NCBI GenBank assembly: GCA_964345045.1
Contig: CAYFPM010000001.1
Location: forward strand, 44,215-108,214
Length of the DNA: 64,000 nucleotides
Direction: 5' to 3'
Source: an uncultured Gammaproteobacteria bacterium
Lineage (GTDB): Bacteria > Patescibacteriota > Patescibacteriia > Magasanikbacterales > UBA922
Shown here: positions 1-64,000 of the stretch, one piece after another
How positions within the stretch are numbered: position 1 is the first letter of the stretch
How the letters are laid out: the number at the start of each line of letters is the position of its first letter
The notes under the pieces: model-generated
What the model was told of the DNA's origin: nothing
The model's database searches: none
What the model saw: only the letters and a program-made list of their open reading frames with translations
Translations under genes and position numbers: made by a program

Positions 1-1
1 A

Positions 2-226
2 ATGAAGGAAGCTTCGGAAACTTATCTAAAAGATATTTTGGCCGTAACCGACGAGCCATTGGTATCTAGCGACTTTATTGGCAATCCTTATTCTTCTATC
101 GTTGATTTGGGACTTACCAAAGTAGTTGGTGGCAATTTGGCCAAAATAATTTCTTGGTACGACAACGAGTGGGGCTATGCCAATAGATTGGTAGAAATGG
201 CAGGGATTGTAGGTAAAAGTTTGTAG
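2..226 (+). CDS. gap: glyceraldehyde-3-phosphate dehydrogenase, C-terminal fragment (gene begins upstream of window)
   Basis: C-terminal motif ISWYDNEWGYANRLVEMA typical of GAPDH; followed by pgk. Confidence 0.8.
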   Translation: MKEASETYLKDILAVTDEPLVSSDFIGNPYSSIVDLGLTKVVGGNLAKIISWYDNEWGYANRLVEMAGIVGKSL

Positions 227-235
227 TTTACTTTT

Positions 236-853
236 ATGGATAATTTTGCCAAAACTATCCAAACTTTTGACGAAACTGCCGAAGATTATCAAAAGAATAC
301 TGACAATTTGGCTCCAACAAAACTTTTAGATAAATTTGTAAACTGCTTACCAAAACAAGCCAAAGTTTTGGATGTTGGTTGCGGGCCTGGTCGCGATGCA
401 GATTATTTACAAAAACAAGGTTTGGAAATTTTTGGTGTAGATGCCTCACAAAAAATGATTGAATTGGCCAGACAAAGAAATAAAGAAGTTTCTTTCGAAG
501 TTATGGATATGCGTGAGCTTAATTTTGCACCAAAAAATTTTGATGGAGTCTGGGCTAGTGCTAGTGTATTTTTTGTAGACAAAGAAACTGTAAAAAAAGT
601 CTTTGCCAAGATAAAAGAAATAATGAAAAAAGATGGAATTCTTTTTGTATCGGTAAAAGAAGGTGAAGGAGAAATTTTTTCTCCAGATGACAGGTATGGG
701 GGTAGGGACAAATTTTATGCCTATTACCAAGAAGCAGAGATTAAAGGTCTGTTAGAAGCAGCTGGTTTTGAAATAATAGATTCTAGCAAAAAAGAAGCAA
801 GTAATAAGTACCAAAGAAAAACAGTTTGGATTAATATTTTTTGTAAATTTTAA
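236..853 (+). CDS. class I SAM-dependent methyltransferase
   Basis: LDVGCGPGRDADYL glycine-rich SAM-binding motif I. Confidence 0.65.
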   Translation: MDNFAKTIQTFDETAEDYQKNTDNLAPTKLLDKFVNCLPKQAKVLDVGCGPGRDADYLQKQGLEIFGVDASQKMIELARQRNKEVSFEVMDMRELNFAPKNFDGVWASASVFFVDKETVKKVFAKIKEIMKKDGILFVSVKEGEGEIFSPDDRYGGRDKFYAYYQEAEIKGLLEAAGFEIIDSSKKEASNKYQRKTVWINIFCKF

Positions 854-912
854 AGATGTAAATTAAAAAATATACTGAATCACTATTATATTTAGTAATT
901 CAAATTTTAAAA

Positions 913-1683
913 ATGAGTTATACAGAAAAATACAAAATAGAAAAAAAGTATTTACCAGCACCTAGCAAGCGTCGATCTGGTGATTTGATTGCAGCAGCTG
1001 TAAAATTTGTAGTAGCTCACGATACTGGCAATCCAGGTTCAACTGCTATGGGCAATGTAGATTATTATATAAGATCTGCCGGAAGCATTTATGCTTCGGC
1101 GCATATATTTGTAGATGATAAGAAAATTGTAGAGTGTATACCAGCTCTTACTACAGAAAGACCAGAAAAAGCTTGGCATGTGCGCTACAGCAGACCAGAA
1201 GACAATGCTAGATTTGGAGTCGAAGCCAATGATACGGCCATAGCCGTAGAGTATTGCTATGGCGGGAATATAAACGCAACCGAAGCCTATAAACGCTATA
1301 TTTGGGTCTTGGCCTACATTTGCTATCAGTACAGTTTGCCCCCAGAAGTATCTGTAGTAGGGCATTATTTGCTAGACCCTGGCCGAAGAACAGATCCGGT
1401 TTCTGGTTTGGCTGCTAGCGGAAGAACTTATGATACTTTGCTACGAGATGTGGTTTTGGAATATAATAAGTTTGTAAACGAAAGTAATACTATGAAACTA
1501 ATAAAAAGTAATCGCTCCAACAAAGTTTTTGCTATTGGCAAAGATAATAAAAAATATTGGATTTTTAATGAAGAAACTTTTTTGGTGGGTAACCAAATGG
1601 GTATGTGGGGGAGTTGGGCAGATATAGAAACTGCCGACGATAGTATTTATCCAACTGGACACACTATTATATTTGTAAAGTAA
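913..1683 (+). CDS. N-acetylmuramoyl-L-alanine amidase (Amidase_2/PGRP-like) domain protein with unknown C-terminal domain
   Basis: AHDTGNPGSTAMG...KAWHVRYS...AIAVEYCY resembles Amidase_2 family. Confidence 0.5.
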   Translation: MSYTEKYKIEKKYLPAPSKRRSGDLIAAAVKFVVAHDTGNPGSTAMGNVDYYIRSAGSIYASAHIFVDDKKIVECIPALTTERPEKAWHVRYSRPEDNARFGVEANDTAIAVEYCYGGNINATEAYKRYIWVLAYICYQYSLPPEVSVVGHYLLDPGRRTDPVSGLAASGRTYDTLLRDVVLEYNKFVNESNTMKLIKSNRSNKVFAIGKDNKKYWIFNEETFLVGNQMGMWGSWADIETADDSIYPTGHTIIFVK

Positions 1684-1704
1684 TTTTTTTGTAAAAAAGT
1701 AATT

Positions 1705-2907
1705 ATGCCTCTAAAATCAATTTCAAAAGTTAAAGAGTTAAAAAATAAAAAAGTTCTGGTAAGAGTAGATATGAATGTTCCGGTAGAAAGGGGAAAAGTA
1801 AAAGATGATACCAAAATAAGAGAAAGTTTGGATACAATAAAATACCTTTCAAAAGAAAAAGCCAAAGTAGTGCTAATGACCCATCTGGGGAGACCCGGTG
1901 GCAAAAAAGATCGCAAGTATAAGCTGGGTCCGGTTGTAAAAAAGTTGGAAGAATTGCTTGGCAAAAAAGTGCAAAAACTACCTAGACTAACTGGCGAAGC
2001 GGTGGCCAAGCATATAAATGGTTTGCGTGGTGGGCACGTAGCCTTTTTGGAAAATACTAGATTTCATCCAGGAGAAAAAGGAAACAAAGGAGAGCTTGGC
2101 AAAGAATTGGCAGGACTAGCAGATATGTTTGTGCTAGATGGATTTGGAGTTTCTCATCGCACAGATGCTTCGGTAGTAGGAGCAGCCCAGTTTATTCCTA
2201 GTTACGCTGGTTTACTTTTGGAAAAAGAAATCAAAGGTCTAGAAAAAGTAACCAAAAAGCCAAAAGCTCCGTTTGTGGCTGTAATTGGTGGTGCCAAAAC
2301 AGAAACCAAAATTCCAGTAATAGAAAATTTGCTTCCAAAAGCTGATACAATTTTGATTGGCGGAGGAATTCTAAATACTTATCTTGCTGCTCTTAAATAT
2401 AAAATTGGTGATTCTCTGGTAGACAAAGATTTCAAAAAAGAAGCCTTGGCTTATTGCAAAAAAAGAAAAGTAATTTTGCCCGTTGATATAGTAGTAGGTA
2501 CATTAGATGGCAAAAATGTAAGAGTTGTAGATATAAAAAAGAAGCCACATCAAATTTGTAAAAAAGGAGAAGGGATTTTTGATATAGGACCGGAGTCAGT
2601 CCGGCTTTTTGCCAAACATATCAAAAAAGCCAAGACTTTGGTGTGGAATGGAGCTATGGGTTATTTTGAACAAAAACCATACGACATGGCTACTTTGGCT
2701 GTGTCCAGGCTAATAGCTTCTCGATCTAAAGGTCAGGCCTATGGAGTAATCGGTGGAGGAGAAACTATCCAAGCTATGGAACTGGTAAATATGCTCGACG
2801 ATATTGATTTGGTTTCTACTGGTGGGGGAGCCATGCTAGAATTTTTGTCTGGCAAAGAATTGCCTGGTATAGAAGCTTTGAAAAAAAACAAGAAAACAAA
2901 AAAATAA
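1705..2907 (+). CDS. pgk: phosphoglycerate kinase
   Basis: VLVRVDMNVPV...LMTHLGRPGG and full-length PGK architecture. Confidence 0.9.
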   Translation: MPLKSISKVKELKNKKVLVRVDMNVPVERGKVKDDTKIRESLDTIKYLSKEKAKVVLMTHLGRPGGKKDRKYKLGPVVKKLEELLGKKVQKLPRLTGEAVAKHINGLRGGHVAFLENTRFHPGEKGNKGELGKELAGLADMFVLDGFGVSHRTDASVVGAAQFIPSYAGLLLEKEIKGLEKVTKKPKAPFVAVIGGAKTETKIPVIENLLPKADTILIGGGILNTYLAALKYKIGDSLVDKDFKKEALAYCKKRKVILPVDIVVGTLDGKNVRVVDIKKKPHQICKKGEGIFDIGPESVRLFAKHIKKAKTLVWNGAMGYFEQKPYDMATLAVSRLIASRSKGQAYGVIGGGETIQAMELVNMLDDIDLVSTGGGAMLEFLSGKELPGIEALKKNKKTKK

Positions 2908-2999
2908 AAAAACAATAAAGCAAGAAAACATAACACAAGAAACAAATTTTGTGTTATACTATTTGTATCTTGAAATTTGTTTCTTTAATTTTCAACTTT

Positions 3000-3827
3000 A
3001 TGCCTGTCAAAAAAAATATGGATAACAAAAAAAATATCTTCAAATCTTCCATGGGTTGTTGTGGAGAAGGTTATGCAAGTAAAATCTTTGCTACTTTGTG
3101 GGGCATACTTATTGTGTACGCCATAGTTTTGCTTGGCACCATGATAAGAAACAACATGCAAGCGTACAATTATATTGGCCAAGCCGATAGACCCGAACGT
3201 ACCATAACTTTGAACGCCGAAGGCAAGGTAACAGCTACTCCGGATATTGCTGTGACTACTATGGGAATGATAGTCAAGGGGGACACTGTAGTCGAAGCTC
3301 AGGCCGAAAATACCAAAGTAATGAACAATCTTATAAGTAAATTAAAAAATTTGGGTATAGCCGAAGATGACATCCAAACTACCAACTATAATATCTATCC
3401 ACAATACAATTACACTCAAGACGAAGGAAGAATACTCACAGGATACGAAGTCAGTCAAAGTGTAACCGTAAAAATCAGAAATTTGGACAAAGCCAATAGT
3501 GTGTTGGCTCTAGCTGGAGAAGTTGGTGCCAATAGTGTCAGTGGTTTGAGATTTACTATAGACGATAGAGAAGTTTACAAACAAGAAGCCAGAGAAAAGG
3601 CCTTGAAAAAATTAGCAGAAAAGGCACAATCTTTGTCTCAATCTTTGGGAGTTGAATTTGTTAGTATTTCTTCTTACAACGAATACGAAGGTGGTAATGG
3701 TCTACCGGTTCCAGCACCTTACGAACTAAGAGCTCTAGATGGTTTTGGTGGGAGTGCCGCTCCTAGCATAGAGTCTGGTAGTTTGGATATTTTTATGAAT
3801 GTTAATGTAACTTTTGAGATTAGATAG
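3000..3827 (+). CDS. SIMPL/DUF541 family secreted protein (ORF opens at 2949; internal ATG at 3000 is the likelier start)
   Basis: N-terminal TM/signal segment plus ITLNAEGKVTATPDIA...VTVKIRNLDKA pattern of SIMPL domain. Confidence 0.55.
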   Translation: MPVKKNMDNKKNIFKSSMGCCGEGYASKIFATLWGILIVYAIVLLGTMIRNNMQAYNYIGQADRPERTITLNAEGKVTATPDIAVTTMGMIVKGDTVVEAQAENTKVMNNLISKLKNLGIAEDDIQTTNYNIYPQYNYTQDEGRILTGYEVSQSVTVKIRNLDKANSVLALAGEVGANSVSGLRFTIDDREVYKQEAREKALKKLAEKAQSLSQSLGVEFVSISSYNEYEGGNGLPVPAPYELRALDGFGGSAAPSIESGSLDIFMNVNVTFEIR

Positions 3828-3918
3828 GCAGTAGGGTATAGGCAGGAGGCAGTAGAAAATAGAACAAGGGAGAATCCCCGAAAGGGACTCTTTTTTCATA
3901 TTTAAACTACTGCTATAA

Positions 3919-5223
<1,305 letters not shown>

Positions 5224-5299
5224 TTGTCTGAATTGTTAAAATTGTTGTAAATGACTTAAATAGGTTTCCTCCGACTTTTGTCGGAGGATTTTTGTTTTA

Positions 5300-5328
5300 T
5301 TGAAATATCCAGCCCAATCTAATATAAT
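5300..5328 (+). promoter_or_regulatory. sigma70-like promoter TTGAAA-17-TATAAT ending 8 nt before gpmI ATG (near-leaderless transcript)
   Basis: sequence ttgaaa tatccagcccaatctaa tataat directly upstream of 5337. Confidence 0.55.
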
Positions 5329-5336
5329 GCCACCAT

Positions 5337-6923
5337 ATGAAACAGAAAAAAGAGGATAAAAATAAAAAAAGAGGGGGTAGATTGACCCTTCTTGTTATAT
5401 TGGATGGATTTGGTTTGGCTAATTTTGCCAAAAAAGGGAATGCCATTACTCCCAAGACAGCCCCCAATATTTTGGGTTACATGGATAAGTACCCGAGTAC
5501 CAAACTAAAGGCACATGGCAAAGCAGTAGGGCTTGCCAATAACCAACAAGGCAATTCCGAAGCCGGGCATTTTAACATAGGAGCAGGAAGAGTGGTAGAG
5601 CAAGATTTGGTGCGAGTATCGAACGCTATCAAAGATGGAACATTTTTTAAAAATGAAGCTTTTAAACAAGGCGTTCATCATGCCAAAAAATACAAAAGTG
5701 CAGTACATGTTTTTGCTCTTTTGACGCACAAAAATAGTGTACATACTTCTCCAGATCATTTGTACGCTGTTTTGGATATGTTGCACAAACACCAACAAAA
5801 AAAAGTTTACTTACATTTGTTTACAGATGGCCGAGATTCTTCGCCTCATAGCGCAGTTAGCTTTTTGCGAGCGCTTAACAAAAAGATAAATGGCAATGAA
5901 AAAATTGCCACAGTTATGGGAAGATTTTATGCCATGGATAGAAACAAAATTTGGGATAGAACCAAAGAAGCTTATGAAGCAATTGTTTGTGGTCATGGTT
6001 GCGAAGCCCCATCTGCCGAAGAAGCTATAGAAAGAGGTTACAATAGAGGAGAAAGTGATGAGTATATGTGTCCAACGGTGATAAAAAAAGATGGCAAACC
6101 TGTAGCCACTATAGACGATAACGATGTTATAGTTTTTGTAAATGCCAGGAGCGATAGAGCCAGACAAATCACCAAAGCTTTTGTGCAAAAAGATTTTCAA
6201 AAAAGAAATGAAGATGCTTTTGCCAGAAAAAAATTTCCTAAGAATTTGCGTTTTATTGCCATGACAGATTTTGGGCCAGACTTACCGGGGATTCTTACAG
6301 CTTTTCCTAGCCCCGATGTAGAAGAGAGTTTGGCGCAAGTTATAGATGGTAATTATAAACAATTGTATATATCAGAATCAGAAAAATACGCTCATGTAAC
6401 TTATTTTATAAATGGAGGATATGCTGAGCCGATAAATGGGGAAGAAAGGATTCTTTTGAAATCACCAAAAATAAAATCTTACAAAGACAAACCGGAAATG
6501 AATGCCAAGGGATTGACTGATATGGTTTTGGGATTTATAGAGAAAGGTAATTATGATTTTGTAGCTGTGAACTACCCCAATGCCGACATGGTCGGGCATA
6601 CCGGAGATTTGTCGGCTGCCAAAGTGGCTGTAAATGTTTTAGATAAAGAAGTCAAAAGATTAGTCGATTTGGCATTGAGCAAAAACGGTCAAGTTGTGAT
6701 TACTTCAGATCATGGTAATGCTGAAGAAATGATAAATGAAGAAACTGGAGAAGTTATGACTCAACATTCTATTAACCCAGTTCCGTTTATCTATATTGCC
6801 AAAGATAGCAAAGAAATTAAATTAAAAAGTGGTGGAAAATTGGCAGATGTAGCACCAACCCTATTAAAGGTGATGAATGTAAAAAAATCAAAATTAATGA
6901 CAGGGAAGAGTTTGATTGGATAG
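5337..6923 (+). CDS. gpmI: 2,3-bisphosphoglycerate-independent phosphoglycerate mutase (iPGM) paralog 1
   Basis: ILDGFGLA...GNSEAGHFNIGAGRVV...DHGNAEEM metal-binding motifs. Confidence 0.88.
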   Translation: MKQKKEDKNKKRGGRLTLLVILDGFGLANFAKKGNAITPKTAPNILGYMDKYPSTKLKAHGKAVGLANNQQGNSEAGHFNIGAGRVVEQDLVRVSNAIKDGTFFKNEAFKQGVHHAKKYKSAVHVFALLTHKNSVHTSPDHLYAVLDMLHKHQQKKVYLHLFTDGRDSSPHSAVSFLRALNKKINGNEKIATVMGRFYAMDRNKIWDRTKEAYEAIVCGHGCEAPSAEEAIERGYNRGESDEYMCPTVIKKDGKPVATIDDNDVIVFVNARSDRARQITKAFVQKDFQKRNEDAFARKKFPKNLRFIAMTDFGPDLPGILTAFPSPDVEESLAQVIDGNYKQLYISESEKYAHVTYFINGGYAEPINGEERILLKSPKIKSYKDKPEMNAKGLTDMVLGFIEKGNYDFVAVNYPNADMVGHTGDLSAAKVAVNVLDKEVKRLVDLALSKNGQVVITSDHGNAEEMINEETGEVMTQHSINPVPFIYIAKDSKEIKLKSGGKLADVAPTLLKVMNVKKSKLMTGKSLIG

Positions 6924-6976
6924 TAAGCAGATTAGGCAGAGTAAGCAGAATAAATAGTCCTCACTTAATTCTTATT

Positions 6977-8590
6977 TTGCTTACTCTGCTTACTAACTTA
7001 GTTTATAATTTTATTATGAGACCAAAACCATTAGTACTAGCTATTTGTGATGGTTGGGGGGTAGCACCGGACGCAGATGGCAATGCTATCACTAGGGGTA
7101 AAACTCCTAATTTTGATAAATTCTTAAAAGAGTTTCCAGCTATGACTTTGCTTGCTTCTGGCAATGAAGTCGGGCTTATGTTTGGAGAAATGGGAAATTC
7201 CGAAGTTGGGCATTTGAATATTGGAGCTGGTAGAGTTTATTATCAAACTTTTCCTAGAATAAACAAAAGCATTAGTGACGGAAGTTTCTTTTCTAATGAA
7301 GCTTTGCAAAATGCTATTGGACATGCCAAAGAAAATAAATCAGATCTCCATATTATGGGGTTGGTAAGTCCGGGCAATATTCATGCTAGTCAGGATCACT
7401 GTTATGCCTTGCTGGAACTGGCCAAAAAAGAAAAAGTTAAAAATGTTTATATTCATGTTTTTTTGGATGGACGTGATACTGGCAAAGATACTGCAATTGA
7501 TTTTGTAAATAAATTACAAGCAAAAATGAAAGAGTTGAAAATAGGAGAAATCGCTAGTCTATCCGGCAGGATGTATGCTATGGATAGAGATAATAATTGG
7601 GATAGGATAGAACCAGCCTACAAAGCAATTGTAGAAGGAGTCTCCACCGAATATTTTGCCGATCCTATAGAAGCTATCAATGCTTCTTATGAAAAGCAAG
7701 TTTATGACGAAGAGTTTGTCCCAACAGTAATTGGGAAAGAAGGTAAACCGACTGCCATAGTCAAAGATAATGATGCTGTAGTATTTTTTAATTTTCGTCC
7801 AGATAGAGCGCGTCAATTGACAAAAGCTTTTGTTCTGCCGGGTTTTGATAAATTTGCCAAAAAAGAATTGCAGAATTTGTTTTTTGTGACCATGATAGAA
7901 TACGAAAAAGAATTGCCAGTAGAAGTAGCCTTCCCTCCAATTGTAGTACACAACTGTTTGGCCGAGGTTTTGAGTAAGAATAATTTGAAACAATTACACA
8001 TTGCCGAAACACAAAAATATGCTCATGTTACTTTCTTTTTGAATGGAACATTGGAAGATCCTTTTCCTCTAGAAGATAGAAAATTGATCCCTTCTCTAAA
8101 AGTTAATTCTTTCAAAGAAGCTCCGGAGATGTCTGCAGCTGAGATTACCAAAGAAGTTGTAAAAGCAATAGAATCTGATGTGTATGATGTGATTATTCTA
8201 AATTTTGCTAATTCCGATATGGTAGGACACACTGGAGATTTTGAAGCGGCCAAACAAGGTATAGAGATAATAGACAAAGGTCTTGGAGCTATTGCAGATC
8301 ATGTTCTTGCCAAAGGTGGAATATTTATGATTACAGCGGATCATGGCAATGCCGAAGAAGAGATTAATTTGCAAACTGGGAATATAAACAAAGAACATAC
8401 TACCAATCCGGTACCATTTGTAATTATTGGCGAACAGTATCGTGGTCAAGCTGGGCCAGGTGGAGATGCGCCAAATGGGGATCTAAGCTTGCTGCAACCT
8501 GTGGGCATGCTAGCCGATGTAGCGCCGACTGTATTGTCTGTACTTGGTTTAGAACAGTCACCGGAGATGACAGGGAGAGCACTTATCTAA
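6977..8590 (+). CDS. gpmI: 2,3-bisphosphoglycerate-independent phosphoglycerate mutase (iPGM) paralog 2
   Basis: ICDGWGVA...GNSEVGHLNIGAGRVYYQ...DHGNAEEE; same family as upstream gene but clearly diverged. Confidence 0.85.
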   Translation: MLTLLTNLVYNFIMRPKPLVLAICDGWGVAPDADGNAITRGKTPNFDKFLKEFPAMTLLASGNEVGLMFGEMGNSEVGHLNIGAGRVYYQTFPRINKSISDGSFFSNEALQNAIGHAKENKSDLHIMGLVSPGNIHASQDHCYALLELAKKEKVKNVYIHVFLDGRDTGKDTAIDFVNKLQAKMKELKIGEIASLSGRMYAMDRDNNWDRIEPAYKAIVEGVSTEYFADPIEAINASYEKQVYDEEFVPTVIGKEGKPTAIVKDNDAVVFFNFRPDRARQLTKAFVLPGFDKFAKKELQNLFFVTMIEYEKELPVEVAFPPIVVHNCLAEVLSKNNLKQLHIAETQKYAHVTFFLNGTLEDPFPLEDRKLIPSLKVNSFKEAPEMSAAEITKEVVKAIESDVYDVIILNFANSDMVGHTGDFEAAKQGIEIIDKGLGAIADHVLAKGGIFMITADHGNAEEEINLQTGNINKEHTTNPVPFVIIGEQYRGQAGPGGDAPNGDLSLLQPVGMLADVAPTVLSVLGLEQSPEMTGRALI

Positions 8591-8625
8591 AAAACAAAAA
8601 AGCAAAAAAACATTAAAACAATTTT

Positions 8626-8656
8626 AAAACCGCCAGAGTTGGCGGTTTTTGTTTTT
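8626..8656 (+). terminator. rho-independent terminator
   Basis: aaaaccgcc agagtt ggcggtttttgtttttg hairpin plus T-run after gpmI. Confidence 0.7.
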
Positions 8657-8685
8657 GAAGGAGTGGGGTGTCTGGTTTCGTCTGT

Positions 8686-8802
8686 TTAGAAGAACTTGTC
8701 GATCGCAAGCGCGATGGCGCCGATTAGTGTGCCGAGAGTTCCTCCGATTAGTCGCATGGTAGCTACTTGTTGATACATGGGCATTCTCAAGAATTTTTCC
8801 AT
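8686..8802 (-). CDS. small (38 aa) single-TM membrane peptide, GC-rich
   Basis: MEKFLRMPMYQQVATMRLIGGTLGTLIGAIALAIDKFF; own upstream GC-box/hairpin element; not in ORF track (<60 aa). Confidence 0.4.
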   Translation of the reverse strand: MEKFLRMPMYQQVATMRLIGGTLGTLIGAIALAIDKFF

Positions 8803-8911
8803 GAGGGACTTCCTTTTTCGAGATTTGTGTCAGCCACCCCTTTTTATTTTTCTAACAAAAACAAAAAGGGAAGATTGATCTGGGGTGGTGGAGAGTTCGC
8901 ACGTCTTCTTG

Positions 8912-9268
8912 CTAGAGAGATTGGATCATCTCGAGCAGAAAGCTGAAGCATTGGTAGGTGAAGACTGCGGCTAGCGCGAGTATGAGAACCATTGTTGGTT
9001 TGCCATCGTACCAGCTGACTCTATCCAGGTTTGGCTTCTTGAAGACTAGCAGATAGGTTATGTACAGTAACGCGTAGAACGACAGAATGGTGGAAGCCCC
9101 CGCTGCAAAAGTCACGAAGACTTTCTCCCCCGCGAGCATTGCAACCGAGACCGCCCACAAGAATTCAACGAGCTTCGGCCAGATTCTACCTTTGCGTATC
9201 ATCCGCAAAAAGTAAACCGCGGTCGCGGTGAGGAGGGCAAACTTTACACAAATCAAAAACGTATCCAT
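8912..9268 (-). CDS. 4-TM small membrane protein (start at MDTFL; ORF extends to 9298)
   Basis: four hydrophobic helices; start context AGAAGGAAGACG-ATGGAT inside a repeated 5-prime element. Confidence 0.5.
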   Translation of the reverse strand: MDTFLICVKFALLTATAVYFLRMIRKGRIWPKLVEFLWAVSVAMLAGEKVFVTFAAGASTILSFYALLYITYLLVFKKPNLDRVSWYDGKPTMVLILALAAVFTYQCFSFLLEMIQSL

Positions 9269-9311
9269 CGTCTTCCTTCTCTCTAGGGCATTATCCACCG
9301 CCCCTTTTTGT
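9265..9311 (-). repeat. repeated 5-prime element (copy 1) spanning RBS and first codons of 8912-9268 gene
   Basis: tccatcgtcttccttctctctagggcattatccaccgcccctttttg nearly identical to 9566-9614. Confidence 0.7.
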
Positions 9312-9395
9312 CGACATTACAAAAAGTGGAAGTGGATTTAAATATTAATTTTAAAGAATGTGAATTGGGTTGGGGCGGAGGGTCTTCGATAGTCA

Positions 9396-9569
9396 TTAGA
9401 AGCCTTTGTTGAGGATTAGAAAGGTCAGCAAGGCAAGGCCTCCAAGAGTCATAGCAACTTTGGCTACGAGAGCCACCCCCCCGAAACTTTCGGGGAGTTC
9501 TATGGCTTCCAGCCAGCTTGGACCATTGCCCATGTGCAAGTTCGGAGTGTCGAGTTCGTTAGTATCCAT
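9396..9569 (-). CDS. small (57 aa) protein with C-terminal TM helix, GC-rich
   Basis: MDTNELDTPNLHMGNGPSWLEAIELPESFGGVALVAKVAMTLGGLALLTFLILNKGF; shares 5-prime UTR and first codons with neighbouring gene. Confidence 0.45.
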   Translation of the reverse strand: MDTNELDTPNLHMGNGPSWLEAIELPESFGGVALVAKVAMTLGGLALLTFLILNKGF

Positions 9570-9614
9570 CGTCTTACTTCTCTATAGGGCATTATCCACC
9601 GCCCCTTTTTATCT
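9566..9614 (-). repeat. repeated 5-prime element (copy 2)
   Basis: tccatcgtcttacttctctatagggcattatccaccgcccctttttatc; about 48/50 identical to copy 1. Confidence 0.7.
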
Positions 9615-9702
9615 TTTTACAAAAAACAAAAAGCGAGGGTGGATTGGTTGGTATAAATTGTAAAGAATGATGGGGAAGGGAGATGTGAGATAGTTTTGAC
9701 TA

Positions 9703-10053
9703 TCATTTTTTGACTCTCGGGCAGTTGGCTTTGATCGATATTTGTAGCCAAGGATTCGGTCTGCATCGACGAGGTTTTTTGCAAATACCTTGTCGCTTTC
9801 CCTGTAGTGAAAAGAGTTTCTTCTCTAGCCGACGTAAACTAGTTTTTACATCTTGGCATTTTTCACTTTCGGGGCAGAGTTCTTCCTGGCAGTTTGTCTC
9901 GGCTTCTATTTCTATCAAAACAGCAGCGATTTTTCTATCCAACTTTTGTAAGTTGTTCACCTTTTTTTTGTTGGTGGTTAGCGAGATCAGTTGCCCTACC
10001 AAAAGAGCAATAAACCCCACTGTCGCCAGAGAAAACAATGTTTGTCGTATCAT
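9703..10053 (-). CDS. hypothetical N-terminal TM, coiled-coil, Cys-rich protein
   Basis: TM helix FSLATVGFIALLVGQLISL then heptad-like and CxxxC-rich C-terminus. Confidence 0.35.
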   Translation of the reverse strand: MIRQTLFSLATVGFIALLVGQLISLTTNKKKVNNLQKLDRKIAAVLIEIEAETNCQEELCPESEKCQDVKTSLRRLEKKLFSLQGKRQGICKKPRRCRPNPWLQISIKANCPRVKK

Positions 10054-10123
10054 TTGTCTCCCTCTTTGTATACATGAATTTTTCACGTTTACAAAGTGAA
10101 AGACAAACCTTTTATTTGGTAAA

Positions 10124-11269
10124 TTATTGTTTTACTCTTTCCAACAGCATCTTTAGTATTTCTTCTTCAACTTGTTTCAAATTTTTGTTTTTAATTTCAA
10201 AAGAAACCTGATTTTTGTTACCAACAACATTATAACCGGATAATAGTTTTTTTGCATCTAGATTGTTACTATGAACTCTTAGTATACCATGAATAATATT
10301 TTCTACTTTGGAATGTTCGTGAAGTAGTAGAGTTAGTTTGGCTTCTGGAGAATTGCTAATTAATTCGTCGACAATTTCTACCAGATCCCCTTCTTCTGCT
10401 CCACTGCGTACAAAATTATCTCTAGTGATAGTACTATAAACCAAACCAATTTCCGGTTTGGTTTGCATATGGGTTAGCACTTGCCCCCAAAGCTTAAGGG
10501 TAGACACAGAACGAGTACGATAAAGATTGGTAACAATTTTTTCTCTATCTGCCCCTAGGCTCATTAGTTTGCCAGCGGTGGCTAGTGTATGCGGTTTGAT
10601 ATTGTCGGCCTTGAAACTTCTGGTTTTGGCAATCATACCGGTGAGTAGAGCTGTGGCAATATTTTCGTCCAAAAATTCTTCACCTAGTTTTTTCATTAGA
10701 GAAAACAAAATTTCAGCTACAGAAGTTACAGTCAAATCGGTTAAATTTATTTGGCCAAAATGTTCATTGCCAGATTGATGGTCAATATTTACAATTGGGG
10801 TTTTGTAAAATAATTCTGTATTGTTTCCGTAAATCCCAGCAAGAGAGTTTAGATCTTCTGCTCCAAGTACAAAAATTAGATCGTATTTGAAATCACTTTG
10901 GGCAGTGCGAATGTGATCGCGAGTTAGAAAACCAAGTTTTGGAGTTACAAAGATATTAAGCTTTTCATTTTTTACATCGTAGCTTAACTCTTTTACTCCA
11001 GAGTCTTTTATATCAATTGAGATAATCAATTTTTGCAAATTAGTAGCGTTGTTTTTGATTTTATCTGAATTTTTTAAAAATTTGTATGAAGCAGGCAAAC
11101 TAAAATTGTCGCAAACTACATCTACTACTTTGCCTTGCTTTTGCAAAAACAAAGAAAGCGCAATCGAGCTAGCGATTGCGTCTCCGTCTGCAGCTTTGGG
11201 AAAAGTTATTAAAATGTTTTTCTTTTCTTTGGTTAGCTGATTAATTTTTTCAACTTGATTTAAAGCCAT
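10124..11269 (-). CDS. DHH/DHHA1 family phosphoesterase (NrnA-like nanoRNase/pAp phosphatase)
   Basis: DGDAIAS...IDHQSGNEHFG (DHH-type motif) and C-terminal DHHA1-like region; start at internal Met MALNQ. Confidence 0.6.
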   Translation of the reverse strand: MALNQVEKINQLTKEKKNILITFPKAADGDAIASSIALSLFLQKQGKVVDVVCDNFSLPASYKFLKNSDKIKNNATNLQKLIISIDIKDSGVKELSYDVKNEKLNIFVTPKLGFLTRDHIRTAQSDFKYDLIFVLGAEDLNSLAGIYGNNTELFYKTPIVNIDHQSGNEHFGQINLTDLTVTSVAEILFSLMKKLGEEFLDENIATALLTGMIAKTRSFKADNIKPHTLATAGKLMSLGADREKIVTNLYRTRSVSTLKLWGQVLTHMQTKPEIGLVYSTITRDNFVRSGAEEGDLVEIVDELISNSPEAKLTLLLHEHSKVENIIHGILRVHSNNLDAKKLLSGYNVVGNKNQVSFEIKNKNLKQVEEEILKMLLERVKQ

Positions 11270-11474
11270 GATTATAATTTTCAAATTACAAGAAACAAGA
11301 TACAAATTTTGCAAGATTAAGCTAAATATCTTACTTAACACTGTTTTTACAGTAATAGCTGATATTATCAGAGGAAGTGATTTTTGTCAACTAAGTACTG
11401 GGCAGTTTGGGGGTAGCCTCCAAAAAAGAGATCTTATTGATTATTTCGCTAAAATAAGGTATTGTGGGCATATT

Positions 11475-11729
11475 ATGGATATAGAAAAGGAAATAAATAA
11501 AATCCAAGCTAGGAACATTAAAGTTGAGGCAAACAAGGCTTGGGAGACTAGCCAAACCAGAAGATGGTCTATTTTCCTAATAACCTATGTAATTGCTGTA
11601 ATCTGGCTTTATTCCATTGGGGAGTCAGGTTATTTATTAAAAGCTTTTGTGCCTGCATTGGGTTGGTTACTTTCCACTATGACTTTGCCTTTTATTAAGA
11701 ATATTTGGTTAAAAAAGAGAAATAAATAA
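11475..11729 (+). CDS. small 2-TM membrane protein (hypothetical)
   Basis: MDIEKE...WSIFLITYVIAVIWLYSIG...LGWLLSTMTLPFI. Confidence 0.3.
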   Translation: MDIEKEINKIQARNIKVEANKAWETSQTRRWSIFLITYVIAVIWLYSIGESGYLLKAFVPALGWLLSTMTLPFIKNIWLKKRNK

Positions 11730-11731
11730 AT

Positions 11732-14407
11732 ATGAAAGAACTTCCAAAAGCCTACGAACCACAAAAATACGAGGATGGGATTTATAAAAAATGGGAAGAA
11801 TCCGGCTATTTTAATCCGGACGTTTGTATTGAAAAAGGAGTTACAGATAAAGACGCCGAGCCCTTTAGTATTGTGTTACCCCCACCAAACGTAACTGGAA
11901 CTCTACATATTGGCCACGCGGTCATGCTTGCGATCGAAGATGTCATGGTGCGCTATCACCGCATGAAAGGTGATAAGACTCTGTGGGTACCAGGGACTGA
12001 CCATGCCGCTATTGCTACCCAAGAAAAAGTAGAGAGATTACTATGGGATACCGAGAAAAAGACTAGGCATGATCTAGGTCGCGAAGAATTTCTAAAGCGC
12101 GTAGATCAATTTGCCAAAGACAGTCACGACACCATTGTAAACCAAGCCAAGAAAATGGGAACAAGTCTCGACTGGTCACGTGAATACTATTCGCTAGATG
12201 AAAATTTGAACATTGCTGTTCGTACTGCTTTTACCACCATGTACGAAGAAGGTCTTATTTATCGTGGTGACAGAATTGTAAACTGGGATCCAAAGATGCA
12301 GTCGAATGTGTCGGATATAGAGGTAGATAGAAAAGAACAAAAAACCAGATTTTATTATTTCAAATATGGTCCGTTTGAGATTGGCACTGCCAGACCAGAA
12401 ACCAAGTTTGGGGACAAATATGTAGTCATGCATCCAGATGATAAACGTTACAAGGATTATAAACACGGGGACACATTTGAGTGCGAATGGATCAACGGCA
12501 AAATTACCGCCACCATTATAAAAGACGAAGCCGTTGACCCAGAATTTGGAACAGGGGTAATGACCATTACTCCGTGGCACGACGCCACTGACTTTGCGAT
12601 TGCCGAGCGTCACAATCTCGACAAAGAACAGATTATCGACAAAGACGGCAAGCTCATGCCGGTGGCTGGTGAATTTGCTGGCATGGATATTTTTGAAGCC
12701 AGACCAAAGATTGTCGAGAAGCTAAAAGAAAAAGGTCTGCTGACCAAAGTAGACGAAGATTATGTACACCAGATTGCAACTAACAGTCGTGGTGGTGGGG
12801 TGATCGAGCCGCAGATTATGAAGCAGTGGTGGATGGATGTGAATAAAAAGTTCAAAGCGAAAAGCGGGAAGCTAACAGGGATAAAAGAAGGGCAAGAGAT
12901 AACACTTCAGGAAGTGATGCAACAAGTAGTGAAGTCTGGTCAGATCGAAATTCTACCAGAAAACTTTAAGAAAATTTATTTTCATTGGATAGATAATCTG
13001 CAAGATTGGTGCTTATCGCGCCAGCTTTGGTTTGGGCATAGGGTGCCAGCTTGGTATCGTGATGACGAAGTGTATGTAGGAGTGGACGCTCCAGAGGGTG
13101 AGGGTTGGGAGCAAGATCCAGACACACTTGATACTTGGTTTTCTGCTGGGTTATTTACTTTCTCTCCACTAGGGTGGCCAAACGAGACTGATGATTCCAA
13201 AATTTACCATCCTACAAGTGTCCTCGAAACTGGTTACGACACTCTTTTCTTCTGGGTGGCCAGAATGATTCTTATGAGTACCTATCATTTGGGTGACATT
13301 CCATTTAAGACCGTTTACTTGCATGGTTTGGTACGAGATGAAAAGGGTAGGAAGATGAGTAAGTCGCTTGATAATATTATCAATCCGCTTGATGTGTGTG
13401 AGAAGTATGGGACAGATGCTGTGCGACTTTCACTTATGATTGGTTCGACCCCAGGGAATGACACCAAACTTTCGGAAGAGAAGATCGCCAGTTTTCGTAA
13501 TTTTGCCAATAAGCTTTGGAATATATCTCGTTTCATGTTGATGCAAATTGACAATGAACAAATAACAATGAACAATGAGCAAACTCTAGAAGCGAGAACG
13601 TTGTCAGATTTGTGGATTTTGAAAAAAATGGAAAGTGTGGTTGCTATTATTTCTGGAGATCTCGAAAATTATCAATTCTCTCAAGCCGGTGAAACGCTTC
13701 GTGATTTTACATGGAACGAATTGGCTGACTGGTATTTGGAAATTGTTAAAATCGAGGGTGGTAAGTCTGAGATTTTGAATTATGTTTTGAACACTATTTT
13801 GAAACTTTGGCATCCATACATGCCGTTTGTAACAGAAGCTATCTGGAAAGAAGTTTATGGTGAGGATCAAATGTTGATGGTCGAATCTTGGCCAAAAAAT
13901 ACAGATGGTGTAGAGCAAGGTTACAAAAAAGGTGTGTCTACATTTGTAGAATTTGGGATTATTCAGGAGATTATTGTCGGAATTCGTTCCCTGCGAGCAG
14001 ATTTAAATATTGAACCTGGTAAAAAGATCAATATTAGAGTGAGTGCAGGGGATAAAGTTGATTTATTAAATGAGAATGTTGAGGTTATAAAGGGGTTGGC
14101 ACGACTTGAAAAGATTGAGATTGAAACTAAGATTGAGAAAAAAGATGGAGAGGTGGGTTTTGTATCTGGTGGTATAGAAGTATTTGTAAATTTGTCTGGA
14201 GCAGTGGACATAGAAAAAGAAAAATCTAGAATCGAAAAAGAAATTGCCAAGGTAGAGCCATATGTAAGTAGCCTTGAGAAAAAACTTTCGAACAAAGGCT
14301 TTACAGATAATGCTCCAGAAGAGATACTAGCAGGTGAGAAGAAAAAATTGGAAGAGGCGAAAGAGAAGTTGGAGAAATTGCAAGAGCAGTTAACCAATCT
14401 AAATTAG
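11732..14407 (+). CDS. valS: valyl-tRNA synthetase
   Basis: PPPNVTGTLHIGHA (HIGH), KMSKS, C-terminal coiled coil. Confidence 0.92.
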   Translation: MKELPKAYEPQKYEDGIYKKWEESGYFNPDVCIEKGVTDKDAEPFSIVLPPPNVTGTLHIGHAVMLAIEDVMVRYHRMKGDKTLWVPGTDHAAIATQEKVERLLWDTEKKTRHDLGREEFLKRVDQFAKDSHDTIVNQAKKMGTSLDWSREYYSLDENLNIAVRTAFTTMYEEGLIYRGDRIVNWDPKMQSNVSDIEVDRKEQKTRFYYFKYGPFEIGTARPETKFGDKYVVMHPDDKRYKDYKHGDTFECEWINGKITATIIKDEAVDPEFGTGVMTITPWHDATDFAIAERHNLDKEQIIDKDGKLMPVAGEFAGMDIFEARPKIVEKLKEKGLLTKVDEDYVHQIATNSRGGGVIEPQIMKQWWMDVNKKFKAKSGKLTGIKEGQEITLQEVMQQVVKSGQIEILPENFKKIYFHWIDNLQDWCLSRQLWFGHRVPAWYRDDEVYVGVDAPEGEGWEQDPDTLDTWFSAGLFTFSPLGWPNETDDSKIYHPTSVLETGYDTLFFWVARMILMSTYHLGDIPFKTVYLHGLVRDEKGRKMSKSLDNIINPLDVCEKYGTDAVRLSLMIGSTPGNDTKLSEEKIASFRNFANKLWNISRFMLMQIDNEQITMNNEQTLEARTLSDLWILKKMESVVAIISGDLENYQFSQAGETLRDFTWNELADWYLEIVKIEGGKSEILNYVLNTILKLWHPYMPFVTEAIWKEVYGEDQMLMVESWPKNTDGVEQGYKKGVSTFVEFGIIQEIIVGIRSLRADLNIEPGKKINIRVSAGDKVDLLNENVEVIKGLARLEKIEIETKIEKKDGEVGFVSGGIEVFVNLSGAVDIEKEKSRIEKEIAKVEPYVSSLEKKLSNKGFTDNAPEEILAGEKKKLEEAKEKLEKLQEQLTNLN

Positions 14408-14456
14408 GTCCTCCTCTTTCAGGAGAGGAAACTTTATAAGGGGAAAATAATAAGAT

Positions 14457-15638
14457 ATGTCAATTAATACAAACAACCAAAAAATCCAAGAACTTCTTAG
14501 TCGTGGGGTAGAAGAAATAATTGGCAAAGAAAGTCTGGAGAAAAAATTAAAATCTGGCAAGCAGCTCCGCATCAAGCTTGGCATTGACCCTACTAGTCCA
14601 AACATCCATGTTGGTCGCTCGATTCCACTACTCAAACTTCGTGACTTTCAAGAACTTGGTCACAAAATTGTTTTTATACTTGGAGATTTTACCGGGGTAG
14701 TGGGCGACACTAGCGACAAAGATAGTGAACGTCCAATGCTAGACAACAAAAAAATAAAACAAAATCTGAAAACATATGCCAAACAAGCTGGCAAGATCCT
14801 CGACATTAAAAAGTGTGAAGTAGTTAAAAATAGTAAATGGCTTGGTAAACTTGGTTATCACGAAATTGCCGAGCAGGCCAATGTATTTTCTGTCCACGAA
14901 TTTATTGCTCGCGAAAATATAAAAAAGAGACTAGACGCTGGCAAAAGAGTTTCTTTGCGCGAAGTGCTTTACCCACTTATGCAAGGTTACGACTCTGTGG
15001 CTATTAAGTCTGACGTAGAACTTGGAGGTACAGACCAACGCTTCAACTTGCTCGCAGGGAGATCACTCCAAGAAAATTTTGGTCAAAATCCGCAAGACAT
15101 TATTATGGGGCCAATACTAGAGGGGACAGATGGCCGCAAGATGAGTAGTAGCTGGGGCAACACTATCAACCTAACAGACGAACCAAACGAAATGTTTGGA
15201 AAAGCCATGTCTATACCGGATGATCTTATTATCAAGTATTTCCGCTTGGCTACCAGAGTGCCATTGGACGAAGTAGAAAAGATTGAGACTGAGATAAAAA
15301 ATGGGGGGAACCCTCGTGATGCCAAAGTGAAGTTGGCTAGTGCCTTGGTGCAGATGTACCATGGAGAGAAAGAGGCCAAAGCGGCAGAAGAAAATTTTGT
15401 AAACACCTTTGCCAAAAAGCAGGTGCCGGATGATATTAAAGAATTAAAACCTTCTGCCTATGATATCATTACAGTTCTAATCGAGGCTGGATTTGTGAAT
15501 AGTAAATCCGAAGCCAGAAGAGCTGTGGAGCAGGGTGGGGTGAAGGTGAATGAAGAAAAAATAACTAAGATTGAGACGGAGATTAAGATTGGCGACATTG
15601 TGCAAAAGGGGAAAAGATTTTTTGTGAAGATTAAGTAA
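14457..15638 (+). CDS. tyrS: tyrosyl-tRNA synthetase (class I, with C-terminal S4-like domain)
   Basis: GIDPTSPNIHVGRS, KMSSS, C-terminal RRAVEQGGVKVN S4-like. Confidence 0.7.
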   Translation: MSINTNNQKIQELLSRGVEEIIGKESLEKKLKSGKQLRIKLGIDPTSPNIHVGRSIPLLKLRDFQELGHKIVFILGDFTGVVGDTSDKDSERPMLDNKKIKQNLKTYAKQAGKILDIKKCEVVKNSKWLGKLGYHEIAEQANVFSVHEFIARENIKKRLDAGKRVSLREVLYPLMQGYDSVAIKSDVELGGTDQRFNLLAGRSLQENFGQNPQDIIMGPILEGTDGRKMSSSWGNTINLTDEPNEMFGKAMSIPDDLIIKYFRLATRVPLDEVEKIETEIKNGGNPRDAKVKLASALVQMYHGEKEAKAAEENFVNTFAKKQVPDDIKELKPSAYDIITVLIEAGFVNSKSEARRAVEQGGVKVNEEKITKIETEIKIGDIVQKGKRFFVKIK

Positions 15639-15680
15639 TTTTGTAAATAATAATTAGTGAACAGTAAATAGAATCTAATT

Positions 15681-17390
15681 ATGATAGATAAGATTAAAAA
15701 AGATATAATTTCTATTTTGGAAAAAGTCGGGGTGACTGGTGAGATAGAGCTAACTAGTCCTCCAAAGAGAGAGATGGGGGACTTGGCTTTTGGGTGTTTT
15801 GCTTTGGCCAAGGTAGAGGGAAATAATCCAGTAGAAATTGCAAAGGAACTAAAAGCGAAAAGCGAAAAACTAACAGGGGGCTTGATTGAGAAGGTAGAAG
15901 CTTTTGGGCCTTATGTTAATTTTTTCTTGAATTCCAATGAATTAGCCAAACAAGTGTTGGAAAATGTAACTAAGGAATATGGAAAAAACGAAATGGGAAA
16001 AGATGAGAAAGTAATGGTAGAATTTGCTCATCCCAATACTCACAAGGCCTTTCACATTGGGCATTTGCGAAATATTATCACTGGTGAGAGTGTCGTGAGG
16101 ATTCTTGAGAATGCTGGTTACGAAGTAATCCGAGCCAATTATCAAGGCGATGTTGGTATGCATATTGCCAAGTGTCTTTACGGATTTCAGATTTCAGATT
16201 TAGGATTTCAGAATTTATTAAAATTGAGTGATAAGTCTCTTGAAGAAAGAATAAAGATGATTGGGGAGGTGTATGCCAAAGGGTCTAAGGCGTTTGAAGA
16301 AAGTGAAGAAGTAAAAGAAATTGTTCGCGATCTTAATACAGACATTTACGAGCAAAATGAAAATATAAAAGAAATCTACCAATTAACTCGTGGTTGGAGT
16401 TTGGAATATTTTGATTCTATTTACAAAAGAGTTGGCTCTCATTTTGGCAGACTTTATTTTGAGTCCGAGGTTTTTGCCCGGGGGATAGAGATTGTAAAAG
16501 AGTTTGTAGGCAAAGGAGTTTTCAAAGAAAGTGAAGGAGCGATCATATTCCCTGGCAGTGAGTACGGCTTACACGATCGCGTATTCATCACTGGCAAAGG
16601 CTACCCAACTTACGAAGCCAAAGATTTGGGGCTAGCAGAATTACAATTCAAAGAAAAAAATCCAGACAAAATTATTCACGTAGTCGGCAAAGAACAGACA
16701 GATTATTTTAGAGTTGTTTTTAAAGCTTTGGAATTTACTTTGCCAGAAAGCAAGGGAAAAGAAGAACATCTCAACTATGGTTGGGTAGATTTGAAGCATG
16801 GCAAAATGAGTTCTAGAACCGGAAACGTGGTGCTGGGCGAATGGCTGCTCGATGAGGTAGAAAAAAAAGTTGCTAGTATAATGGGAGCAAGAGAAATAGA
16901 GGAAAAACAGGAAGTAGTAGAAAAAGTAGGAATGGCTGCTACCAAATATGCCTTTTTGAAAACTGGAGTGAAAAATGATATTAAATTCGATTTGGATGAA
17001 TCTGTTAGACTAGACGGGGATAGCGGCCCATATTTGCTTTATATTGTCGCTAGGATTAAAAGTATTTTGAAAAAGGCTAACAGCGGAAAGCTAACAGCGA
17101 AAAGCGATTACAATATTGAAATATCAGAGTCGGAGAAACAAGTTATACTTAAATTGAGTAATTTCCCAGAAGTGACAAAACTAGCAGCACAAGAATATGA
17201 TCCTTCGAAGATAGCTAAGTATTTGTTTGAACTGGCACAAAGTTTTAATACTTTTTATGCAAATTGTTCTGTGCTAGATGCAGAGAGTGAAAATATTAAA
17301 ATTTTTAGAATTAAATTAATAGAAAAAGTAGAAATCGTAATGGCAGAAGGATTAAAATTACTTGGAATTGAAGCGGTAGAAAAAATGTAG
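15681..17390 (+). CDS. argS: arginyl-tRNA synthetase
   Basis: FAHPNTHKAFHIGHLRN and KMSSRTGNVV motifs; DALR-type C-terminus. Confidence 0.88.
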   Translation: MIDKIKKDIISILEKVGVTGEIELTSPPKREMGDLAFGCFALAKVEGNNPVEIAKELKAKSEKLTGGLIEKVEAFGPYVNFFLNSNELAKQVLENVTKEYGKNEMGKDEKVMVEFAHPNTHKAFHIGHLRNIITGESVVRILENAGYEVIRANYQGDVGMHIAKCLYGFQISDLGFQNLLKLSDKSLEERIKMIGEVYAKGSKAFEESEEVKEIVRDLNTDIYEQNENIKEIYQLTRGWSLEYFDSIYKRVGSHFGRLYFESEVFARGIEIVKEFVGKGVFKESEGAIIFPGSEYGLHDRVFITGKGYPTYEAKDLGLAELQFKEKNPDKIIHVVGKEQTDYFRVVFKALEFTLPESKGKEEHLNYGWVDLKHGKMSSRTGNVVLGEWLLDEVEKKVASIMGAREIEEKQEVVEKVGMAATKYAFLKTGVKNDIKFDLDESVRLDGDSGPYLLYIVARIKSILKKANSGKLTAKSDYNIEISESEKQVILKLSNFPEVTKLAAQEYDPSKIAKYLFELAQSFNTFYANCSVLDAESENIKIFRIKLIEKVEIVMAEGLKLLGIEAVEKM

Positions 17391-17439
17391 AAGTATTTTT
17401 TATTAGAGGTGTTTAAATAATTTACTACTAGTATAAGGA

Positions 17440-17643
17440 TTGCTTATGCCAAAAGTTAATAAAGAACCAATAGAAAGAGTAACATTAAAGTTACCAAAAA
17501 GTGTTGCTACTTATTTTCGCAAAGCTTTTCCACATGGGAGACGTAGTGAGTTTGTAGCCAAATGTATTTTGGATTACAAACACAAGCAAGAAGTAGAAGA
17601 CATTGAAAAAGAATTAAGAAAAGTTAGCCAAAATAGACAATAA
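17440..17643 (+). CDS. ribbon-helix-helix (CopG/Arc-like) antitoxin candidate
   Basis: 67 aa, N-terminal beta-strand ERVTLKLPKSVATYFRKA; immediately upstream of MazF-like gene. Confidence 0.5.
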   Translation: MLMPKVNKEPIERVTLKLPKSVATYFRKAFPHGRRSEFVAKCILDYKHKQEVEDIEKELRKVSQNRQ

Positions 17644-17687
17644 TTATTTAGATTGTTGGATTATTATTTTTTAAATTAAGAGATAAT

Positions 17688-18062
17688 ATGGAATTTGATT
17701 TGGACAATATGTATTGTGGGGCCATTCGTAGAGGCGATATTTTTTTGCACGAAGAGCCAGACAATACCGAAAAACCTGTGGTGGTACTACAAGATAATCT
17801 TCTTAATGATGGTTTGCCTACTATTGTGTGCGCGCTTTTGGTGCCACACAAAAAAGAACACGAAGTATTTGCCAATGAAGTTTTTTTGGACAAAAGTGAA
17901 ACTGGTTTGGGCAAAGATGCTATTTGCCAATTGCACAAAGTTATTACTATGGATAGAAGAGGAATGGTAGCCAAAAAAGGAGAACTCCACCCAGAAAAAT
18001 TGCAAAAAGTATACAAGGCTTTGGATATAAATTTTGGAAGATTTCGTGATAAAAAGATGTAA
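17688..18062 (+). CDS. MazF/PemK family endoribonuclease toxin
   Basis: RGDIFLHEEPDN...KPVVVLQDN...IVCALLVPH...MVAKKGELHPEKLQKVYKAL matches PemK/MazF fold landmarks. Confidence 0.6.
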   Translation: MEFDLDNMYCGAIRRGDIFLHEEPDNTEKPVVVLQDNLLNDGLPTIVCALLVPHKKEHEVFANEVFLDKSETGLGKDAICQLHKVITMDRRGMVAKKGELHPEKLQKVYKALDINFGRFRDKKM

Positions 18063-18100
18063 ACAATATTTTTTATTAAACTTTTTACAAGAATAAAAGT

Positions 18101-18125
18101 AGACTAAACGTCTATTTTTTATTTT
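18101..18125 (+). terminator. intrinsic terminator after TA pair
   Basis: gtagactaaacgtctatttttt. Confidence 0.5.
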
Positions 18126-18132
18126 ATTAAAA

Positions 18133-18161
18133 TTGACAGAAAGGGTTTTTAAAGGTATGTT
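18133..18161 (+). promoter_or_regulatory. sigma70-like promoter TTGACA-17-TATGTT driving GC-rich gene 18222
   Basis: ttgaca gaaagggtttttaaagg tatgtt; RBS aaaggaaaaacc before ATG. Confidence 0.5.
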
Positions 18162-18221
18162 GGATGTACCAAAATTTCGTTCTTTTTACTTTTTTAGAAA
18201 AAAAAGAGAAAGGAAAAACCG

Positions 18222-19361
18222 ATGCAACAGAGAGCATCACCGGCAACTACTGCCGTCAACGCGGTGAACGCGACGTCTCGAAGAAAGCCTCGTCGTCCTA
18301 CGTGGCGGCGGATCATGCTTCAGCTAACGAAGCCACTTCGTCAGCTTTTCACTCTCGTGTTGGTATTCGCCTGGAAACTATACCAAGGAGTTTGGGGGCA
18401 TCGAAAGAGGATCCCCTTCGTCTTCTTCGTGTACGGCACCGAGCGTGACAAGCGGGCCTACTTCCCTGCTTGGGCCGAGGAGATCCTTCCGGATGTCTTC
18501 CCCATTGCACTCATGAAGTTTCGTGGTCGCAGTGGCCGCGTGATGGCCACCTTCAATGACGTCAACAAACTGCGCGAATCTCCCGCTTTGGCGGTTGGCC
18601 TTTTGGGCTATTACCGCAAGCTGTTCCCCAATTCGGGACCGGTGGCCTTGGCTGGGCAGCTGCCTAGCTTGGTACACAAAGCTGGCGGCAAACTAAAGCA
18701 GCCGTTTGTCCAAGGCACCCGTGGCACCCGTTTTGCCCTCATCGAAGGCTCCCGAGCCTTGGCCAGAGAGTATGGGAGCGATCCAAAGAATCTGACCATC
18801 GCTGTTCTTGGGGGCGCTGGCTATACCGGCCGGTTCGTGGTGTTCGACTTGTCGAACATTTTTGGGCGGGTTGTTGCCTACGACCCTCGGTACACCAAAG
18901 GCCCTACCAACAGCGTGCCGGATACCCCGATCAACATTGCTTTCACCGCAGATCCCTCCGAGTTGGGAAGAGCCGATGTGGTGATCGTCCTCACAGCTAG
19001 TGGAGACGACATTGACGGTGTGGTTGATAACTTGCGTCGAGGAGCAATCCTTGGCGACGACACCCATCCCTGCATGGGTGAAATCGTGCGTGGGCATCTG
19101 GAAGATGCTGGGGTCAAGTATCTCAAGCTTACGACTTCGACTGGTGGTAAAGTACGGATCTTACCGCGTCTCCCCAACTTCCGGGGTGATGACGTTCCGG
19201 GTTGCTTGATCGAAGCCTTGGTGGTAGCAGAGGGACACGAAGTATCTGCGTGTCCCAAAGAACCAAATCCTGGTGATTACGATAGGCAGCACGCCTTCAA
19301 CGAAGCGGCGCGCGAACTTGGTTTCCAAGCCAGGCTGGCCGAGCATACCGGTGATTCATGA
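18222..19361 (+). CDS. Rossmann-fold NAD(P)-binding oxidoreductase-like protein on a high-GC island (family not resolved)
   Basis: IAVLGGAGYTGRFVV glycine-rich dinucleotide-binding motif; GC content far above flanks. Confidence 0.35.
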   Translation: MQQRASPATTAVNAVNATSRRKPRRPTWRRIMLQLTKPLRQLFTLVLVFAWKLYQGVWGHRKRIPFVFFVYGTERDKRAYFPAWAEEILPDVFPIALMKFRGRSGRVMATFNDVNKLRESPALAVGLLGYYRKLFPNSGPVALAGQLPSLVHKAGGKLKQPFVQGTRGTRFALIEGSRALAREYGSDPKNLTIAVLGGAGYTGRFVVFDLSNIFGRVVAYDPRYTKGPTNSVPDTPINIAFTADPSELGRADVVIVLTASGDDIDGVVDNLRRGAILGDDTHPCMGEIVRGHLEDAGVKYLKLTTSTGGKVRILPRLPNFRGDDVPGCLIEALVVAEGHEVSACPKEPNPGDYDRQHAFNEAARELGFQARLAEHTGDS

Positions 19362-19514
19362 CTCGTTGTTTTCCTAACTTCTTAATTGATCTTTTTTTGT
19401 CGAGAAGCGTTGATTCTCAAAAATCTTCGCTTCTCCACAAAACTCCATTACAAGATGGTGTTTTTTTATTTTTAGAATTAAAAACAAAAATGTTGTATAA
19501 TATACAACAAAAAT

Positions 19515-21152
19515 ATGTTTGAATTTGATTTTCGTAACATAATTGTTTTCGTTTCATTAGCCATTCATGCTTTGTTGCTTTGGATATTGTTTCGTTATGG
19601 TAGAAAAACTCCTGGAGGCAAAGCCTACTCCATTGCAATTTTAGCAATTGCCGGTTGGGTGCTCCCCATGACTTTTTATCGGGCGCATTTTTTTGGAGAA
19701 GTATTACTTTGGGCAAGATTGTTATATATAATGGCTTCGTTTACTTCGACCAGTTTTTTCTTTTTTACACTGGTTTTCCCGGAGAATAAAAAAATACCAC
19801 TTTGGCTTCAGTTATTTATAGTTTTAGAAAACTTAGCAATCATTTCTATAATTTTACATCCGACCTGGATGATTCGAGGAGTCCAAATAGTAAAAGATGC
19901 CGAAGATGTAATTTTGTGGGGGCCACTGTATTTTGTATATGTAAATCATATATCCCTATACTTTTTGGCTGGTTTTGTTACTCTTTTTCGCAAAATGCGC
20001 AAAGCCAGTGGAGTATTGCACAAACAGATCGCGACTATTTTGACTGGCTATTTTGTGGCAGCCAATTTGGCTATGACCACCAACTTAATTTTACCTTGGT
20101 TTGGGTATTTTGAGCTAAACTGGATAGGTCAATTCTTTTCTACATTGGTAGCTGCTTTTACTACCTACGCTATCTTAAAACACAAACTATTGAATATAAA
20201 AGTATTGGCAACAGAATCTTTTATTCTCCTGTTAAATTTATTTTTATTCTTCCAGTTCATTTTGTCCGGTTCGCCAGTAGAATTTGCAGTTAATGCTTTG
20301 TTGCTTTTTGCTGTTATGGTGATTTCTTACTTGACCATACGAAGTGTAGCCAAAGAAGTGGAACGCCGAAGAGAGGTAACCGAATTGGCCGAATCTTTGG
20401 AAAAAGCCAATTTAAGACTGTTAAAATTAGACAAACAAAAAACAGAATTTTTATCGATTGCTTCTCATCAATTACGCACACCGTTGTCTATTATAAAAGG
20501 ATATATAGAACTTATTTCCGATGGAGCTTATGGTAAACCAACACGAAAAATGAAAAAGATTTTAGGAGATATAGATAGTAGTAATGAAAGGTTGGTAAAA
20601 TTGGTAGATGATTTTCTAAATATTAGTCGTATAGAACAAGGTAGAACCAAATATATTTTTGAATACAATGATTTGGCAGAAACCATAGACGGAGCTGTAA
20701 AAGAATTACAAGAAAAAGCCGAAGAAAAAGATATGCAAATAGAATGGAAAAAAGAAGATGAATGTTCTATATTTATGGACGAAGAAAAAATTAGACATGT
20801 TGTATTTAACTTTGTAGACAATGCGATAAAATATAGTACAGAAGGTGTTGTTAAAGTGTTTTTGGAACATGATGGTGTCGACGTAACTGTAAGAGTGGTA
20901 GACGATGGTATTGGTTTCAAAAAAGCCGATGGAGCTAATTTTTTCCAAAAATTTTACAGAGGAGAAAATGTAAAAAATACCAATGTAAACGGAACCGGTT
21001 TGGGTATATACGTTTGCAAAATGTTTATAGATGCTCATAGCGGAAAAGTCTGGGCCAAAAGCCCGGGGCTTGGCAAAGGTTCGGAATTTGGTTTTACAAT
21101 CCCAATAGAACAAGGGGATAGACCTGCTGAATTACAAATGGAGGCAGAATAG
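19515..21152 (+). CDS. sensor histidine kinase with multi-TM N-terminal sensor domain (no adjacent response regulator)
   Basis: about 7 TM helices, HisKA H-box LSIASHQLRTPLSIIKGY, HATPase_c N/G boxes. Confidence 0.85.
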   Translation: MFEFDFRNIIVFVSLAIHALLLWILFRYGRKTPGGKAYSIAILAIAGWVLPMTFYRAHFFGEVLLWARLLYIMASFTSTSFFFFTLVFPENKKIPLWLQLFIVLENLAIISIILHPTWMIRGVQIVKDAEDVILWGPLYFVYVNHISLYFLAGFVTLFRKMRKASGVLHKQIATILTGYFVAANLAMTTNLILPWFGYFELNWIGQFFSTLVAAFTTYAILKHKLLNIKVLATESFILLLNLFLFFQFILSGSPVEFAVNALLLFAVMVISYLTIRSVAKEVERRREVTELAESLEKANLRLLKLDKQKTEFLSIASHQLRTPLSIIKGYIELISDGAYGKPTRKMKKILGDIDSSNERLVKLVDDFLNISRIEQGRTKYIFEYNDLAETIDGAVKELQEKAEEKDMQIEWKKEDECSIFMDEEKIRHVVFNFVDNAIKYSTEGVVKVFLEHDGVDVTVRVVDDGIGFKKADGANFFQKFYRGENVKNTNVNGTGLGIYVCKMFIDAHSGKVWAKSPGLGKGSEFGFTIPIEQGDRPAELQMEAE

Positions 21153-21209
21153 TCCATATTTGAAAGGATTATACTTTTGTAGTAATATAGCTTAGTTCCT
21201 AATTAAATT

Positions 21210-21668
21210 TTGTATATGTTTCAAAAACCATCACCAGACATTGCGCTTTCTCAAAATAATTATAACGAGGGAACCGATGATGTAGAGACTGTTGTAGGCC
21301 CGTCTGTTCATGTAGAGGGGGATTTTGCCTCCGAGGGGAATATATTGGTAAAAGGGATTGTGTCCGGTAGTGTAAAAACCAGCAAACTTTTGACTGCCGA
21401 AACCGGCTCCAAAATATTGGCCAATGTAAAGGCTGGTAGTGCTATAATTTCTGGTTCTATAAAAGGTAATGTAAAAGTAGCAGACAGATTAGAAGTAACT
21501 GCTTCTGCCCAAATTGCCGGAGATATAGACTGCAAAGTATTGGTAGTAGAAGCCGGGGCAAAAATACATGGCAAAGTAAACATGAAAGGGATTGAAATAG
21601 AAGGTGCTGCCAGTAAAAAAAGTATTATAAGAAAATCAAGTAAAGGAGACGAAGATAAAAAAGAATAA
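21210..21668 (+). CDS. bactofilin (DUF583) family cytoskeletal protein
   Basis: repetitive beta-helix pattern GDFASEGNILVKGIVSGSVKT...KGNVKVADRLEVTASAQIAGDIDCK. Confidence 0.75.
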   Translation: MYMFQKPSPDIALSQNNYNEGTDDVETVVGPSVHVEGDFASEGNILVKGIVSGSVKTSKLLTAETGSKILANVKAGSAIISGSIKGNVKVADRLEVTASAQIAGDIDCKVLVVEAGAKIHGKVNMKGIEIEGAASKKSIIRKSSKGDEDKKE

Positions 21669-21829
21669 AGTGAGGCTTACATAGCTATAGAGGCTTACAC
21701 AGCTTATGGGCAAACTAACCTCTTAAGCTTTGTAAGCTTTTTATGCATTGTAAGCCTTTATTGTTTATGTACGTTTATTTGTACGATAAATTTTTGGAGC
21801 AAAAAAAGTACGATACTTTGATAAAGTCT

Positions 21830-22534
21830 ATGGAAACCCGGTTGACTGATTTTGGGATAGCTGGTAAGATATTGCGACTTCGAAATTTTAGCAACCCTAA
21901 ATCAATAATAGAAGAAGAAATCAAAAAAGGTGCTACAGCCATAATTTTGGTAGGGGACGACAATACTTTTGGAAGAATTCTTTCTAGAGCGGCTACTTGT
22001 CAAACTTTGTTTGGTTTTTTGCCGGTAGGACCAAACAATACTATCTGTGATGTGTTGGGGATCCCGGTTGGGGTAGAAGCTTGCGAAGTTTTGTCTAGAA
22101 GAAGAAAAGTAAAATTGGATATTGGTTGGATAAGCAATCGAAATAGATATTTTATTTCTCAACTTCATATTCCCTCTAGTCCGATTACCATAGAATACGA
22201 CGAAAAATTTAAAGTTTCGGGTAGAAATAAAAAAATGGAATTGGTGGTTTGTAATTTGCAACCGTTTGTTTGGAAGGATACTCGAAAGAGTAAATTTGTT
22301 GTTCACCCGCAAGATGGCAAACTAGAAGCTTTTTTGCGACCAGTAGCTGGCAAAGGAATTATAAAGGAAAAATTCGAAGAACCAAGTGTTTTCCCTTTTC
22401 AAGAAATGATTATAAGTAGTCCAACTCCATTTGTAGTAAAGGCAGACGGGGACACTAGCAAAGAGACAAAGATTGTAATAAAATTGGCTAGAAAAAGAAT
22501 AGAGATGATTGTAGGGAAAGATAGAAGTTTTTAA
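21830..22534 (+). CDS. diacylglycerol kinase catalytic-domain (YegS/BmrU-like) lipid kinase; ORF opens at 21743
   Basis: ILVGDDNTFGR (GGDGT-like) motif. Confidence 0.5.
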   Translation: METRLTDFGIAGKILRLRNFSNPKSIIEEEIKKGATAIILVGDDNTFGRILSRAATCQTLFGFLPVGPNNTICDVLGIPVGVEACEVLSRRRKVKLDIGWISNRNRYFISQLHIPSSPITIEYDEKFKVSGRNKKMELVVCNLQPFVWKDTRKSKFVVHPQDGKLEAFLRPVAGKGIIKEKFEEPSVFPFQEMIISSPTPFVVKADGDTSKETKIVIKLARKRIEMIVGKDRSF

Positions 22535-22540
22535 AATAAT

Positions 22541-22626
22541 GCTCAGGTGGCGGAATTGGTAGACGCGCTAGCTTGAGGGGCTAGTCGAGGCTTTTCTCGG
22601 TGGAGGTTCAAATCCTCTCCTGAGCA
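22541..22626 (+). tRNA. tRNA-Leu (anticodon GAG), long variable arm
   Basis: acceptor GCTCAGG/CCTGAGC, D-loop AATTGGTAGA, anticodon loop TTGAGGG, T-loop GGTTCAAATCC. Confidence 0.85.
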
Positions 22627-22633
22627 CAAAAGG

Positions 22634-22657
22634 AAACGCCGATAGGCGTTTTTTTTG
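22634..22657 (+). terminator. intrinsic terminator after tRNA-Leu
   Basis: aaacgccgataggcgtttttttt. Confidence 0.7.
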
Positions 22658-22766
22658 TGTAAAGGGAGGAAGCAGAACCTGGGGGTGGTAGGGGGAGGAA
22701 CCCCCTACATACTGTGGAGAGATGGAGAACTGGAAAGTTCTCCAGGAGCGCGAAGACGCGACGTGA

Positions 22767-22785
22767 AAATCCTCTCCTGAGCACA
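22767..22785 (+). repeat. 19-bp direct repeat of the tRNA-Leu 3-prime end (att-like)
   Basis: aaatcctctcctgagcaca identical to 22610-22628; lies between tRNA and GC-rich island. Confidence 0.7.
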
Positions 22786-23415
22786 ATTGGTCAAACAAAA
22801 AAATTCGACTTAATTAGTCGAATTTTTTGTTGTCTTGTTTTTTGTGATAAGCCGAATTTTGTACTCAGGCAAGCTGAGTGATGATCATTTCTCTAGCCAG
22901 TACATTGCTGTACTGATCATAACGAGCTAACTTATCACCAATGCGAAGCATTGGCGCTGCTCTTTCTCTAGGTAGGGTTTACCACGCTCTGGTGTCACCA
23001 CCAGAGGAGTATAGTAGCTTTTGCCAATTGAACAAAAACTTCCATACACTTTTCACCTTTCACCGACGCTCCGCATCGGAAGCTCCAATAATCAAGTTTC
23101 AAGAGACAAATTTGTAACTTGAAATTTTTGATTTGGAATTTCCAATGCGAAGCATTGGTTAGTATAGTCTCTGCGGCACTATCCCGCTCTATACCTCGCA
23201 GCATAGAGGGTGGGTGTTACCCACTACCAGGACCGACGCTCCGCGTCGGAAGCATTGGTCAGAGTTCGGACTTTCCTCTCCGACGTGACGTCGGAGCGAT
23301 CACCTACAAAGAACAAGACCAAGAAAATATAGCATAAAAATGGCGGATTGTCAAGGTAAATGAGTTGTTTTTTGGCTAAATTATAAGGGGGAAGTCTTCT
23401 AAAGGATAGGGGGTC

Positions 23416-23444
23416 TTGACAATGCAACTCATTTGCATTAGGGT
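23416..23444 (+). promoter_or_regulatory. sigma70-like promoter TTGACA-17-TAGGGT, leaderless GTG start at 23451
   Basis: cttgaca atgcaactcatttgcat tagggt ggaatc GTG. Confidence 0.45.
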
Positions 23445-23450
23445 GGAATC

Positions 23451-24326
23451 GTGAGACATCATAAATTGTTTGTCCCAATCTGTGTTCTTTTCTTTGGGAT
23501 GTGCCAGGTATCTCCTGTAGAAGCCTGCATGTACCATGGATCTGCAACCGATCACAAAGAAAAAGACGAATTGACTCTTTTGCTATCCGGGATCCTAGAA
23601 TGGCATGGCGATGTGAGTGCCGGAGCTCCTCATGCCGAAGATATCCCCGATGGTGACAAGCTTGTCTTGACGGTTGATCGAGATTTTCGTCTCTACGGGG
23701 GGGCTGTTGTAGGAAGTTGCTACCAGAGATTTTGTGCTTTTGGTCAATTCTCTCTGGGACTGGGTATCCCAAACCAACATGTGGGATTCCATTTTGCCTA
23801 CCAAATAGGCCTAACACTTCGAGCCTCTATCACTCCGGAGCTGGCGTTTTTTGTTTGGGGTCTGCTAGAGTCCCCTCACCCTGCCGAAGAAGAGGAAGAC
23901 CCTCAAACCGAAGTTGAAGTTGACGAGTCTGGAACTACTGTGACAGTCGAAATCTCTAACCCAAGTCAATCAGACAAACAAGGCAATTCTCCTGCGGGGC
24001 TGCTTGTCACTGGCATTATGGGTGAGAACTTTGGCGTGGGGGTTGGTATTTTTGGATCAGATCTTGGAGCAGGACCGGCTATTATGCTTGCTGGACGAAT
24101 AGGCTTTTTTACAGCCCACATCAGCGTAGCCGCAAATGACAAGTTTGCACGAGGAGATTTTGGGGTAGGTTTTACATCTGCATTTCTTGAAGGAGATCAC
24201 GACGAACATAAGCATACGGAACCCGAAAGTAGGTGCGAACTAAGCGAGGGGGATTGCGAGCTTTGTGGTGGACACTGGCACGAAGCTTCCAAAGGGACAG
24301 GATCCTGCCATATAGGAGAGCATTAA
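23451..24326 (+). CDS. secreted hypothetical protein with C-terminal Cys/His-rich metal-binding-like tail (GC-rich island)
   Basis: signal peptide LFVPICVLFFGMCQVSPVEA; C-terminus CELSEGDCELCGGHWHEASKGTGSCHIGEH. Confidence 0.45.
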   Translation: MRHHKLFVPICVLFFGMCQVSPVEACMYHGSATDHKEKDELTLLLSGILEWHGDVSAGAPHAEDIPDGDKLVLTVDRDFRLYGGAVVGSCYQRFCAFGQFSLGLGIPNQHVGFHFAYQIGLTLRASITPELAFFVWGLLESPHPAEEEEDPQTEVEVDESGTTVTVEISNPSQSDKQGNSPAGLLVTGIMGENFGVGVGIFGSDLGAGPAIMLAGRIGFFTAHISVAANDKFARGDFGVGFTSAFLEGDHDEHKHTEPESRCELSEGDCELCGGHWHEASKGTGSCHIGEH

Positions 24327-24551
24327 CAGTAAGATTTTCTTACTTGAGTAGGGTGTTGCGAGTGCAATGCCCTACCAAATAATCAATCTATTTTTTATAT
24401 AATTATAGAGTGTGTAGCTCTGTTTTTTATTATATTTGTTTTTGATAATTTTAGTTTTAGGCGTTGAATTAAGCGTTATTTTGGAATAATAGTCCCACGT
24501 CAAAGGATTGACTAAACGCCTTTTTTTGGCTATATTATAACTAATATTCCT

Positions 24552-25970
24552 ATGAAAAGATCAGAATTAATTATCATGATGTTGCAAGTCCCTTTGGACT
24601 TTTTGCTTTTGATACTCTCTGGAGTTTCGGCTTATTACTTGCGTTATACAAACTGGGCAATTGCGCTAAAACCGGTTCTTTTTGATATTTCAGTAACTAA
24701 TTTTATAGAAATTATCATGCCAGTAGCAGTAGTTTGGTTGGTAGTTTTTGCTTTGGCCGGGCTTTATTCGGTAGATCCAAATCGTAAACTTATGAATACT
24801 ATAGGCCGAGTATTTTTGGCTTGTTCGGCTGGTCTTTCTGTAGTAGCTCTTTATATCATGTTTACACAACAATTATTTGATTCTAGATTTTTGGCTGCAG
24901 GAACTTGGGCTTTTTCTTTACTTTACATTACTTTAGGCAGATTAATTATAAGAGGTATAAAAGCGATTTTGTATCGCAAAGGGATTGGTTCTAGGGGAGT
25001 GGCTATTATTGGCCACCATGGAGCTGCCGAAGAAATTATAAAAACATTAAAGCAAAGAAAAGAATTAGGCTATATAGTAATTGGCCAATATGTACATTTT
25101 GACAAAAATACTAAAAAAGATTTAAAAAAGAAAAAACCCGATGAAATTATTTTTACCAATCCTAGAGCTCACGAGGACGAAACTTTGGAAGCAATTGAAT
25201 TTTGCAATGATAATCATATAACTTTCAAATATTCTGCCGATCTTTTTGATACTTTTTCTACCAATATGACAGTTCACCCACTTGCCGGAATTCCTGTGGT
25301 AGAATTGAAACGGACACCTCTAGAAGGTTGGGGAAGAATAATAAAGAGGATATTCGATATCATAGCGAGCACGTTTATGATAATTATTTTTAGTCCAATT
25401 ATGCTTTTGGTAGGGATTGGAATTTTGGTAGAAACTGGTTCCCCTGTAATTTACAAAAATAAAAGAGTTGGTATTCGAGGTAACAAATTTTTTGCTTGGA
25501 AGTTTCGTTCTATGTACAAAAAAGATTGTACAGGTGAACAATTTGGCGAAAGAGGAGTTCACGCTGAAAAGAGAGAAAAAGAACTTATAAAAAAACAAAG
25601 CGTGCGAGTTGGACCAATTTATAAGATCAAAGACGATCCAAGAGTTACCAAATTTGGTAAATTTTTGCGTCGTAGTAGTTTGGACGAATTGCCGCAATTT
25701 TTTAATGTTCTTTTTGGTTCTATGAGTATAGTAGGGCCTAGACCACACCAACCGAGAGAAGTAGAACAATACGAAAAAGATCACAAACATGTCTTAACAA
25801 TCAAACCGGGTATTACTGGTCTTGCCCAAATTTCCGGTAGGAGTGATTTGTCTTTTGACGAAGAAATAAGATTGGATGTGTTTTATATAGAAAAATGGAG
25901 CTTACTGTTGGATATAATCATTTTCCTAAAAACACCTTTTATATTATTTAGAAAACGTAAAGCCTTATAA
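24552..25970 (+). CDS. undecaprenyl-phosphate sugar phosphotransferase (bacterial sugar transferase, WbaP/CpsE-like)
   Basis: multi-TM N-terminus, KRIFDIIAS...PVIYKNKRVG..KFFAWKFRSM..VGPRP. Confidence 0.85.
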   Translation: MKRSELIIMMLQVPLDFLLLILSGVSAYYLRYTNWAIALKPVLFDISVTNFIEIIMPVAVVWLVVFALAGLYSVDPNRKLMNTIGRVFLACSAGLSVVALYIMFTQQLFDSRFLAAGTWAFSLLYITLGRLIIRGIKAILYRKGIGSRGVAIIGHHGAAEEIIKTLKQRKELGYIVIGQYVHFDKNTKKDLKKKKPDEIIFTNPRAHEDETLEAIEFCNDNHITFKYSADLFDTFSTNMTVHPLAGIPVVELKRTPLEGWGRIIKRIFDIIASTFMIIIFSPIMLLVGIGILVETGSPVIYKNKRVGIRGNKFFAWKFRSMYKKDCTGEQFGERGVHAEKREKELIKKQSVRVGPIYKIKDDPRVTKFGKFLRRSSLDELPQFFNVLFGSMSIVGPRPHQPREVEQYEKDHKHVLTIKPGITGLAQISGRSDLSFDEEIRLDVFYIEKWSLLLDIIIFLKTPFILFRKRKAL

Positions 25971-26013
25971 GCAAATTAAGCAGACTAAGCAGTAAGCTTA
26001 TTACTTAGTCTGT

Positions 26014-27168
26014 TTGGTACTCAAACTTATGAAAATTGCTCTAGTTCATGATTATCTAGCTCAAGATGGGGGAGCAGAAAGAGTTTTGCAAGCGTTTCAC
26101 GAGATGTGGCCAGAAGCGCCTATTTTTGTTTTGTTTCATGATAGAGAAAAGATAAAAGGTTTTGATAAAGCCAAGATCAAAGAATCATTTATTGCCAAAT
26201 TTCCTTTTGCTAAAAAAAGATACCAATGGCTACTCCCACTTATGCCCATGGCTACCGAAAGACACAATTTGCACGAATTTGATGTGGTGTTATCGTCTAC
26301 CAGCGCTTTTGCCAAAGGAGTTTTGACTAGACCCGAGACATTGCATATTTCATACTGCCATACTCCCACCAGATATCTTTGGACAGATACTCACGAATAT
26401 ATTGCTGACTTAAAATATAATTCGGCTGTTAAGGCGCTCTTGCCTAGGATAATTCATCATATGAGATTGTGGGACAAAATGAGCGTGGATAGAGTCGATC
26501 ATTTTATTGCCAATTCCGATACTGTTCGTCATAGAATTAACAAATATTATCGTCGAGATAGCGACATTATCTATCCGCCGGTAGATACTCACAATTTCAA
26601 AGTTGCCGAAGAGGTTGGGAATTATTTTGTAACTGGTGGCAGACTAGTGCCATACAAACGTACAGATTTGGTAATTCATGTTTTCAACCGTCTTGGTTGG
26701 CCACTAAAGATTTTTGGGGATGGACCGGAATTTGCAGAGTTAAAAGCTATGGCCAAAGATAATATCGAATTTTTGGGTAGAATTAGTGATGAAGCAAAAT
26801 CCGATCTTTTGGCCAAAGCCAAAGCTTTTATTCACCCGCAGATAGAAGATTTGGGTATTACACCAATAGAATCTATGGCTAGTGGTAGACCGGTGATCGC
26901 CTATCCGGTCGGGGGAGTCACCGAGACAGTTATCCCAAATGTAACCGGACTTTTTTTCAAAGATCAAACTTGGGAATCATTGCTTGATACTATTTTGGAC
27001 TTTGATAGTCTAAATTGGGATAGCCAAACAATAAAAAAGCATGCTGAAAGATTTGGTTCGGAATTGTTTAAAGACAGAGTAAAAAAATATGTGGAAGACA
27101 GATACGAAGAATTTCAAAGAGGTTTAAACCAATGTAGGATCCCACTTAGAAACAAAATGCTGTGGTAA
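26014..27168 (+). CDS. glycosyltransferase family 4
   Basis: MKIALVHDYL N-terminus; GT-B fold signature region. Confidence 0.75.
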   Translation: MVLKLMKIALVHDYLAQDGGAERVLQAFHEMWPEAPIFVLFHDREKIKGFDKAKIKESFIAKFPFAKKRYQWLLPLMPMATERHNLHEFDVVLSSTSAFAKGVLTRPETLHISYCHTPTRYLWTDTHEYIADLKYNSAVKALLPRIIHHMRLWDKMSVDRVDHFIANSDTVRHRINKYYRRDSDIIYPPVDTHNFKVAEEVGNYFVTGGRLVPYKRTDLVIHVFNRLGWPLKIFGDGPEFAELKAMAKDNIEFLGRISDEAKSDLLAKAKAFIHPQIEDLGITPIESMASGRPVIAYPVGGVTETVIPNVTGLFFKDQTWESLLDTILDFDSLNWDSQTIKKHAERFGSELFKDRVKKYVEDRYEEFQRGLNQCRIPLRNKMLW

Positions 27169-27172
27169 TACT

Positions 27173-28327
27173 ATGAATATTGGAGTAGATATTAGATGCT
27201 TGCTTTCTTCCAAAAAAACTGGGGTAGCCAGATACACAGAAGAACTTTTGACAGCACTTTTTAAAATAGATAAGGCAAATAGCTATTATCTATTTTTTAA
27301 TTCTTATAAAGATTTTGAAGATTATCTGCCTCACTGGGAAGGGGACAATATTCATTTTGTGAAAACAAATTTTCCAAACAAAATTTTTAATTTTTTAACC
27401 AAAGTTTTTGTCTGGCCAAAGTTGGATAAGTTGGTTATAAGAAGAGTATCTAAAAATAAAATTAAAAATATAGATTATTGGTTTAGCCCAAATTTGAGTT
27501 TTACGTCACTATCAAAAAATACAAAACATATTTTATTAATTCATGATTTATCTTTTGAATTTTTGGGGGATTGTTATACCCAAAAGAGAAGACTTTGGCA
27601 CAGAGTGCTAAATCCCAAAAAACAATGTCAAAAAGCAGATTTGGTTTTGGTTCCGTCGCATAGTACAAAAAGTGATCTGTTGGATTTGTATAAACTAGAA
27701 GAAAATAAAGTAAAAATTTTGACACCGGGTTTGTCTAATGTTTTTAACTTTCAATTTTCTACGGATCAATTGAAAGCTGTAAGCGAAAAATATAATTTAC
27801 CAGATAAATTTATCTTTTTTTTGGGGACACTAGAGCCTAGAAAAAATATTATTGCTATTGTAAAAGCCTTTGAAAAATATCAAAATAAACATTCTACAAA
27901 TTACAAGCTAATAATTGCCGGTCCAAAAGGTTGGAAATATAATGAAATAATGAAATTAATTTTCGAAATACCAGGGGCAGAATATGTGGATTATATAGAA
28001 GAAAAAGACAAACCACTAGTTTACAAACTATCTAGCTTGTTTGTTTTTCCAAGTCTTTACGAAGGCTTTGGATTCCCGGTTTTGGAAGCCATGGCTTCTG
28101 GATTGCCGGTGGTTACTTCAAATTTGTCATCCCTGCCACAGCTTGTAGACGACAGTGCTAGCTTGGTTAACCCTCATAATATTACGGAAATCTCACAAGC
28201 AATAGAAACTTTGTTGGAAGATAAAGAATTAAGAGATTTTTATATAAAAAAAGGTTTTGATAGAAGTAAAAATTTTGACTGGGACAAGACATCTGAAGAG
28301 TTTCTTTCTTTTTTAAAGAGTAATTGA
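27173..28327 (+). CDS. glycosyltransferase family 4
   Basis: EGFGFPVLEAMASGLPVV motif. Confidence 0.8.
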   Translation: MNIGVDIRCLLSSKKTGVARYTEELLTALFKIDKANSYYLFFNSYKDFEDYLPHWEGDNIHFVKTNFPNKIFNFLTKVFVWPKLDKLVIRRVSKNKIKNIDYWFSPNLSFTSLSKNTKHILLIHDLSFEFLGDCYTQKRRLWHRVLNPKKQCQKADLVLVPSHSTKSDLLDLYKLEENKVKILTPGLSNVFNFQFSTDQLKAVSEKYNLPDKFIFFLGTLEPRKNIIAIVKAFEKYQNKHSTNYKLIIAGPKGWKYNEIMKLIFEIPGAEYVDYIEEKDKPLVYKLSSLFVFPSLYEGFGFPVLEAMASGLPVVTSNLSSLPQLVDDSASLVNPHNITEISQAIETLLEDKELRDFYIKKGFDRSKNFDWDKTSEEFLSFLKSN

Positions 28328-28372
28328 CCACTATTATATTGATTGATATTATATATAAATAAAAATATTACT

Positions 28373-29161
28373 ATGAACAATGAAAAAAAACCTTCTGAAA
28401 ATCAAAATTATTTAATAGAAATGGTTCAAAATGCTTTTGGAGGAAGCTGTGCTGGTAAATTTTTGGCAGTTGCTATTTTGGTATTTTTGCTTATTTATGC
28501 TGGAGCCAATGGCTGCAATAAAAGTTCACAAGCACCAAACAATACAGCCCCGCATATAACAAATAATTCCAAAAAATCTACAGAAAGTTGTAATTATAAA
28601 TTTTCAGATTTTAAAGTTGGTACCAATTTTTCCTCGCCAACAAAAGATATGGATATGGGGACTTGGCCACTAGCAAGAGTCGAAACTTTCAAAACAGATG
28701 TTAATTTGGCTGAAACATTTTCTTCTGGTGGTAGATTGGCAGATAAGTATGTGATTGTAGAAGGTGATTGCCCTGGTAGATTTTGTAATATTATTAATAT
28801 AATAGATGCAGAAACTGGTGGAGTTGTTGCACTTAATATGCAAGTTTATGGAGGGATAAAATACCAAAAGAATAGTAAACTTGTGATAGTAAATCCACCT
28901 GGTCATGATGGACAAGGATACGATGTGGGAGCAGAATTTTCTACAGATTATTATGTTCTCGAAGATGGAGTGACTAGGCTGCTTTGTAGCAAGCCTTCTC
29001 CAAATTTTAAAAAAGAATTTTGTGATAATAGACCTTTTTTGGGGGTAAGTAACCAAACCAGAGAAAGAAAGAATTTCTCCAGCTCTTGTGAAATGCCAAA
29101 TCAAAATTGGGGGGCAGCTTTGCCTAATCAAGCAACAGATAATAACTTTTGGAGTAAATAA
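28373..29161 (+). CDS. hypothetical secreted/membrane-anchored protein
   Basis: TM helix KFLAVAILVFLLIYAGA then Cys-containing extracellular region. Confidence 0.35.
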   Translation: MNNEKKPSENQNYLIEMVQNAFGGSCAGKFLAVAILVFLLIYAGANGCNKSSQAPNNTAPHITNNSKKSTESCNYKFSDFKVGTNFSSPTKDMDMGTWPLARVETFKTDVNLAETFSSGGRLADKYVIVEGDCPGRFCNIINIIDAETGGVVALNMQVYGGIKYQKNSKLVIVNPPGHDGQGYDVGAEFSTDYYVLEDGVTRLLCSKPSPNFKKEFCDNRPFLGVSNQTRERKNFSSSCEMPNQNWGAALPNQATDNNFWSK

Positions 29162-29163
29162 TA

Positions 29164-30288
29164 TTGGTTATGCGTATTGGTATAGATGCTCGCATGATGG
29201 GGGAGGGGTATGGAATTGGGCGGTATATATCACAACTTGTAAAACATTTGGAACATGCTGGTGGTAATCATCAGTATGTTTTGTTTACAAATAATACAAA
29301 CATAGAAACATACAAACATATAAACAAATCTAGTTTTGAGATAATGGAGATTAATGTTCCTTGGTACTCTTGGCAAGAGCAGTTGAAGATGCCTGGAATT
29401 ATAAAAAAAGCAAAAGTAGACTTGATGCATTTTCCGCATTGGAATGTTCCAATTTTTTATTCAGATCCTTTTGTCCTTACAATTCACGATTTAATAATGT
29501 TTCATTATTCTAGGCCACAAGCAACTACCTTAGGACCAATTAAATTTTTTATAAAAGACCAAGTACATAGATTGGTATTGAAGCTAGCGGCCAAGAGAGC
29601 CAAACATATTTTGGTAACTAGCGAGTTTACCAAGCACGATGTGGCCAAAACTTTGGGAGTCGATAAAAACAAAATGACAACAACTTATCAGGCGCCATTT
29701 GTTGTTAAGGAACAAGAAACAAGAGACAAGGAACAAGTTTTAAAAAAATATAATATCGACAAACCGTATGTTTTGTATGTTGGTTCTGCTTATCCGCACA
29801 AAAATTTACCTAATTTATTAGGAGCTTGGCAAATTTTTTGTGAAAAATATGGAGAAGATTATCAACTGGTTTTGGTTGGCAAAAAAGATGTTTTTTGGAA
29901 GAAGCAAGAATTAAAAATAAAAAATAAAGAATCTATTATTTTTACTGGATTTGTCCCCGACAAAGAACTGTCTGTTTTTTACCAAAATGCTGATTTGTAT
30001 GTATTTCCATCTTTTTACGAAGGTTTTGGTTTGCCACCACTCGAAGCCATGCTACATGGAGTTCCGGTAGTTTCCTCTAGTAATTCTTGTCTGCCAGAAG
30101 TTCTCGGTGAGGCCGTTCTTTATTTTGATCCCAATCACCAGTCTCAAATTGCCGAAGTAATTTACAAAGGGTTGACTGATGAAAATATCCGTCGAACCCT
30201 TAGACTTGCTAGTAAAAAAGAGTTAAAAAGGTACTCATGGCAGAAACTGGCAGAACAAACAAGAGATATCTACGAAAAGAATATTTAA
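29164..30288 (+). CDS. glycosyltransferase family 4
   Basis: EGFGLPPLEAMLHGVPVV motif. Confidence 0.8.
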   Translation: MVMRIGIDARMMGEGYGIGRYISQLVKHLEHAGGNHQYVLFTNNTNIETYKHINKSSFEIMEINVPWYSWQEQLKMPGIIKKAKVDLMHFPHWNVPIFYSDPFVLTIHDLIMFHYSRPQATTLGPIKFFIKDQVHRLVLKLAAKRAKHILVTSEFTKHDVAKTLGVDKNKMTTTYQAPFVVKEQETRDKEQVLKKYNIDKPYVLYVGSAYPHKNLPNLLGAWQIFCEKYGEDYQLVLVGKKDVFWKKQELKIKNKESIIFTGFVPDKELSVFYQNADLYVFPSFYEGFGLPPLEAMLHGVPVVSSSNSCLPEVLGEAVLYFDPNHQSQIAEVIYKGLTDENIRRTLRLASKKELKRYSWQKLAEQTRDIYEKNI

Positions 30289-30331
30289 AAAGTTATTAAG
30301 GTCGCTTTTTACAAGCGATTTTTTTATTTGT

Positions 30332-30358
30332 TTGTGATATAATAAGCCTATCACAAAC
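30332..30358 (+). promoter_or_regulatory. 9-bp inverted repeat (operator-like) immediately upstream of DUF4012 gene
   Basis: tttgtgata taataagcc tatcacaaa. Confidence 0.4.
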
Positions 30359-30365
30359 ACTTTGT

Positions 30366-32861
30366 ATGCCAGAAAAATCTGTGCGAAAATGTTCTTTATG
30401 TCGTAGTCCTGGGCACACCAAAAGAACATGTGACCAAAAACAAAATTCAAAAAAAATACCAGCCACCAAACCACCGGTGGTTGTTCGGGTTGTGCCAGAA
30501 ATAGACAAATCTCCACATGTTGTAAATTTAAAAAAAGAAGTATTGGAAGATCCTTTTATAAAAGTAGAAGTATACGAAGAAAGTTCTGTAAAAAACATAG
30601 CAGTTAACCAAGTAGTAGATTTGGCCAAAGCTGTAAAATCGGCAAACAACAAAAAAATGCAAGAGTGGAAAGAAAAAATGGTGGCTGTAGAAAAAGGACT
30701 TTTTAAACACAAAGAAAAAATCGTCAAAAAACCATTGGCCAAAGCAGGTTCTCCATTGTCTAAATTTTTTTACAAAACAGATTCTGCCGTTGCAATTAAA
30801 CCACTCCCACAGAAAACTAGACCAAAGATAAAAATCTCCAAACCACAGGTTAATATTTTTTCTAGAAAAAGATTGGCTTATGCTACGTTGTCTTTGGCAG
30901 TTATCTTGGCACTCCCATTTCCAGCTATTGGCTATGTACAACATTTGCAAGACGTAAACGGCGTAGTCGTGGCAGAGAGTACCAATGCTTTTTTGGCTTT
31001 GCAATCTTCTACTGTAGCCGCTCTCAAATCCAATTTACCACAAGCAGAAACAGATCTTACCAAAGCTTTACAATCTTTTGCTACGGCCAATTCTTTGGTT
31101 GAAAAAGAATATCATCTTTTGACATCTGTAGCTTCGTTTTTGCCAATTATTGGTAATCAGGTAACCAGTCGGCAAGAACTATTGGTAGCCGGACAACACT
31201 TGGCACTTGGCAACACCTACTTGGTAAAAGGAATAAAAGAAACTAGAGAAGCAGAGGAATCACCAATAACCGAGAGGTTTTCTATTTTACAAAGGCATTT
31301 AAAAAGTTCTATCCCACAATATAACGAAGCTTTGTCTAGCTTGAATCAAGTAGACCCAAAAGCTATCCCAAGCAAATATCAACAAAGTTTTGCAGATTTT
31401 AAAATTCTTTTTGGGGCTTTTATAAACGACATGAAAGATTTAACAGATTTGATGGCGGTGTTCAACACAATTTTTGGTGATGATTCTTTTAAAAGATATC
31501 TGGTGATTTTTCAAAACAATCATGAGTTAAGGCCAACCGGTGGGTTTATGGGGAGTTTTGCAATTTTGGATGTGCAAAAAGGTAAAATTCTAAATATAGA
31601 AGTTCCTGGTGGGGGAACCTACGATATAAAAGGGCAGCTAACAGAATATGTTAAACCACCCTTGCCTTTGCAACTTTTAAATAAACGTTGGGAGTTTCAA
31701 GATTCTAATTGGTTTCCAGATTTTGCAGCTTCGGCTAGCAAAATGGAGTGGTTTTATGAAAATAGTCGTGGCAGCACGGTAGACGGGGTTATCTCTATCA
31801 ATGCTAATTTGCTGGAAGATTTTTTGGCAGTGGTAGGACCACTAGAAACAGGAGAGGGTGCTTTGGATGAAAATAATGCTCTACAAAATTTACAAGAAGA
31901 AGTAGAGTTGAATTATGATAAAGAAAAAAATAAACCAAAAGAGATTATTGGAGAATTACTAGATGAATCAATTAACATTGTAAAAGATTCTGATAAGTTG
32001 GATATAGTTAGATTATTATCTCTTCTTCACAAAGCTGCAGAAAAAAAAGATATACAAATTTTTATAAATGAAACAGAAGTACAAGACGAACTAAGAAGTT
32101 TTGGTTGGACTGGAGAGATTTTTCCAACTCATAAGAATCAAGATTATTTAATGGTAGTTCACTCCAACATTCAAGGACAAAAAAGTGATGCCAAAATAAA
32201 ACAAGAAATTGAACACCAAACCAATGTTTTGGAAGATGGTTCAATTGTAAACAATGTGACTATTAGAAGAACACATACCGGTACCCCTGGGGAACAGTTT
32301 TATGGATCACAAAATATTAGCTATGTTCGGGTTTATACCCCAGAAGGTTCTGAACTTCTTTCTGCCGATGGTTTTGTGTTTCCTCCAGAAGATGCTTTCA
32401 AAGTTCCAGAAGCTTGGTATCAAGAAGATCCACATTTAGAAACACTAGAAGAAGAACTATCTATAGACGAAGAAAGTGGGACTAGAATTACCAAAGAGTT
32501 TGGCAAAACAGCTTTTGGTAATTGGGTAATTACACAACCGGGAGAAACTAGTGAAATCAGTTTTTCTTATAAGTTACCTTTTGTACTAAATTTGCAAGAG
32601 ATTCCACTAGAAAATACCCAAAAATGGAAAAGTCTTATCTTGCCAGACACACAAGACGTAACTTCTCGTTATAGTTTTGTTTTGCAGAAGCAATCTGGTT
32701 TGGATAGTGATATAAAAATAAGTATTAAATATCCAGAAGAATGGTCCCCGGTATGGAAATCAAAAGAAGAAATAGACTTGTCTTTAAATGGAGCCGAATA
32801 CGATACCGTCTTGGATAGGGATTTAATTGTAGGTTTAGTAATGAAAAAACAAAATTATTAA
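30366..32861 (+). CDS. DUF4012-domain membrane protein with N-terminal CX2CX4HX4C zinc-knuckle-like motif
   Basis: CSLCRSPGHTKRTC; TM LAYATLSLAVILALPFPAIG; FQNNHELRPTGGFMGSFAILDV DUF4012 hallmark. Confidence 0.65.
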   Translation: MPEKSVRKCSLCRSPGHTKRTCDQKQNSKKIPATKPPVVVRVVPEIDKSPHVVNLKKEVLEDPFIKVEVYEESSVKNIAVNQVVDLAKAVKSANNKKMQEWKEKMVAVEKGLFKHKEKIVKKPLAKAGSPLSKFFYKTDSAVAIKPLPQKTRPKIKISKPQVNIFSRKRLAYATLSLAVILALPFPAIGYVQHLQDVNGVVVAESTNAFLALQSSTVAALKSNLPQAETDLTKALQSFATANSLVEKEYHLLTSVASFLPIIGNQVTSRQELLVAGQHLALGNTYLVKGIKETREAEESPITERFSILQRHLKSSIPQYNEALSSLNQVDPKAIPSKYQQSFADFKILFGAFINDMKDLTDLMAVFNTIFGDDSFKRYLVIFQNNHELRPTGGFMGSFAILDVQKGKILNIEVPGGGTYDIKGQLTEYVKPPLPLQLLNKRWEFQDSNWFPDFAASASKMEWFYENSRGSTVDGVISINANLLEDFLAVVGPLETGEGALDENNALQNLQEEVELNYDKEKNKPKEIIGELLDESINIVKDSDKLDIVRLLSLLHKAAEKKDIQIFINETEVQDELRSFGWTGEIFPTHKNQDYLMVVHSNIQGQKSDAKIKQEIEHQTNVLEDGSIVNNVTIRRTHTGTPGEQFYGSQNISYVRVYTPEGSELLSADGFVFPPEDAFKVPEAWYQEDPHLETLEEELSIDEESGTRITKEFGKTAFGNWVITQPGETSEISFSYKLPFVLNLQEIPLENTQKWKSLILPDTQDVTSRYSFVLQKQSGLDSDIKISIKYPEEWSPVWKSKEEIDLSLNGAEYDTVLDRDLIVGLVMKKQNY

Positions 32862-32869
32862 TTTTATCT

Positions 32870-35014
32870 ATGCCAAAAAGTAATAAGAACAAAACAAAAA
32901 AGACCAAAGAAAAAAATGAAAAACCAGAAGAGATAGAAAAAGAAATGGTTGTAGATGAAAAAGAAGTCGCTTTAGAAGAGGATCATGTTTTTGTAAAAAA
33001 AGAAATTACCAAAGAAGAAAATTTGGAAGATATAGAAGATAAAGAAGACAAAGTTGCTGCCGTTACTTATAATTCTATAGACGAAGCTGAAACTAAGGTT
33101 AATGAAGATTCTGGCGTGGTGGAATCCGTCTCTGCTAAAGGGTCTGCTGAGGTGAAACCCGCCGTCGCTCGTCCTGAGGCGAGCTATGGCGTGGTAAAAG
33201 AGAAAAAGAAAAAAGGAAAAAGAAAAAATACAGACAAGGAAAAAATAGATAACAAAATTACAGAAATATACGAAAATGCCGATGGCAGTATGCCAGATAT
33301 GCAGCATTTTCAAAAAAGAAAAAGAAATAAGTTCTTATCCGCTTTGTTAACATTGTTTGGTTCGATTGGACTTTTGGCCGTGGTTTTTTGGGTGGTGTTT
33401 TTTGTTTTTCAAACAGAAACTTCTTTTTCCGAAGAAGATGTAATATTGTCTATCTCTGGAGAAGAAACTGTGGTAGTTGGCGAAGAATTAACTTATAGAG
33501 TTAGATACCGCAATGCCCAAAATACCAGCTTAAAAAATGTAGTTTTGCAGGTACATTATCCAGAAGGTTTTGTTTTTGCAAAAAGTAGCTTAGAACCAAC
33601 GGGAGAAAACAATGATAAATGGGATTTGGCTAGCTTGTCTGGGCAAGACAGTGGCTATATAGATATTTCTGGTCGTATGTATGGTAGCTTGGATCAAAAA
33701 CAATCTTTTCGAGCATTTTTAAATTATACTCCGGAAAATTTTAGCTCAGAATTTCAAAAGGCAGATACAGTAGCAGTTGGTTTTGATGAAATACCAATTG
33801 ATTTTGTAATAAAGCATCCAGAAGAAGTGATAATAGGTAGTGAAGTAGAAATAGATATCACAGCTGATTTGCTTTTGGATGAGCCAATAGAAAATTTGGC
33901 TATAGAAATAGAAGATAATAATATTTTTAATAAAAAAAGTAGCAGTTTGGAGAGTGACCAATTTGAAGATTTTGTTTGGTCTATTGCAAAGCTAGAAGAT
34001 GAATTTAATCTAAAAGTAACAGGTTCTTTTGCCAAAGATACTAATGAAAAAACAAATTCGATAAAAGTAAAATTGATTGGCTGGAAAGATGCTGACAAAA
34101 CTATAGAACCATATATATACGCAGAGAAAGATGTAGAATTTAATTTTTTGGAAACTAATCTATCGGCTAATTTGGTGATAAACGGAGCTACCAAAGAATT
34201 AAATGTAGAGCCTGGAGAAACTTTGAACAGTAGTGTTATTTTGAAAAACGCTGGAGACACTCCGCTCAAATCAGTAAGCGTTAGAACTGTCTTTGACGCA
34301 CCTTCGGCAAACAAAAAAAGTATTTTGAATTGGTCGGAAATTTTGGACGAAGCAGATGGAGATATTGTAGGAGAACAACTAAATAATGAAACTAGACGAG
34401 GTATAATAGCTTGGGATAGGGGGGAGATACTGGATTTGCGCCAATTGGATCCTGGCGAAGAATTGATTATAGATTTTTCACTACCAATAAAATCTTTTGA
34501 AAACACTGATTTGAGTAAATTTACTACTACCAATATAGAAGCTACCTTGGAAGTGCAGTATGAATTAGAAGGAGAACCAAAAATATACTCTTCGAACCCA
34601 ATTAAAATGAAGCTTAATTCGGATACAGAGTTTGAAGTGAGGGATGAAATTGGAGAAAAGAAAGGTAAAGAAGTTCATACTGTGACTTGGTTACTTACCA
34701 ACAGATTTCATGAATTATCGGATCTAAGGATAGAGGCGGATATCTACGGTGACGTATCTGTCGACAAAAATAAAATAGATGTTCCGGCCGGGGAGATTGA
34801 GTATGATAACGAAAATAAAAAATTGGTTTGGACAATCGAGTCTATGCCAGTGAGTTTGGATGTACTTGCTTTGCAATTTGATATTGTAATCAATGGCACT
34901 AATCCTAGCCAAACTAATCTAACTTCAAAAGTTTCGGTGCAAGCCACAGATGTTATTTCTGGAGAGAGAGTGGTAGAAGTGGGAGATGAGATTTTGTTGG
35001 GTTCGGGGGAGTAG
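32870..35014 (+). CDS. cell-surface protein with Lys-rich N-terminus, TM anchor and DUF11-like beta repeat domains
   Basis: KKTKEKNEKPEE..., TM LSALLTLFGSIGLLAVVFWVVFFVF, repeated VxGEELTYRVRYRN / ILKNAGDTPLKSVSV units. Confidence 0.45.
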   Translation: MPKSNKNKTKKTKEKNEKPEEIEKEMVVDEKEVALEEDHVFVKKEITKEENLEDIEDKEDKVAAVTYNSIDEAETKVNEDSGVVESVSAKGSAEVKPAVARPEASYGVVKEKKKKGKRKNTDKEKIDNKITEIYENADGSMPDMQHFQKRKRNKFLSALLTLFGSIGLLAVVFWVVFFVFQTETSFSEEDVILSISGEETVVVGEELTYRVRYRNAQNTSLKNVVLQVHYPEGFVFAKSSLEPTGENNDKWDLASLSGQDSGYIDISGRMYGSLDQKQSFRAFLNYTPENFSSEFQKADTVAVGFDEIPIDFVIKHPEEVIIGSEVEIDITADLLLDEPIENLAIEIEDNNIFNKKSSSLESDQFEDFVWSIAKLEDEFNLKVTGSFAKDTNEKTNSIKVKLIGWKDADKTIEPYIYAEKDVEFNFLETNLSANLVINGATKELNVEPGETLNSSVILKNAGDTPLKSVSVRTVFDAPSANKKSILNWSEILDEADGDIVGEQLNNETRRGIIAWDRGEILDLRQLDPGEELIIDFSLPIKSFENTDLSKFTTTNIEATLEVQYELEGEPKIYSSNPIKMKLNSDTEFEVRDEIGEKKGKEVHTVTWLLTNRFHELSDLRIEADIYGDVSVDKNKIDVPAGEIEYDNENKKLVWTIESMPVSLDVLALQFDIVINGTNPSQTNLTSKVSVQATDVISGERVVEVGDEILLGSGE

Positions 35015-35032
35015 AGTTTTAAAAAATAGATC

Positions 35033-35065
35033 AAAAAACCACCACAGTAATGTGGTGGTTTTTTG
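35033..35065 (+). terminator. intrinsic terminator
   Basis: aaaaaaccaccac agtaat gtggtggttttttg. Confidence 0.7.
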
Positions 35066-35175
35066 ATCTTGCCGTTTCGTTTTGTTGTGCGAAACGGCTC
35101 TCCTTGGTTGGGTGATGAATGAGTCTCTGCGGGTAAAAAACTTGATTTTGCTACGACAGTAGAGTCAGACAAAAT

Positions 35176-37761
35176 CTAGATTAGTTTTTTTGATCTGAGT
35201 TTTTGTAGCCGGTCTCTCGCGAGTTTGCCATCCCTGGCCAGTTTACGCTGTCGGGATAGCCAGCTTGTTGAACCGTTGTCTAGTTTCCCACTAGATTCTA
35301 GGCCAGTAAGCAATTCTTGGTATCTTTGATCCCAGCTCTTTTTGGTTTTGCCCCAATCGAACTTTAGGAGATCAAGTTTGCGTACTCGTTCCTTAGAAAG
35401 TTTCCCTTTTCTTCTTCTTACTCTTTGTTGGGCTACCCATGTCGCAAGAGTTTGGTCTTCGTAGAACCTAGTAACCTTGCTGTGACCGTTAGCCTTGAAG
35501 AATGCTGAAAGGATATCGTATGATTCTTCCCAGCTCCTTTTGTCTCGGTACTTCCAACGCAGGCCAATATCGCACAAAGCAACATAGCGTTCGCGAGGTA
35601 GAAGACCTCTAGTGTGACGATCTCTTTGGTAGTTGATCCATCTGCTCAGAGAGTAATTGTCAGGATCCCCAAAGGGGACGTTGCAATCCCCATATTGCTC
35701 CTTGTAGGCGAGCAATTGACCAAACATTTCATCCCAGCTCGAGGTCAACTTGTCTACGCATCGTGTTGTGATCGCGTTACGCAGCAACTCGAGGTCGATC
35801 CCATCAGCTCCAATCACGTCGACTATATCCGCATCGTTGACGTGGTCTTTGCCTTGGTCTCCATTGCTCCCACGTTCACCTCGCTCCTGGCGGAGTCTAG
35901 TGATTTTGTGGGCCATGGCCTCGTCTTGCTCGCGCATGGCGTTGAGCACAGCCCAAACCTCGCGGAAGTCTGCACGCTGCACAGCGTCCTCGATGGATTC
36001 GTCCTCGTGTTGTTCCACATATAGCGGCACAAGAATATAGCCCTTTTTCTTGCCGTTGGCTCGGCGCATGGCTCGGCCAGTAGCTTGGACAATGTCGATG
36101 AGACTACGCTTTTTGGTGAAAAACGCGACCAAATCGACCGTAGGTACGTCCACACCCTCGGTGAGACATCGGGCGTTCGAGATTACTGCTCGCGCAGAAT
36201 GTCGGAAGCCTTGCATCTCTTCTTCGCGCACTGCTGTCGACATATCGCCGTTGACATTGTGGACTGTGAAGTCGCTGGGGATATGGGGAGCCACCGAACG
36301 TGGTCCATCACCAGTGAAAGCCTGGGCATCGACGACGTTGGCATGGAAGGAAAACACTTTGCCTACGCCGTGGCGCTCGATTGCCTTGGCTAGTGAGATC
36401 CAGTTGGCCGCCTCACGCGCCTTGACTCGTACCCCGTCACCCATGTCTACGAAGCCCTTCTCGATATTATCAAGCATCCCGCTTGTCACCACCGACACAA
36501 CGACTTCGTAGTCGCAGATAATGCCTTCGGCAACTGCATCTCGGAAATTCATCTGGTACGCGGTCGGTCCGTAGATTTCTTCATCGTCCATCGAATAGAC
36601 GAGTCTAGCTTCATCATCGTCCTTCTTACTGTCGGGTATATCCCAATGTCTGGGGGTTGCCGTCCAGAAAGTTCGAATGATGATTGGTAGATTCTCGTCT
36701 TCGAGCGCGAATGCGAATTGCCCGCCCTTCTGGGTAGCTGTCTTGTGTGCTTCGTCAAAAACGCCGAGTTCAAAGACGTGCTTCCCACCCATCCCCTCGG
36801 CCACAATCGGTGCCGAGTGGTAGGTGGTGAAAATAATCTTAACCCCATGAGTCTGTGATGCAAGGAATGCAGAAACCGCTGCTGCCTCGTTGGTTACAGG
36901 GAAATCGAGTTCGGTTTGTCCGATCTCGAATTCATGGACACCTTCTGCAACAGTTCGATCCGAACACACGCATAGGAAACTAGGTCGCTGCCAGCTGGTA
37001 TGCTGGAGCCACTCGTGCAGAGTTTGGCGAACTAGTGCAAGTGACGGCACGAGAACTAGGATGCTCTCGACGCCGAGTTGCTCGGCTACAAAAAGCTGAG
37101 TGGAAGTTTTGCCCGTGCCACAGGGCATGATGATTTTCATCCGAGGTTTGTTTTGTGTCACCACCAGGTCACACACATTGTCGCAGGCTTCTTGCTGGCG
37201 TGGCATTGGCTTACGGAGGGTCTTGGCAACTTTGGGTTGCTTTCCGGCAATCCAAGCTCCAATCGCTCGGAGGTTGTCCCGCGTCAGGCGGCTCAGATCT
37301 TTGCCCGAGACTACGTAGATCGATTTAGCTAATCCGTCGATCTCTTCTGGGATCATTTCGACGTTGGTGAAAAGTACATGCGTGCTTCCCCCTCCAACTG
37401 AGAAGAACGGGGTGAGCGCTTCGACGTCTATCTCTTCAGTCTTGTCGCAGAACAACGAATGGTAAACTTGGAGCTCGCCAGTCGCAGTTTCGATGACCCC
37501 ATCGATCAGGTGCGAGTGTAGCCGGAATGTAGCAAAGCCTCGAGGTGCCTGCGTCTCAACCGACCATACCCTCTTGGCTTGTGCCACGGGCATGACAGTG
37601 AGATAGGCTTGCGCGAAGACCATGAAGGCTTCCATGCGCTCTTCTGGATTTTTGAGTCGCGCGATTTTTCGTTCGATCTGCCGGAAGGTGTTGGCGTTTT
37701 CGTAGATACCCATGCGGTTGAAGGTTGCTGCCTTCGGATGTCTGATTGTCTTCAAAGCCAC
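35176..37761 (-). CDS. superfamily-2 DEAD/DEAH-box helicase with C-terminal helicase-associated (HA) domain repeats; GTG start; high-GC island
   Basis: MPCGTGKT Walker A, FDEAHK motif II, QATGRAMR motif VI; repeated W..F..L..Y....G..NVP / L..W...QR C-terminal modules. Confidence 0.7.
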   Translation of the reverse strand: MALKTIRHPKAATFNRMGIYENANTFRQIERKIARLKNPEERMEAFMVFAQAYLTVMPVAQAKRVWSVETQAPRGFATFRLHSHLIDGVIETATGELQVYHSLFCDKTEEIDVEALTPFFSVGGGSTHVLFTNVEMIPEEIDGLAKSIYVVSGKDLSRLTRDNLRAIGAWIAGKQPKVAKTLRKPMPRQQEACDNVCDLVVTQNKPRMKIIMPCGTGKTSTQLFVAEQLGVESILVLVPSLALVRQTLHEWLQHTSWQRPSFLCVCSDRTVAEGVHEFEIGQTELDFPVTNEAAAVSAFLASQTHGVKIIFTTYHSAPIVAEGMGGKHVFELGVFDEAHKTATQKGGQFAFALEDENLPIIIRTFWTATPRHWDIPDSKKDDDEARLVYSMDDEEIYGPTAYQMNFRDAVAEGIICDYEVVVSVVTSGMLDNIEKGFVDMGDGVRVKAREAANWISLAKAIERHGVGKVFSFHANVVDAQAFTGDGPRSVAPHIPSDFTVHNVNGDMSTAVREEEMQGFRHSARAVISNARCLTEGVDVPTVDLVAFFTKKRSLIDIVQATGRAMRRANGKKKGYILVPLYVEQHEDESIEDAVQRADFREVWAVLNAMREQDEAMAHKITRLRQERGERGSNGDQGKDHVNDADIVDVIGADGIDLELLRNAITTRCVDKLTSSWDEMFGQLLAYKEQYGDCNVPFGDPDNYSLSRWINYQRDRHTRGLLPRERYVALCDIGLRWKYRDKRSWEESYDILSAFFKANGHSKVTRFYEDQTLATWVAQQRVRRRKGKLSKERVRKLDLLKFDWGKTKKSWDQRYQELLTGLESSGKLDNGSTSWLSRQRKLARDGKLARDRLQKLRSKKLI

Positions 37762-37782
37762 TGCTCCTTAGAGTCAAAAATG

Positions 37783-37845
37783 TTGTGGTTTCAAATTTCT
37801 CGCCACCTACGCAAATCGCAGGTAGATAAGAAATTTGAAACATTT
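37783..37845. promoter_or_regulatory. 13-bp inverted repeat gtttcaaatttct...agaaatttgaaac in helicase upstream region (operator candidate)
   Basis: perfect 13-bp arms around a 29-nt spacer that itself contains cctacg...cgcaggtag palindrome. Confidence 0.4.
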
Positions 37846-38070
37846 TAAAGAACATCAAATGGCCACAAATTTGAATTTGTGGAACAATCTAAATTAGCTT
37901 ATTTTAGCGAATTTGTCAAGGTTTTTTATTAATTTTGTTTAAGCAAAAAAAAACGCTTAAATAAAGCGTTTTTTTATTTGTGCTTCCGGAGGGAATCCCA
38001 GCCTTCGGCTGATGACCCGTAGGGTCAGAACCCACATGGATGGTTCTCTCGATGAATGATTTTCTGTTTG

Positions 38071-38142
38071 TGCCCCCGGCAGGAATCGAACCCACATCAA
38101 CGGTTCCGAAGACCGTTGTGTTATCCATTACACCACAGGGGC
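38071..38142 (-). tRNA. tRNA-Arg (anticodon TCG)
   Basis: reverse complement GCCCCTGTGGTGTAATGGATAACACAACGGTCTTCGGAACCGTTGATGTGGGTTCGATTCCTGCCGGGGGCA folds as cloverleaf, anticodon loop CTTCGGA. Confidence 0.8.
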
Positions 38143-38155
38143 TTTTAAAAAAATG

Positions 38156-38230
38156 CTCCCCCTATCAGGGGGAGTTAGAGGGGGTCTGGTAGACGATTTG
38201 ACCCCACCTAACCTCCCCTGATAGGGGAGG
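38156..38230. repeat. composite GC-rich palindromic element (CTCCCCCT-N4-AGGGGGAG family), intergenic copy
   Basis: ctccccctatcagggggag ttag agggggtctggtagacgatttgacccc ... cctcccctgataggggagg; same architecture as in-frame copy in queA. Confidence 0.7.
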
Positions 38231-38240
38231 AAAAGAGTAG

Positions 38241-38310
38241 TGAGTTGTGCAGGGTTCGAACCTGCGACCACCTCCGACAAGAGTCGAGGCTGCTCTACCA
38301 TATGACAATA
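38241..38310 (-). pseudogene. tRNA-like fragment (D-loop TGGTAGAGCAG and T-arm GCAGGTTCGAACCCTGC present, acceptor/anticodon stems do not close)
   Basis: could not fold a complete cloverleaf by eye; may be a degenerate or unusual tRNA. Confidence 0.3.
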
Positions 38311-38314
38311 TTTG

Positions 38315-38387
38315 TGCGCCCAGAGGGATTCGAACCCCCGACCGTTTGGTTAAGAGCCAACTGCTCTACCAACTGAGCTATAGGCGC
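38315..38387 (-). tRNA. tRNA-Lys (anticodon CTT)
   Basis: reverse complement GCGCCTATAGCTCAGTTGGTAGAGCAGTTGGCTCTTAACCAAACGGTCGGGGGTTCGAATCCCTCTGGGCGCA; anticodon loop CTCTTAA. Confidence 0.75.
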
Positions 38388-38522
38388 CTAGATTAATTAA
38401 ATATTGTCAACTGAGCTAACAACCCATATATTATGTACAAATTACGAATATTGTGAATTTACGAATTCTGCTATTTGAAAAATTCGCGCATTCGTATAAT
38501 TCGTAATTCGAACATCTATATC

Positions 38523-39284
38523 TTATCCAATTGGATCTTCTGGAGTTCGCTTTAGTATTTCCACTTTTGGACCTTTCCAACCTTTTTTGTTAAGGGCGGC
38601 TTCGGCAGCGGCTACTTGGGCTTCTTGCTTGCTACCACCTTCACCTTCACCAATTTTTTCTTTGTCTAGATAAACTCCAACCACAAATTTTTTGTCATGA
38701 TCAGGGCCACTTTCATTTAGGACTTTGTAGTTTGGAGTAATCCCAATAATTTCCTGAGAAGCTTCTTGAAAACGAGATTTGGGATCCATCCACAAACCTT
38801 TTTCTAAAACTTCTGGCAATTTGGTAATAATCCAGCGAGTAATAAATTGTTTGGATATATCCCAACCTTGGTCTAGATAGATAGCTCCGATCACCGATTC
38901 CATGACATTGGCCAAGATATATTCTCTAGCTTTTGTGCCGGCATCTTTGGATTCGCCGTGGCTTAGAAAAAGATATTCTTCCAAACCAATTTCATTGCTA
39001 ACCGCTGCACACATTTTGGCGTTGACCAAGGCTGCGCGCCAGTTGGTTAGTTCACCTTCTGGATTAAGATAATTTTCAAATAGATATTCTGTTACTACCA
39101 ATTCTAGAACAGCATCGCCAAGAAATTCTAGGCGTTCGTTGTGAGATAGAGGGAAGTCTCTATTTTCGTTTAGATAAGATCTGTGTACCAAAGCTTGAAC
39201 AAGGAAATCTTTATTGTTGAACACAATGCCGATTCTTTCTTCCAACTTGGCAAAGTTTTTTTCTGTATAAGCTGGTATAGTCAT
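38523..39284 (-). CDS. rnc: ribonuclease III
   Basis: ERLEFLGDAVLELVVTEYLF catalytic signature plus C-terminal dsRBD. Confidence 0.9.
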   Translation of the reverse strand: MTIPAYTEKNFAKLEERIGIVFNNKDFLVQALVHRSYLNENRDFPLSHNERLEFLGDAVLELVVTEYLFENYLNPEGELTNWRAALVNAKMCAAVSNEIGLEEYLFLSHGESKDAGTKAREYILANVMESVIGAIYLDQGWDISKQFITRWIITKLPEVLEKGLWMDPKSRFQEASQEIIGITPNYKVLNESGPDHDKKFVVGVYLDKEKIGEGEGGSKQEAQVAAAEAALNKKGWKGPKVEILKRTPEDPIG

Positions 39285-39365
39285 ATTTTTTCAGTCAGCC
39301 ATTTTCAGTATCTCTATATTTATACTATATAGGTACTAAAAGCGGGGGACTGTAATTAATAATAA

Positions 39366-39797
39366 TTATTTTTCTTGTTTAGCAATATCGTTGTACATAG
39401 CTCCCAAAATTCCATTTACAAATTTGCCACTAGATTGGCCACCAAAACTTTTGGCAACTTCAATTGCTTCATTGATAGCTACTTTATCTGGGATTTGATC
39501 ATTGTGATAAAGTTCGTAAACTCCGACTCTTAAGATATTTCTGTCTACCAGAGTCATAGAGTCAATCGGCCACTTGGGAGCGTACTCGGTAATTTTTTTG
39601 TCGATTTCTTCTAATTTGTCCAAGACTTTGTCTATTGTCTCTATAATGAATTTTTTGTTTTCATCGTCTAGACCAATCCCAAATTCAGCAATTGTTTCTT
39701 CTACAATTGCCGGTATTCCAGCGGTTGGTTTTCCTTTGAAATCCCACTGGTAGAGGGTTTGCATTACTATAGAACGGGCTAGGTGTCTGTTGGACAT
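39366..39797 (-). CDS. nusB: transcription antitermination factor NusB
   Basis: RHLARSIVMQTLYQWDF N-terminus, 143 aa. Confidence 0.8.
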   Translation of the reverse strand: MSNRHLARSIVMQTLYQWDFKGKPTAGIPAIVEETIAEFGIGLDDENKKFIIETIDKVLDKLEEIDKKITEYAPKWPIDSMTLVDRNILRVGVYELYHNDQIPDKVAINEAIEVAKSFGGQSSGKFVNGILGAMYNDIAKQEK

Positions 39798-39824
39798 ATA
39801 AATTAGCTCTATAGAGCCAAGAGA

Positions 39825-40031
39825 TTAAGATTTCTTCTTGGCTCTTTTGGTAACTCTTTTTAGAGTGTCGATTACAGTACGACCGCGGTATTTGCCTGTT
39901 TTTGGGGTAGAATGATGAGGCAAATGTGGGTTGCCATCGGCATCAAAAGCAACTTGGATTGGCTTTAGAGCATGATGTGAACGACGAGAACCTTTGCGAT
40001 GACGACTGTGTCTTTGGGTAGGTGTACTCAT
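39825..40031 (-). CDS. rpmF: 50S ribosomal protein L32
   Basis: RHSRHRKGSRRSHHALK L32 N-terminal signature. Confidence 0.7.
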   Translation of the reverse strand: MSTPTQRHSRHRKGSRRSHHALKPIQVAFDADGNPHLPHHSTPKTGKYRGRTVIDTLKRVTKRAKKKS

Positions 40032-40160
40032 AGCTGTTAAGTAAAAAGCTTAAAATCATAAATCAAAAGTTGATTGATTTACGATGGGGCTTAGTATAGC
40101 TTATTTTATAAAAAAAATCAAGACCTATAGCTCTAATTGCTATAGAGAGCAAATTTCGCT

Positions 40161-41180
40161 ATGATAAAGGCTATGAAAGCTATAATTTGTCAAAATAAAA
40201 CTCTTTGGGAGGGGGGACAGACTCCGGGGCAAAACTCTTCTTTTTTGCAGTCTTGGGAGTGGGGAGAATTTCAAAAGTCTGTAGGAATTGCTCCAATTAG
40301 AATTCAGGTTCTGGAGGATAAAGATGTAAAAGTACAAATTCAAGGATTTTCTTACAAAATTTTGCCAGGGATAAATTATTTTTATGCAGCAAGAGTCCCA
40401 GATCTTGAAGAAGAATTTTTTGGGGCAATATTAGATTTTCTAAAAGATGAAGGTTTTACATTTGTCAGAATAGAGCCAAACAAAGAACTACTAACTACTA
40501 ACTACTCACTACTCACTACTAAGAATCGTCAGCCGCAGGATACTTTGGTACTAAACCTAAAAAGCGACAATGAAACTTTGCTTTCTGAAATGCACAGCAA
40601 AACCAGATATAATATTCGCTTGGCCGAAAAAAAAGGAGTGATTGTAAAACAAGAAAAAAATATAGAAAATTTTTGGAAGCTAAACCAAGAAACAACGGGG
40701 AGAGATCAATTCAAAAGTCACGACAAAAATTATTACGAAAAAATGTTGGAACTAGAAAATTGTTTTCAACTAACAGCTTATTTTGAGGATAAACCAATCG
40801 CTTCTAATATTTTTATTAATTTTGATAAAACTTTTACTTATTTGCACGGGACTTCTGGCAACCAATTTAGAAATTTGATGGCGCCGTATTTGTTGCAATG
40901 GCGAGGAATTGAATTGGCCAAAAGTCTTGCTTGTGAAAAATATGATTTTTGGGGGGTAGCCCCGTCAAAGAACAAGAAACAAGAAACAAGAAACAAAATT
41001 ATTGAAACTAGTTTCCACAATTACAGTTGGAATGTGAATCATAAGTGGACTGGGATTACTAGGTTCAAAGCGGGTTTTGGTGGTATACCGGTTTCTTATG
41101 GAGAAGCGCGAGATATTATTTTGAACAGTTGGAAGTATAGTTTATTTAATTTTTTGAAAAAGCTTAAGGAAAGTTTATAG
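40161..41180 (+). CDS. FemAB-family peptidoglycan aminoacyltransferase
   Basis: SFLQSWEWGEFQK start, GNAT-like duplicated fold length; contains two short tandem-repeat insertions. Confidence 0.65.
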   Translation: MIKAMKAIICQNKTLWEGGQTPGQNSSFLQSWEWGEFQKSVGIAPIRIQVLEDKDVKVQIQGFSYKILPGINYFYAARVPDLEEEFFGAILDFLKDEGFTFVRIEPNKELLTTNYSLLTTKNRQPQDTLVLNLKSDNETLLSEMHSKTRYNIRLAEKKGVIVKQEKNIENFWKLNQETTGRDQFKSHDKNYYEKMLELENCFQLTAYFEDKPIASNIFINFDKTFTYLHGTSGNQFRNLMAPYLLQWRGIELAKSLACEKYDFWGVAPSKNKKQETRNKIIETSFHNYSWNVNHKWTGITRFKAGFGGIPVSYGEARDIILNSWKYSLFNFLKKLKESL

Positions 41181-41250
41181 TTAGTAGTTTGTAGTGAGTA
41201 GATTTTTATTTACTACTAACTACAACCTATAAACTACTAACTATAAAAAT

Positions 41251-41796
41251 ATGCAAAAACAAGATTGGAAATTACTAGAAACAAAAGAAGTTTTTGATGG
41301 GCCTCATGGTTCTAGAATTGAAAATTGGAAAATGTCTACGCATCATGGTAAAGAGAAAGATTTTACAATTCGGATTGGTAAAGATTTTATAATTTTGTTT
41401 GCCCTAACAGAAAACAAAGAAGTGGTTGTAGTCCATGAATATTTTCCAGCCAATCAAAAAAGATTAGCTTCTTTGGTTGGGGGGATTGTTGATCCGGGAG
41501 AAACACATAGAAGCACTGCCGAAAAAGAGCTTTTGGAAGAATCCGGTTATACTGCCAAAGAGTTTGTACATTTAGGAGCTTTGTCTCGTGGCAAATATAA
41601 TAGCGGGATTATGCATAGTTACTTGGCAATTGATGCCAAAAAGATACAAGAGCAAAATTTGGAAGAAGAGGAAGATATTGAAATAGAAATTATGACAATA
41701 GAAAAGTTTAGAAAGTTTTTGGCAGAAGGGAATATAGAATGTGTATTTGAAGTGGCGACCTGTTATCAAGCCCTAGATTATTTAGGTTATTTATAA
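41251..41796 (+). CDS. NUDIX hydrolase
   Basis: Nudix box GGIVDPGETHRSTAEKELLEESGY. Confidence 0.8.
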   Translation: MQKQDWKLLETKEVFDGPHGSRIENWKMSTHHGKEKDFTIRIGKDFIILFALTENKEVVVVHEYFPANQKRLASLVGGIVDPGETHRSTAEKELLEESGYTAKEFVHLGALSRGKYNSGIMHSYLAIDAKKIQEQNLEEEEDIEIEIMTIEKFRKFLAEGNIECVFEVATCYQALDYLGYL

Positions 41797-41798
41797 GT

Positions 41799-41878
41799 CA
41801 GTCATTGCGAGGAACGAGGTCCCAGTGACGTAGCAATCTCTAATACAGATTATGAGAGATTGCGACGGTCGCAATGAC
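41799..41878. repeat. nested-inverted-repeat MITE-like element, copy 1
   Basis: outer IR gtcattgcga...tcgcaatgac, inner IR gcaatctct...agagattgc, shared core cgaggaacgaggtcccagtgacg with copy at 55759-55859. Confidence 0.6.
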
Positions 41879-41892
41879 AGAAATAAATAAGT

Positions 41893-42447
41893 ATGAAGTT
41901 AAGTTGGAGTCACAAATTATTTTTACGCATAAATAATCAGGTTGGCAAAAGACGTTGGCTAGATTTGTTTATGATTTTTTGTGCTAGATGGTTGATTTAT
42001 ATACTTTTGGTACCGTTGTTATATTTTGGTTGGGTAACATCAATATTGGCATACAAAAATACAGAAACCACTTTTTCATATACAGTTTTACTAACAATTT
42101 TTGGAGTATTTTTTTTAAGTTATATTATTAGTCTTATACTTGGAATTATTTTAAAAAAGAAAAGGCCGGTTAGAGAATTACCAAATATAAAAACTTTGGT
42201 CCCTACACTGGCTACTTGGAAATCTTTTCCATCGGACCATACTATGTTTTCTTTTTTAATGGCTTATTTCTTTTTTTTCTTTAATGGAGGTTTTTCTATA
42301 TGGTTTGTGTCTTACTTTTTTCTTGCTAGCTTGGTGGCAGTTGGCAGAGTCTATACAGGAGTACATTATCCTAGAGATATCCTAGGAGGATTCTCTTTAG
42401 CTTCTCTAGCTTTTTTGTGCTACTATTTATTGATTACCATTTATTAA
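41893..42447 (+). CDS. PAP2 family membrane phosphatase (undecaprenyl-diphosphatase-like)
   Basis: PSDHT...GRVYTGVHYPRDILGG PAP2 motifs, multi-TM. Confidence 0.75.
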   Translation: MKLSWSHKLFLRINNQVGKRRWLDLFMIFCARWLIYILLVPLLYFGWVTSILAYKNTETTFSYTVLLTIFGVFFLSYIISLILGIILKKKRPVRELPNIKTLVPTLATWKSFPSDHTMFSFLMAYFFFFFNGGFSIWFVSYFFLASLVAVGRVYTGVHYPRDILGGFSLASLAFLCYYLLITIY

Positions 42448-42456
42448 TTATTCGTT

Positions 42457-43149
42457 ATGAACGCTATTATTCTTTGTGGGGGATTATCTACCAGATTGGG
42501 AGACATTACCAAAAGCATCCCTAAGATATTGCTAGATGTGGGTGACAGAAAAATTTTGGATTGGCAATTGGAAAAATTAAAAAGTACAGGTGTTACTACC
42601 GTTGTACTAGCTGCTGGGCATTTGGCCGAAGTTTTACGAGAAGAAGTTGGAGAAGAAAGAAATGGTATAAAAATGATTTATGCTGTAGAAGACAAAAAAT
42701 TGGGGACAGGTGGAGCTATCAAACACGCCATGGAATTTGTAGAAAACAAAAACGAGCCAACTATAATTTTGAATGGAGATATTTTGACAACAGTTGATTT
42801 GAAAGACATGTCCAGTTATCTAAAGCCAGAATCAGATGGAATTATTTTGGCCAGTTATGCTAGTGATGTAGCAAGTTATGGCACTTTGGAATACAATTCA
42901 GATTATCATCTAAAATCTTTTAAAGAAAAAGAAGGTTTGCATAAACCAGGTTACCAAAATGGTGGTATTTATATTTTTAATCAAAGTGTAAAAAAATATT
43001 TTCCACCTAGGGATACTTTTAGTATTGAGTACGATGTTTTTCCACATATGAAAGACTTGTATGTTTACGAGTCGGATAGAGATTGGATAGATGTAGGTGT
43101 GCCAGATAGATTGGAATGGGCTAGAGAAAATTGGGAAGTGTTTAAATAG
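42457..43149 (+). CDS. sugar-1-phosphate nucleotidyltransferase
   Basis: MNAIILCGGLSTRLGDITKSIPKILL N-terminal NTP_transferase signature. Confidence 0.8.
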   Translation: MNAIILCGGLSTRLGDITKSIPKILLDVGDRKILDWQLEKLKSTGVTTVVLAAGHLAEVLREEVGEERNGIKMIYAVEDKKLGTGGAIKHAMEFVENKNEPTIILNGDILTTVDLKDMSSYLKPESDGIILASYASDVASYGTLEYNSDYHLKSFKEKEGLHKPGYQNGGIYIFNQSVKKYFPPRDTFSIEYDVFPHMKDLYVYESDRDWIDVGVPDRLEWARENWEVFK

Positions 43150-43206
43150 TTCATGGCCAATAGCCAATGGCTAATAGTTATTGGTTCTTAGTTTTTATAT
43201 TATTTT

Positions 43207-44253
43207 ATGAATCAAAATTTATACAAATTAATTGGCGCGTTATTTTTGGTACTAATTTTGGCAGTACCGTTTTATTTTTATATTAGTATTTTTTCAAATA
43301 GTACTAGTGAAGAACAAATAAATTTTGAAGTAAAAAAAGGGGAGTCTGTTTCGGAACTATCAATAAGGCTAGAAGAACAAGGAGTAATAAAAAATGCTAA
43401 TTTATTTAGCAAATACGTTGCTTTTAAAAAATTAGATAGACAAGTACAAGCTGGAAATTTTGTAGTAGATCCGCCAGTAACTATTGCCAACGTAGCCAAA
43501 TCCCTAAAACAAAGAGCCGAGCAAGAAGAAAGATCTATAACAATAATTCCAGGTTGGGGTCTGCACGACATTGCAGCTTACTTTGCCAAAGAAAATATTG
43601 CCAAAGAAAAAGAAACTTATTCGCTGCTAGGTGAGCCGGCCAAAAAACCAACTATCCCAAAAATAAAAGCTTTGTCTAATTTGGATTTAAAAGTTTTGAA
43701 AGATAAACCGGTTGGAATTAGCTACGAAGGTTACTTGGCACCAGATACATACCGTATTTTTACCAATGCGACTTACCAAGAAATTTTGGAAAAACTAATA
43801 AAAGAAAGAGACAAACAGTTTACAGAAGAAATGTATGCCGATATAAAGAAATCAGGTAGAAGTGTTCACGAAATATTAACTATGGCAAGCATTGTCGAAA
43901 GAGAAGTAAGAGGCAAAAGAGACAAAGCCAAAGTTGCTGATTTGTTTTGGCGCCGTTATGACAGTGGTTGGGGATTGCAGGCAGACTCTACCGTGCATTA
44001 TATAGCTGGCAACAAAGATGGGGATTTTTTTACAACTAGCAAAGAGAGAGATATAGATAGCGAGTGGAATACATACAAATATGCCGGGCTCCCCCCAGGA
44101 CCTATTTCTAACCCAAGCTTAGAATCAATCATGGCAACTGTTTATCCAGAGCCAAATGAGTTTTGGTATTTTCTTACCACCTTTGATGGAGTGGTTAAAT
44201 ACGGCAGAAATTTAGACGAGCATAATGCCAATGTACAAAGATATCTACGCTAG
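43207..44253 (+). CDS. mltG: endolytic murein transglycosylase MltG (YceG-like)
   Basis: N-terminal TM, LAPDTYRIF and SIVEREV motifs. Confidence 0.75.
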   Translation: MNQNLYKLIGALFLVLILAVPFYFYISIFSNSTSEEQINFEVKKGESVSELSIRLEEQGVIKNANLFSKYVAFKKLDRQVQAGNFVVDPPVTIANVAKSLKQRAEQEERSITIIPGWGLHDIAAYFAKENIAKEKETYSLLGEPAKKPTIPKIKALSNLDLKVLKDKPVGISYEGYLAPDTYRIFTNATYQEILEKLIKERDKQFTEEMYADIKKSGRSVHEILTMASIVEREVRGKRDKAKVADLFWRRYDSGWGLQADSTVHYIAGNKDGDFFTTSKERDIDSEWNTYKYAGLPPGPISNPSLESIMATVYPEPNEFWYFLTTFDGVVKYGRNLDEHNANVQRYLR

Positions 44254-44340
44254 ATTATGTTGACAAAAAAGGTTTTTTAGAGTAAAAAAGTGCTTCGGCA
44301 TTTTTTTTGATAGAAAAGTATTTTGCTGTAAAATAAAATT

Positions 44341-45156
44341 ATGTTTAAGCCCAAAAATTTTAATTTATTCTGCTTAGCTTTTTCGGCTTTTTTTGTCTTG
44401 GGAATTTTTTGGCAGTGGCGGAGTGTGTTTGCGGTTGAGAAGGTTGTAGATGATGTAGTTGTTGAAACTGGTGTATTTGTTGAGAAAGAAGTTAAAAAAA
44501 AGGCAGAAAACGAAAAGCGAAGAGCTGAAAGCTCTAATAATTTAAAAGAAAGCCTGAAAGAAGAATCGCTTTCTGCTAAAGAACTGCCAGAGAAAGTCAA
44601 TCTAGGTGTGCCATTTACTAGCCAGGCACCAGAGAAAAATTGGGAACAGCCTTGGCAAGATGCTTGCGAAGAAGCTGCCCTACTTATGCTAGATGCTTAT
44701 TACAAAGGTTACGGGGTTAGTCCGTTATTTGCTCGTGACGAAATAATAAAAATGGTAGATTGGCAAGATGGTTTGGAATGGGGGGATAGTATTTCGATCG
44801 AAAGAGTTAAAAAAATGGCCGAAGATTTTGTTAATCTAAAAATAAAAAATAAAAAATTAGTTGTTGTAAAAGATCCAACTGTAGAAGAAATAAAAGTATT
44901 TTTGGCAGCTGGCGACCCGGTATATGTAGTGGCCGATGGTCACAAGCTTCCCAACCCTTATTTTAGTGGAGAGGGGCCAGAATACCATGCTTTGATTATA
45001 AAAGGTTATAATAAAGATTCGTTTATTACCAATGATCCAGGTACCTGGCGTGGAGAAAATTTTGAGTATAAATTTGATGATCTTATGAATGCTATTCACG
45101 ATTGGAATGGTGGTGATGTAGAAAATGGTGATAGAGTAATAATGGTAGCTAAATAA
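44341..45156 (+). CDS. secreted peptidase_C39-like (papain-fold) domain protein
   Basis: signal/TM then QDACEEAALLMLDAYYKG..Cys, ..HALIIKGYN.. His region. Confidence 0.5.
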   Translation: MFKPKNFNLFCLAFSAFFVLGIFWQWRSVFAVEKVVDDVVVETGVFVEKEVKKKAENEKRRAESSNNLKESLKEESLSAKELPEKVNLGVPFTSQAPEKNWEQPWQDACEEAALLMLDAYYKGYGVSPLFARDEIIKMVDWQDGLEWGDSISIERVKKMAEDFVNLKIKNKKLVVVKDPTVEEIKVFLAAGDPVYVVADGHKLPNPYFSGEGPEYHALIIKGYNKDSFITNDPGTWRGENFEYKFDDLMNAIHDWNGGDVENGDRVIMVAK

Positions 45157-45160
45157 AATT

Positions 45161-46294
45161 ATGAAAACAATAGATTTTGATTATAATTTACCAACAGAGT
45201 TAATTGCTCAAAAAAGTGTGGAACCAAGAGACCATTCTAGGTTAATGCTGGTCGATAAAAAAAATAAAAAAATTGAACACAAAAAATTTTTTGATATTGT
45301 AGATTATTTTAATAAAGGAGATCTAGTAGTGTGGAATAATTCCAAAGTTTTCAAAGCCAGACTACTTGGTAAGCTGGTTTCGGATAATAATGAAGAATTG
45401 AGAGATCACAAAAAACCAATGGAAATTTTTCTTGTTCGTCCCATGGAAAACTATGGTGTATGGCAAGCACTGGCCAAACCAGGCAAGCATGCCAGACCCG
45501 GCACCAAGATTCATTTTGCCAGTGGTTTTGATGCCGAGGTAGTAGTAAAGAAAAGAGATGGGACTATCTTAATCCAGTTTGATTATGATGCGGATAAAGT
45601 TCGTGAACTAGCAAATAGACATGGACACATTCCAATTCCGCCGTATGTAAAAGACGAACCGCACGAGCTAGAGATGTACCAAACCAGTTATGCCAGTCTA
45701 GACAAAGAAGGTTCGGTAGCCGCCCCTACAGCCGGCTTTCACTTTACTCCGGAATTAATTGAGAAGCTAAAAGCCAAGGGCGTAGAATTTGCCGAGGTGA
45801 CGCTACATGTGGGGTTAGGGACATTCTTACCAGTGAAGTCTGAGCGAATTGAAGACCACACTATGCACAGCGAGTGGGTAGAGCTAAGCAGTGAGACTGC
45901 CGAGAAGATAAATAAGGCCAAGAGTGAGGGTAGGAGAGTAGTGGCCGTGGGGACGACTACGGTGAGGACGCTAGAGGGGATTGCGAAATTTTCTCTCCCC
46001 CTAAGAGGGGGAGCTGGAGGGGGTCCGGATTCAGATAGACCCCCCTTTGTCCCCCCTGATAGGGGGGAGGTTGTCCGGCCCTACGTGGGAGACATCAACC
46101 TCTTCATCACTCCTGGTTTTGAGTTTCGGGTGATTGACGCCATGATTACCAATTTCCACCTGCCAAAATCTACCTTGCTAATGTTGGTAGCTGCTTTTGT
46201 GGGGGACAGGGAGTTTACTTTGGATTTTTATAATAAAGCAGTAGAAGAAAGATATAGATTTTTTAGTTTTGGTGATGGGATGTTTATTTATTAG
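45161..46294 (+). CDS. queA: S-adenosylmethionine:tRNA ribosyltransferase-isomerase, with in-frame GC-rich insertion
   Basis: MKTIDFDYNLPTELIAQ..PRD..RLM and ITNFHLPKSTLLMLVAAF; extra Pro/Gly-rich segment LPLRGGAGGGPDSDRPPFVPPDRGEVVRP. Confidence 0.85.
   Translation: MKTIDFDYNLPTELIAQKSVEPRDHSRLMLVDKKNKKIEHKKFFDIVDYFNKGDLVVWNNSKVFKARLLGKLVSDNNEELRDHKKPMEIFLVRPMENYGVWQALAKPGKHARPGTKIHFASGFDAEVVVKKRDGTILIQFDYDADKVRELANRHGHIPIPPYVKDEPHELEMYQTSYASLDKEGSVAAPTAGFHFTPELIEKLKAKGVEFAEVTLHVGLGTFLPVKSERIEDHTMHSEWVELSSETAEKINKAKSEGRRVVAVGTTTVRTLEGIAKFSLPLRGGAGGGPDSDRPPFVPPDRGEVVRPYVGDINLFITPGFEFRVIDAMITNFHLPKSTLLMLVAAFVGDREFTLDFYNKAVEERYRFFSFGDGMFIY
45995..46070. repeat. composite GC-rich palindromic element inserted in frame in queA
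   Basis: ctccccctaagagggggag ctgg agggggtccggattcagatagacccc ... cccccctgataggggggagg; near-copy of 38156-38230. Confidence 0.75.
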
Positions 46295-46410
46295 AAAACA
46301 TTGATTCCACAGATTAATAAAAGATTGCACTGATTTAAAAGTGGATAATTCCCCTCTAAAATTTGGGTAATAAGGAGTTATAGTTTTTTTCGATTCATCA
46401 TTTTGATTTT

Positions 46411-46450
46411 AAAAACCGCTCCGATTTATGTCGGAGCGGTTTTGTTTTTG
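46411..46450 (+). terminator. intrinsic terminator after queA
   Basis: aaaaaccgctccga tttatg tcggagcggttttgtttttg. Confidence 0.75.
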
Positions 46451-46514
46451 AAGTAGGGACGACCGGAGACGAGGTTTGTTTCGCCTCCGGTCGTGGCGAG
46501 GCCGGCAGAGAAAA

Positions 46515-46688
46515 TCAGCCAGTGGTCTCACCCTCTTCGGGTGATATATGGCCGTCGGTCGAGGCATCTTCGCCTTCGCCAGCGTCCGGCTCGGCGTCAT
46601 CCTTGCGGAACTCGACTTCAGCTACCTGGGAAGCGGGTAGAGTCTTTTTCGGACCCCGTCCCTTTTCGAAGTGTACAGAACTCGCCAT
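46515..46688 (-). CDS. small (57 aa) acidic GC-rich hypothetical protein
   Basis: RBS aaagaagga upstream of ATG; MASSVHFEKGRGPKKTLPASQVAEVEFRKDDAEPDAGEGEDASTDGHISPEEGETTG; hairpin terminator 46455-46495. Confidence 0.3.
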   Translation of the reverse strand: MASSVHFEKGRGPKKTLPASQVAEVEFRKDDAEPDAGEGEDASTDGHISPEEGETTG

Positions 46689-46727
46689 TGGCGGTCCTTC
46701 TTTCACACTTAAAATTATCAAGTGGTG

Positions 46728-47399
46728 TTAATTTTGTAAAGATAGAGGATTAAAATTCGTATCTTTGTCGTAGTAATCTTCGTGTTCTACTTTTTTCATT
46801 TTGTTTACAACAGCGTAAGTCGCTGGAAGAAGTATTACTTCTACTCCAATTTTGAAAATATAGTTAGCTATCCATATAGCCCACAAAACAGAACTTGGCA
46901 AAATACCGGCAAAGGCTACCAACACAAAAATACTAGTATCTACAAATTGACCAACTACCGTAGAACCAATAGCACGTGCCCAAAAATTTTTTCCATTCAT
47001 TTTTACTTTCATTTTGGCCAGCACATAAGAGTTTAGAAATTCACCAGCCAAGTAGGCGAGTAAACTAGCCAAAACAATGCGAGGCACTACGCCCAAGACT
47101 CCCAAGAAAGCACTGTGAGAAACAATAGATTCGGCATGAGTTGGGAGCGCTCCAACGGCAGCAAAAGTAAGTACCATAAGCAAGTTCATAGTAAAACCAA
47201 TCCAGATCACACGACGAGCACGGGCATAGCCATACACTTCTGTTAGGATATCGCCAAAAATGTAGGCAAGTGGGAAGAGAATCATGCCACCATCAAAAGC
47301 CATAAAACCAAGGTCGACGGTTTTGATGCTAGTGATATTGGATAGAATTAGAACGACGGCGAAAGTTACGGTGACGAGATCGAGGTATTTGTATTTCAT
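46728..47399 (-). CDS. queuosine precursor transporter (YhhQ/DUF165 family)
   Basis: MKYKYLDLVTVTFAVVLILSNITSIK..FDGGMILFPLAYIFGDILTEVYGY. Confidence 0.75.
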   Translation of the reverse strand: MKYKYLDLVTVTFAVVLILSNITSIKTVDLGFMAFDGGMILFPLAYIFGDILTEVYGYARARRVIWIGFTMNLLMVLTFAAVGALPTHAESIVSHSAFLGVLGVVPRIVLASLLAYLAGEFLNSYVLAKMKVKMNGKNFWARAIGSTVVGQFVDTSIFVLVAFAGILPSSVLWAIWIANYIFKIGVEVILLPATYAVVNKMKKVEHEDYYDKDTNFNPLSLQN

Positions 47400-47560
47400 A
47401 GGTTGAGAGGCTGAAGAAGCTATAGAGGCTCGAGAGGCTTAAATTTTTAAATCAAGCATCTCAGGCCTTTTCGGCTTTTTTAGCATTTTTATTAAATAAA
47501 AAAAGACAAGACCTAACTTGCCTAATGTCACCTCGGCAGAGGATTGAAAAAAAGTATATA

Positions 47561-48856
47561 TTACATCCACTTTTTTTTCAAGTTTAAAAATTTGTTTTTT
47601 TCTATAGCTTCGCGCATTTCTTCCATAAGTTTGGTTAGGAAATGAAGATTGTGAATAGTGCCTAGTTTGTAAGCCAGCAATTCTTCGGCTTTGAAAAGGT
47701 GGTGCAAATAGCCTGCAGAAAAATTCTGGCAAGTATAGCAATCGCATTTTTTATCAATTGGTTTTTTGTCAGTTTTGAATTTGGCGTTTAGGATGTTGAT
47801 AGTATATTTTTTTCGTCTACCGAGTTGCCCCCCTCTCGCACTCGCTACGCTCGTGTCGTCTCCCCCTACAAGGGGGAGAGAATAAGGGCGTACATACAAG
47901 GTTCCGTTGCGGGCGATGCGAGTAGGCGAGACACAGTCAAACATATCAATCCCACGTTCGACTACCTCGAACAGGTCTAGTGGCGAGTGGCCTAGACCCA
48001 TGGTGTAGTGAGGTTTGTCTTCTGGAATGTGCGGCATAACCCAGTCTAAGATTTTTTTGGTAGCGGCCATGTTGTAGCCTATGCTCTCACCACCAATGGC
48101 AATGCCATCGAAATTTTGTTCGGAGATAAATTTGGCACTCTCGATCCTCATGTCCTTGTGCCCGGCGCCCTGCACAATACCAAATAGGAATTGTTTGTAG
48201 CCATGATATTTTTTATTTTTTTTATGAGCTTCGATAGACTCTATAGCCCAGCGGTGGGTTCTTTCTAGGGCTTCTTTAGTGTATTTCTCATCAGCCTTAT
48301 CTGGAGTACATTCGTCAAAAGCCATAATAATATCTGCTCCAATTTTGTGCTGAATATCTATAGAAGATTTGGGAGTGAATCTATGTTTCGATCCATCGAT
48401 ATGACTACGAAAATCTACTCCGTTTTCATCTATGCTTACGAGTTTGCTGTTGTTTGAAGCTTGTTTTTCCCCTTCGAATGACCCCCTCTGGCCTTCGGCC
48501 ATCTCCCCCTTGTAGGGGGAGAGATTTTTTCTTTCTTTCATCTCCATTTGTTTCCCGAGGGAGAAAACTTGGAATCCACCAGAGTCAGTCAAGATTGGAC
48601 CATCCCAGCCCATAAATTTGTGTAGTCCTCCAAACTTGGCAACGAGGTCTTCGCCTGGTTGCAAATGCAAATGATAAGTATTTCCGAGAATTATCTGCGC
48701 ATCTAGAGCTTGCAATTCATTAGGATCAAGAGATTTTACAGTGGCCTTGGTTCCCACTGGCATAAAACACGGAGTTTGGATTTCACCGTGATCAGTTTTT
48801 ATTACCCCAGTGCGGGCATTGGTTTTTTTATCTTTGTGTTTTATTTCGAAAAACAT
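47561..48856 (-). CDS. tgt: queuine tRNA-ribosyltransferase with two in-frame GC-rich insertions
   Basis: GVIKTDHGEIQTPCFMPVGT, DSGGFQV, CDCYTC zinc site; insertions of about 35 and 27 aa relative to canonical Tgt. Confidence 0.88.
   Translation of the reverse strand: MFFEIKHKDKKTNARTGVIKTDHGEIQTPCFMPVGTKATVKSLDPNELQALDAQIILGNTYHLHLQPGEDLVAKFGGLHKFMGWDGPILTDSGGFQVFSLGKQMEMKERKNLSPYKGEMAEGQRGSFEGEKQASNNSKLVSIDENGVDFRSHIDGSKHRFTPKSSIDIQHKIGADIIMAFDECTPDKADEKYTKEALERTHRWAIESIEAHKKNKKYHGYKQFLFGIVQGAGHKDMRIESAKFISEQNFDGIAIGGESIGYNMAATKKILDWVMPHIPEDKPHYTMGLGHSPLDLFEVVERGIDMFDCVSPTRIARNGTLYVRPYSLPLVGGDDTSVASARGGQLGRRKKYTINILNAKFKTDKKPIDKKCDCYTCQNFSAGYLHHLFKAEELLAYKLGTIHNLHFLTKLMEEMREAIEKNKFLNLKKKWM
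47826..47885. repeat. GC-rich palindromic element (core ctccccctacaagggggagag) in frame within tgt
   Basis: core hairpin CTCCCCCT-ACAA-GGGGGAG; encodes Pro/Gly/Arg-rich insertion. Confidence 0.7.
48478..48530. repeat. GC-rich palindromic element (core ctcccccttgtagggggagag) in frame within tgt, inverted relative to 47860 copy
   Basis: reverse complement of the 47860-47880 core; preceded by ggccttcggcc hairpin. Confidence 0.7.
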
Positions 48857-48984
48857 TTTAATAGGGAATATTGAGTAGGGTGTAGGCAGTAGTTTATTTT
48901 TATGATTTGATATTAACGTTTTTTGCTGCTTTGTTCAAGGTTTGGTAGACTCTATTAGTATCAACAAACTAATTTATATTTTTT

Positions 48985-49446
48985 ATGAATTCACGAGAAA
49001 ATGGAGGATTTAATCCAGAGGATATTGTAAAACCAGATGATTTTAAAGATGGAGAGAAAACAACAGTAAATACAGGTCAAGTAGGAAATATCATGGAAAG
49101 ATTAAGGGAAAGATCTGGTGATCTTAAAGAAACTAGAAATATTGGTAATGGCAACCAGAATGGCAATGAGGAAAAATCTACTTTGGCAGTGGGAGAAGCT
49201 CTTAGACCTCGTACCAGCCAAGAAAAAGCTAGAGAGGAAAATAAAAGTAGATTAGATAGTGTGCTTGCAGCTGCTGGATGTGATTTTAGGTATAGTGTTT
49301 TGACAGGTTCATCGGACGAGGGATATGAGTTTAAAGTTTTTATAGATGTCAAAGCATATAGAGAAAATAATCCTTTACATACTTTTACTGGTGCTAGAAT
49401 TTCCGATATAGAAGCTTCAATTCATGCAAAATTTAGGGACGAATAA
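48985..49446 (+). CDS. hypothetical protein
   Basis: ORF only; Asn/Gly-rich low-complexity N-terminus. Confidence 0.3.
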   Translation: MNSRENGGFNPEDIVKPDDFKDGEKTTVNTGQVGNIMERLRERSGDLKETRNIGNGNQNGNEEKSTLAVGEALRPRTSQEKAREENKSRLDSVLAAAGCDFRYSVLTGSSDEGYEFKVFIDVKAYRENNPLHTFTGARISDIEASIHAKFRDE

Positions 49447-49525
49447 ATGATTAATTTTGAAAAAGAACTTAACAAAGAACCATGTACAACTCACTTCGTT
49501 CGTTTCCGTGGCAAGCAATTTCAAT

Positions 49526-51673
49526 ATGATTAGATTTGAAGAAGAGCTCAATAAAGAACAATTGAATGTGGTTCAGCATGGCGATGGGCCGTGTTTGGTT
49601 TTGGCTGGAGCAGGGAGTGGCAAGACCAGAGCTATTACTTACAGAGTAGCTTATTTGCTAGAAAAGGGTATTGCCCCCAAAAATATTCTTTTGGTTACTT
49701 TTACCAACAAAGCTGCCAAAGAGATGAAAGATAGGATAAGTCAGCTTATTGAGCGTAGACCCCCCCTAGCCCCCCCTTCGCAGGGGGGGAACTTAAGTTG
49801 GTCTGGGACGTTCCATCACATTGGCTATAGAATTTTGCGGCAATATGCACCACTACTTGGTTACAAAAATAATTTTAGTATTCTAGATAGTCAAGATAGT
49901 TTAGATTTAATTAAAATTTGTTTAAAACAAGAAGGAGTAAATAGAACCGAGCGTAGGTTTCCTTCGGCCAAAGTTTTGCTTTCTATTATTAGCTATGCCA
50001 GAAATGCCGAGACTACCATAGTAGATGTGCTAGACATGAAATACCCAAACTGGCTGGATCTCTCCGAAACTATTGGCAGAATTGCTGCCGAATACGACAA
50101 ACGTAAAAAAGAGGCCAATGCTATGGATTTTGATGATCTTTTAGTAAACACTTATTTGTTACTTTTGAAGTCCGAAAGGGTGAGAAAAAAATATAGTGAG
50201 CAATTTCAATATGTGCTGGTAGACGAGTACCAAGATACTAACAAGATTCAGGCTTCGATTGTAAAATTGTTTGCTTCGCATCACCGCAATATTTTGGTAG
50301 TAGGTGACGATGCTCAGAGTATTTATTCTTTTCGAGCCGCCGACATTCAAAACATTCTCGACTTTGAATCGCATTATCAAGATGCCAAAGTTTTTCGTTT
50401 GCAAACAAACTATCGTTCTACTCCAGATATTTTAGATGTAGCCAACCAAGTTATAGAAAATAACGAGAGTCAGTACAAAAAAGAATTAAAAAGTGTTATA
50501 GAAAATTTTACCAAACCAGAAGTTCATGCTTTTGCCGATAACCAAGAAGAAGCTCAATTTGTGGCCGGAAGAATTTTGGAATTACGAGACGAAGGAGTCG
50601 AATTAAACAAAATTGCTGTTTTGTTTCGCGCAGCTTTTCATTCGCAAGCACTCGAAGTAGAACTTACCAAGCGAGACATCCCGTATGAATTTCGGGGTGG
50701 CGTAAGGTTTTTTGAACGGGCGCATATAAAAGATGTATTGGCGTATCTTAAAATTTTTAATAATAGAGAAGATGAGATCGCTTGGAGCCGAGTTTTGAAC
50801 ATGCAAACTGGGATTGGGCCGGCCAGTGTTCAGAGGATTGTCAGTCAAATAAAGAGTTTTGATGTCATTTCGAGCCCAGAGGGCGAGAAATCTTTCCGAG
50901 AACAAAGTAGTCAGACAGAAAGATCTCTCGTCGAGTCTGACGACTCTCCTCGAGATGACAATTTTTTAGATGGTATTTCTGAAGTATTACCTGCCAGAGC
51001 CAAAATTGGTTGGAATGATTTTTTGCAAGTCTACGAAGCAATGCAAAATGAATTAGAAAAAAATCCAGCCCAATTAATTAGAGCAGTGACTAATTCTAAG
51101 TACCAAGATTACTTAGAAGCCGAATACCCAGATTATCGTGAACGTTTGCAAGATTTGGAACAACTAGCAATTTTTGCCGAGCGACAACCTGACCTTAATA
51201 AATTTTTGGCCGAAGCTAGTTTGCAAGAAAGTTATACTGCGGGACAGACCAAAGATGTAGAGACAGATGACGAAGAAAAATTAATTTTGTCTACTATTCA
51301 TCAAGCCAAGGGGTTGGAGTGGGAAGCTGTGTTTGTACTTAGTGTAGCGGCTGGCCAATTTCCTAGCGACAGATCCCTAAAAGAAGAAAAAGGGATAGAG
51401 GAAGAGCGCAGACTCTTTTATGTGGCCATTACTCGCGCCAAAAAGCAGCTCTATTTGTCTTATTCTCTCACTGGAAGTTTCGACAGTGCTTTGCAAGGGC
51501 CGAGCATATTTATAGAAGAGATAGACAAAGATTTACTAGACCACCATTTTATACAGGGCGGAACGGTATTTACTGATCCTTCGGACAGTGTAGACGACGT
51601 AGTTTATGAGCCATTCGAAGATGATCATTTTTCCAAAAAGAAGAGGCCGGGGAGTTTCTTAATCGACGTTTAA
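49526..51673 (+). CDS. uvrD: UvrD/PcrA-family ATP-dependent DNA helicase (ORF opens at 49457)
   Basis: VLAGAGSGKTRAITYRVAYLL Walker A, DEYQDTN motif II; contains small GC-rich in-frame insertion ERRPPLAPPSQGGNLS. Confidence 0.85.
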   Translation: MIRFEEELNKEQLNVVQHGDGPCLVLAGAGSGKTRAITYRVAYLLEKGIAPKNILLVTFTNKAAKEMKDRISQLIERRPPLAPPSQGGNLSWSGTFHHIGYRILRQYAPLLGYKNNFSILDSQDSLDLIKICLKQEGVNRTERRFPSAKVLLSIISYARNAETTIVDVLDMKYPNWLDLSETIGRIAAEYDKRKKEANAMDFDDLLVNTYLLLLKSERVRKKYSEQFQYVLVDEYQDTNKIQASIVKLFASHHRNILVVGDDAQSIYSFRAADIQNILDFESHYQDAKVFRLQTNYRSTPDILDVANQVIENNESQYKKELKSVIENFTKPEVHAFADNQEEAQFVAGRILELRDEGVELNKIAVLFRAAFHSQALEVELTKRDIPYEFRGGVRFFERAHIKDVLAYLKIFNNREDEIAWSRVLNMQTGIGPASVQRIVSQIKSFDVISSPEGEKSFREQSSQTERSLVESDDSPRDDNFLDGISEVLPARAKIGWNDFLQVYEAMQNELEKNPAQLIRAVTNSKYQDYLEAEYPDYRERLQDLEQLAIFAERQPDLNKFLAEASLQESYTAGQTKDVETDDEEKLILSTIHQAKGLEWEAVFVLSVAAGQFPSDRSLKEEKGIEEERRLFYVAITRAKKQLYLSYSLTGSFDSALQGPSIFIEEIDKDLLDHHFIQGGTVFTDPSDSVDDVVYEPFEDDHFSKKKRPGSFLIDV
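49757..49790. repeat. GC-rich palindrome cccccccttcgcaggggggg inserted in frame in uvrD
   Basis: 7-bp C/G stem hairpin inside otherwise AT-rich CDS. Confidence 0.6.
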
Positions 51674-51778
51674 CGTTTTTAGAAAGATTGATTGTTTAGT
51701 GGTATGTTTTCTAATACTGTGATGGGCTACACTTAATATATTGTTAAATTGCTATATTGTTAATTAAATATAAAATAT

Positions 51779-52156
51779 ATGGAGGGGAAGTTTTTAAAAT
51801 TGAATGATCTAAATGTTTACAAGGTTTCTTTTCATCTCTCTAATTATGTTTGGAGGGTTGTTATAAAATGGGACTATTTTTCTAAGAAAACCATTGGAGA
51901 TCAGCTAGTCAGATCAATTGATTCTATATCGGCCAATATTGCAGAAGGTTTTGGTAGATATGGGAAAAAGGATAAGATTAAGTTTTATAGGTACTCGATG
52001 GGTTCTATCAAAGAATCCCAAGATTGGATACAAAAAGCTTGGATTAGAAATATTATTGAAGAAAATGAGTATAATCACATAATATCAAAGCTTAATGATT
52101 TGCCAAGAGAACTGAATCATCTGATTAAATTTACAAATGAGAAATTAACAATTTAG
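51779..52156 (+). CDS. four-helix-bundle protein (23S rRNA IVS-protein-like family)
   Basis: SISANIAEGFGRYGKKDKIKFYRYSMGSIKESQDWI. Confidence 0.65.
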   Translation: MEGKFLKLNDLNVYKVSFHLSNYVWRVVIKWDYFSKKTIGDQLVRSIDSISANIAEGFGRYGKKDKIKFYRYSMGSIKESQDWIQKAWIRNIIEENEYNHIISKLNDLPRELNHLIKFTNEKLTI

Positions 52157-52194
52157 CCATATAGCAATATAGTAATATAACCTTTTAAGAAAGC

Positions 52195-52223
52195 TTGACA
52201 ATCTCCGTCAATTTTCCTATAAT
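52195..52223 (+). promoter_or_regulatory. consensus sigma70 promoter TTGACA-17-TATAAT upstream of ndk
   Basis: cttgaca atctccgtcaattttcc tataat. Confidence 0.6.
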
Positions 52224-52263
52224 CCTCCCAAACTTACCTTAATAGAGATAATTTTTTAAAAAT

Positions 52264-52746
52264 ATGAATTTTGAAGGACTTCACGAAAAAACTTTGGTTA
52301 TTATCAAACCAGATGCTATCCAACGTAGTTTGGTAGGTGAAATTATTAGTCGTTTTGAGAAAAAAGGCCTAAAATTGGTAGGTACCAAAATGACAAAATT
52401 GCAAGAAGATATTTTGCGTGATCATTATTCTCATATTGCCGACAAGCCATTTTACCCAGGGATTGAAGAATTTATGATGAGTTCTCCAGCAATTGTACAA
52501 TGTTGGGAAGGACTAGACGTAGTAGAAACAGTTCGTCTAATTACCGGTATTACCAAAGCCAGAGCTGCCGAAGCAGGTTCTATTCGTGGTGACATGGCTA
52601 TGAGTGTAGGTTGCAATGTAATCCACGCTTCTGACTCTGTAGAAACTGCCAAAAGTGAAGTAGCAAGATTTTTTTCCGAAGAAGAATTGTATGACTACGA
52701 CAAAACAGACTACATGCATGTATATATTGGAGAGGAAAGGGAATAG
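52264..52746 (+). CDS. ndk: nucleoside diphosphate kinase
   Basis: LVIIKPDAIQRSLVGEIISRFEKKGLKLVG, NVIHASDS active site His region. Confidence 0.9.
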   Translation: MNFEGLHEKTLVIIKPDAIQRSLVGEIISRFEKKGLKLVGTKMTKLQEDILRDHYSHIADKPFYPGIEEFMMSSPAIVQCWEGLDVVETVRLITGITKARAAEAGSIRGDMAMSVGCNVIHASDSVETAKSEVARFFSEEELYDYDKTDYMHVYIGEERE

Positions 52747-52829
52747 ACCAAAGCTTGCAAGGCATAAGAAGCAAACAAGGCTCACAAGGCAAATCGTTTT
52801 GTGAGTTTTTATTTAATAACTAGGAGGGT

Positions 52830-53186
52830 ATGCAAGATTATCAAAAATTATTGGTTTGGAAAAAAGCAATGGAATTGGTTTCATTGACTTATAGACTGGC
52901 GAAACTATTTCCAAAAGAGGAAATATTTGGTTTAACTAGCCAAATGAAGCGTTCTGTTGTTTCGGTGGTAGCAAACATAGTTGAAGGTAGGGGCAAAGCT
53001 ACAGATAAAGATTTTTTAAAATTTTTATATATTGCCAATGGATCTTTGAACGAAACTAGGTGCTATTATGAAATTGCCCTAGAACTTGAATTTATAAATG
53101 ATGAACAATTTAAATTTGTAGATGAAAAACGTAAGGAAGTGGGATATCTACTCCAAAAGCTAATAAAATCAATCCAAAAAGCCTAG
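52830..53186 (+). CDS. four-helix-bundle protein (second paralog)
   Basis: SVVANIVEGRGKATDKDFLKFLYIANGSLNETRCYYEIA. Confidence 0.65.
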   Translation: MQDYQKLLVWKKAMELVSLTYRLAKLFPKEEIFGLTSQMKRSVVSVVANIVEGRGKATDKDFLKFLYIANGSLNETRCYYEIALELEFINDEQFKFVDEKRKEVGYLLQKLIKSIQKA

Positions 53187-53780
53187 TAAGCCTCCCAGGC
53201 ATTGTAAGCCTTTCTAGCCTCCCGGGCTTTCCTACTGTGGATAACCAATTTGACTCAAACTTTCGTCTATACTAATCTACTTACTAATATGAAAAATATT
53301 TCTCTAACAATTCGTCGTTGCGTGAAAAGCCTATGGACTACACTGGCTGCCTTTGCATATGTGACAAATGTCTATAAGACACATACATATGTGCCGGCCA
53401 CTGGGGTGATGTACTTACAAAATGACGAAGGAGAAGAAAGCAACTGCGATAACTGCGGATGCAGAGGAAGCGAAGAATAAAAAGTCATTATAAAAAAGTA
53501 AATCACCCTAGAGATAGGGTGGTTTTGTTTAATAGAAGCTTACAAAGCTAGCAATGCCCACAAGGCTTACAAGGTTTAAAAAGCCTGGTAAGCCTCGTAG
53601 GCCTTATAAGCCTTGTAAGCATTTACAGAGTTCTTTTTACAAGGAGAAAATAAATGGTAATGGAAAAAACTGTGTCGGTATTAGCCAATAGATTTGTTGG
53701 TTGCTACCGACACAGTTAGGTCGCTGGGTTGGGTGCAGGCTCTGTCTGCAAAAAACAATGACCAGGAAGGCTTCGTTACA

Positions 53781-53984
53781 ATGACTACTAGAAAAATTAC
53801 AATGACTCAGTTCATCAGCGATTCGGCCGAAGCGGCGGCTACCCAAGGTGGTTCCCACGACGCTATCGCAACCGGGCTCGATATCGAGCTTATGCCCAAG
53901 GGGGATACCAACAGTGAAGAACCTCTTCCTATCGCTGACTGCAGCACGTTCGCTTGGGGCGATAGACCCTGGTATCTGCAGTAG
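53781..53984 (+). CDS. small (67 aa) GC-rich hypothetical protein
   Basis: RBS aggaagg 8 nt upstream; preceded by a 21-codon uORF with strong RBS aaggagaaaataa-ATG and an 11-bp-stem hairpin. Confidence 0.3.
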   Translation: MTTRKITMTQFISDSAEAAATQGGSHDAIATGLDIELMPKGDTNSEEPLPIADCSTFAWGDRPWYLQ

Positions 53985-54274
53985 CAGCAAGTCTCAACCT
54001 AGGATCAATTCCATTACCACCATTCCTATATACATTTTTTTACAAAGTGTATAGAGACAATGGAAAAATTTAAAACAAATTATGAATTTAAATACTTATA
54101 CATATTATTATTTGCTTCCACTAGCCAAGTGAGAGTAGTTTTGTTTTTTTGCAAAAACACTCCTTGGCTAGGGGTGTTTTTGTTTGTGGGTTGCCAAGAG
54201 ATTTTAAATAGTTTAAAGTCTGCTGGGGATTCTGCAAGGAGAATTTCTCCTGCAAAAAAGGAAGGAGGAATCCT

Positions 54275-54451
54275 ATGTCGAATACGTTTCAGGTCGAGGG
54301 GCACAAGCGCTGCGTGGTCAGCATCGTTGGATCTGCGGATCTGGGGGTGCCTACCGAGATCAAGTGCCTGGACTGTGGAAAGAAGGGGAATGAGGCTCAG
54401 CTCGAGGTCGAGCCCTGTCGAGAGGTCTCGAGCGAAGACGAAGCCGCTTGA
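54275..54451 (+). CDS. small (58 aa) Cys-containing acidic protein, GC-rich
   Basis: strong RBS aaggaggaa; C..CLDC..C pattern; followed by hairpin terminator 54488-54520. Confidence 0.4.
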   Translation: MSNTFQVEGHKRCVVSIVGSADLGVPTEIKCLDCGKKGNEAQLEVEPCREVSSEDEAA

Positions 54452-54586
54452 ACCAAGCCTACATTTTTCATCTTTCACCTTCGTCATTTGCCCGACCGCA
54501 ACAGCGAGTCGGGCACCATTCACAATTATATTTGCTACAAAGTATAATGGTGCAGTGGTAAAAGATTTGTGCTATTATCTAAAAAT

Positions 54587-55723
54587 ATGAAACTCAATAG
54601 CAAAATAAAAAATTTAGCAGAGTCTGCTACTTTGGCTATAAATAACTTGGCTTTGGAAAAAAGAAAAATGGGGGAGCGAGTTTTTAACTTGGCTGCCGGT
54701 GAACCTATGGTAGAAACTCCAGAGGTAGTGATAAACGCCGCCACCAAAGCCATGAAAAATGGCAAAACACACTATCCTCCAGTTTTGGGGATTCCAGAAT
54801 TACGGACTGCTGCCGCAGAGTGGATAAACAAAAATTACCAAACCAATTTTACTACAGAAGAAACAATTGTTACCTGCGGCGGCAAACACGCTCTGGCTAT
54901 GACACTAGAAGCCATTTTGGATCCGGGAAACGAAGCTATAATAATTTCTCCATATTGGGTGTCTTATCCAACTATGGTAGAAAAAAATGAAGGAGTAGTT
55001 AGAATTGTAGAAACGCAAGAAAAAAATAATTGGAAAGTTAAAATAGAAGATTTGGAAAAAAGTTGTACAGACAAAACCAAAGTTTTACTTTTTAACAATG
55101 CTGCCAACCCTACCGGAGTGCTTTATGAAAAAAATGAAGTGGAAGCAATTTTAAAATTTGCCAAAGAAAAAAATATAATAGTTATTTCGGACGAGGTTTA
55201 TAGTGGATTAGTTTATGATGATAAAAAATTTACCTCGGCCGGAAGTTTTGCCGAACACAAAAATAATGTTGTAATTATACAAAGTGCTTCCAAAAGTTTT
55301 GCTATGACGGGGTGGCGAGTTGGTTTGGTATTTGGGGAGATAGAATTGATAAAAGCCTTAAAAAAATTACAAAGTCAAACTACCAGTGGAACTAGTAGCA
55401 TAAGTCAGTGGGCCGCTTTAGCCGCTTTGCAAAATTCAGAAGAGATAACTAAAGAGCTTAAAAAAGAAATGCAAAAAAGAAGAGATTTTTTTGTAGATAA
55501 TTTTTTTACGGAAATAAACAAACCTCAAGCTGGTTTGTATAGTTTTATATCTTTGCAAAAATTTGGCATAGAAAATAATAACTCTGTAGAATTTTGCAAA
55601 AAAGTTTTGCAAGAAAAAAATATTGCCATGGTTCCGGGAGCTCCGTTTGGGGCAGAGGGGTTTGTAAGAATTTCTTTTGGGGTGGAGATTGAGGAGTTGA
55701 AGGGAGCTTTGAGTAGTTTGTAG
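54587..55723 (+). CDS. class I/II pyridoxal-phosphate aminotransferase (aspartate aminotransferase-like)
   Basis: NLAAGEP..., SASKSFAMTGWRVG PLP-lysine motif. Confidence 0.85.
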   Translation: MKLNSKIKNLAESATLAINNLALEKRKMGERVFNLAAGEPMVETPEVVINAATKAMKNGKTHYPPVLGIPELRTAAAEWINKNYQTNFTTEETIVTCGGKHALAMTLEAILDPGNEAIIISPYWVSYPTMVEKNEGVVRIVETQEKNNWKVKIEDLEKSCTDKTKVLLFNNAANPTGVLYEKNEVEAILKFAKEKNIIVISDEVYSGLVYDDKKFTSAGSFAEHKNNVVIIQSASKSFAMTGWRVGLVFGEIELIKALKKLQSQTTSGTSSISQWAALAALQNSEEITKELKKEMQKRRDFFVDNFFTEINKPQAGLYSFISLQKFGIENNNSVEFCKKVLQEKNIAMVPGAPFGAEGFVRISFGVEIEELKGALSSL

Positions 55724-55758
55724 TTGGTTGTGGGTAGTTGGTAGTGAGTAGATTTTGA

Positions 55759-55859
55759 GAGTCATCCTGACTCGCCGTGGCGAGGAAGGATCCCAGTGGT
55801 AGTCCAAAGAGATCCTTCGACTGCGTTCGTCCTTTGGACTCACTCCGCTCAGGATGACT
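55759..55859. repeat. nested-inverted-repeat MITE-like element, copy 2
   Basis: outer IR gagtcatcctga...tcaggatgact, inner IR gtccaaag...ctttggac, core cgaggaaggatcccagtgg shared with 41799-41878. Confidence 0.6.
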
Positions 55860-55895
55860 TTGCTTAACTCTTTCATTATTCCTTATTCCAATCAT

Positions 55896-56097
55896 TTGAC
55901 ACTCTTTTTCAAGAGGCATATACTAAAAGTGATCCTGGCAAATTTGGACGAATATTCATATTCTACAAACTAGCTATTATGGAATACCTATATCGTCTCG
56001 ATCCGTGGATTGAGATTGCGGTTATCCACCTATTTTATAGGGATAGCGAATAACGTCCGGCTTGGATCATCAAAAAACAGCTAAAAGGCTGTTTTTT
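55896..56097 (+). promoter_or_regulatory. promoter (TTGACA-17-TATACT) + 24-codon ORF MEYLYRLDPWIEIAVIHLFYRDSE + intrinsic terminator, followed by second promoter TTGATT-16-TAGTAT at 56110-56137
   Basis: same promoter/short-ORF/terminator layout as the three downstream attenuators, but peptide not strongly biased (3 Tyr, 1 Trp). Confidence 0.35.
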
Positions 56098-56167
56098 GTT
56101 TTTTCTATTCTTGATTTTTTATCAATTTATGCTAGTATCAATTTCGCAACAACGGTGTTGCTAAAGA

Positions 56168-57772
56168 GTGAGGTTTGTCGTGAAAGTTTTGAGAGAAGTA
56201 GCAAGTGATATTGGTGGGCTCGTTTCGGTGGTGAACCGTGATACGGTTCGCCAATTCGCGCCGAACGATGGCGGCAATGTGTCGCCTATCGCCATGGAGT
56301 GGAGTTCCTTCTTGAGAGGGACGAGTGCCGACCAGGACTTGATCAAGCTGTGTAAACGTAACCAGGTGTGGCAAGTCATCGTGGTCACGCTCCCCGTGAA
56401 TACCTCCTACCTCGAGTTGGTTCGGGGGAGCGAGTTCGAGGGGGCTGACGTCGAGGAAATCTCCAATATGAATGGTGGGTTTGTCCACTACGTCCTGGTT
56501 CGGGCCAACGAGGGGCCGGCCGGCCCCATGAGCGTGGCAATCGGGGGCGATTGCCTGCGCCCAGAGGCCACCTTGACCGAGGTGTTCGAGAGAGCCTCGC
56601 TCTTGGCCACGGCCATGAGAGCAAAGGCCAGGTCGTTTTTGCCCAGTATGCCCGGCTTCCACGCCGGCAAAAAGGGAGCCCTACTCCTCGTCGACCGAGA
56701 TGGCGAGCGCGTGGTGCTGAGCAATCCCTCGGCCATGGCACTCTCGGCACCGGCCATGGTGCTTGGAGTGGGGTTTGCCAACCGACTACGCGTAGAGAGC
56801 TGTGCTGCTTGGGCTAGCCGCTATCGACTACCGCTCGGGGTTTTGTCTCCGGATTCTCTCTCCCCGGACGTGGTTACGGGAGGAGGGTGGACTCGGCTTG
56901 CCCAGGCATTCCGCTACTACGGGCTTGACTCTCGTATGGCCACCTGCCAGCCGGGCAAGACGCCGAATCCCTCGTCGGTGCCCACTGGCCAAGGTGTAGC
57001 CACGGCTGCTCTAGAAGTGGCCAAGTGGCTGCGGGAGTCGGGTAGAGTCCCGCAGGGCGAGCCGATTCGGGTGCTTGTCGAGGCTGCTGGCGCAGTGACG
57101 CAGGGCATGTTCCCACTGCTGCTAGAAGAAGGATTGGTGAAACCCGAGTACCTCACCTTCTACGACCCTAGCAGAGAGGCGATCGCCGTGATCGAGGCTC
57201 TGGTACCCGGCTGCCAAACGCTCTGTCGTTCGAACGATGTGGCACTCAGCAAGTTGGCCAACAAGACCTTCGATATCTTGATCAACAATGGCCTGGGCAA
57301 CCACTTGGGTACGCCAAAGCATATGGAGCACTTGGGAAGGATGGTTAGGTCTGGAGGACAGTTGGTGGTCTTGGGTGGAGCCAACAACATCATCAAGTGG
57401 GACAACCCGGCACTCAACTTGCCTCTCGTCATGGCTGAACGAGGAATTCAGGTGATCCCCGATACGGCTGTGTCGGGCGGTGGTTGGACCTTGGCCTTGG
57501 CTGGCCAAGCTGCCGAAGTGGCCGGGGTTGACCCGAGCAAATTGGCCAACCCGGTCAGTTCGTTTGTGTGTCGCTCGGTCTCGAGGAGAATTCAATCTGC
57601 CCTTGTCGCCTTCGGCGAGGGTGGTGGCGACCACCTCTGGAAGATCGTCTCGGAGCAGATGGAAGAGGCCGCTCCGTCGCTCGACCTGGTTCTCCCCGAG
57701 GACGAGTGGGCGGCGGCTGTCGATCCGAGAGACTTCCTGCGAGCGATAGGTGTGTCGCTCCAGGGCGAGTAG
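56168..57772 (+). CDS. Glu/Leu/Phe/Val-dehydrogenase-family (amino-acid dehydrogenase-like) protein, highly divergent; alternative GTG start 56180
   Basis: VVLGGANNIIKWDNPALNLPLVMAERGIQVIPDTAVSGGGWTL aligns with family block EGANGPTT..A..IL.ERGI.V.PDILANAGGVTVS; canonical GxGxxG replaced (VEAAGAV). Confidence 0.45.
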   Translation: MRFVVKVLREVASDIGGLVSVVNRDTVRQFAPNDGGNVSPIAMEWSSFLRGTSADQDLIKLCKRNQVWQVIVVTLPVNTSYLELVRGSEFEGADVEEISNMNGGFVHYVLVRANEGPAGPMSVAIGGDCLRPEATLTEVFERASLLATAMRAKARSFLPSMPGFHAGKKGALLLVDRDGERVVLSNPSAMALSAPAMVLGVGFANRLRVESCAAWASRYRLPLGVLSPDSLSPDVVTGGGWTRLAQAFRYYGLDSRMATCQPGKTPNPSSVPTGQGVATAALEVAKWLRESGRVPQGEPIRVLVEAAGAVTQGMFPLLLEEGLVKPEYLTFYDPSREAIAVIEALVPGCQTLCRSNDVALSKLANKTFDILINNGLGNHLGTPKHMEHLGRMVRSGGQLVVLGGANNIIKWDNPALNLPLVMAERGIQVIPDTAVSGGGWTLALAGQAAEVAGVDPSKLANPVSSFVCRSVSRRIQSALVAFGEGGGDHLWKIVSEQMEEAAPSLDLVLPEDEWAAAVDPRDFLRAIGVSLQGE

Positions 57773-57899
57773 AGCGACTGCCTGGCTCCGGCCCCTAGTC
57801 TCTTTTTAGGCCAGGCGCGACACCAATTTTTGTTCTTTTTTGTTGCGGCGAGCCTAGATTTTACCTTTGGTATATCTGGGCTCGTTGCACACACTCATC

Positions 57900-58059
57900 T
57901 TGACAAGAAGCAGAGATTTGTGTATATTAGTTTTAATCTTATGAAAACAAATATCCACAACTTCTTTTTCTTTTCTTTCTTTATCCCGCCAAAGAGTCGT
58001 GGTGTTTTGAGTTAATGCAAATTAAAATCAAGATTACCCCGACTCGTCGGGGTTTTTTG
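57900..58059 (+). promoter_or_regulatory. Phe-rich leader-peptide attenuator: promoter TTGACA-17-TATATT, near-leaderless ORF MKTNIHNFFFFSFFIPPKSRGVLS (57941-58015), intrinsic terminator 58036-58059
   Basis: 6 Phe codons in a 7-codon run (TTC TTT TTC TTT TCT TTC TTT); alternative pairing gagtcg(57998)/cgactc(58042) could act as antiterminator. Confidence 0.6.
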
Positions 58060-58167
58060 TTTATTCGGGTTTGGCGAAAGGTGATTAGACTTTTCGCTAA
58101 CCTCGAAGCCATAGTGGCTGAGGGGTTGAGACAATTTTTTCGCGAAAGCGAGAGAGGACAATAGACA

Positions 58168-59019
58168 ATGAAGAGTGAGCGAGAGTTTCTTGCCCAATAC
58201 ATGGACGGACCGGAGCATCGGCCAGACTGGGCTGGACATTCTGCGTTCGAGCTCGAAGGTCAGTTTGCCTTGCGTGGTGGCAATACCAACACCCAGCTGG
58301 TCTACCCGGTTGGACATTTGGTCTACAATGGCTTGATGAAAAGCTTCCCAAATGATCAGGAGCGCTTTAGCCCAGAGTTCAGCAACACTCAGGTGGAGCT
58401 GAACACCGGTGCTTGTGCAACCCCCGATCTGACGCTGGCAAAATTGCTCGAGCTGGTGGGGAAGATCAACCAGGTCGCTGGTCGTCACAACTTCCAGTTC
58501 GTGGATCACGAGTTCATCCCACTCAACGTGTGGGTTCCCGAGCAGGTATCACCGCTGGTGCCCCGCTACCAGCAGTTTGCCAACGATCCAGCCAACGTCG
58601 AGCGCGTGCCGCTGATGCACCGGGTGGCAGCGGCTCAGGTGCAGTGGGGCTGCGCCGATCCGGAGGAGCGTTTGGCACTCTTGAACGCCCTCACCACCGA
58701 ACTCGGTACCATGGAGAGCTTGGGATGGATCGACCCTGGTCGCAAGGCCGCGTTCGAAAAAATCCATGCCGGTTGGTACCCGCCTCCCTTCGACACTTGG
58801 AGTCGGTTTTACGAGTACATCCGAAGTCACCAAGATGGCGTGGCCATGATCGAGAGCCCGGCTCTGTACTACGCAGCAGTGCGTCCTCACCACGTGTACA
58901 GCACTGTCGAGCTCCGGCTCCCCGGCGCTACGCTCGATCCGGAGCGCTTGTTCCAGATTGTGTCGTTCGTGGCCGAGGTGTACAGCCAAGTCTGTAGGCG
59001 ACGTAGTGTAGCTGTCTAG
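58168..59019 (+). CDS. GCS2-family (glutamate-cysteine ligase family 2 / carboxylate-amine ligase) paralog, short form
   Basis: N-terminal AFELEGQ (E-x-E) and C-terminal STVELRLPGATLDPERL resembling YbdK TVEVRVMDTP block; middle HVHVG/LSAASP blocks not recognised. Confidence 0.4.
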   Translation: MKSEREFLAQYMDGPEHRPDWAGHSAFELEGQFALRGGNTNTQLVYPVGHLVYNGLMKSFPNDQERFSPEFSNTQVELNTGACATPDLTLAKLLELVGKINQVAGRHNFQFVDHEFIPLNVWVPEQVSPLVPRYQQFANDPANVERVPLMHRVAAAQVQWGCADPEERLALLNALTTELGTMESLGWIDPGRKAAFEKIHAGWYPPPFDTWSRFYEYIRSHQDGVAMIESPALYYAAVRPHHVYSTVELRLPGATLDPERLFQIVSFVAEVYSQVCRRRSVAV

Positions 59020-59136
59020 TCCCCCCCGAAGCATTCCTGCCCCACAAGAATGCTTCACCCCTTCCCTTTGTACAAAAATAATTTTGTATAGAGAAAAGAG
59101 GATTCTATTTTAAAAAGGAGATTATGCACATTTTGA

Positions 59137-59300
59137 TTGACAGGAAAGTAGAATTTGGATAATATCTAAATATTATGAAAAATAAGCGCAACATTCTGCT
59201 ACTAAGCCTGCTAGCTCTAGCCCCAGAGAGTGGTGATGTTGTGTTATCTGCCTAAGCAAAAACACATATTAGCAACACCGCTCATCTGCGGTGTTTTTGT
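59137..59300 (+). promoter_or_regulatory. Leu-rich leader-peptide attenuator: promoter TTGACA-17-TAATAT, leaderless ORF MKNKRNILLLSLLALAPESGDVVLSA (59175-59255), intrinsic terminator 59275-59300
   Basis: 6 Leu in 8 codons, four of them rare-looking CTA; terminator caccgc tcatct gcggtg ttttt. Confidence 0.6.
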
Positions 59301-59368
59301 TTACTTTGTCGAATTAAGCTTGGACTGAGTAGAGTAAAACTCATTCAGTTCAGACCGATTCTGACAAT

Positions 59369-60694
59369 TTGATTGGACGCTGCGTTGCAGCAAGGAGAGA
59401 AAGCCCCATGGCAACCCCGTGGACTACAGAAAACCTTCAAACCGCTGGCCGAGATGCACTTGCAAATTTGCTGGCGGAGAGTTCGCGAGCAGTTGCCAAG
59501 GCCTCAAATTCTGGTTGGATGGCTTTCGAGATGGAAGCCTCTCTGACCAAACTTCGCATTCCTGATTTGGCTGGGGTCTGGCCTGAAGTGAAGAGGGCTG
59601 ACGAGGTAGGTGTGGTCGTGGACGAGTTTCAAGACTACATGATCGAAGGCGTCCCTCCGCGTGACGCTGGAATCGTGGACGCGATGGGACTTCGTAGTTC
59701 GATCCTAGATGTAGCAGAGGCTATGGTCGCTGCTTGCGACAAGGCTGGCGTGCGCCTTACTCCCATTGCTCACCCTGATTCTTGGGGGGGGAAGCGGGAT
59801 ACCAAGATGCCTCAAAAGGCCGACCACCAGCGCATGGTTCGAGACACCATGCCGGCGGTTGGCTTGGGGGCTATTGGGGCCTCGCTCCAGCTCCACTGTG
59901 CCCACCCCTGCAACATCACCGAGGACAGATACTGGCGTACCCTCTTGCTCCTCCAGCAGCACGCGCCGCTCCTCTTGGCCTTGTCGGCCAACAGCCCCAA
60001 GAGCGGTAGCATGATTCATGGCAGCGTTCGGTATCTGCTTAGCCGATCGGTTTGGTCATTCCAGCCGTACTTCTGGCAGAGCTACGAAGAGTTCGTGGAT
60101 CATGTGCATGCACTTGTCCAGTACGGCAGCATCACCGGGCCGCACAACCTGCACGGTTGGGTCAAAGCCTGTGTCGGTTCGATCGAGCAACGTATCTGCG
60201 ACATTCCCGGTACTGTCCAAGAGATCTGGACGCTCTGTGCTCTGATGCGCGCTTTGGTGCAGTACTGCTACGAGCAGGCAGCTGACCCCAATGGATTCCT
60301 TCTTCAGGGAGATATTGGTCGTGATCAGCTGCTCTTGGCTCTGGAGCAGGCGGCCACCTTTGGCCTTTCCGACATGCAGGATTGCCGAATCCAAAGCCCG
60401 TGGGAAGGTCAGCGCGTCAAGCTCTACGATCTGTTCATGGAGCTCGGCAATCGCGTCGGAGATATCATGACGGATCAAGGGGCTGACTGGGAGAGGCAGT
60501 ACCTCTTCGAGCATATGCTCGCCGATCAGAAATGCGGCGAGAACGGAGCCACCCGGTTTGCGCGTTGGCACGAGCAGCACGACGGCAACATGACCAGGGT
60601 GGTGGAGGCCGCTAGCCGGCACTTCGGGCAGTCTCTCGGAGAGGCGAAAAAATCTCTGTCTGCGATGCAGCCAGATCAAGTCGTGAATCAATAG
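59369..60694 (+). CDS. GCS2-family carboxylate-amine ligase (glutamate-cysteine ligase family 2)
   Basis: LQLHCAHP (cf. HVHVG), LLALSANSPKSG (cf. LSAASPYMQG), SIEQRICDIPGT (cf. TVEVRVMDTP). Confidence 0.55.
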   Translation: MIGRCVAARRESPMATPWTTENLQTAGRDALANLLAESSRAVAKASNSGWMAFEMEASLTKLRIPDLAGVWPEVKRADEVGVVVDEFQDYMIEGVPPRDAGIVDAMGLRSSILDVAEAMVAACDKAGVRLTPIAHPDSWGGKRDTKMPQKADHQRMVRDTMPAVGLGAIGASLQLHCAHPCNITEDRYWRTLLLLQQHAPLLLALSANSPKSGSMIHGSVRYLLSRSVWSFQPYFWQSYEEFVDHVHALVQYGSITGPHNLHGWVKACVGSIEQRICDIPGTVQEIWTLCALMRALVQYCYEQAADPNGFLLQGDIGRDQLLLALEQAATFGLSDMQDCRIQSPWEGQRVKLYDLFMELGNRVGDIMTDQGADWERQYLFEHMLADQKCGENGATRFARWHEQHDGNMTRVVEAASRHFGQSLGEAKKSLSAMQPDQVVNQ

Positions 60695-60890
60695 TTCCTT
60701 TTGTGTAGTTAGCCATAGTTTTGGAGGCTGGCCCACTACACTCCCTTCCTTTTGCACAAAAGTTATTTTGTATAGAAGAGAGGTATAAATTAGTTTTCAC
60801 GCTGGCTCCATAGTCCCAGAGGTCTATGGAGCCAAATTGCCACAATACGGCTCCACAGGGCTACGCCACTATGGAGCCAGCATAGTAGTT

Positions 60891-60991
60891 CCTCCCCTAT
60901 AAGGGGAGGCTAGGTGGGGTCAAATCGTATACCAGACCCCCTCCCCGATGCTTTGATCGGGGCAGGCCAACTCCCCCTATTAGGGGGAGAG
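60891..60991. repeat. composite GC-rich palindromic element (CTCCCCCT-N4-AGGGGGAG family), long variant, just upstream of Ile-leader promoter
   Basis: cctcccctataaggggagg ... ggggtcaaatcgtataccagacccc ... ccccgatgctttgatcgggg ... ctccccctattagggggagag. Confidence 0.7.
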
Positions 60992-61009
60992 TTTCTGTCC
61001 ACAAAAACA

Positions 61010-61165
61010 TTGACATCCGCCTACAGCTCTGATAGGGTGAAGATAATATGAACAAACTATTCAACATTATTATTTGGATTATCGCCCAGTTTGGTGGTAA
61101 GTTTGTTCGTGAATAAAAATATTTACAACAAAAAATTACCGCCGGAGATGGCGGTATTTTTTTTC
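61010..61165 (+). promoter_or_regulatory. Ile-rich leader-peptide attenuator: promoter TTGACA-17-TAGGGT, leaderless ORF MNKLFNIIIWIIAQFGGKFVRE (61048-61116), intrinsic terminator 61136-61165
   Basis: 5 Ile in 7 codons; terminator taccgcc ggagat ggcggta tttttttt; RBS taggaagg before downstream gene. Confidence 0.6.
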
Positions 61166-61267
61166 TCGATCTTTGCAAACGTACTGGGTAGCACTGTGAT
61201 TACAAAATGTATTCAGAGTGGTGCCTAGTACCAAATTTTGTTTTTTGACAATGCAATATAGGAAGGT

Positions 61268-62617
61268 GTGACAATGAATCGGAAAATGAAAGAAGTTGCT
61301 CGTCGGGTCGCAGACCTGATCGAGGCGATGAACTACGCTGGACAGCGTGGGCTCCAGCTTGGGACAGAGCGAGAATTGGTAGCTGTGAAGGCCTCGAATC
61401 CTCGAGAGGTCGGAGGCTTTGCACTCTCTGTCGCCCAGAATCTCGCGACACAGCCAGGTTGGACAGCTGTCTACGACGGCACCACCGATCTGGTGGTTGG
61501 AGCCAAAAGTCCTGGTGGCGAGTACGAGGTCATGACCGACGCTGGCAAGTGGGTTCTAGAATACTGCCCGCTCGCACCGTGCGACTCTCTCAATAGTCTC
61601 GATAGGTTGTGTGGGGAGGCCGAGCGAACGATTATCTCGGCATCCCAAGGGCTTGGTTTCGAAGTTCTCGGTCTTGGGCGGCATCCGCTCTTTCTGGCAA
61701 ACCGGAGTAGCTGGACCCCAAAGCTGCGCTACAATGGTCTGCAGTCAGTTCTCAAGAACGGGGGCCACGAGACCTGCGAGACTGCTTCGCACCAAGATAC
61801 TGTAGACGTACGAAATTCGGGACACATGATGCAGGTGGTCAACATCGGCAACGCTCTAGCAGGTCCGGTTGCCGCTATCTGCGCCAACTCGCTAGTGTTT
61901 CACGGAGAAGTGCATCAAGATCAACTGGCCAGCCGGTTGCTGACGTGGCAAAGGATTTGCCACCCGGTACAATTCGCTCGAGTGGGTATCCCCATGGTCT
62001 TTCGGGACGTAGGGCACTACGCCGAATACCTGGTGCGTTTGCCGTACCTCTTCCACATTCACGAAACTGGTGTTGCCGACGTGTTCGACAAACCTTTCTA
62101 CGAAGCGGTTGAGTACTTCGAGAGCGTTGACTTCGGACGTTTGCTGCAGATTCACATGGCTTGCGTGTGGTTCGATGCTCGGGTACGCATGAACAAGTGT
62201 GCCAGTGTCGAGCTGCGAGCACCGTGTGCTCAGCCTCAAGGCATGGGTCAAGCGGTGTCTGCTCTACACCTAGGGCTGGTTCACAACTCGGCAGCTGCCA
62301 GCAACTTGGTGCTGACGCATTCTTGGGATGAGTGGCAGGCAGCGCGCTTCGATGCCGCCAATTTGGCACTCAACGCCAGCGTTGGATCTGAGCCTATGGC
62401 AGAGGTGGTCCGGTCTATGTTGCACGTGGCCGAAGATGGCTTACGCTTAGCCGGAGAGGACCCTACCAGGCTTGCCCCGCTGTGGCAACGACTCGAGGAT
62501 CCTTCTCAATTGCCAGCTATGATGGCCGGCAAGCTCTTTGTCGAGGGTGGAATAGATGCCTTGGTAGAGGCCAGGCGCTTCCAACTACAGCAAGAGCCAG
62601 TAGCTCGCGCTTCTTAG
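61268..62617 (+). CDS. GCS2-family carboxylate-amine ligase paralog
   Basis: LGTERELVAV N-terminal E-x-E, ICANSLVFHGE, ASVELRAPCAQP (cf. TVEVRVMDTP). Confidence 0.5.
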   Translation: MTMNRKMKEVARRVADLIEAMNYAGQRGLQLGTERELVAVKASNPREVGGFALSVAQNLATQPGWTAVYDGTTDLVVGAKSPGGEYEVMTDAGKWVLEYCPLAPCDSLNSLDRLCGEAERTIISASQGLGFEVLGLGRHPLFLANRSSWTPKLRYNGLQSVLKNGGHETCETASHQDTVDVRNSGHMMQVVNIGNALAGPVAAICANSLVFHGEVHQDQLASRLLTWQRICHPVQFARVGIPMVFRDVGHYAEYLVRLPYLFHIHETGVADVFDKPFYEAVEYFESVDFGRLLQIHMACVWFDARVRMNKCASVELRAPCAQPQGMGQAVSALHLGLVHNSAAASNLVLTHSWDEWQAARFDAANLALNASVGSEPMAEVVRSMLHVAEDGLRLAGEDPTRLAPLWQRLEDPSQLPAMMAGKLFVEGGIDALVEARRFQLQQEPVARAS

Positions 62618-62744
62618 TTCTTTTGCGGATCTCATCCATCCGCCTACTCCTTTTGTAGACGAAAAATCGTCTGCAAAAGAAGACTCTTAGCCAATTGACT
62701 AAGGGGAAAAATTTTGATATATTTTATTCCATTTATAAAAAATT

Positions 62745-63842
62745 ATGGACAATAATAAATTGGACGACATAGTAGCCTTAACCAAAAAATTGGTTCATTT
62801 TCGTGGTACCGAAAGTAGAGTAGAAAATCTTCGCCGTTGTGCAGATTTTATTGCTGATTATTTTATAGATAGTGGCCTTACAGTAGAGCGCTTTGAAAAA
62901 GATGGATACCCTTCGGTCGTAGTCACCAAACATGGCACCAAAAAACCCAAAATTTTTCTAAACGGACATTTTGATATGGTAGAGGGAGAAGATCACCAAT
63001 TTGATCCCAAAATAGAAGGAGACAGAATGTTTGGTAGGGGAGTGTTTGATATGCAAAGTGGCAATGCTGTTATTATGACATTGATGAAAGAACTAGCTCA
63101 TACCGAACACGATGTAGGATTAATGCTAACCGGAGACGAAGAAGCCGGTGGTTTTCGGGGTGTTGGTTATGTAATGGATTTTAACTATAGTTCGGATGTA
63201 GTAATAATTCCCGATGGTGGCATGGCCGTAGAAAATATTATAAGTAGAGAAAAAGGGATTATAAGATTTGATCTACAAGCTCATGGCAAAAGATCTCATT
63301 CGGCCTATCCTTGGCTTGGTGACAATGCTATTACCAAATTGATGAGTGGAATAGAAAAAACACTAGCTCTTTTCCCAGAATCAGAAAAAGATATAGAAGA
63401 TAATTGGACAACCAATGTAGCTGTAACCAAAATTAATGCTGGTATAGGTGGCAATGTAGTACCGGAAAAAGCCTATGCTCATTTTGATGTTCGTTATATT
63501 ACAGAGGACAACCCCGAAGAAATCTTGGAAAGAATTAGAAAAGTTTTGCCAGACGGAGTAGATTTAAAATTAGATTTTATAGAACCAGCTACCAGCACAG
63601 ATACTAGTAGTCCATATGTAGAAAAATTTGTCGAAACCCTAAAAGAGCACGACAAAGAACCAAAATTCATTTCGGCTATGGCGGCCTCTGATTCTAGATT
63701 TTTTCACGAAAGAGGCATTCCGTTTATCATAAGCCAACCAGAAGGTGGCGGACATCACGGTCCATACGAATGGGTAAGAGTTTCGGCAATTGGCAAATAT
63801 TACGATATACTAAAGTCATACCTAGATAAGGTTGCCAGGTAA
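62745..63842 (+). CDS. M20-family metallopeptidase (ArgE/DapE/dipeptidase-like)
   Basis: LNGHFDMVEGE and TGDEEAGG metal-ligand motifs. Confidence 0.8.
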   Translation: MDNNKLDDIVALTKKLVHFRGTESRVENLRRCADFIADYFIDSGLTVERFEKDGYPSVVVTKHGTKKPKIFLNGHFDMVEGEDHQFDPKIEGDRMFGRGVFDMQSGNAVIMTLMKELAHTEHDVGLMLTGDEEAGGFRGVGYVMDFNYSSDVVIIPDGGMAVENIISREKGIIRFDLQAHGKRSHSAYPWLGDNAITKLMSGIEKTLALFPESEKDIEDNWTTNVAVTKINAGIGGNVVPEKAYAHFDVRYITEDNPEEILERIRKVLPDGVDLKLDFIEPATSTDTSSPYVEKFVETLKEHDKEPKFISAMAASDSRFFHERGIPFIISQPEGGGHHGPYEWVRVSAIGKYYDILKSYLDKVAR

Positions 63843-64000
63843 TTAAAGATTAGAATTTAGATTAAGAATAGGATTAAAAATTTATTTTTTAAAAGCTGTA
63901 GAGCTAGAATTTTCAGGCTAGTAAGCCTTGCAAGCTTTGTAAGCCTCTTATATATATGTACCACGTACTTCTATACTACAAAATAGTCAAAATCAAAAAT

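Follow-up and report, generated by a model that had tools for sequence, protein, structure and literature searches.

A probable tRNA-Leu(GAG) insertion scar beside rnpB, and a separately inserted orphan reading frame, in a Candidatus Magasanikbacteria genome

Phages, ICEs and genomic islands with tyrosine integrases leave attL/attR scars in tRNA genes, one class of which lies at the T-loop, a place that Williams (2002) is said to have counted among the recognised sublocations for integration into a tRNA gene. The CIMEs described so far come from known ICEs and measure kilobases in length. To our knowledge, few mobile elements have been described for Magasanikbacteria. The usual attR signature is a tRNA 3' fragment at one end of the integrated element (PMC9897764). 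Such a fragment occurs in the window, the 64,000-nucleotide stretch of DNA analysed here, whose host is a low-GC Candidatus Magasanikbacteria (CPR/Patescibacteria) genome. A preliminary description of this DNA had read the fragment as the scar of a site-specific integration and the GC-rich DNA beyond it as a decayed island. In our analysis, the locus probably consists instead of three separate things: an insertion scar in tRNA-Leu(GAG), the RNase P RNA gene rnpB and an independently inserted orphan ORF.

The tRNA-Leu gene starts 6 nt past the stop codon of a DAGK-like gene (21743-22534) and is found in the same position at about 47 related loci, in the conserved order HK-bactofilin-DAGK-tRNALeu-...-rnpB-sugar transferase-GT1. 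The gene and the DNA that follows it are organised as listed.

22541..22626 (3' end 22626/7), plus strand: intact tRNA-Leu(GAG), detected by ARAGORN and Rfam RF00005 (55.2 bits)
22610..22629, plus strand: repeat copy A (attL-like), which completes the tRNA
22634..22657, plus strand: terminator-like hairpin AAACGCC-GATA-GGCGTTT with T-run, immediately behind the tRNA and belonging to the inserted DNA (listed on the minus strand by the hairpin scan)
22658..22766, plus strand: GC-rich spacer B, three hairpins, rest of the inserted DNA, no own ORF
22767..22786, plus strand: repeat copy A' (attR-like), a displaced tRNA 3'-end fragment contiguous with the ancestral downstream flank
22798..22828, no strand assigned: bidirectional intrinsic terminator with a 13-bp perfect stem (inverted repeat), common to the ancestral tRNA-Leu and the convergent rnpB

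The repeat of the tRNA 3' end had been described as 19 bp long, and its 19-mer core, AAATCCTCTCCTGAGCACA, was indeed exact at 22610-22628 and 22767-22785; the true identity extends over 20 bp (AAATCCTCTCCTGAGCACAA, 20/20, 22610-22629 vs 22767-22786). A third copy of the 19-mer was absent from the 64 kb with up to 3 mismatches allowed. The two copies compare with a chance expectation of 0.01, and two matches were obtained in 0/100 shuffles, which rules out a chance origin. Copy A spans the last 4 nt of the T-loop, the 3' strand of the T-stem, the 3' strand of the acceptor, the discriminator A and the next 3 nt. It starts at T-loop nucleotide 4, a canonical integration sublocation. When copy A' was compared with a tRNA-Leu profile HMM, the match was confined to model positions 68-85. 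Leftward of the 20-bp identity, a weaker similarity continues for 7 more nt (24/27 overall); these 7 nt left of A', GACGTGA, partly mimic the 5' strand of the T-stem and the start of the T-loop (GAGGTTC), and the core arm of an attP could resemble them.

A comparison with related genomes for an empty tRNA-Leu site, as proposed in the preliminary description, identified such sites in the closest relatives, L002, L005, L028 and L037. These are different species and not strains of one, being only 57-73% identical in the neighbouring protein, and L028 falls in the window's own clade in the DAGK-protein tree. In all four, tRNA-Leu is followed by 33-35 bp and then rnpB. The 33-35 bp hold one AAAAAA-hairpin-TTTTTT bidirectional terminator, a layout that follows A' in the window and also occurs in L001 and L042, whereas the terminator hairpin at 22634..22657 is missing from the empty sites. 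Since the A'-type flank stands directly after tRNA-Leu in these relatives, the window carries an insertion of 157 bp (22610-22766 or equivalently 22630-22786). The only contigs of the same species represent an identical strain (L056-L058, 99.9-100% identity) and all bear the insertion. The inserted DNA thus appears, by sequence comparison, to be absent from relatives, with the distal copy set against the ancestral flank, as in an integration scar. The attL/attR topology and the empty sites bear out the reading of the duplication as such a scar; the position of the proposed island does not hold, because the integrated DNA lies between the att copies, in an interval of 137 bp, and not beyond them.

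We propose that 157 bp of DNA entered the tRNA-Leu(GAG) gene at the T-loop. Besides its own version of the T-loop-to-3'-end part of the tRNA, the incoming DNA would have brought an intrinsic terminator and then about 110 bp rich in hairpins. The functional tRNA would now be completed by this incoming copy (attL-like), and the original 3' end, A', would have been displaced 157 bp downstream, still joined to the ancestral terminator and the convergent rnpB (attR-like). Campbell-type site-specific recombination between the tRNA-like attP of a circular element and the T-loop of the tRNA gene is the most likely mechanism. Afterwards, the element may have lost its body, or a minimal cassette may have been mobilised by an enzyme whose gene lies elsewhere. 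Today the scar is probably without function; its one likely consequence is that tRNA-Leu now ends at a terminator of its own and not at the one shared with rnpB. As an observation against a decayed-element scar, kilobase-sized elements decaying at random are not expected to leave only inserts of about 80-180 bp.

Beyond the second repeat copy, the preliminary description had noted a jump in G+C content, and a rise was confirmed. The G+C content is 0.50-0.52 at 22600-22800 and remains at 0.40-0.60 on to 24300, compared to about 0.35 in native genes. The stretch includes rnpB.

22832..23315, minus strand: rnpB, bacterial class A RNase P RNA, full length with insertions (Rfam RF00010)
23326..23354, minus strand: promoter-like TG-extended TTGACA-17-TATATT, immediately before the rnpB 5' end

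The match of rnpB to RF00010 covers model positions 1-367 with 142.8 bits (gathering score 100, E = 6.7e-44). The alignment shows both conserved P4 strands, GAGGAAAGUCCG and ACAAAAUUCGGCUUAU, in the window's gene. Compared to the class A model, the gene is longer (484 nt vs 367 model positions), contains a large AT-rich insertion that on reading of the alignment apparently lies in the P12 region, and features twice-repeated stable hairpins, CCAAUGC-UUCG-GCAUUGG and ACCGACGCUCCGC(A/G)UCGGAAGC. The site at 23354-23326 is the only strong sigma-70-like promoter of its spacer and suits rnpB, and a TTGACA/TATAT(T) block homologous to it was found in relatives. In about 25 related loci, rnpB lies near tRNA-Leu and the sugar-transferase gene, an orthologous context; the adjacency to tRNA-Leu is not kept in L013 or L025. 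The GC-rich hairpin block at 22832-23315 is hence rnpB, which has a promoter of its own and whose place near tRNA-Leu is conserved in this lineage. The dense GC hairpins earlier assigned to island DNA are helices of this RNA, and, rnpB being syntenic in relatives, the block is not an island. For annotation, this means that GC-rich, hairpin-dense DNA beside a tRNA in a low-GC CPR genome can be the RNase P ribozyme gene and not foreign DNA.

On the far side of rnpB lies the ORF that had been described as a secreted Cys/His-tailed protein belonging to the tRNA-Leu island.

23368..23386, plus strand: left copy of a 19-bp direct repeat, TTTTTTGGCTAAATTATAA (18/19 identity, spacing 1154 bp)
23451..24326, plus strand: orphan ORF, a strain-specific insertion, 291 aa from GTG and 265 aa from Met27
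24522..24540, plus strand: right copy of the 19-bp direct repeat, inside the sugar-transferase promoter

The 291-codon ORF with a GTG start exists as described, while the public gene call begins at Met27; the proposed plus-strand TTGACA promoter (23416-23421) has a poor -10 (TAGGGT) and was unreported by a consensus scan. The ORF is coding-like (GC1/2/3 = 0.63/0.43/0.39), its raised G+C content arising mainly from first codon positions. The protein, with an N-terminus resembling a signal peptide, hydrophobic stretches rich in Gly and a C-terminus rich in Cys and His, is probably exported. No Pfam family matched the ORF, and a word-indexed search of 5.8 billion sequences and an exhaustive HMMER search of 1.84 billion representatives yielded the self-match only for the 291-aa product. 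The ORF was absent from all related loci. The right repeat copy overlaps the promoter (TTGACT-17-TATATT, 24508-24536) of the sugar-transferase gene (24552-25970, Pfam Bac_transf). Removal of the cassette leaves an intergenic region of 82 nt, compared to 87-97 nt in L005, L002 and L037 and 114-189 nt in others. Judged from these boundaries, the orphan ORF appears as a second, independent insertion of 1154 bp in the rnpB/sugar-transferase promoter region, separate from the tRNA-Leu site. This cassette has a direct repeat of about 19 bp with no tRNA, an observation against a tRNA-specific scar, as a mechanism that duplicates about 20 bp and is not specific for tRNA genes could act.

That a single decayed genomic island, integrated at tRNA-Leu, accounts for the whole GC-rich stretch from the second repeat copy to about 24400 is highly improbable. 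The raised G+C content over 22600-24300 and the strain-specific orphan ORF would suit such an island. Against it, the stretch lies outside the repeat pair, no further copy exists in the 64 kb at up to 3 mismatches, 484 bp are rnpB, a core gene in conserved synteny, and the ORF cassette has its own boundaries (the 19-bp repeat) beyond rnpB. As a candidate element, 22786-24400 was therefore rejected: it is not att-bounded, it contains the syntenic rnpB, its strain-specific part is only the 1154-bp cassette and the GC3 of the ORF is just 0.39.

The 137 bp between A and A' consist of a terminator and three hairpins, with no ORF of the insert's own. The hairpins of spacer B are TAGGGGG-AGGAA-CCCCCTA, TGGAGAACT-GGAA-AGTTCTCCA and CGCG-AAGA-CGCG. 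Nothing similar to the window's B was found in related loci, the window itself, viral contigs or phages. A recombinase cannot be encoded between the repeats, since 137 bp are too short to hold one. The absence of an integrase noted in the preliminary description agrees with our Pfam search, in which no integrase or recombinase was detected among 18 ORFs of the window and 10 ORFs downstream of tRNA-Leu in relatives; those of the relatives gave only an HTH_17 protein (L019) and a GIY-YIG protein (L020). No intact element was seen at the tRNA-Leu site in about 50 related loci, and no attP donor was found by exact-pattern and protein-anchored scans of viral contigs or by blastn against phage records, where neither B nor the repeat was matched. 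Direct repeats around the high-GC patches at 18-19.4 kb and 56-62.7 kb and around the 1.4-kb insertion of L003 yielded nothing convincing. A helicase island adjoining tRNA-Arg is bracketed by a 16-bp repeat (14/16).

Spacer B folds with z = -3.9 on the plus strand and -4.9 on the minus strand, and the spacers in general fold better than shuffled controls (z -2.7 to -5.5). B and A' might form a functional RNA or regulatory element, for instance an RNA of tRNA-like or minihelix type, or one that acts on the tRNA-Leu 3' end as its antisense partner on rnpB read-through transcripts, with the identity of the copies kept by function. In agreement with this, B of the window, L001 and L013 contains a purine-rich segment able to pair with the T-stem/acceptor part of A', and A' matches the genome's own tRNA exactly in every case. 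We consider such a function very unlikely: RNAalifold of five B+A' elements gave no conserved consensus (-2.7 kcal/mol, with a positive covariation term), no Rfam family was found for spacer B (E-value mode gave noise only), no promoter-like site was found before B, the element is missing from most relatives and the adjacency of rnpB is lost in L013 and L025. A hammerhead-like core, spotted by eye in the B of L001, was dropped as two invariant core positions differ.

Besides the window, repeats of the own tRNA that start in the T-loop were found in at least three other scattered lineages.

L001, L031, L032: downstream repeat of the own tRNA-Leu 3' end, 17 bp
L013: downstream repeat of the own tRNA-Leu 3' end, 21 bp
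L042: downstream repeat of the own tRNA-Leu 3' end, 23 bp
L025: downstream repeat of the own tRNA-Leu 3' end, 33 bp

The tRNA 3' ends duplicated in these genomes differ, and each repeat matches the tRNA-Leu of its own genome. In five genomes (the window, L001, L013, L042 and L025), the downstream copy fits the tRNA profile only from position 66-68, in the T-loop, to 85. The insertion-bearing genomes are dispersed on the DAGK-protein tree, and the independent insertions are all small (about 80-180 bp). Homology links the B segments of L013, L042 and L025, which share the motif AGGACGAGAA.GCCGGA..GATGTC (nhmmer E = 8.6e-34 with a model that includes the tRNA part).

These observations suggest an alternative in which the small insertion is itself the mobile unit, an ORF-less, att-only cassette of MITE-like or cis-mobilisable-like kind, put into the T-loop of tRNA-Leu by a recombinase or nuclease whose gene lies elsewhere. 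Insertions of only about 80-180 bp occur at one T-loop boundary in at least four independent lineages, and no gene-bearing element flanked by the repeat was seen. The hosts of the homologous B segments are distant on the tree. L025 has an insertion of 167 bp that its close relative L023 lacks, a difference equally explicable as a deletion between the 33-bp repeats. Other small selfish insertions also strike tRNA-Leu: in L020, a GIY-YIG gene separates the intact tRNA-Leu from a duplicate of its 5' fragment, and in L025 and L023, an apparent insertion of about 118 bp, read by eye only, comprises a whole tRNA-Leu between short inverted repeats. We nevertheless regard a mobile miniature unit as quite unlikely, given that the window's B and that of L001 are related neither to the L013 family nor to one another, that no second copy of any B was seen in the partial genomes searched, and that no candidate enzyme was found. 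Equally doubtful is its wider form, in which the inserts of about 80-180 bp are a family of miniature gene-less cassettes of Magasanikbacteria that repeatedly enter the T-loop of tRNA-Leu(GAG), each with a replacement 3' end and mostly a terminator. Their movement would depend on a recombinase or nuclease whose gene lies elsewhere, or else on an insertion process, so far undescribed, in which about 17-33 bp are duplicated. The orphan cassette could owe its 19-bp repeat to the same process.

A further alternative dispenses with site-specific recombinases: either a tandem duplication of tRNA-Leu decayed with its 3' end kept or gene-converted, or foreign DNA was inserted by illegitimate or microhomology-mediated events duplicating about 20 bp. 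In its favour, L001 contains recent tandem duplicates of tRNA-Leu(GAG)/tRNA-Leu(CAG) with identical blocks of 28 and 23 bp, and L025 and L023 have a partial tRNA-Leu copy 11 bp past the full gene. The B of L013 and L042 contains ACCTTGAGGTGG..GGTCGC, the anticodon arm of another tRNA-Leu type (p ~0.005, uncorrected, 25 comparisons), and the window's B gave p = 0.008 against that type (uncorrected, 25 comparisons). The repeats without a tRNA around the ORF cassette and around the helicase island (16 bp, 14/16) beside tRNA-Arg also suit an insertion of this kind. Yet the comparison of the window's B with its own tRNA was not significant (p = 0.59), and the tRNA-Leu profile has no match in any B upstream of the T-loop. 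What follows copy A, a new terminator, is unrelated to the sequence after A' and to that upstream of the tRNA, which does not fit a simple tandem duplication. The sharp switch from no similarity to full identity over 17-33 bp, which falls at one and the same place in the T-loop of five genomes, is also unlike neutral decay. Overall, an origin without a site-specific recombinase is unlikely. The specific candidate of a tRNA pseudogene, with B as a decayed full tRNA-Leu, was rejected: the profile HMM sees only the T-loop-to-3' part, and pairwise p values of 0.004-0.008 in a few of 25 tests are too weak.

Taken together, the preferred reading remains a tRNA-Leu(GAG) scar next to rnpB and a separate ORF cassette, and Magasanikbacteria have a hot spot of recurrent insertion around tRNA-Leu(GAG)/rnpB. 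Should the small inserts prove mobile, they would rank with the smallest site-specific insertion cassettes known and would offer a handle on gene flow in CPR bacteria.

Among known systems, CIMEs, other non-autonomous att-flanked elements and MITEs provide a conceptual parallel, as they place ORF-less DNA between recombination-site repeats and would need an enzyme encoded elsewhere. MITEs, however, have terminal inverted repeats and short target duplications of fixed length, neither of which was seen in the window. A MITE or IS-type element was rejected, as no inverted repeat brackets 22630-22766 and the direct repeats are 17 to 33 bp long, depending on the genome. Free-standing homing-endonuclease cassettes are represented by the GIY-YIG case of L020, a selfish insertion at tRNA-Leu that restores the gene; the window's insertion differs from them in having no endonuclease gene and in duplicating the 3' end, not the 5' end. 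With the tRNA-gene attL/attR scars, the locus shares a direct repeat equal to the tRNA 3' segment from the T-loop, one copy that completes the tRNA and another that is a dead fragment on the ancestral flank, and inserted DNA that is missing in relatives and brings a tRNA terminator. It differs from them in its interval of 137 bp without integrase, cargo or recognisable element body, and in a miniature pattern that recurs in several lineages with no intact element or attP donor found. The tRNA-Leu insertion is thus an ordinary kind of scar that is unusually small and recurrent.

At this locus, a tRNA-Leu gene carrying a miniature insertion scar in its T-loop is accompanied by the RNase P RNA gene (rnpB) and an orphan gene that was inserted separately. 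The window has a G + C content of about 35% and carries almost all of its genes on the plus strand. The main features are as follows.

Features of the tRNA-Leu locus in the window
21743-22534, diacylglycerol-kinase-like (DAGK-like) gene, immediately upstream of the tRNA-Leu repeat locus
22541-22626, tRNA-Leu(GAG)
22634-22657, terminator-like hairpin with T-run, between the repeat copies
22832-23315, minus strand, complete class A RNase P RNA gene (rnpB; Rfam 142.8 bits, gathering score 100, model positions 1-367)
23354-23326, minus strand, strong promoter-like site TTGACA-17-TATATT directly upstream of the rnpB 5' end
23368-23386 and 24522-24540, 19-bp direct repeat TTTTTTGGCTA(A/T)ATTATAA (18/19), bracketing a 1154-bp ORF cassette
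23451-24326, orphan ORF, absent from every related locus

The closest relatives of the DAGK-like product (57-73% amino acid identity) are found in metagenome-assembled genomes of Candidatus Magasanikbacteria (Patescibacteria/CPR), and contigs of the identical strain originate from project PRJEB17505. In a synteny comparison of about 55 related loci, many keep the order ArgRS ... histidine kinase, bactofilin, DAGK-like gene, tRNA-Leu(GAG), a variable stretch, rnpB, sugar transferase and glycosyltransferase. Four metagenome contigs (L029, L035, L015, L048) terminate within or at the tRNA-Leu gene; strain differences downstream are the kind of place where assemblies break.

The 19-mer that the preliminary description reported at the tRNA 3' end and again downstream is exact and correctly located (chance expectation 0.01), and the window holds no third copy at up to three mismatches. 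The exact repeat extends to 20 bp (22610-22629 and 22767-22786), running from T-loop nucleotide 4 across the 3' strands of T-stem and acceptor and the discriminator to three flanking bases. The 7 nt to its left are also weakly alike (GAGGTTC in the tRNA, GACGTGA downstream). Only 137 bp lie between the copies, namely the terminator-like hairpin and a stretch of about 110 bp that contains three hairpins. These 137 bp hold no ORF of their own and match no Rfam family, and nothing similar turned up elsewhere in the window, in related loci or among viral contigs and phage records. The possibility that the spacer and the downstream copy form a functional RNA finds little support: consensus structure and promoter are lacking, and most relatives do not have the element. 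A contig of the same strain from another run (L057, 520-530) shows two base differences from the window, which both fall in the functional tRNA copy (T-to-C in the T-loop and T-to-A disrupting an acceptor pair), and has an identical downstream fragment. Either assembly errors or population variation could account for them.

Empty tRNA-Leu sites, proposed as a check in the preliminary description, were found in four relatives (L002, L005, L028, L037). There, 33-35 bp separate tRNA-Leu from the 3' end of convergent rnpB, and this gap contains a single bidirectional terminator (AAAAAA-hairpin-TTTTTT), then TTGTCTT..ATAAGCCGAAT. In the window, this layout stands after the downstream repeat copy and not after the tRNA, which indicates 157 extra bases. 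The incoming DNA includes the left repeat copy and a new terminator; the right copy represents the original tRNA 3' end, now displaced. Recombination of a circular element bearing a tRNA-like attP with the tRNA gene would yield this topology, and attR fragments of this type are common (PMC9897764). The observation is real and non-random.

In each carrier, the downstream fragment is identical to the 3' end of that genome's own tRNA-Leu, and these ends differ among genomes. The repeat measures 17 bp in L001 (identical in L031 and L032), 21 bp in L013, 23 bp in L042 and 33 bp in L025. Compared with a tRNA-Leu profile built from 35 sequences, every downstream copy matches only from model position 66-68 (T-loop) to the end, giving the same boundary in all five genomes. 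The 167-bp insertion of L025 is absent from its close relative L023. The carriers (window, L001, L013/L042, L025) are scattered across a neighbour-joining tree of the DAGK-like protein, and the empty-site locus L028 falls within the window's own clade; from this distribution we infer at least four independent insertion events. The L013, L042 and L025 spacers are homologous to each other; the window and L001 spacers are related neither to this group nor to one another.

The preliminary description found no integrase in the window, which holds for all 18 ORFs tested; likewise, testing 10 ORFs that lie downstream of tRNA-Leu in relatives revealed none. About 50 loci contain no gene-bearing element flanked by a repeat at this site, where all scars are small. 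These results argue against a plain decayed prophage and lead us to retain the reading of the small cassette as the mobile unit itself, which we consider quite improbable. A second retained alternative, also unlikely, holds that a duplication accompanied by gene conversion, or else illegitimate insertion by a mechanism that duplicates about 20 bp, was responsible.

The proposed integration scar is supported in its topology, while the limits of the associated high-GC island beyond the second repeat were wrongly drawn, as this stretch contains rnpB and a separate ORF insertion. The short GC hairpins taken for an island are rnpB helices, including stable hairpins each present twice. In relatives, tRNA-Leu adjoins rnpB in either orientation of the latter. 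rnpB is core DNA, and its G + C content is that of a structured RNA within an AT-rich genome. It exceeds the RNase P RNA of relatives by about 70-90 nt and carries a long AT-rich hairpin insertion that apparently falls within the P12 region, together with two duplicated stable hairpin pairs (CCAAUGC-UUCG-GCAUUGG and ACCGACGCUCCGC(A/G)UCGGAAGC, each twice).

The translated orphan ORF has a signal-peptide-like N-terminus and a Cys/His-rich tail; the public gene call begins at Met27. It belongs to no Pfam family, and searches of 5.8 billion sequences and, exhaustively, of 1.84 billion representatives returned only the self-match. With a codon-position G + C of 0.63/0.43/0.39 it looks like real coding sequence. 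Judged from composition, its raised G + C stems from the amino acids encoded and not from a high-GC donor; GC3 is 0.57-0.71 in other high-GC patches of the window versus 0.39 here. The 24522-24540 repeat copy falls within the authentic sugar-transferase promoter, a promoter homologous to those in relatives. Without the 1154 bp, the intergenic region measures 82 nt (shortest in relatives, 87-97 nt). Its own 19-bp repeat, the promoter homology and the restored spacing indicate that the cassette is a second independent insertion. It lies beyond rnpB and is not cargo of the tRNA-linked scar. Its site is the rnpB/sugar-transferase promoter region, with a flanking repeat of about 20 bp and no tRNA.

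Relatives show further features at tRNA-Leu. In L020 (10837-11230), tRNA-Leu has received a 79-aa GIY-YIG gene (Pfam E = 1e-14); upstream lies a duplicate of the first 24 nt of the tRNA, after which come a 19-nt palindrome (CTGCCTGCCGGCAGGCAGG) and then about 8 more tRNA-like bases. The palindrome recurs in noncoding DNA after tRNA-Leu in L034 (5172-5191). Short inverted repeats (CCCTGTATA ... TGTACAGGG) enclose a complete tRNA-Leu(GAG) in L025 (8598-8800) and L023 (3876-4154), flanked by a weak 5' tRNA-like fragment on one side and a tRNA-Leu copy minus its first 23 nt on the other; in the L023 partial copy, an 85-nt GC-rich insertion replaces the anticodon loop. Just upstream in L025 lies an ORF (8176-8565) whose product looks, by eye, similar to a four-helix-bundle ('23S rRNA intervening-sequence') protein. 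L001 (9513-9835; also L031, L032) shows a recent tandem duplication of tRNA-Leu with anticodon change; its GAG and CAG copies share 28- and 23-bp identical blocks, with the 17-bp 3'-end fragment positioned between them. L003 carries a 303-aa orphan ORF between tRNA-Leu and rnpB (11253-12164; GC 0.56, own promoter, no Pfam family). The right end of this insertion (12306-12417) has a tRNA-5'-like stretch (GGACGAG...) and, just ahead of the bidirectional terminator, a degenerate ...GTCAGCAC. Spacers of L001, L013, L042 and L025 also have GGACGAG(AA) at the start of their right arms.

Elsewhere in the window, an 861-aa helicase gene (35176-37761, minus strand; ResIII/Helicase_C and two HA domains; G + C 0.52, GC3 0.57) lies just downstream of tRNA-Arg(TCG). 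It is enclosed by a 16-bp repeat (14/16; 35114-35129 and 38051-38066), whose second copy is 4 nt away from the 3' end of tRNA-Arg. In appearance, the region (35114-38066) comes closer to a classical tRNA-adjacent island than the tRNA-Leu locus does. Degenerate tRNA-like fragments follow tRNA-Lys(CTT) (38305-38240) and tRNA-Arg(TCG) (38046-37981) on the minus strand, the latter with a 30-nt two-hairpin insertion apparently exactly in the T-loop (by eye); Rfam called neither a tRNA. Two further patches of high G + C are probably of foreign origin; no repeat was detected at their flanks. One (18222-19361) encodes a 379-aa ORF without Pfam family, whose sole homologue among the loci compared occupies the same position in L014. 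The other (56168-62617, about 6.5 kb, GC3 0.60-0.71) encodes a 534-aa ORF without Pfam family and three paralogous GCS2-family (PF04107) genes.

In another Patescibacteria genome (L027), partial tRNA-Ala copies cluster around tRNA-Ala(CGC) (8250-8800, minus strand), and a 13-bp tRNA-Arg 3'-end repeat occurs 176 bp downstream of the gene (18846-19100). Scars of tRNA fragments may be common in CPR genomes. The kind of feature found at tRNA-Leu is already known; only its small size and its recurrence across a CPR lineage are unusual.

Follow-up and report, generated by a model that had tools for sequence, protein, structure and literature searches.

The E. coli repeat BoxC, which belongs to a known but poorly understood bacterial class, is the same element as the potential intrastrand triplex (PIT) and TMECO (Holder et al. 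2015, PMC4666352, citing Hoyne/Maher 2000 and Bachellier). A sequence pattern for TMECO has been published, and triplex formation has been observed in vitro by CD and NMR; in E. coli cells, the triplex was not detected by DMS footprinting (PMC4666352). In E. coli MG1655, TMECO has been reported exclusively from intergenic sites, and the published search for it allowed loops of 1–6 nt (PMC4666352). Of 5426 E. coli genomes, 5416 contain a 37-nt motif built to this design, at a median of 17 sites each, and one E. coli locus carries a tail-to-tail dimer of the kind described below.

Palindromic repeats inserted in frame in housekeeping genes are represented by Rickettsia palindromic elements (RPEs) and intragenic REPs (Di Nocera et al. 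2013, PMC3733652). They add 20–30 residues, are sometimes inserted twice per gene and occur in UvrD/Rep-type helicases and tRNA-acting enzymes, among other hosts. These families carry a GTAG or CGTC tag or an RPE consensus, and many are linked to genes for a REP-associated tyrosine transposase (RAYT). REP doublets, known as REPINs or BIMEs, comprise two inverted units with a short spacer that form a larger hairpin and are thought to be moved by RAYT. In yeast mitochondria, GC clusters and “byp” translational-bypass elements are short GC-rich palindromes spread across an AT-rich genome, including its coding regions; a byp element disrupts the frame, and the ribosome passes over it.

The window analyzed here, a stretch of 64,000 nt from the AT-rich genome of a member of Candidatus Magasanikbacteria (CPR), contains nine units over six loci. 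On one strand, each unit consists of a homopyrimidine C-rich arm, a loop of 3–4 nt, a homopurine G-rich arm, a second loop (loop 2) and a purine-rich G-tail; the sequence CTCCCCCTATCAGGGGGAGTTAGAGGGGGT is an example. The G-tail repeats the purine arm in mirror order, with G opposite G-C pairs and A or T opposite A-T pairs. Loop 2 is either 3 nt long (often TTA) or a mini-hairpin of 12–27 nt with a GAA/GNA loop, and pairs of units arranged tail to tail give palindromic composites of ~77–100 nt. The units, their host genes and one variant are as follows.

22681..22708, plus strand: variant with reversed strand order (G-tail GGGGGT, G-arm AGGGGG, C-arm CCCCCT), read by eye, 6 triads
38156..38185, plus strand: triplex-motif unit CTCCCCCT atc AGGGGGAG tta GAGGGGGT; its pyrimidine/purine hairpin is 8 bp long, and the mirror tail gives no triad mismatches; left half of an intergenic dimer
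38201..38230, minus strand: triplex-motif unit CCTCCCCT atc AGGGGAGG tta GGTGGGGT; right half of the dimer at 38156
45161..46294, plus strand: queA host gene (E 4.5e-98 to 1vky; PF02547)
45995..46024, plus strand: queA dimer unit 1, a triplex-motif unit with the predicted translation LPLRGGAGGG
46039..46068, minus strand: queA dimer unit 2, TCCCCCCT atc AGGGGGGA caa AGGGGGGT, predicted coding-strand translation RPPFVPPDRG
47561..48856, minus strand: tgt host gene (E 1e-103 to Z. mobilis TGT; PF01702)
47828..47879, minus strand: tgt long-form unit (insert 2, ~47816-47878, 21 codons), a hairpin with a 22-nt loop 2 and tail AGAGGGGGG
48481..48522, minus strand: tgt long-form unit (insert 1, ~48467-48535, 23 codons), a hairpin with a 12-nt loop 2 and tail AGAGGGGGT
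49457..51673, plus strand: uvrD/pcrA-type helicase host gene (E 4e-106 to PcrA)
49759..49789, minus strand: uvrD short-form unit CCCCCCCT gcga AGGGGGGG cta GGGGGGGT, antisense to the gene, predicted translation RPPLAPPSQGG
60891..60920, plus strand: triplex-motif unit CCTCCCCT ata AGGGGAGG cta GGTGGGGT; left half of an intergenic dimer in a GC-rich block
60936..60989, minus strand: long-form unit with hairpin CTCCCCCT/AGGGGGAG and tail GAGGGGGT; its 27-nt loop 2 contains the hairpin CCCCGATcaaagcATCGGGG

A mirror tail was present on exactly one side of all nine pyrimidine/purine hairpins in the window, eight of which showed no triad mismatches. A relaxed scan of the window found no units beyond these nine (shuffles gave 0.1); the scan of the source genome covered 64 kb plus 10 kb. 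Three-way covariation was evident from arm/tail pairings that include AGGGGGAG with GAGGGGGT, AGGGGAGG with GGTGGGGT, AGGGGGGA with AGGGGGGT, AAGGAGAGGGG with GGGGTGAGGTT and AAGGGAGGGAG with GAGGGTGGGTT. At 38201..38230, the A/T position of the tail moves along with the A of the arm. In a set of 111 hairpins with 52 distinct asymmetric arms, none chosen by the search pattern, the mirror rule gave a perfect fit for 81 and at most one mismatch for 100, compared with 23 and 58 for a direct-repeat rule and 6 and 39 for shuffled arms.

The order of C-rich arm, 3–6-nt loop, G-rich arm, loop of ~3 nt and mirror G-rich tail is shared with BoxC/PIT/TMECO, as is the triad rule (C-G-G with T-A-A or T-A-T), and a TTA loop 2 is common to TMECO type A and four window units. 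Both sets of elements are multi-copy and dispersed, form tail-to-tail palindromic dimers and have no associated transposase. Judged by sequence, it is likely that the window elements belong with BoxC/PIT/TMECO among the class-II (purine-motif) intrastrand triplex repeats, are non-autonomous and dispersed, and have DNA as their spreading unit. In a single-stranded unit, the two arms would pair as a hairpin, after which the G-tail could turn back to occupy the major groove as a third strand; such a triplex may form in vivo. The intergenic dimer at 38156-38230, which lies between tRNA-Arg and a tRNA fragment, gave a fold of −23.9 kcal/mol (z −4.5) when the whole 87 nt were treated as DNA.

Several features nevertheless set the window elements apart from E. 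coli BoxC. The host is a CPR bacterium with an AT-rich genome, the arms are CTCCCCCT/AGGGGGAG where E. coli has CCCTCNCCC/GGGNGAGGG, and four of the six loci lie in frame in coding sequence, whereas TMECO has been reported only between genes in E. coli MG1655. Three units have a structured loop 2 of 12–27 nt, which lies beyond the range of the published search and would be missed by it. Unlike BoxC, the window family also includes one copy, that in queA, conserved at orthologous positions across genomes.

The original prediction, a single family of GC-rich palindromic repeats located both intergenically and in frame in tgt, queA and uvrD of an AT-rich CPR genome, was borne out. The core hairpin that it gave, with an N4 loop, has no match as written; the actual core, CTCCCCCT-N3-AGGGGGAG, has five exact copies (38156, 45995, 47860, 48503 and 60971) and recurs with three mismatches at 49771. 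The motif count is above chance, with 0.15 core copies expected from shuffles and 11 occurrences of CTCCCCCT alone against 1.39 expected. The third, mirror-repeat G-tail had been overlooked. Related hairpins were present at 38212, 46050, 49770, 60891 and 22688, and the proposed composite architecture, which measures ~77 nt, was found at 38156-38230 and 45995-46068. A third composite copy lies on the opposite strand at 60891-60989, and positions 38178-38232 and 60889-60943 are 95% identical across 55 nt in inverted orientation. Because the asymmetric G-tail shows the strand, the two tgt copies, thought to be in opposite orientations, can both be placed on the minus strand, which is the coding strand of tgt.

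Comparison with solved structures from other lineages revealed two extra segments in Tgt and one in QueA, and UvrD has ~9 extra residues ahead of the TFH motif; the Tgt, QueA and UvrD segments are all missing from PDB homologs. The tgt and queA segments are also missing from the closest ortholog locus (L002), where protein identity is 86% for Tgt and 83% for QueA, and the window differs from this locus by 69 nt, 63 nt and a net 45 nt. The coding copies are thus insertions, as had been proposed. None of the four shifts the frame or introduces a stop codon, so simple read-through would be enough, in contrast to the frame-breaking byp elements of yeast. Within tgt, loop 2 of the insert 1 unit bears a GGCC-GAA-GGCC mini-hairpin, and loop 2 of the insert 2 unit contains a 21-nt module (module X, 47837-47857). 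AlphaFold2 assigned pLDDT values below 50 to Tgt residues 110-137 (insert 1) and 326-348 (insert 2), and both segments are predicted to be disordered.

The position of the insertions varies among relatives. In one related genome (L125), a hairpin-X-tail element occupies other Tgt loops in another frame and encodes STRAKRVREGS as opposed to the DDTSVASARGG of the window, and in another (L127), three identical hairpins lie in three Tgt loops. That the same element is found in different Tgt loops and frames indicates that the unit of spread is DNA and not peptide. Element identity between genomes is 82–90% (45/55 nt; 27/30 nt by eye), compared with 65–68% for the host genes. A different variant of the element is present in the same UvrD loop of L171, and a coding copy in L123 is decaying. 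The elements had been described as unusual, which applies to their location in coding sequence; the hairpin and tail design itself is common, occurring in >100 genomes of many phyla, and the element is common in Magasanikbacteria Tgt and QueA orthologs.

From its presence or absence and its different sites in orthologs, we infer that the element has been copied to new places by some mechanism and that, in Magasanikbacteria, it landed in both intergenic DNA and coding sequence. Coding copies would survive only when they lengthen the gene by whole codons and fall in a surface loop that tolerates them, and the survivors would be read through as disordered segments rich in Pro/Ser/Leu and then in Gly/Arg/Glu. 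No transposase or other mobilizing enzyme was seen near the elements, and neither a consistent target-site duplication nor an end tag of the units was found.

Orthologous copies of the queA dimer are present in at least six genomes (the window and L170-L174), with identical codon boundaries. In the arms and tail of unit 1, synonymous third positions are invariant at 7/7 sites (window and L170-L172) versus 40/192 in the remainder of the gene, while the dimer loops and spacer drift. In L174, a coordinated +1 nt change affects the C-arm, G-arm and tail. A translated dimer signature was present in 19 of the 120 closest QueA orthologs, and the nearest neighbor was also a carrier in 11 of the 19, so that carriers cluster by relatedness. 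At least this dimer is old and vertically inherited, with arm and tail nucleotides held constant beyond the need of the protein, which suggests that the nucleic-acid fold itself is under constraint. This conservation could instead reflect gene conversion templated by other copies in the genome or a role at the RNA level, rather than selection for a DNA triplex.

These data bear on the possibility, tentative but compatible with the triplex-repeat explanation, that the elements are host-beneficial and cis-acting, with the triplex or hairpin fold selected in queA, tgt and uvrD and beside tRNA genes. Such elements might pause replication or transcription, mark a protein-binding site, or tune mRNA stability or translation. 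Arm and tail constancy at synonymous sites, the three-strand change in L174 and the clustering of carriers are as this explanation would have it, and loop inserts are ~5 times as frequent in Tgt and QueA orthologs as in PGK orthologs. It is weakened by the lack of the element in the closest relative and most orthologs, the differing loops, frames and orientations of the copies, and the decay of some of them (L123, and queA unit 2 of L172). In addition, E. coli PIT elements acted as neither promoters nor terminators and left polymerases unaffected in vivo (PMC4666352).

A resemblance to Rickettsia palindromic elements had also been noted. The likeness holds for behavior, in that both are in-frame palindromic repeats of housekeeping genes with similar hosts, insert lengths (20–30 residues) and occasional double insertions, but the mirror G-tail places the window elements with BoxC/PIT/TMECO. 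Compared with RPEs by description, they differ in having no tag and in adding a third, mirror-repeat segment to a homopurine/homopyrimidine hairpin. Like REPINs, they occur as two inverted units with a short spacer as well as singly, but the unit is three-stranded rather than a simple hairpin and no RAYT was seen. It is unlikely that they are REP/REPIN- or RPE-type palindromes moved by RAYT or another Y1 transposase that targets hairpins in single-stranded DNA. UvrD/Rep helicases and tRNA enzymes are among the known hosts of intragenic, in-frame REPs and RPEs (PMC3733652), module X also occurs in REP-like hairpins that flank RAYT in the metagenome contigs L161 and L148, and in L125 an IS200-type Y1 transposase lies 5.5 kb away from tgt. 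Nevertheless, no conserved GTAG or CGTC tag marks a fixed unit end, and, except in L161 and L125/L126, no Y1 transposase was found in the window or in ~1 Mb of hairpin-carrying loci. The RAYT-flanking repeats have no mirror tail and are not pyrimidine/purine hairpins, and E. coli BoxC is itself without any transposase association (PMC4666352).

It is very doubtful that Pro/Gly/Arg-rich loops were selected for Tgt, QueA or UvrD function, with DNA palindromy as a by-product. Inserts do recur in the same Tgt and QueA loops of many Magasanikbacteria, and RNA contact by R/G-rich peptides would be plausible. However, one DNA element yields unrelated peptides in different frames and orientations, and near-identical copies lie in intergenic DNA. 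Third codon positions of arms and tail are invariant while loop-encoded residues of the queA unit vary across genomes (R/P/S/S, A/V/A/V and G/R/R/V), and CCC and GGG codons are retained in genomes of 35–39% GC. An assembly or chimera artifact at GC-rich hairpins is effectively refuted: nothing favoring it was found, independent assemblies from NCBI, Logan and ENA give the identical sequence (0 mismatches over 13,379 nt with Logan for 43135-56513), reading frames are intact, and orthologous copies occur in six genomes from separate projects.

The variant at 22681..22708, located between tRNA-Leu and the RNase P RNA gene, is probably related to the triplex-repeat family as its weakest member.

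For PGK and each of the three host proteins, the nearest homologs bear the name Candidatus Magasanikbacteria or Patescibacteria, and the background GC content is 34-39%. The host genes are listed below.

queA: 45161-46294, plus strand, host gene
tgt: 47561-48856, minus strand, host gene
uvrD/pcrA-type helicase gene: 49457-51673, plus strand, host gene

Comparison with solved structures revealed two extra segments in Tgt (approximately residues 105-136 and 323-349), one in QueA (approximately residues 278-306) and about nine added residues ahead of the TFH motif in UvrD. That these segments are insertions, as the original prediction held, was borne out by their absence from both the solved structures and the closest relative, L002 (L-numbers denote DNA loci fetched from related genomes or metagenomes), which shares 86 and 83% protein identity in Tgt and QueA, respectively, and 76-79% nucleotide identity. 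The window and L002 differ in length by 69 and 63 nt in tgt and by a net 45 nt in queA. The reading frame was also rightly described as unbroken, all insertions being multiples of three with no stop codons; their translation would yield the peptide stretches LSPYKGEMAEGQR, SLPLVGGDDTSVASAR and LPLRGGAGGGPDSDR. An AlphaFold2 model of Tgt showed a confident core, with pLDDT values below 50 and no secondary structure at residues 110-137 and 326-348, so that the Tgt insert sites are predicted disordered loops. Four of the six loci are clustered in 3.8 kb spanning queA, tgt and uvrD, and the adjoining 10 kb upstream are free of units.

In the sets of 120 closest orthologs, 50 Tgt and 53 QueA proteins had internal inserts of at least 8 residues, compared with 10 for PGK, the single control protein; loop inserts thus occur in roughly 40% for Tgt and QueA versus 8% for PGK. 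The window and L171 both have a unit in the UvrD loop, of different variants and offset by a few codons, as would fit independent insertions into a single tolerant loop.

In each of the nine hairpins of the window, a homopyrimidine arm on the 5' side pairs perfectly with a homopurine arm on the 3' side over 8-9 bp, enclosing a loop of 3-4 nt. Each carries, on one side only, a G-rich tail ending GGGGGT(C). The tail is the mirror of the purine arm, with G set against G-C pairs and A or T against A-T pairs, and this rule is kept by all nine hairpins (eight with no mismatches and one with a single mismatch). The C-rich arms in the window are CTCCCCCT, CCTCCCCT, TCCCCCCT and CCCCCCCT, an example of a full strand is CTCCCCCTATCAGGGGGAGTTAGAGGGGGT, and the corresponding arm and tail pairs are given below.

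Purine arms and tails of the window units
G-arm AGGGGGAG, tail GAGGGGGT
G-arm AGGGGAGG, tail GGTGGGGT
G-arm AGGGGGGA, tail AGGGGGGT
G-arm AGGGGGGG, tail GGGGGGGT

The second loop, between purine arm and tail, is 3 nt long in six of the nine units (TTA twice, CTG, CAA and CTA twice) and 12, 22 or 27 nt in the other three, each of which contains a mini-hairpin within this loop, namely GGCC-GAA-GGCC, CCCCGAT...ATCGGGG or the 21-nt module X (GACACGAGCGTAGCGAGTGCG). On paper, module X can be drawn as the fold CAC-GA-GC-GNA-GC-GA-GTG.

The hairpin core had originally been given as CTCCCCCT-N4-AGGGGGAG, a pattern with no matches in the window; the true loop is N3. Once the loop was set to 3 nt, the five listed copies (38156, 45995, 47860, 48503 and 60971) were all exact matches, and a sixth, looser copy was found at 49771. 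The expectation for the N3 core from dinucleotide-preserving shuffles was 0.15, which upholds a motif count above chance, and for the 8-mer CTCCCCCT by itself the count is 11, with 1.39 expected. A scan for GC-rich perfect hairpins recovered the related stems at 38212, 46050, 49770 and 60891, as predicted, together with one at 22688 of opposite arm order. The two tgt copies had been assigned opposite orientations; the side on which the tail lies shows both to be on the minus strand. A relaxed scan of the window found no further units, and block shuffles gave 0.1.

The composite of ∼80 nt proved real at both sites originally noted (38156-38230 and 45995-46068) and consists of two units placed tail to tail, with the tails pairing as a central stem. 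A third composite, in inverted orientation, lies at 60891-60989, and the stretches 38178-38232 and 60889-60943 share 95% identity across 55 nt. The family is therefore dispersed and multi-copy, with three of its six window loci being tail-to-tail dimers. An assembly artefact is excluded because window positions 43135-56513 are identical in an independent Logan assembly and the ENA assembly is identical across its overlap.

A pyrimidine/purine hairpin flanked by a mirror purine tail is the hallmark of purine-motif intrastrand triplexes and places the window elements in the class and architecture of BoxC, the class-II motif of Escherichia coli also named PIT or TMECO. The published TMECO pattern is CCCTCNCCC-N3-6-GGGNGAGGG-N3-GGGNGAGGG, with TTA as one of two common types of second loop (Holder et al. 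2015, PMC4666352). CD and NMR show that the E. coli strand in isolation folds into a highly stable triplex, the triplex is undetected in vivo, and TMECO-type motifs are present in >260 genomes, have no associated transposase and are tied to local genomic instability (PMC4666352). Purine-motif triplexes do not form in RNA (PMC4666352), and the relevant molecule would thus be single-stranded DNA. A 37-nt motif, written for this analysis after the TMECO design, was found in 5416 of 5426 complete E. coli genomes at a median of 17 places per genome, and one E. coli locus has a tail-to-tail dimer like those of the window.

Anatomy and dimer form are thus alike, but the arm sequences differ, as the window arms do not match the TMECO sequence pattern; those of the locus L127 (CCCCTCTCC.../GGGGTGAGG) are nearer to it. 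The window elements share the class and design of BoxC and form a different sequence subfamily. Unlike BoxC of E. coli, they reside in a CPR bacterium, and four of the six loci lie in frame within genes (queA, tgt twice and uvrD), whereas TMECO is reported to be always intergenic in E. coli MG1655 (PMC4666352). Some window units also have a long, structured second loop of 12-27 nt, in contrast to the 3 nt of TMECO; given that the published triplex search restricted this loop to 1-6 nt (PMC4666352), such finders, with loops of ≤6 nt, miss the long form.

A family restricted to CPR bacteria had been expected. This was not borne out by a search of a species-genome collection with the bare hairpin CTCCCCCT-N3-AGGGGGAG, in which the matches listed came from many phyla, including Alpha-, Beta-, Gamma- and Deltaproteobacteria, Chloroflexota, Bacteroidota, Verrucomicrobia, Planctomycetes, Nitrospirota, Firmicutes, Actinomycetota, Gracilibacteria, Magasanikbacteria and others. 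The first impression that these multi-phylum matches were noise was overturned by the common tail in their flanks: among the matches listed, a mirror tail ≤30 nt away was perfect in 103 of 141 hairpins and had ≤1 mismatch in 128, compared with 1 and 17, respectively, in control windows 100 nt further off.

Covariation was assessed on 111 hairpins with 52 distinct asymmetric arms, taken from all fetched loci and not chosen by the search pattern. The mirror rule held perfectly in 81 of these 111 and with ≤1 mismatch in 100. Watson-Crick pairing of the tail with the C-rich arm would need a direct-repeat tail, a rule that fits far worse (23 perfect and 58 with ≤1 mismatch); shuffled arms gave 6 and 39. 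This three-way covariation is the main argument, at the level of sequence, that conservation acts on the three-strand relation itself.

A dimer in queA is present in six genomes, that of the window and those of L170-L174, whose QueA proteins are 67-71% identical to that of the window. Its codon boundaries, frame and orientation are alike in all six, and the spacer motif CAGATAGA, found in both the window and L171, speaks for one insertion in a common ancestor. Within the L170-L174 loci (4-21 kb), the queA units are the sole triplex motifs, except for the UvrD-loop unit in L171. Third-position conservation was assessed in four genomes (the window and L170-L172) at codons with identical amino acids. 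In the first unit, third positions were invariant in 7/7 codons, as against 40/192 (21%) in the rest of queA, and the positions of its two loops varied freely. In L173, all three strands have changed together (CCTCCCCCT/AGGGGGAGG/GGAGGGGGT), and the L174 variant CTCCCCCCT/AGGGGGGAG/GAGGGGGGT is a coordinated +1/+1/+1 that keeps the frame. Unit 2 too differs in all three strands, being TCCCCCCT/AGGGGGGA/AGGGGGGT in the window versus CCTCCCCT/AGGGGAGG/GGTGGGGT in L170 and L171. Of the 120 QueA orthologs nearest to that of the window, at least 19 have the translated dimer signature, LPLxGGxxGG...PxxRGG, and they group according to relatedness.

Neither the closest relative nor the majority of orthologs carry the dimer, and in L172 unit 2 is in decay, so the constraint on the queA dimer, though real, is not universal; gene conversion from other copies may have contributed. 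Because the coding-embedded copy shows synonymous-site conservation, protein and nucleic-acid constraint can be separated codon by codon. A cis role beneficial to the host is an alternative account to be set beside these observations.

Copying of the element to new sites is supported by element identity combined with presence or absence among close relatives. Elements are 82-90% identical between genomes (45/55 nt and, counted by eye, 27/30 nt), compared with 65-68% overall, and 43-46% at third codon positions, for the host genes. The locus L123 has a decayed copy at the site of the second tgt insert of the window (∼47816-47878).

RAYT-mediated mobility of the REP type (RAYT, REP-associated tyrosine transposase) is a second alternative. 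Intragenic REPs and Rickettsia palindromic elements (RPEs) are closest to the window elements in behaviour and are documented in UvrD-type helicases and tRNA enzymes. The originally proposed likeness to RPEs stands as regards in-frame insertion into functional ORFs at permissive sites; such likeness in behaviour does not speak for kinship. The tags that define REPs are lacking in the window elements: GTAG or CGTC tetranucleotides occur in some copies at scattered, inconsistent positions and not at a fixed palindrome end, unlike in the GTAG/CGTC-tagged class. In tblastn searches with the RAYT of L161 and the IS200 TnpA of L125 as queries, no Y1 transposase was detected in the 64-kb window, nor in the hairpin-bearing loci other than the query sources L161 and L125/L126, which argues against such an enzyme as mobiliser. 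More generally, neither an insertion in progress nor a target-site duplication, an end tag or a gene for mobilisation was observed. A MITE is disfavoured by the lack of a consistent flanking direct repeat (AGTT at one locus and chance-level repeats of 2-4 nt elsewhere) and of any insertion sequence in the window. Viral contigs scanned with the composite and module X patterns gave no match and hence no sign of a phage vector. Rfam returned nothing at gathering thresholds for the window and 20 related loci; below threshold, miRNA matches over the dimer (E ∼0.2) were at chance level. A literature search, of incomplete coverage, found no account of such elements in CPR/Patescibacteria or of triplex motifs in coding sequence.

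Protein-level adaptation is the remaining alternative, and other Magasanikbacteria Tgt orthologs do carry inserts in the same three loops. The hairpin-X-tail element of the second tgt insert of the window also occurs in L125, in two other loops and another frame, where its peptide is STRAKRVREGS, as against DDTSVASARGG in the window. In L127, the hairpin CCCCTCTCCTTTACAAGGAGAGGGG is present three times, identical and each time with a tail, in three Tgt loops. What spreads is the DNA, not the peptide.

These results establish the three-part anatomy, membership of the BoxC class, dispersal as DNA, insertion in frame, the reading of several frames and one copy conserved at the nucleotide level. 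In the proposed mechanism, the purine-rich strand, once exposed as a single strand (as at a replication fork or in the course of repair or transcription), would form the hairpin with the tail added as its third strand. This fold would underlie both copying and conservation; selection would filter coding copies by frame and loop tolerance, and those retained would be translated as disordered Pro/Gly-rich loops. A wider joint reading, which we regard as rather unlikely, is that the three-strand pattern is under purifying selection in living cells, with triplex repeats forming a pan-bacterial class of structured DNA that has a real in-vivo fold and serves both spread and host roles. Coding copies such as the queA dimer would then be retained cis-acting elements and not junk, and second-loop modules such as module X, present in repeats beside a RAYT gene too, would be parts exchanged across phyla, hinting at an undiscovered single-stranded DNA enzyme that recognises them.

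In the ∼30 years since BoxC/PIT repeats became known, neither a function nor in-vivo evidence of the fold has emerged. Three-way covariation over dozens of arm variants, together with synonymous conservation in a coding copy, provides an evolutionary handle on in-vivo relevance, and the interest of coding-embedded, orthologously conserved copies is that they make the in-vivo relevance of intrastrand triplexes testable. Core enzymes of very small CPR genomes also appear to have gained new surface loops repeatedly from a DNA repeat. For annotation, Pro/Gly-rich low-complexity segments and ortholog length variation in CPR proteins are traceable to these repeats.

Module X (GACACGAGCGnAnCGAGTGCG) recurs in metagenome loci (L161, L148, L135, L147, L151 and L156). 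On contigs of 44-46% GC it occupies the loop of REP-like hairpins of an unrelated kind (CCGTAGGT...ACCTACGG), and on contigs of 57-68% GC the second loop of triplex motifs with different arms (14 of 39 matches). In L161, one of the contigs of 44-46% GC, a RAYT-type Y1 transposase gene at 513-1034 adjoins the module X hairpin. L125 contains an IS200/IS605-type Y1 transposase gene (PF01797; 4155-4592, minus strand) 5.5 kb from tgt; its tgt carries three triplex units, and none flank the transposase gene.

Window positions 38233-38300 (minus strand), directly between tRNA-Lys(CTT) at 38314-38387 and a triplex dimer, resemble the 3' two-thirds of a tRNA (TGGTAGAGCAGCC...GGTTCGAACCCTGCACAACTCAC); uncalled by ARAGORN and Rfam, this stretch may be a truncated tRNA gene or an integration-site remnant. 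Between queA and a Vut_1/YhhQ-type transporter gene lies a GC-rich stretch of 168 nt (46456-46623) with a strong hairpin (GACGACCGGAGAC...CCTCCGGTCGT) that is not a triplex motif, and in this stretch is an ORF of 63 aa without a Pfam match (∼46515-46706, minus strand). A block of 53-56% GC at 56100-62620, within the 34-39% GC genome, has one triplex dimer in an intergenic gap and encodes three paralogs with weak matches to GCS2 (glutamate-cysteine ligase family 2) and a 534-aa ORF without a Pfam match. Two further GC-rich genes, a 379-aa ORF without a Pfam match (18222-19361) and a helicase with ResIII, Helicase_C and HA domains (35176-37761), look foreign too.

Two small PF05635 (23S_rRNA_IVP/bAvd) ORFs flank the nucleoside diphosphate kinase gene, one at 51779-52156 and one after ndk (3328-3684 and 4358-4735 in the coordinates of locus L001). 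bAvd-like proteins are frequent companions of diversity-generating retroelements. No reverse transcriptase was seen near these ORFs. A link of the triplex elements to such retroelements, considered because of the nearby ORFs, was rejected for want of any template/variable repeat relation among the elements. The RNase P RNA match at 22832-23315 (minus strand) is 484 nt long against a 367-position model, and an AT-rich palindrome at 23062-23159 possibly represents an extension by insertion. A GTAAGCCTTGTAAGC-like motif in tandem-like runs at four intergenic places (21723, 53177, 53588 and 63912) is a repeat family distinct from the triplex units. Finally, the locus L045, labelled Lysobacteraceae, contains eight tailed pyrimidine/purine hairpins within 8 kb. 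Its GC content of 31% is far from that of the labelled taxon, and the locus is probably a CPR-like contig of very high unit density that was binned wrongly.

Follow-up and report, generated by a model that had tools for sequence, protein, structure and literature searches.

Predicted leader-peptide attenuators with Phe, Leu and Ile runs precede three GCS2-superfamily ligase genes in a high-GC island

The window, which is the whole analysed stretch of 64,000 nucleotides, contains a 6.7-kb high-GC island with one remotely ELFV-dehydrogenase-like gene (g1) and three genes of the GCS2 superfamily (g2, g3 and g4). The backbone of the window has a GC content of about 0.33-0.41, versus 0.51-0.56 at positions 56001-62000. 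Indeed, the island genes reach a GC content of 0.57-0.60 and a GC3 of 0.60-0.71, compared to a GC3 of 0.25-0.39 in seven host genes, which confirms the four high-GC genes on a low-GC backbone of the original prediction. The aminotransferase to the left of the island scores 2e-109 against the NCBIfam model asp_aminotase_Arch, under that model's cutoff. Its best relatives come from Doudnabacteria and Saccharimonadales MAGs, with identities of no more than 38% and 29%, and the host taxonomy is weakly supported; we take the host to be, in all likelihood, a bacterium of the CPR/Patescibacteria type with a small genome and a need to scavenge amino acids. The features of the locus are the following.

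54569..55723, +: AspAT-like aminotransferase of class I/II with host composition, flanking the island on its left (Pfam Aminotran_1_2, 3.8e-80; GC3 0.30)
55896..56098, +: unit in front of g1, with promoter TTGACA-17-TATACT (55896-55924), short ORF 55979-56053 (MEYLYRLDPWIEIAVIHLFYRDSE) or structured RNA, and terminator 56071-56098
56111..56138, +: possible separate promoter for g1, TTGATT-16-TGcTAGTAT with an extended -10, read by eye and under the promoter-scan threshold
56180..57772, +: g1, 530 aa (ORF from 56168), C-terminal half ELFV-dehydrogenase-like Rossmann by remote homology
57900..57928, +: Phe-leader promoter TTGACA-17-TATATT (promoter scan)
57941..58015, +: Phe leader ORF MKTNIHNFFFFSFFIPPKSRGVLS, nearly leaderless, six Phe codons with UUC/UUU alternating
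57993..58004, +: Phe antiterminator segment AGAGUCGUGGUG, able to form a duplex of -13.9 kcal/mol with the 5' arm of the terminator (0/500 shuffles)
58036..58059, +: Phe-unit intrinsic terminator ACCCCGAC/UCGGGGU plus U-run (stem 58036-58053)
58168..59019, +: g2, GCS2 ligase of 'mini' size (283 aa), YbdK-like in its fold (Pfam, alignment, structure model)
59059..59092, +: 3' hairpin element, copy 1, CCCTTCCCTTTGTACAAAAATAATTTTGTATAGA (sequence)
59137..59165, +: Leu-leader promoter TTGACA-17-TAATAT (promoter scan)
59175..59255, +: Leu leader ORF MKNKRNILLLSLLALAPESGDVVLSA
59227..59236, +: Leu antiterminator segment AGAGUGGUGA, with two alternative partners, the region of the Leu codons (1:2) and the 5' arm of the terminator (2:3; -14.5 kcal/mol, 0/500 shuffles)
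59274..59303, +: Leu-unit intrinsic terminator AACACCGC/GCGGUGUU plus U-run (stem 59274-59295)
59408..60694, +: g3, 428-aa GCS2-superfamily protein, YbdK-like (Pfam)
60743..60776, +: second copy of the 3' hairpin element, sharing 88% identity with the first (sequence)
61010..61038, +: Ile-leader promoter TTGACA-17-TAGGGT, weak -10 hexamer (read directly from the sequence)
61048..61116, +: Ile leader ORF MNKLFNIIIWIIAQFGGKFVRE
61089..61100, +: Ile antiterminator segment GUUUGGUGGUAA, pairs with upstream AUUAUCGCC (1:2) or terminator arm UUACCGCC (2:3; -13.7 kcal/mol, 5/500 shuffles)
61137..61165, +: Ile-unit intrinsic terminator UACCGCCG/UGGCGGUA plus U-run (stem 61137-61156)
61274..62617, +: g4, 447-aa GCS2-superfamily protein, nearest to plant-type Glu-Cys ligase models, far under their cutoffs
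62745..63842, +: M20 (ArgE/DapE-type) peptidase, host composition, own promoter at 62695-62723 (domain search, promoter scan)

The ELFV label that had been given to g1 holds only as a remote homology, limited to the C-terminal half. A Pfam search with g1 itself returned zero matches, ELFV included. Of its homologs P0005 and P0006 (39% identity), the latter matches PF00208 at 1.3e-9, and the g1-family profile A1 matches PDB Glu/Leu dehydrogenases with E-values of 4e-5 to 1e-3; the AF2 model of g1 is poor (pLDDT 47). In the unit preceding g1, neither an amino-acid run in the sequence nor an antiterminator upon folding was found, and it was for this reason ruled out as an amino-acid attenuator.

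All three ligase genes exceed the gathering score of 21 bits of Pfam GCS2 (PF04107), with 30.8 bits for g2, 29.5 for g3 and 40.0 for g4, and the NCBIfam ligase models give 10-50 bits versus cutoffs of 176-463. Membership in the superfamily, for g2 also seen in the structure model, thus stands, but BLASTP among the three proteins gave no mutual detection because they are too divergent, and they are not recognisable as the paralogs they had been taken for. A search for relatives of g3 found none beyond g3 itself. The predicted model of g2 (pLDDT 94) matches best YbdK (1r8g, 1tt4; TM 0.67) and plant Glu-Cys ligase (2gwc; TM 0.69) in the PDB, at 13-17% identity to the solved structures, and g2 is some 70-100 residues shorter than the known YbdK/GCS2 members. 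An alignment of 18 g2-family members shows little or no variation at residues E28, E30, E70, Q75, E77, R152, R192, R239, E248 and R250. Judged by these conserved Glu and Arg residues and the YbdK-like fold, the ligases look catalytically intact.

The three ligase genes are preceded by one common layout, consisting of a TTGACA-17 promoter, a nearly leaderless ORF of 22-26 codons, an antiterminator segment and an intrinsic terminator. The regulatory run is Phe before g2, Leu before g3 and Ile before g4. The TATAAT-like part of the predicted promoters fits less well in the Ile unit, where the -10 hexamer (TAGGGT) is weak. The Leu codons of the Leu leader are CUG and CUA, which are rare in host genes, and the stop codon is separated from the terminator stem by 20, 18 and 20 nt in the Phe, Leu and Ile units. 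Both strands of 72.6 kb of the contig hold 19 strong terminator-like sites, and none but these three follows an ATG-ORF containing such a run (five or more identical residues out of 8). Every Rfam leader family stayed below its gathering score on this DNA. Phe_leader gave full-length sub-threshold matches to the Phe leader (27.1 bits) and the Ile leader (32.2 bits, E 0.017; gathering score 55), while Leu_leader had no match at the leaders and no T-box RNA was detected by the Rfam search.

The original prediction also called for mutually exclusive folds, and these were indeed found when we calculated MFE structures with a ribosome masking the RNA and moving along the leader ORF. As free RNA, the Leu and Ile leaders form the 1:2 hairpin plus the terminator. 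With the ribosome stalled at codons 8-12 of the Leu leader or 7-9 of the Ile leader, the antiterminator forms and 0 terminator pairs remain, and with the ribosome on the stop codon the terminator is restored. The Phe leader likewise gives the antiterminator upon a stall at F8-F11 and the terminator with the ribosome on the stop codon; its free RNA, however, adopts the antiterminator and the 1:2 protector is absent, which counts against the attenuator reading. Dinucleotide shuffles of the upstream part showed such switching in only 7/300, 2/300 and 3/300 cases across the three window leaders. Counting the leaders from related loci, the segment-2/terminator-arm duplexes of seven leaders have energies of -13.7 to -16.6 kcal/mol, equalled in 0-22 of 500 shuffles, and segment 2 ends 2-18 nt upstream of the stop codon.

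The pairing of leader and gene recurs in relatives, as had been suggested for checking. Four g2-family genes in divergent metagenomic loci (29-35% identity) all lie behind a Phe leader, namely MIQNLHNLFFFFFFTPQRVVVI in L019, MSSSIRQSFFFFTPSGGSVV in L021/L022 and MKTNRYFFFAFFFASAGGGLSRCA in L034, the last with the run FFFAFFF. The terminator arms of the Phe leaders vary (ACCCCGAC, ACACUCCGCC, CCCACCGC), and segment 2 co-varies to stay complementary. L019 even repeats the gene order, with a g1-like gene, Phe leader, g2-like gene and a Leu-type leader 3' of the latter. The ILV leader of L020 is homologous to the Ile leader of the window, keeps AAAATTACCGCC and shows the same switching in folds, as does the Ile leader of L021, 5' of an ATP-grasp-like gene; Ile/ILV leaders precede two ATP-grasp-like ligase genes in the metagenomic loci. 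For the Phe leader of L021, full-length MFE folding retains the terminator in every ribosome state, and its switching would therefore rely on co-transcriptional kinetics. The M20 peptidase adjoins the module not only in the window but also in L031 and L020, in the latter at 42% identity.

From the in silico anatomy, the alternative folds, their rarity and the conservation with co-variation, we conclude with a probability of about 0.8 that the three short ORFs are ribosome-mediated transcription attenuators. Each unit would be transcribed from its own sigma-70-type promoter, the leader ORF beginning 3-7 nt past the predicted start site. With ample charged tRNA-Phe (g2), tRNA-Leu reading CUG/CUA (g3) or tRNA-Ile (g4), the ribosome would reach the stop codon and there cover or free RNA such that the GC-rich hairpin and U-run form and RNA polymerase stops short of the ligase gene. 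A shortage of the cognate charged tRNA would instead halt the ribosome on the earliest of the regulatory codons; segment 2 could then pair with the terminator 5' arm, and RNA polymerase would continue into g2, g3 or g4. We infer that read-through in vivo responds to Phe, Leu or Ile. Checked on the sequence, GCS2 membership, leaders in homologous loci and alternative folds were all found, and the original interpretation as a whole is supported.

The regulatory mechanism itself is textbook. The E. coli pheL run is FFFAFFF, identical to that of L034 and close to the FFFFSFF found here. The enterobacterial pheA/pheST leader (pheL; Rfam RF01859) shares the Phe-codon ORF, the alternative hairpins and the intrinsic terminator 5' of the structural gene. 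In contrast, the two leaders matched here score 27-32 bits against its gathering score of 55, almost no untranslated RNA precedes the leader ORF, a clear 1:2 protector is missing from the Phe units, and the gene regulated is a 283-aa GCS2 ligase instead of chorismate mutase/prephenate dehydratase or PheRS. E. coli leuL uses the rare Leu codons CUA/CUG; the leuL and ilvL/ilvBNC leaders share with ours such a Leu run or an Ile/Leu/Val run and the four-segment 1:2 / 2:3 / 3:4 logic, but control a biosynthetic operon, while here each leader serves just one ligase gene, which is monocistronic. T-box riboswitches, known from Firmicutes and other groups, also couple uncharged tRNA to antitermination of amino-acid-related genes, with one specifier per gene, whereas sensing here would proceed via translation of a short ORF. 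Leaderless leader-peptide attenuators with three hairpins are known from Actinobacteria such as Corynebacterium glutamicum ilvBNC (PMC11857589, PMC1262725), which is of another phylum; here an AT-rich leader precedes GC-rich genes outside branched-chain biosynthesis.

The same attenuators could also be induced by antimetabolites that inhibit Phe-, Leu- or Ile-tRNA synthetase (amino-acid analogues, aminoacyl-adenylate mimics), with the ligases detoxifying the inhibitor by acylating its amine. Attenuators sense tRNA charging rather than the amino acid itself; the amide-forming GCS2 and ATP-grasp peptide-ligase products suit modification of amine-bearing compounds better than biosynthesis, and the modules look horizontally mobile because their sites differ among related hosts and their composition is foreign. 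We nevertheless consider this unlikely: the recurrent module neighbours (M20, GATase/C26-like, aminotransferase, ELFV-like) release or convert amino acids, nearby transporter or toxin-related genes are absent, and we know of no resistance enzyme of the amide-ligase detoxification type. It is very improbable that the short-ORF products serve as substrates for the neighbouring ligases. They would then be RiPP-like precursors, or Pup-like tags that the GCS2 enzyme ligates through their carboxylate, and the hairpin and U-run would only set the peptide:enzyme stoichiometry. Partial terminators do follow the precursor genes in lanthipeptide operons, and Glu is the last residue in two of the peptides, namely sORF1 (...RDSE) and that of the Ile leader (...FVRE). 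The pupylation enzymes PafA and Dop, moreover, are members of the carboxylate-amine ligase superfamily that also includes GCS2/YbdK (PMC2588565). Against this, homologs conserve the regulatory-codon run and the RNA pairing segments while the C-termini vary (IPPKSRGVLS, TPQRVVVI, TPSGGSVV, ASAGGGLSRCA), the arms co-vary at the RNA level, leaders of one type stand before ligases of unrelated fold (GCS2, ATP-grasp), and the peptides of 20-29 aa have no GGQ/GGE end.

We give hardly any credence to the idea that the short ORFs encode small hydrophobic peptides of the membrane, resembling type I toxins, or arose by chance, with terminators that end independent small transcripts and separately promoted ligases. 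The peptides are hydrophobic, the 110-120 nt from terminator to gene leave room for a promoter, and L020 has a second TTGACA-type promoter 3' of the terminator. Runs of 7-11 hydrophobic residues, however, cannot span a membrane, one amino acid dominates each peptide, an antisense RNA promoter is not evident, the promoter scan lists no site from terminator to gene in the three window units, and antiterminator complementarity with ribosome-position dependence is rare among shuffles. The sharp GC contrast at the island edges could finally suggest an assembly chimera, in which genes of a high-GC organism were joined onto a low-GC contig. The chance of this is negligible, as identical junctions occur in two ENA assemblies from different runs (99.98% identity, 17.8 kb) and recur in a Logan assembly (g4-M20-rhodanese) and a 621-kb NCBI contig, high-GC genes and low-GC leaders alternate four times, and L019, L020 and L012 from unrelated samples show the same mosaic.

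With leader-peptide attenuation as the preferred reading, the novelty lies in the regulated enzymes. GCS2 ligases under amino-acid leader attenuation had been presented as not previously known, and our literature searches agree: no paper was found that ties such leaders to GCS2 genes or CPR bacteria. The known YbdK/GCS2 and plant-type Glu-Cys ligases, which share with our proteins the Pfam GCS2 domain, the g2 model superposition and the conserved Glu/Arg residues, are not reported there under leader-peptide control. The shared leader design hence ties an enzyme family of unclear role to amino-acid starvation. One may tentatively speculate that the GCS2 ligases, and the ATP-grasp peptide-ligase-like proteins of the related loci, act on the amino acid that is sensed, or serve to supply or salvage it. 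Each ligase may plausibly be specific for the amino acid sensed by its own leader, and the ligases would probably work jointly with the adjacent M20 amidohydrolase, aminotransferase and ELFV-like dehydrogenase. As points against the overall picture, the proteins are not depleted of the sensed residue (Phe 5.3% in g2, Leu 9.8% in g3), and it is counter-intuitive that scarcity of an amino acid would induce an ATP-consuming ligase that would use up that very amino acid.

Across 56001-62000 the GC content is 0.51–0.56 compared to about 0.33–0.41 in the backbone, and the four genes found there bear out the high-GC island of the original prediction. They have a GC of 0.57–0.60 and a GC3 of 0.60–0.71, versus a GC3 of 0.25–0.39 in seven host genes, and their codon choice is inverted relative to the host. 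Phe is written as UUC in 70% of the cases in the island and in 9% in the host, Ile as AUC in 67% and 11%, and Leu as CUC or CUG in 55% and 8%. The island genes and the genes that flank them are:

54569-55723, class I/II aminotransferase, left flank, host composition
56180-57772, + strand, g1, remote ELFV-dehydrogenase-like gene
58168-59019, + strand, g2, GCS2 gene
59408-60694, + strand, g3, GCS2 gene
61274-62617, + strand, g4, GCS2 gene
62745-63842, ArgE/DapE-type M20 peptidase, right flank, host composition

The window is part of the 116.9-kb ENA metagenome contig ERZ930070. Because the same island DNA is present in independent assemblies, namely a second assembly from a different run (with four clustered differences), a Logan assembly and a 621-kb NCBI contig carrying g3 and g4, an assembly chimera is ruled out. 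In this second, sibling assembly (L015), just four positions of 17.8 kb deviate from the window, all inside 23 bp of g1 (57255-57277); one of them apparently creates a stop that splits g1 into products of 362 and 149 aa. Variation between strains, a decaying g1 or an assembly error at this spot could each account for the differences. Homologous modules in the metagenomic loci L019, L020, L021 and L012 likewise consist of high-GC3 genes in lower-GC surroundings, with proteins just 29–40% identical. Repeated transfer from relatives richer in GC (the L034 lineage, for example) could account for the high GC3, and so could selection. In a genome-collection scan, the relatives of the flanking aminotransferase were distant (38% identity in a Doudnabacteria MAG, 29% in a Saccharimonadales MAG), and no synteny with them was found. 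On weak evidence, namely these relatives, the 621 kb of the NCBI contig and the occurrence of 23S-IVP genes, the host is probably a CPR-like bacterium with a small genome.

The layout predicted in front of each ligase gene, a promoter followed by a short ORF rich in one amino acid and a terminator, was present at all three. A scan together with direct reading gave promoters whose TTGACA box is set 17 nt apart from an A/T-rich −10 hexamer, and terminators with 7–8-bp stems, 5 GC pairs and a subsequent U-run:

57900-57928, promoter, Phe leader (upstream of g2)
58036-58053, terminator, Phe leader
59137-59165, promoter, Leu leader (upstream of g3)
59274-59295, terminator, Leu leader
61010-61038, promoter, Ile leader (upstream of g4)
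61137-61156, terminator, Ile leader

Since the leader ATG follows the −10 hexamer by 10–13 nt, the ORFs are leaderless or nearly so. They have 22–26 codons (MKTNIHNFFFFSFFIPPKSRGVLS; MKNKRNILLLSLLALAPESGDVVLSA; MNKLFNIIIWIIAQFGGKFVRE) and contain regulatory runs of 6/8 Phe, 6/8 Leu and 5/8 Ile, respectively. The stop codon lies 18–20 nt before the terminator hairpin, and g2, g3 and g4 start about 105–115 nt past the terminators with a purine-rich ribosome-binding site. On both strands of 72.6 kb of the contig we counted 19 strong terminator-like sites, and only three of these, the Phe, Leu and Ile leaders, have an upstream ATG-ORF with at least 5/8 identical residues. The Leu leader uses the Leu codons CUG and CUA, which make up just 3% and 14% in host genes; the rare CUA is also used in the leu leader of E. 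coli.

For the RNA folds, the ribosome was mimicked by setting a 29-nt stretch unpairable in each leader. The free Leu leader forms the 1:2 protector hairpin (the Leu-codon region with AGAGUGGUGA...) together with the terminator. With the A-site stalled on Leu 8, 9, 10 or 12 the 2:3 antiterminator appears and the terminator is lost, and with the ribosome at the stop codon the terminator returns. The Ile leader behaves in the same way: the free RNA gives 1:2 pairing of AUUAUCGCC with GGUGGUAA plus the terminator, a stall at Ile 7–9 gives 2:3 pairing of GGUGGUAA with UUACCGCC, and a ribosome at the stop gives the terminator. In the Phe leader the free RNA already folds as the antiterminator (GAGUCG.GGUG with UACC.CGACUC), so that we regard it as a two-state version relying on occlusion by the terminating ribosome; a stall at Phe 8–11 yields the antiterminator and a ribosome at the stop the terminator. 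The mutually exclusive folds expected for an attenuator were thus seen in the ribosome-masked structures of all three leaders. When the sequence upstream of the terminator was dinucleotide-shuffled, switching was found in 7/300 (Phe), 2/300 (Leu) and 3/300 (Ile) cases. The duplexes of segment 2 with the terminator 5′ arm reach −13.7 to −14.5 kcal/mol, values equalled in 0–5/500 shuffles, and end 8–16 nt before the stop codon.

The Rfam model Phe_leader (RF01859, gathering score 55) gave full-length alignments below threshold, with 32.2 bits at 61044-61164 and 27.1 bits at 57949-58061, and had no match in the homologous loci at E ≤ 1. Leu_leader (RF00512, gathering score 50 bits) had no match at 59172-59303 at E ≤ 10, the T-box model did not match, and none of the other Rfam families fits the window leaders. 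No Rfam model reaches its gathering score on these leaders, which are in this sense added leader families.

Leaders of this kind recur in related loci: Phe leaders in L019, L021/L022 and L034, ILV- or Ile-type leaders in L020 and L021, and a partial Leu leader in L019. At L019, where the g2 homolog is 35% identical to g2, a g1-like C-terminus is followed by a TTGACA promoter, MIQNLHNLFFFFFFTPQRVVVI, a terminator, the g2-like gene, and a further promoter with MNITHRALLLG..., where the contig ends. The order is that of the window, g1, Phe leader, g2, Leu leader, and the leader DNA aligns well with that of the window despite the mere 35% protein identity. L021/L022 (29% identity to g2; L022 duplicates L021) shows a TTGACC promoter, MSSSIRQSFFFFTPSGGSVV, a terminator and the g2-like gene, and L034 (34% identity) shows MKTNRYFFFAFFFASAGGGLSRCA plus a terminator. 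The L034 contig (GC 0.54) belongs to a relative of the window organism, with 75% identity for EF-G, 81% for S12, 64% for UvrD and partial synteny; its module is found elsewhere in the gene order, flanked by TGT and UvrD. Hence a Phe leader precedes 4/4 g2-family genes with a complete upstream region (window, L019, L021/L022, L034); a fifth (L020) was left out because its upstream region is cut by the contig end. The terminator arms differ among the four loci (ACCCCGAC, CACCCCGA, ACACUCCGCC, CCCACCGC) and segment 2 changes along with them (GAGUCGUGGUG, GAGUCGUGGUGA, GGCGGUAGUGUU, GGCGGUGG), giving duplexes of −13.9 to −16.6 kcal/mol.

Leaders of this design also precede ligases of another kind. 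The ILV-type leader of L020, MNRTNYRNLILVIVVILLGQGGSLSYLQA, has a terminator region homologous to that of the window Ile leader (AAAATTACCGCC) and switches like it in the folds. The gene it precedes is GC-rich and encodes a 481-aa relative of ATP-grasp peptide ligases (PDB 8ynd, 2e-4; PGM1 3wvq, 1.3e-3). Past this gene lie two M20 peptidases, the first 42% identical to that of the window. On the opposite strand of L021 an Ile leader, MNTSFVHNQVGIIEISIGLPMGKGLLYHA, shows a full switch in the folds; the 424-aa protein encoded behind it has weak similarity to the L020 ligase (E 0.004). In total, nine leaders of shared design were found in six loci (window, L019, L020, L021/L022, L034), in addition to the partial Leu-type leader at the L019 contig end, and all have their ATG about 10–14 nt past the −10 hexamer. 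Past the g2 homolog of L021, a Leu-rich short ORF MANAYLLSLFLLIATIVVTKRSNASE at 2283-2363 of that locus is followed by a 12-bp hairpin, with no gene downstream on the same strand; it may be what is left of a Leu leader that has lost its gene.

Scanning JGI metagenomes with a DNA pattern gave 7 chance matches and 4 genuine Phe leaders, which form another sub-type (for example MNTNRKIFGFFFTPMI) and lie on low-GC contigs (L031, L026, L029, L030); in these leaders ACCCCGAU/AUCGGGGU are repeated as segments 1–4. The L031 operon (208-4446, − strand) comprises the Phe leader, a 286-aa protein, a 664-aa protein without family and an M20 peptidase, and holds no homolog of g1–g4. Its 286-aa protein has a glycine-rich N-terminal motif, judged Rossmann-like by eye, and no Pfam match.

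The layout of the elements and the alternative folds, which are rare in shuffles, conserved and co-varying, directly support the reading that the three leaders are most likely ribosome-mediated transcription attenuators of three specificities. With abundant cognate charged tRNA, transcription would terminate before the ligase gene; with scarce charged tRNA the ribosome would stall, the antiterminator would form and transcription would read into the ligase gene. From this design we infer that read-through responds in vivo to limiting charged tRNA. The mechanism matches that of pheL, leuL and ilvL, and the leaderless form is shared with actinobacterial attenuators (PMC11857589; PMC1262725).

In a rival reading the switch is the same but would be triggered by inhibitors of tRNA synthetases, and the ligases would act as detoxifying enzymes. 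The short ORFs could also matter as peptides, either as substrates of the RiPP or Pup-like kind or as toxins. Both proposals fit poorly, because it is the codon runs and the RNA arms that are conserved and not the peptide C-termini; the latter differ among homologs, and none ends in the GGQ or GGE that would speak for a Pup-like substrate.

All three ligase genes pass the gathering score of 21 bits for Pfam GCS2 (PF04107), with 30.8 (g2), 29.5 (g3) and 40.0 bits (g4), in line with the predicted family. The description as paralogs did not hold up: BLASTP among g2, g3 and g4 detects none from another, and they are not recent paralogs but three branches that lie far apart within one superfamily. 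Their best scores against the NCBIfam equivalogs (TIGR02050, NF0100xx, TIGR01436), 55.5 (g2), 47.5 (g3) and 43.8 bits (g4), fall far short of the cutoffs of 176–463 bits; g2 and g3 lean toward YbdK-type models and g4 toward the plant-type glutamate-cysteine ligase. An exhaustive HMMER search with g2 gave about 40 cluster representatives of 220–390 aa, mostly about 255–300 aa, plus one match to a single stretch within a 4945-aa protein; g2 is a complete protein and not a fragment. Residues typical of the active site (E28, E30, E70, Q75, E77, R152, R192, R239, E248, R250) are invariant or nearly so in 18 family members. An AlphaFold model from this 18-member alignment (pLDDT 94.4) has YbdK (1r8g, 1tt4; TM 0.67) and the plant Glu-Cys ligase (2gwc; TM 0.69) as best PDB matches, followed by glutamine synthetases, and at the level of a predicted structure confirms the GCS2 fold.

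Relatives of the island proteins are very few overall. A protein-pattern scan with the g2 alignment found no homologs in JGI metagenome contigs, viral contigs gave no matches to the g2 or g1 alignments, and a word-indexed search gave no relatives of g3. The g4 relatives P0002 (31% identity) and P0003 (26%) lie in unrelated contexts with too little space for a leader. Of the cognate amino acids, neither Phe in g2 nor Leu in g3 is depleted. All four island genes are poor in Ile, as expected from their high GC.

For g1, the proposed membership in the ELFV dehydrogenase family comes down to remote homology of the C-terminal half, and g1 itself has no Pfam match, including ELFV_dehydrog (PF00208) and ELFV_dehydrog_N (PF02812). 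Of two relatives at 39% identity, one (P0006) matches PF00208 at 1.3e-9, and the three-sequence family profile A1 matches glutamate and leucine dehydrogenases in the PDB at 4e-5 to 1e-3, in the C-terminal, dinucleotide-binding half only. The N-terminal half resembles the "GG.K" region of ELFV enzymes by eye only, the N-terminal domain was not detected, and the AF2 model from the 3-sequence alignment is poor (pLDDT 47.5). "ELFV-like" is therefore a statement of remote homology. The g1 homolog at L014 has an upstream neighbor with no relation to g1–g4. At L012 a g1 homolog of 39% identity (7008-8633; GC 0.63, GC3 0.76, in a 0.43-GC contig) adjoins the gene for ribosomal protein L1 and has a promoter-like site and no leader ORF; the contig stops directly after it.

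A further unit lies upstream of g1:

55896-56098 (to 56106), consensus-like promoter, folded RNA and terminator

Its RNA is strongly folded (z-score −3.6), and its short ORF (sORF1; 24 codons, MEYLYRLDPWIEIAVIHLFYRDSE) has no regulatory codon run. We rejected it as a fourth attenuator, since there is no run and no antiterminator, and the terminator persists in every ribosome state. The unit may encode a small RNA or a small protein, and g1 probably uses its own promoter-like sequence at 56111-56138.

What the ligases do is suggested by the leaders and the neighborhood. As a rule, the amino acid for which an attenuator is specific is one that the product encoded behind it provides or deals with, and the recurrent neighbors, namely the M20 peptidase, the GATase/C26-like protein of L021, the aminotransferase and the ELFV-like g1, are enzymes of amino-acid release or interconversion. 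On the basis of these two points we favor a role of the ligase modules in the supply, salvage or capture of Phe, Leu and Ile. A bolder and rather unlikely extension is that GCS2 and ATP-grasp amide ligases form an unrecognised amino-acid-limitation response of CPR-like small-genome bacteria unable to make Phe, Leu or Ile. There would be one ligase per amino acid, each under its own leader peptide, and the modules would spread laterally as self-contained promoter–leader–gene cassettes. Such ligases might trap the scarce amino acid as a γ-glutamyl or dipeptide conjugate, or might release it from conjugates by a Dop-like amide cleavage, with the M20 and C26 hydrolases completing the cycle. Dop can cleave amides. 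It belongs to the same superfamily as the GCS2/carboxylate-amine ligases (PMC2588565).

No paper found by full-text searches of the literature connects carboxylate-amine ligases, or CPR/Patescibacteria, to attenuation or leader peptides. Leader-peptide attenuation is textbook knowledge and operates nearly always on biosynthetic operons or tRNA synthetases, which makes the leader codon run a reliable label of a gene's subject. New is that this textbook switch stands before a new class of targets, in modular cassettes. Here the label stands on three consecutive enzymes for three different amino acids, and the Phe label stays with the 283-aa GCS2 subfamily down to about 30% identity. For each ligase this directly suggests a substrate that can be tested, Phe, Leu or Ile, and it speaks for a response to starvation in organisms that probably have no pathways for making these amino acids.

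Several smaller observations concern repeats and inserts. Both g2 and g3 are followed by an imperfect-palindrome hairpin, CCYTTTGYACAAAA...TTTTGTATAGA, and the two copies, the only ones in the window, are 88% identical:

59059-59092, 3′ hairpin element past g2
60743-60776, 3′ hairpin element past g3

Similar hairpins lie downstream of homologs in L020 (about 1100-1135 and 3505-3550) and L034 (about 7405-7440); the element may terminate transcription at the end of the gene, stabilise the RNA or mark the border of a cassette. In the gap from g3 to the promoter of the Ile leader, a GC-rich palindrome cluster at 60800-60990 contains two GGCTCCATAG...CTATGGAGCC hairpins, CTCCCCTATAAGGGGAG and CTCCCCCTATTAGGGGGAG. 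Together with a similar palindrome, CTCCCCTGATAGGGGAG, at 38213-38229 between two tRNA genes, these are REP-like elements. Further GC-rich genes in the low-GC backbone each have a TTGACA-type promoter and no leader ORF:

18222-19361, + strand, ORF without Pfam match, GC 0.56
23451-24326, + strand, ORF without Pfam match, GC 0.49
35176-37761, − strand, helicase with two HA domains, GC 0.52, GC3 0.57

The genome thus seems to hold several inserts of foreign composition. The contig also carries 23S-IVP genes, and between a 23S-rRNA-IVP-type four-helix-bundle gene and the aminotransferase about 1.3 kb (53200-54560) are without a convincing gene. This stretch contains a 176-aa ORF without family and a short ORF with terminator at 53422-53525, and is possibly a non-coding RNA or a decayed gene. 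Finally, a bacterial class A RNase P RNA lies at 22832-23315 (− strand, 142.8 bits); as the match covers 484 nt compared to 367 model positions, it has large insertions.
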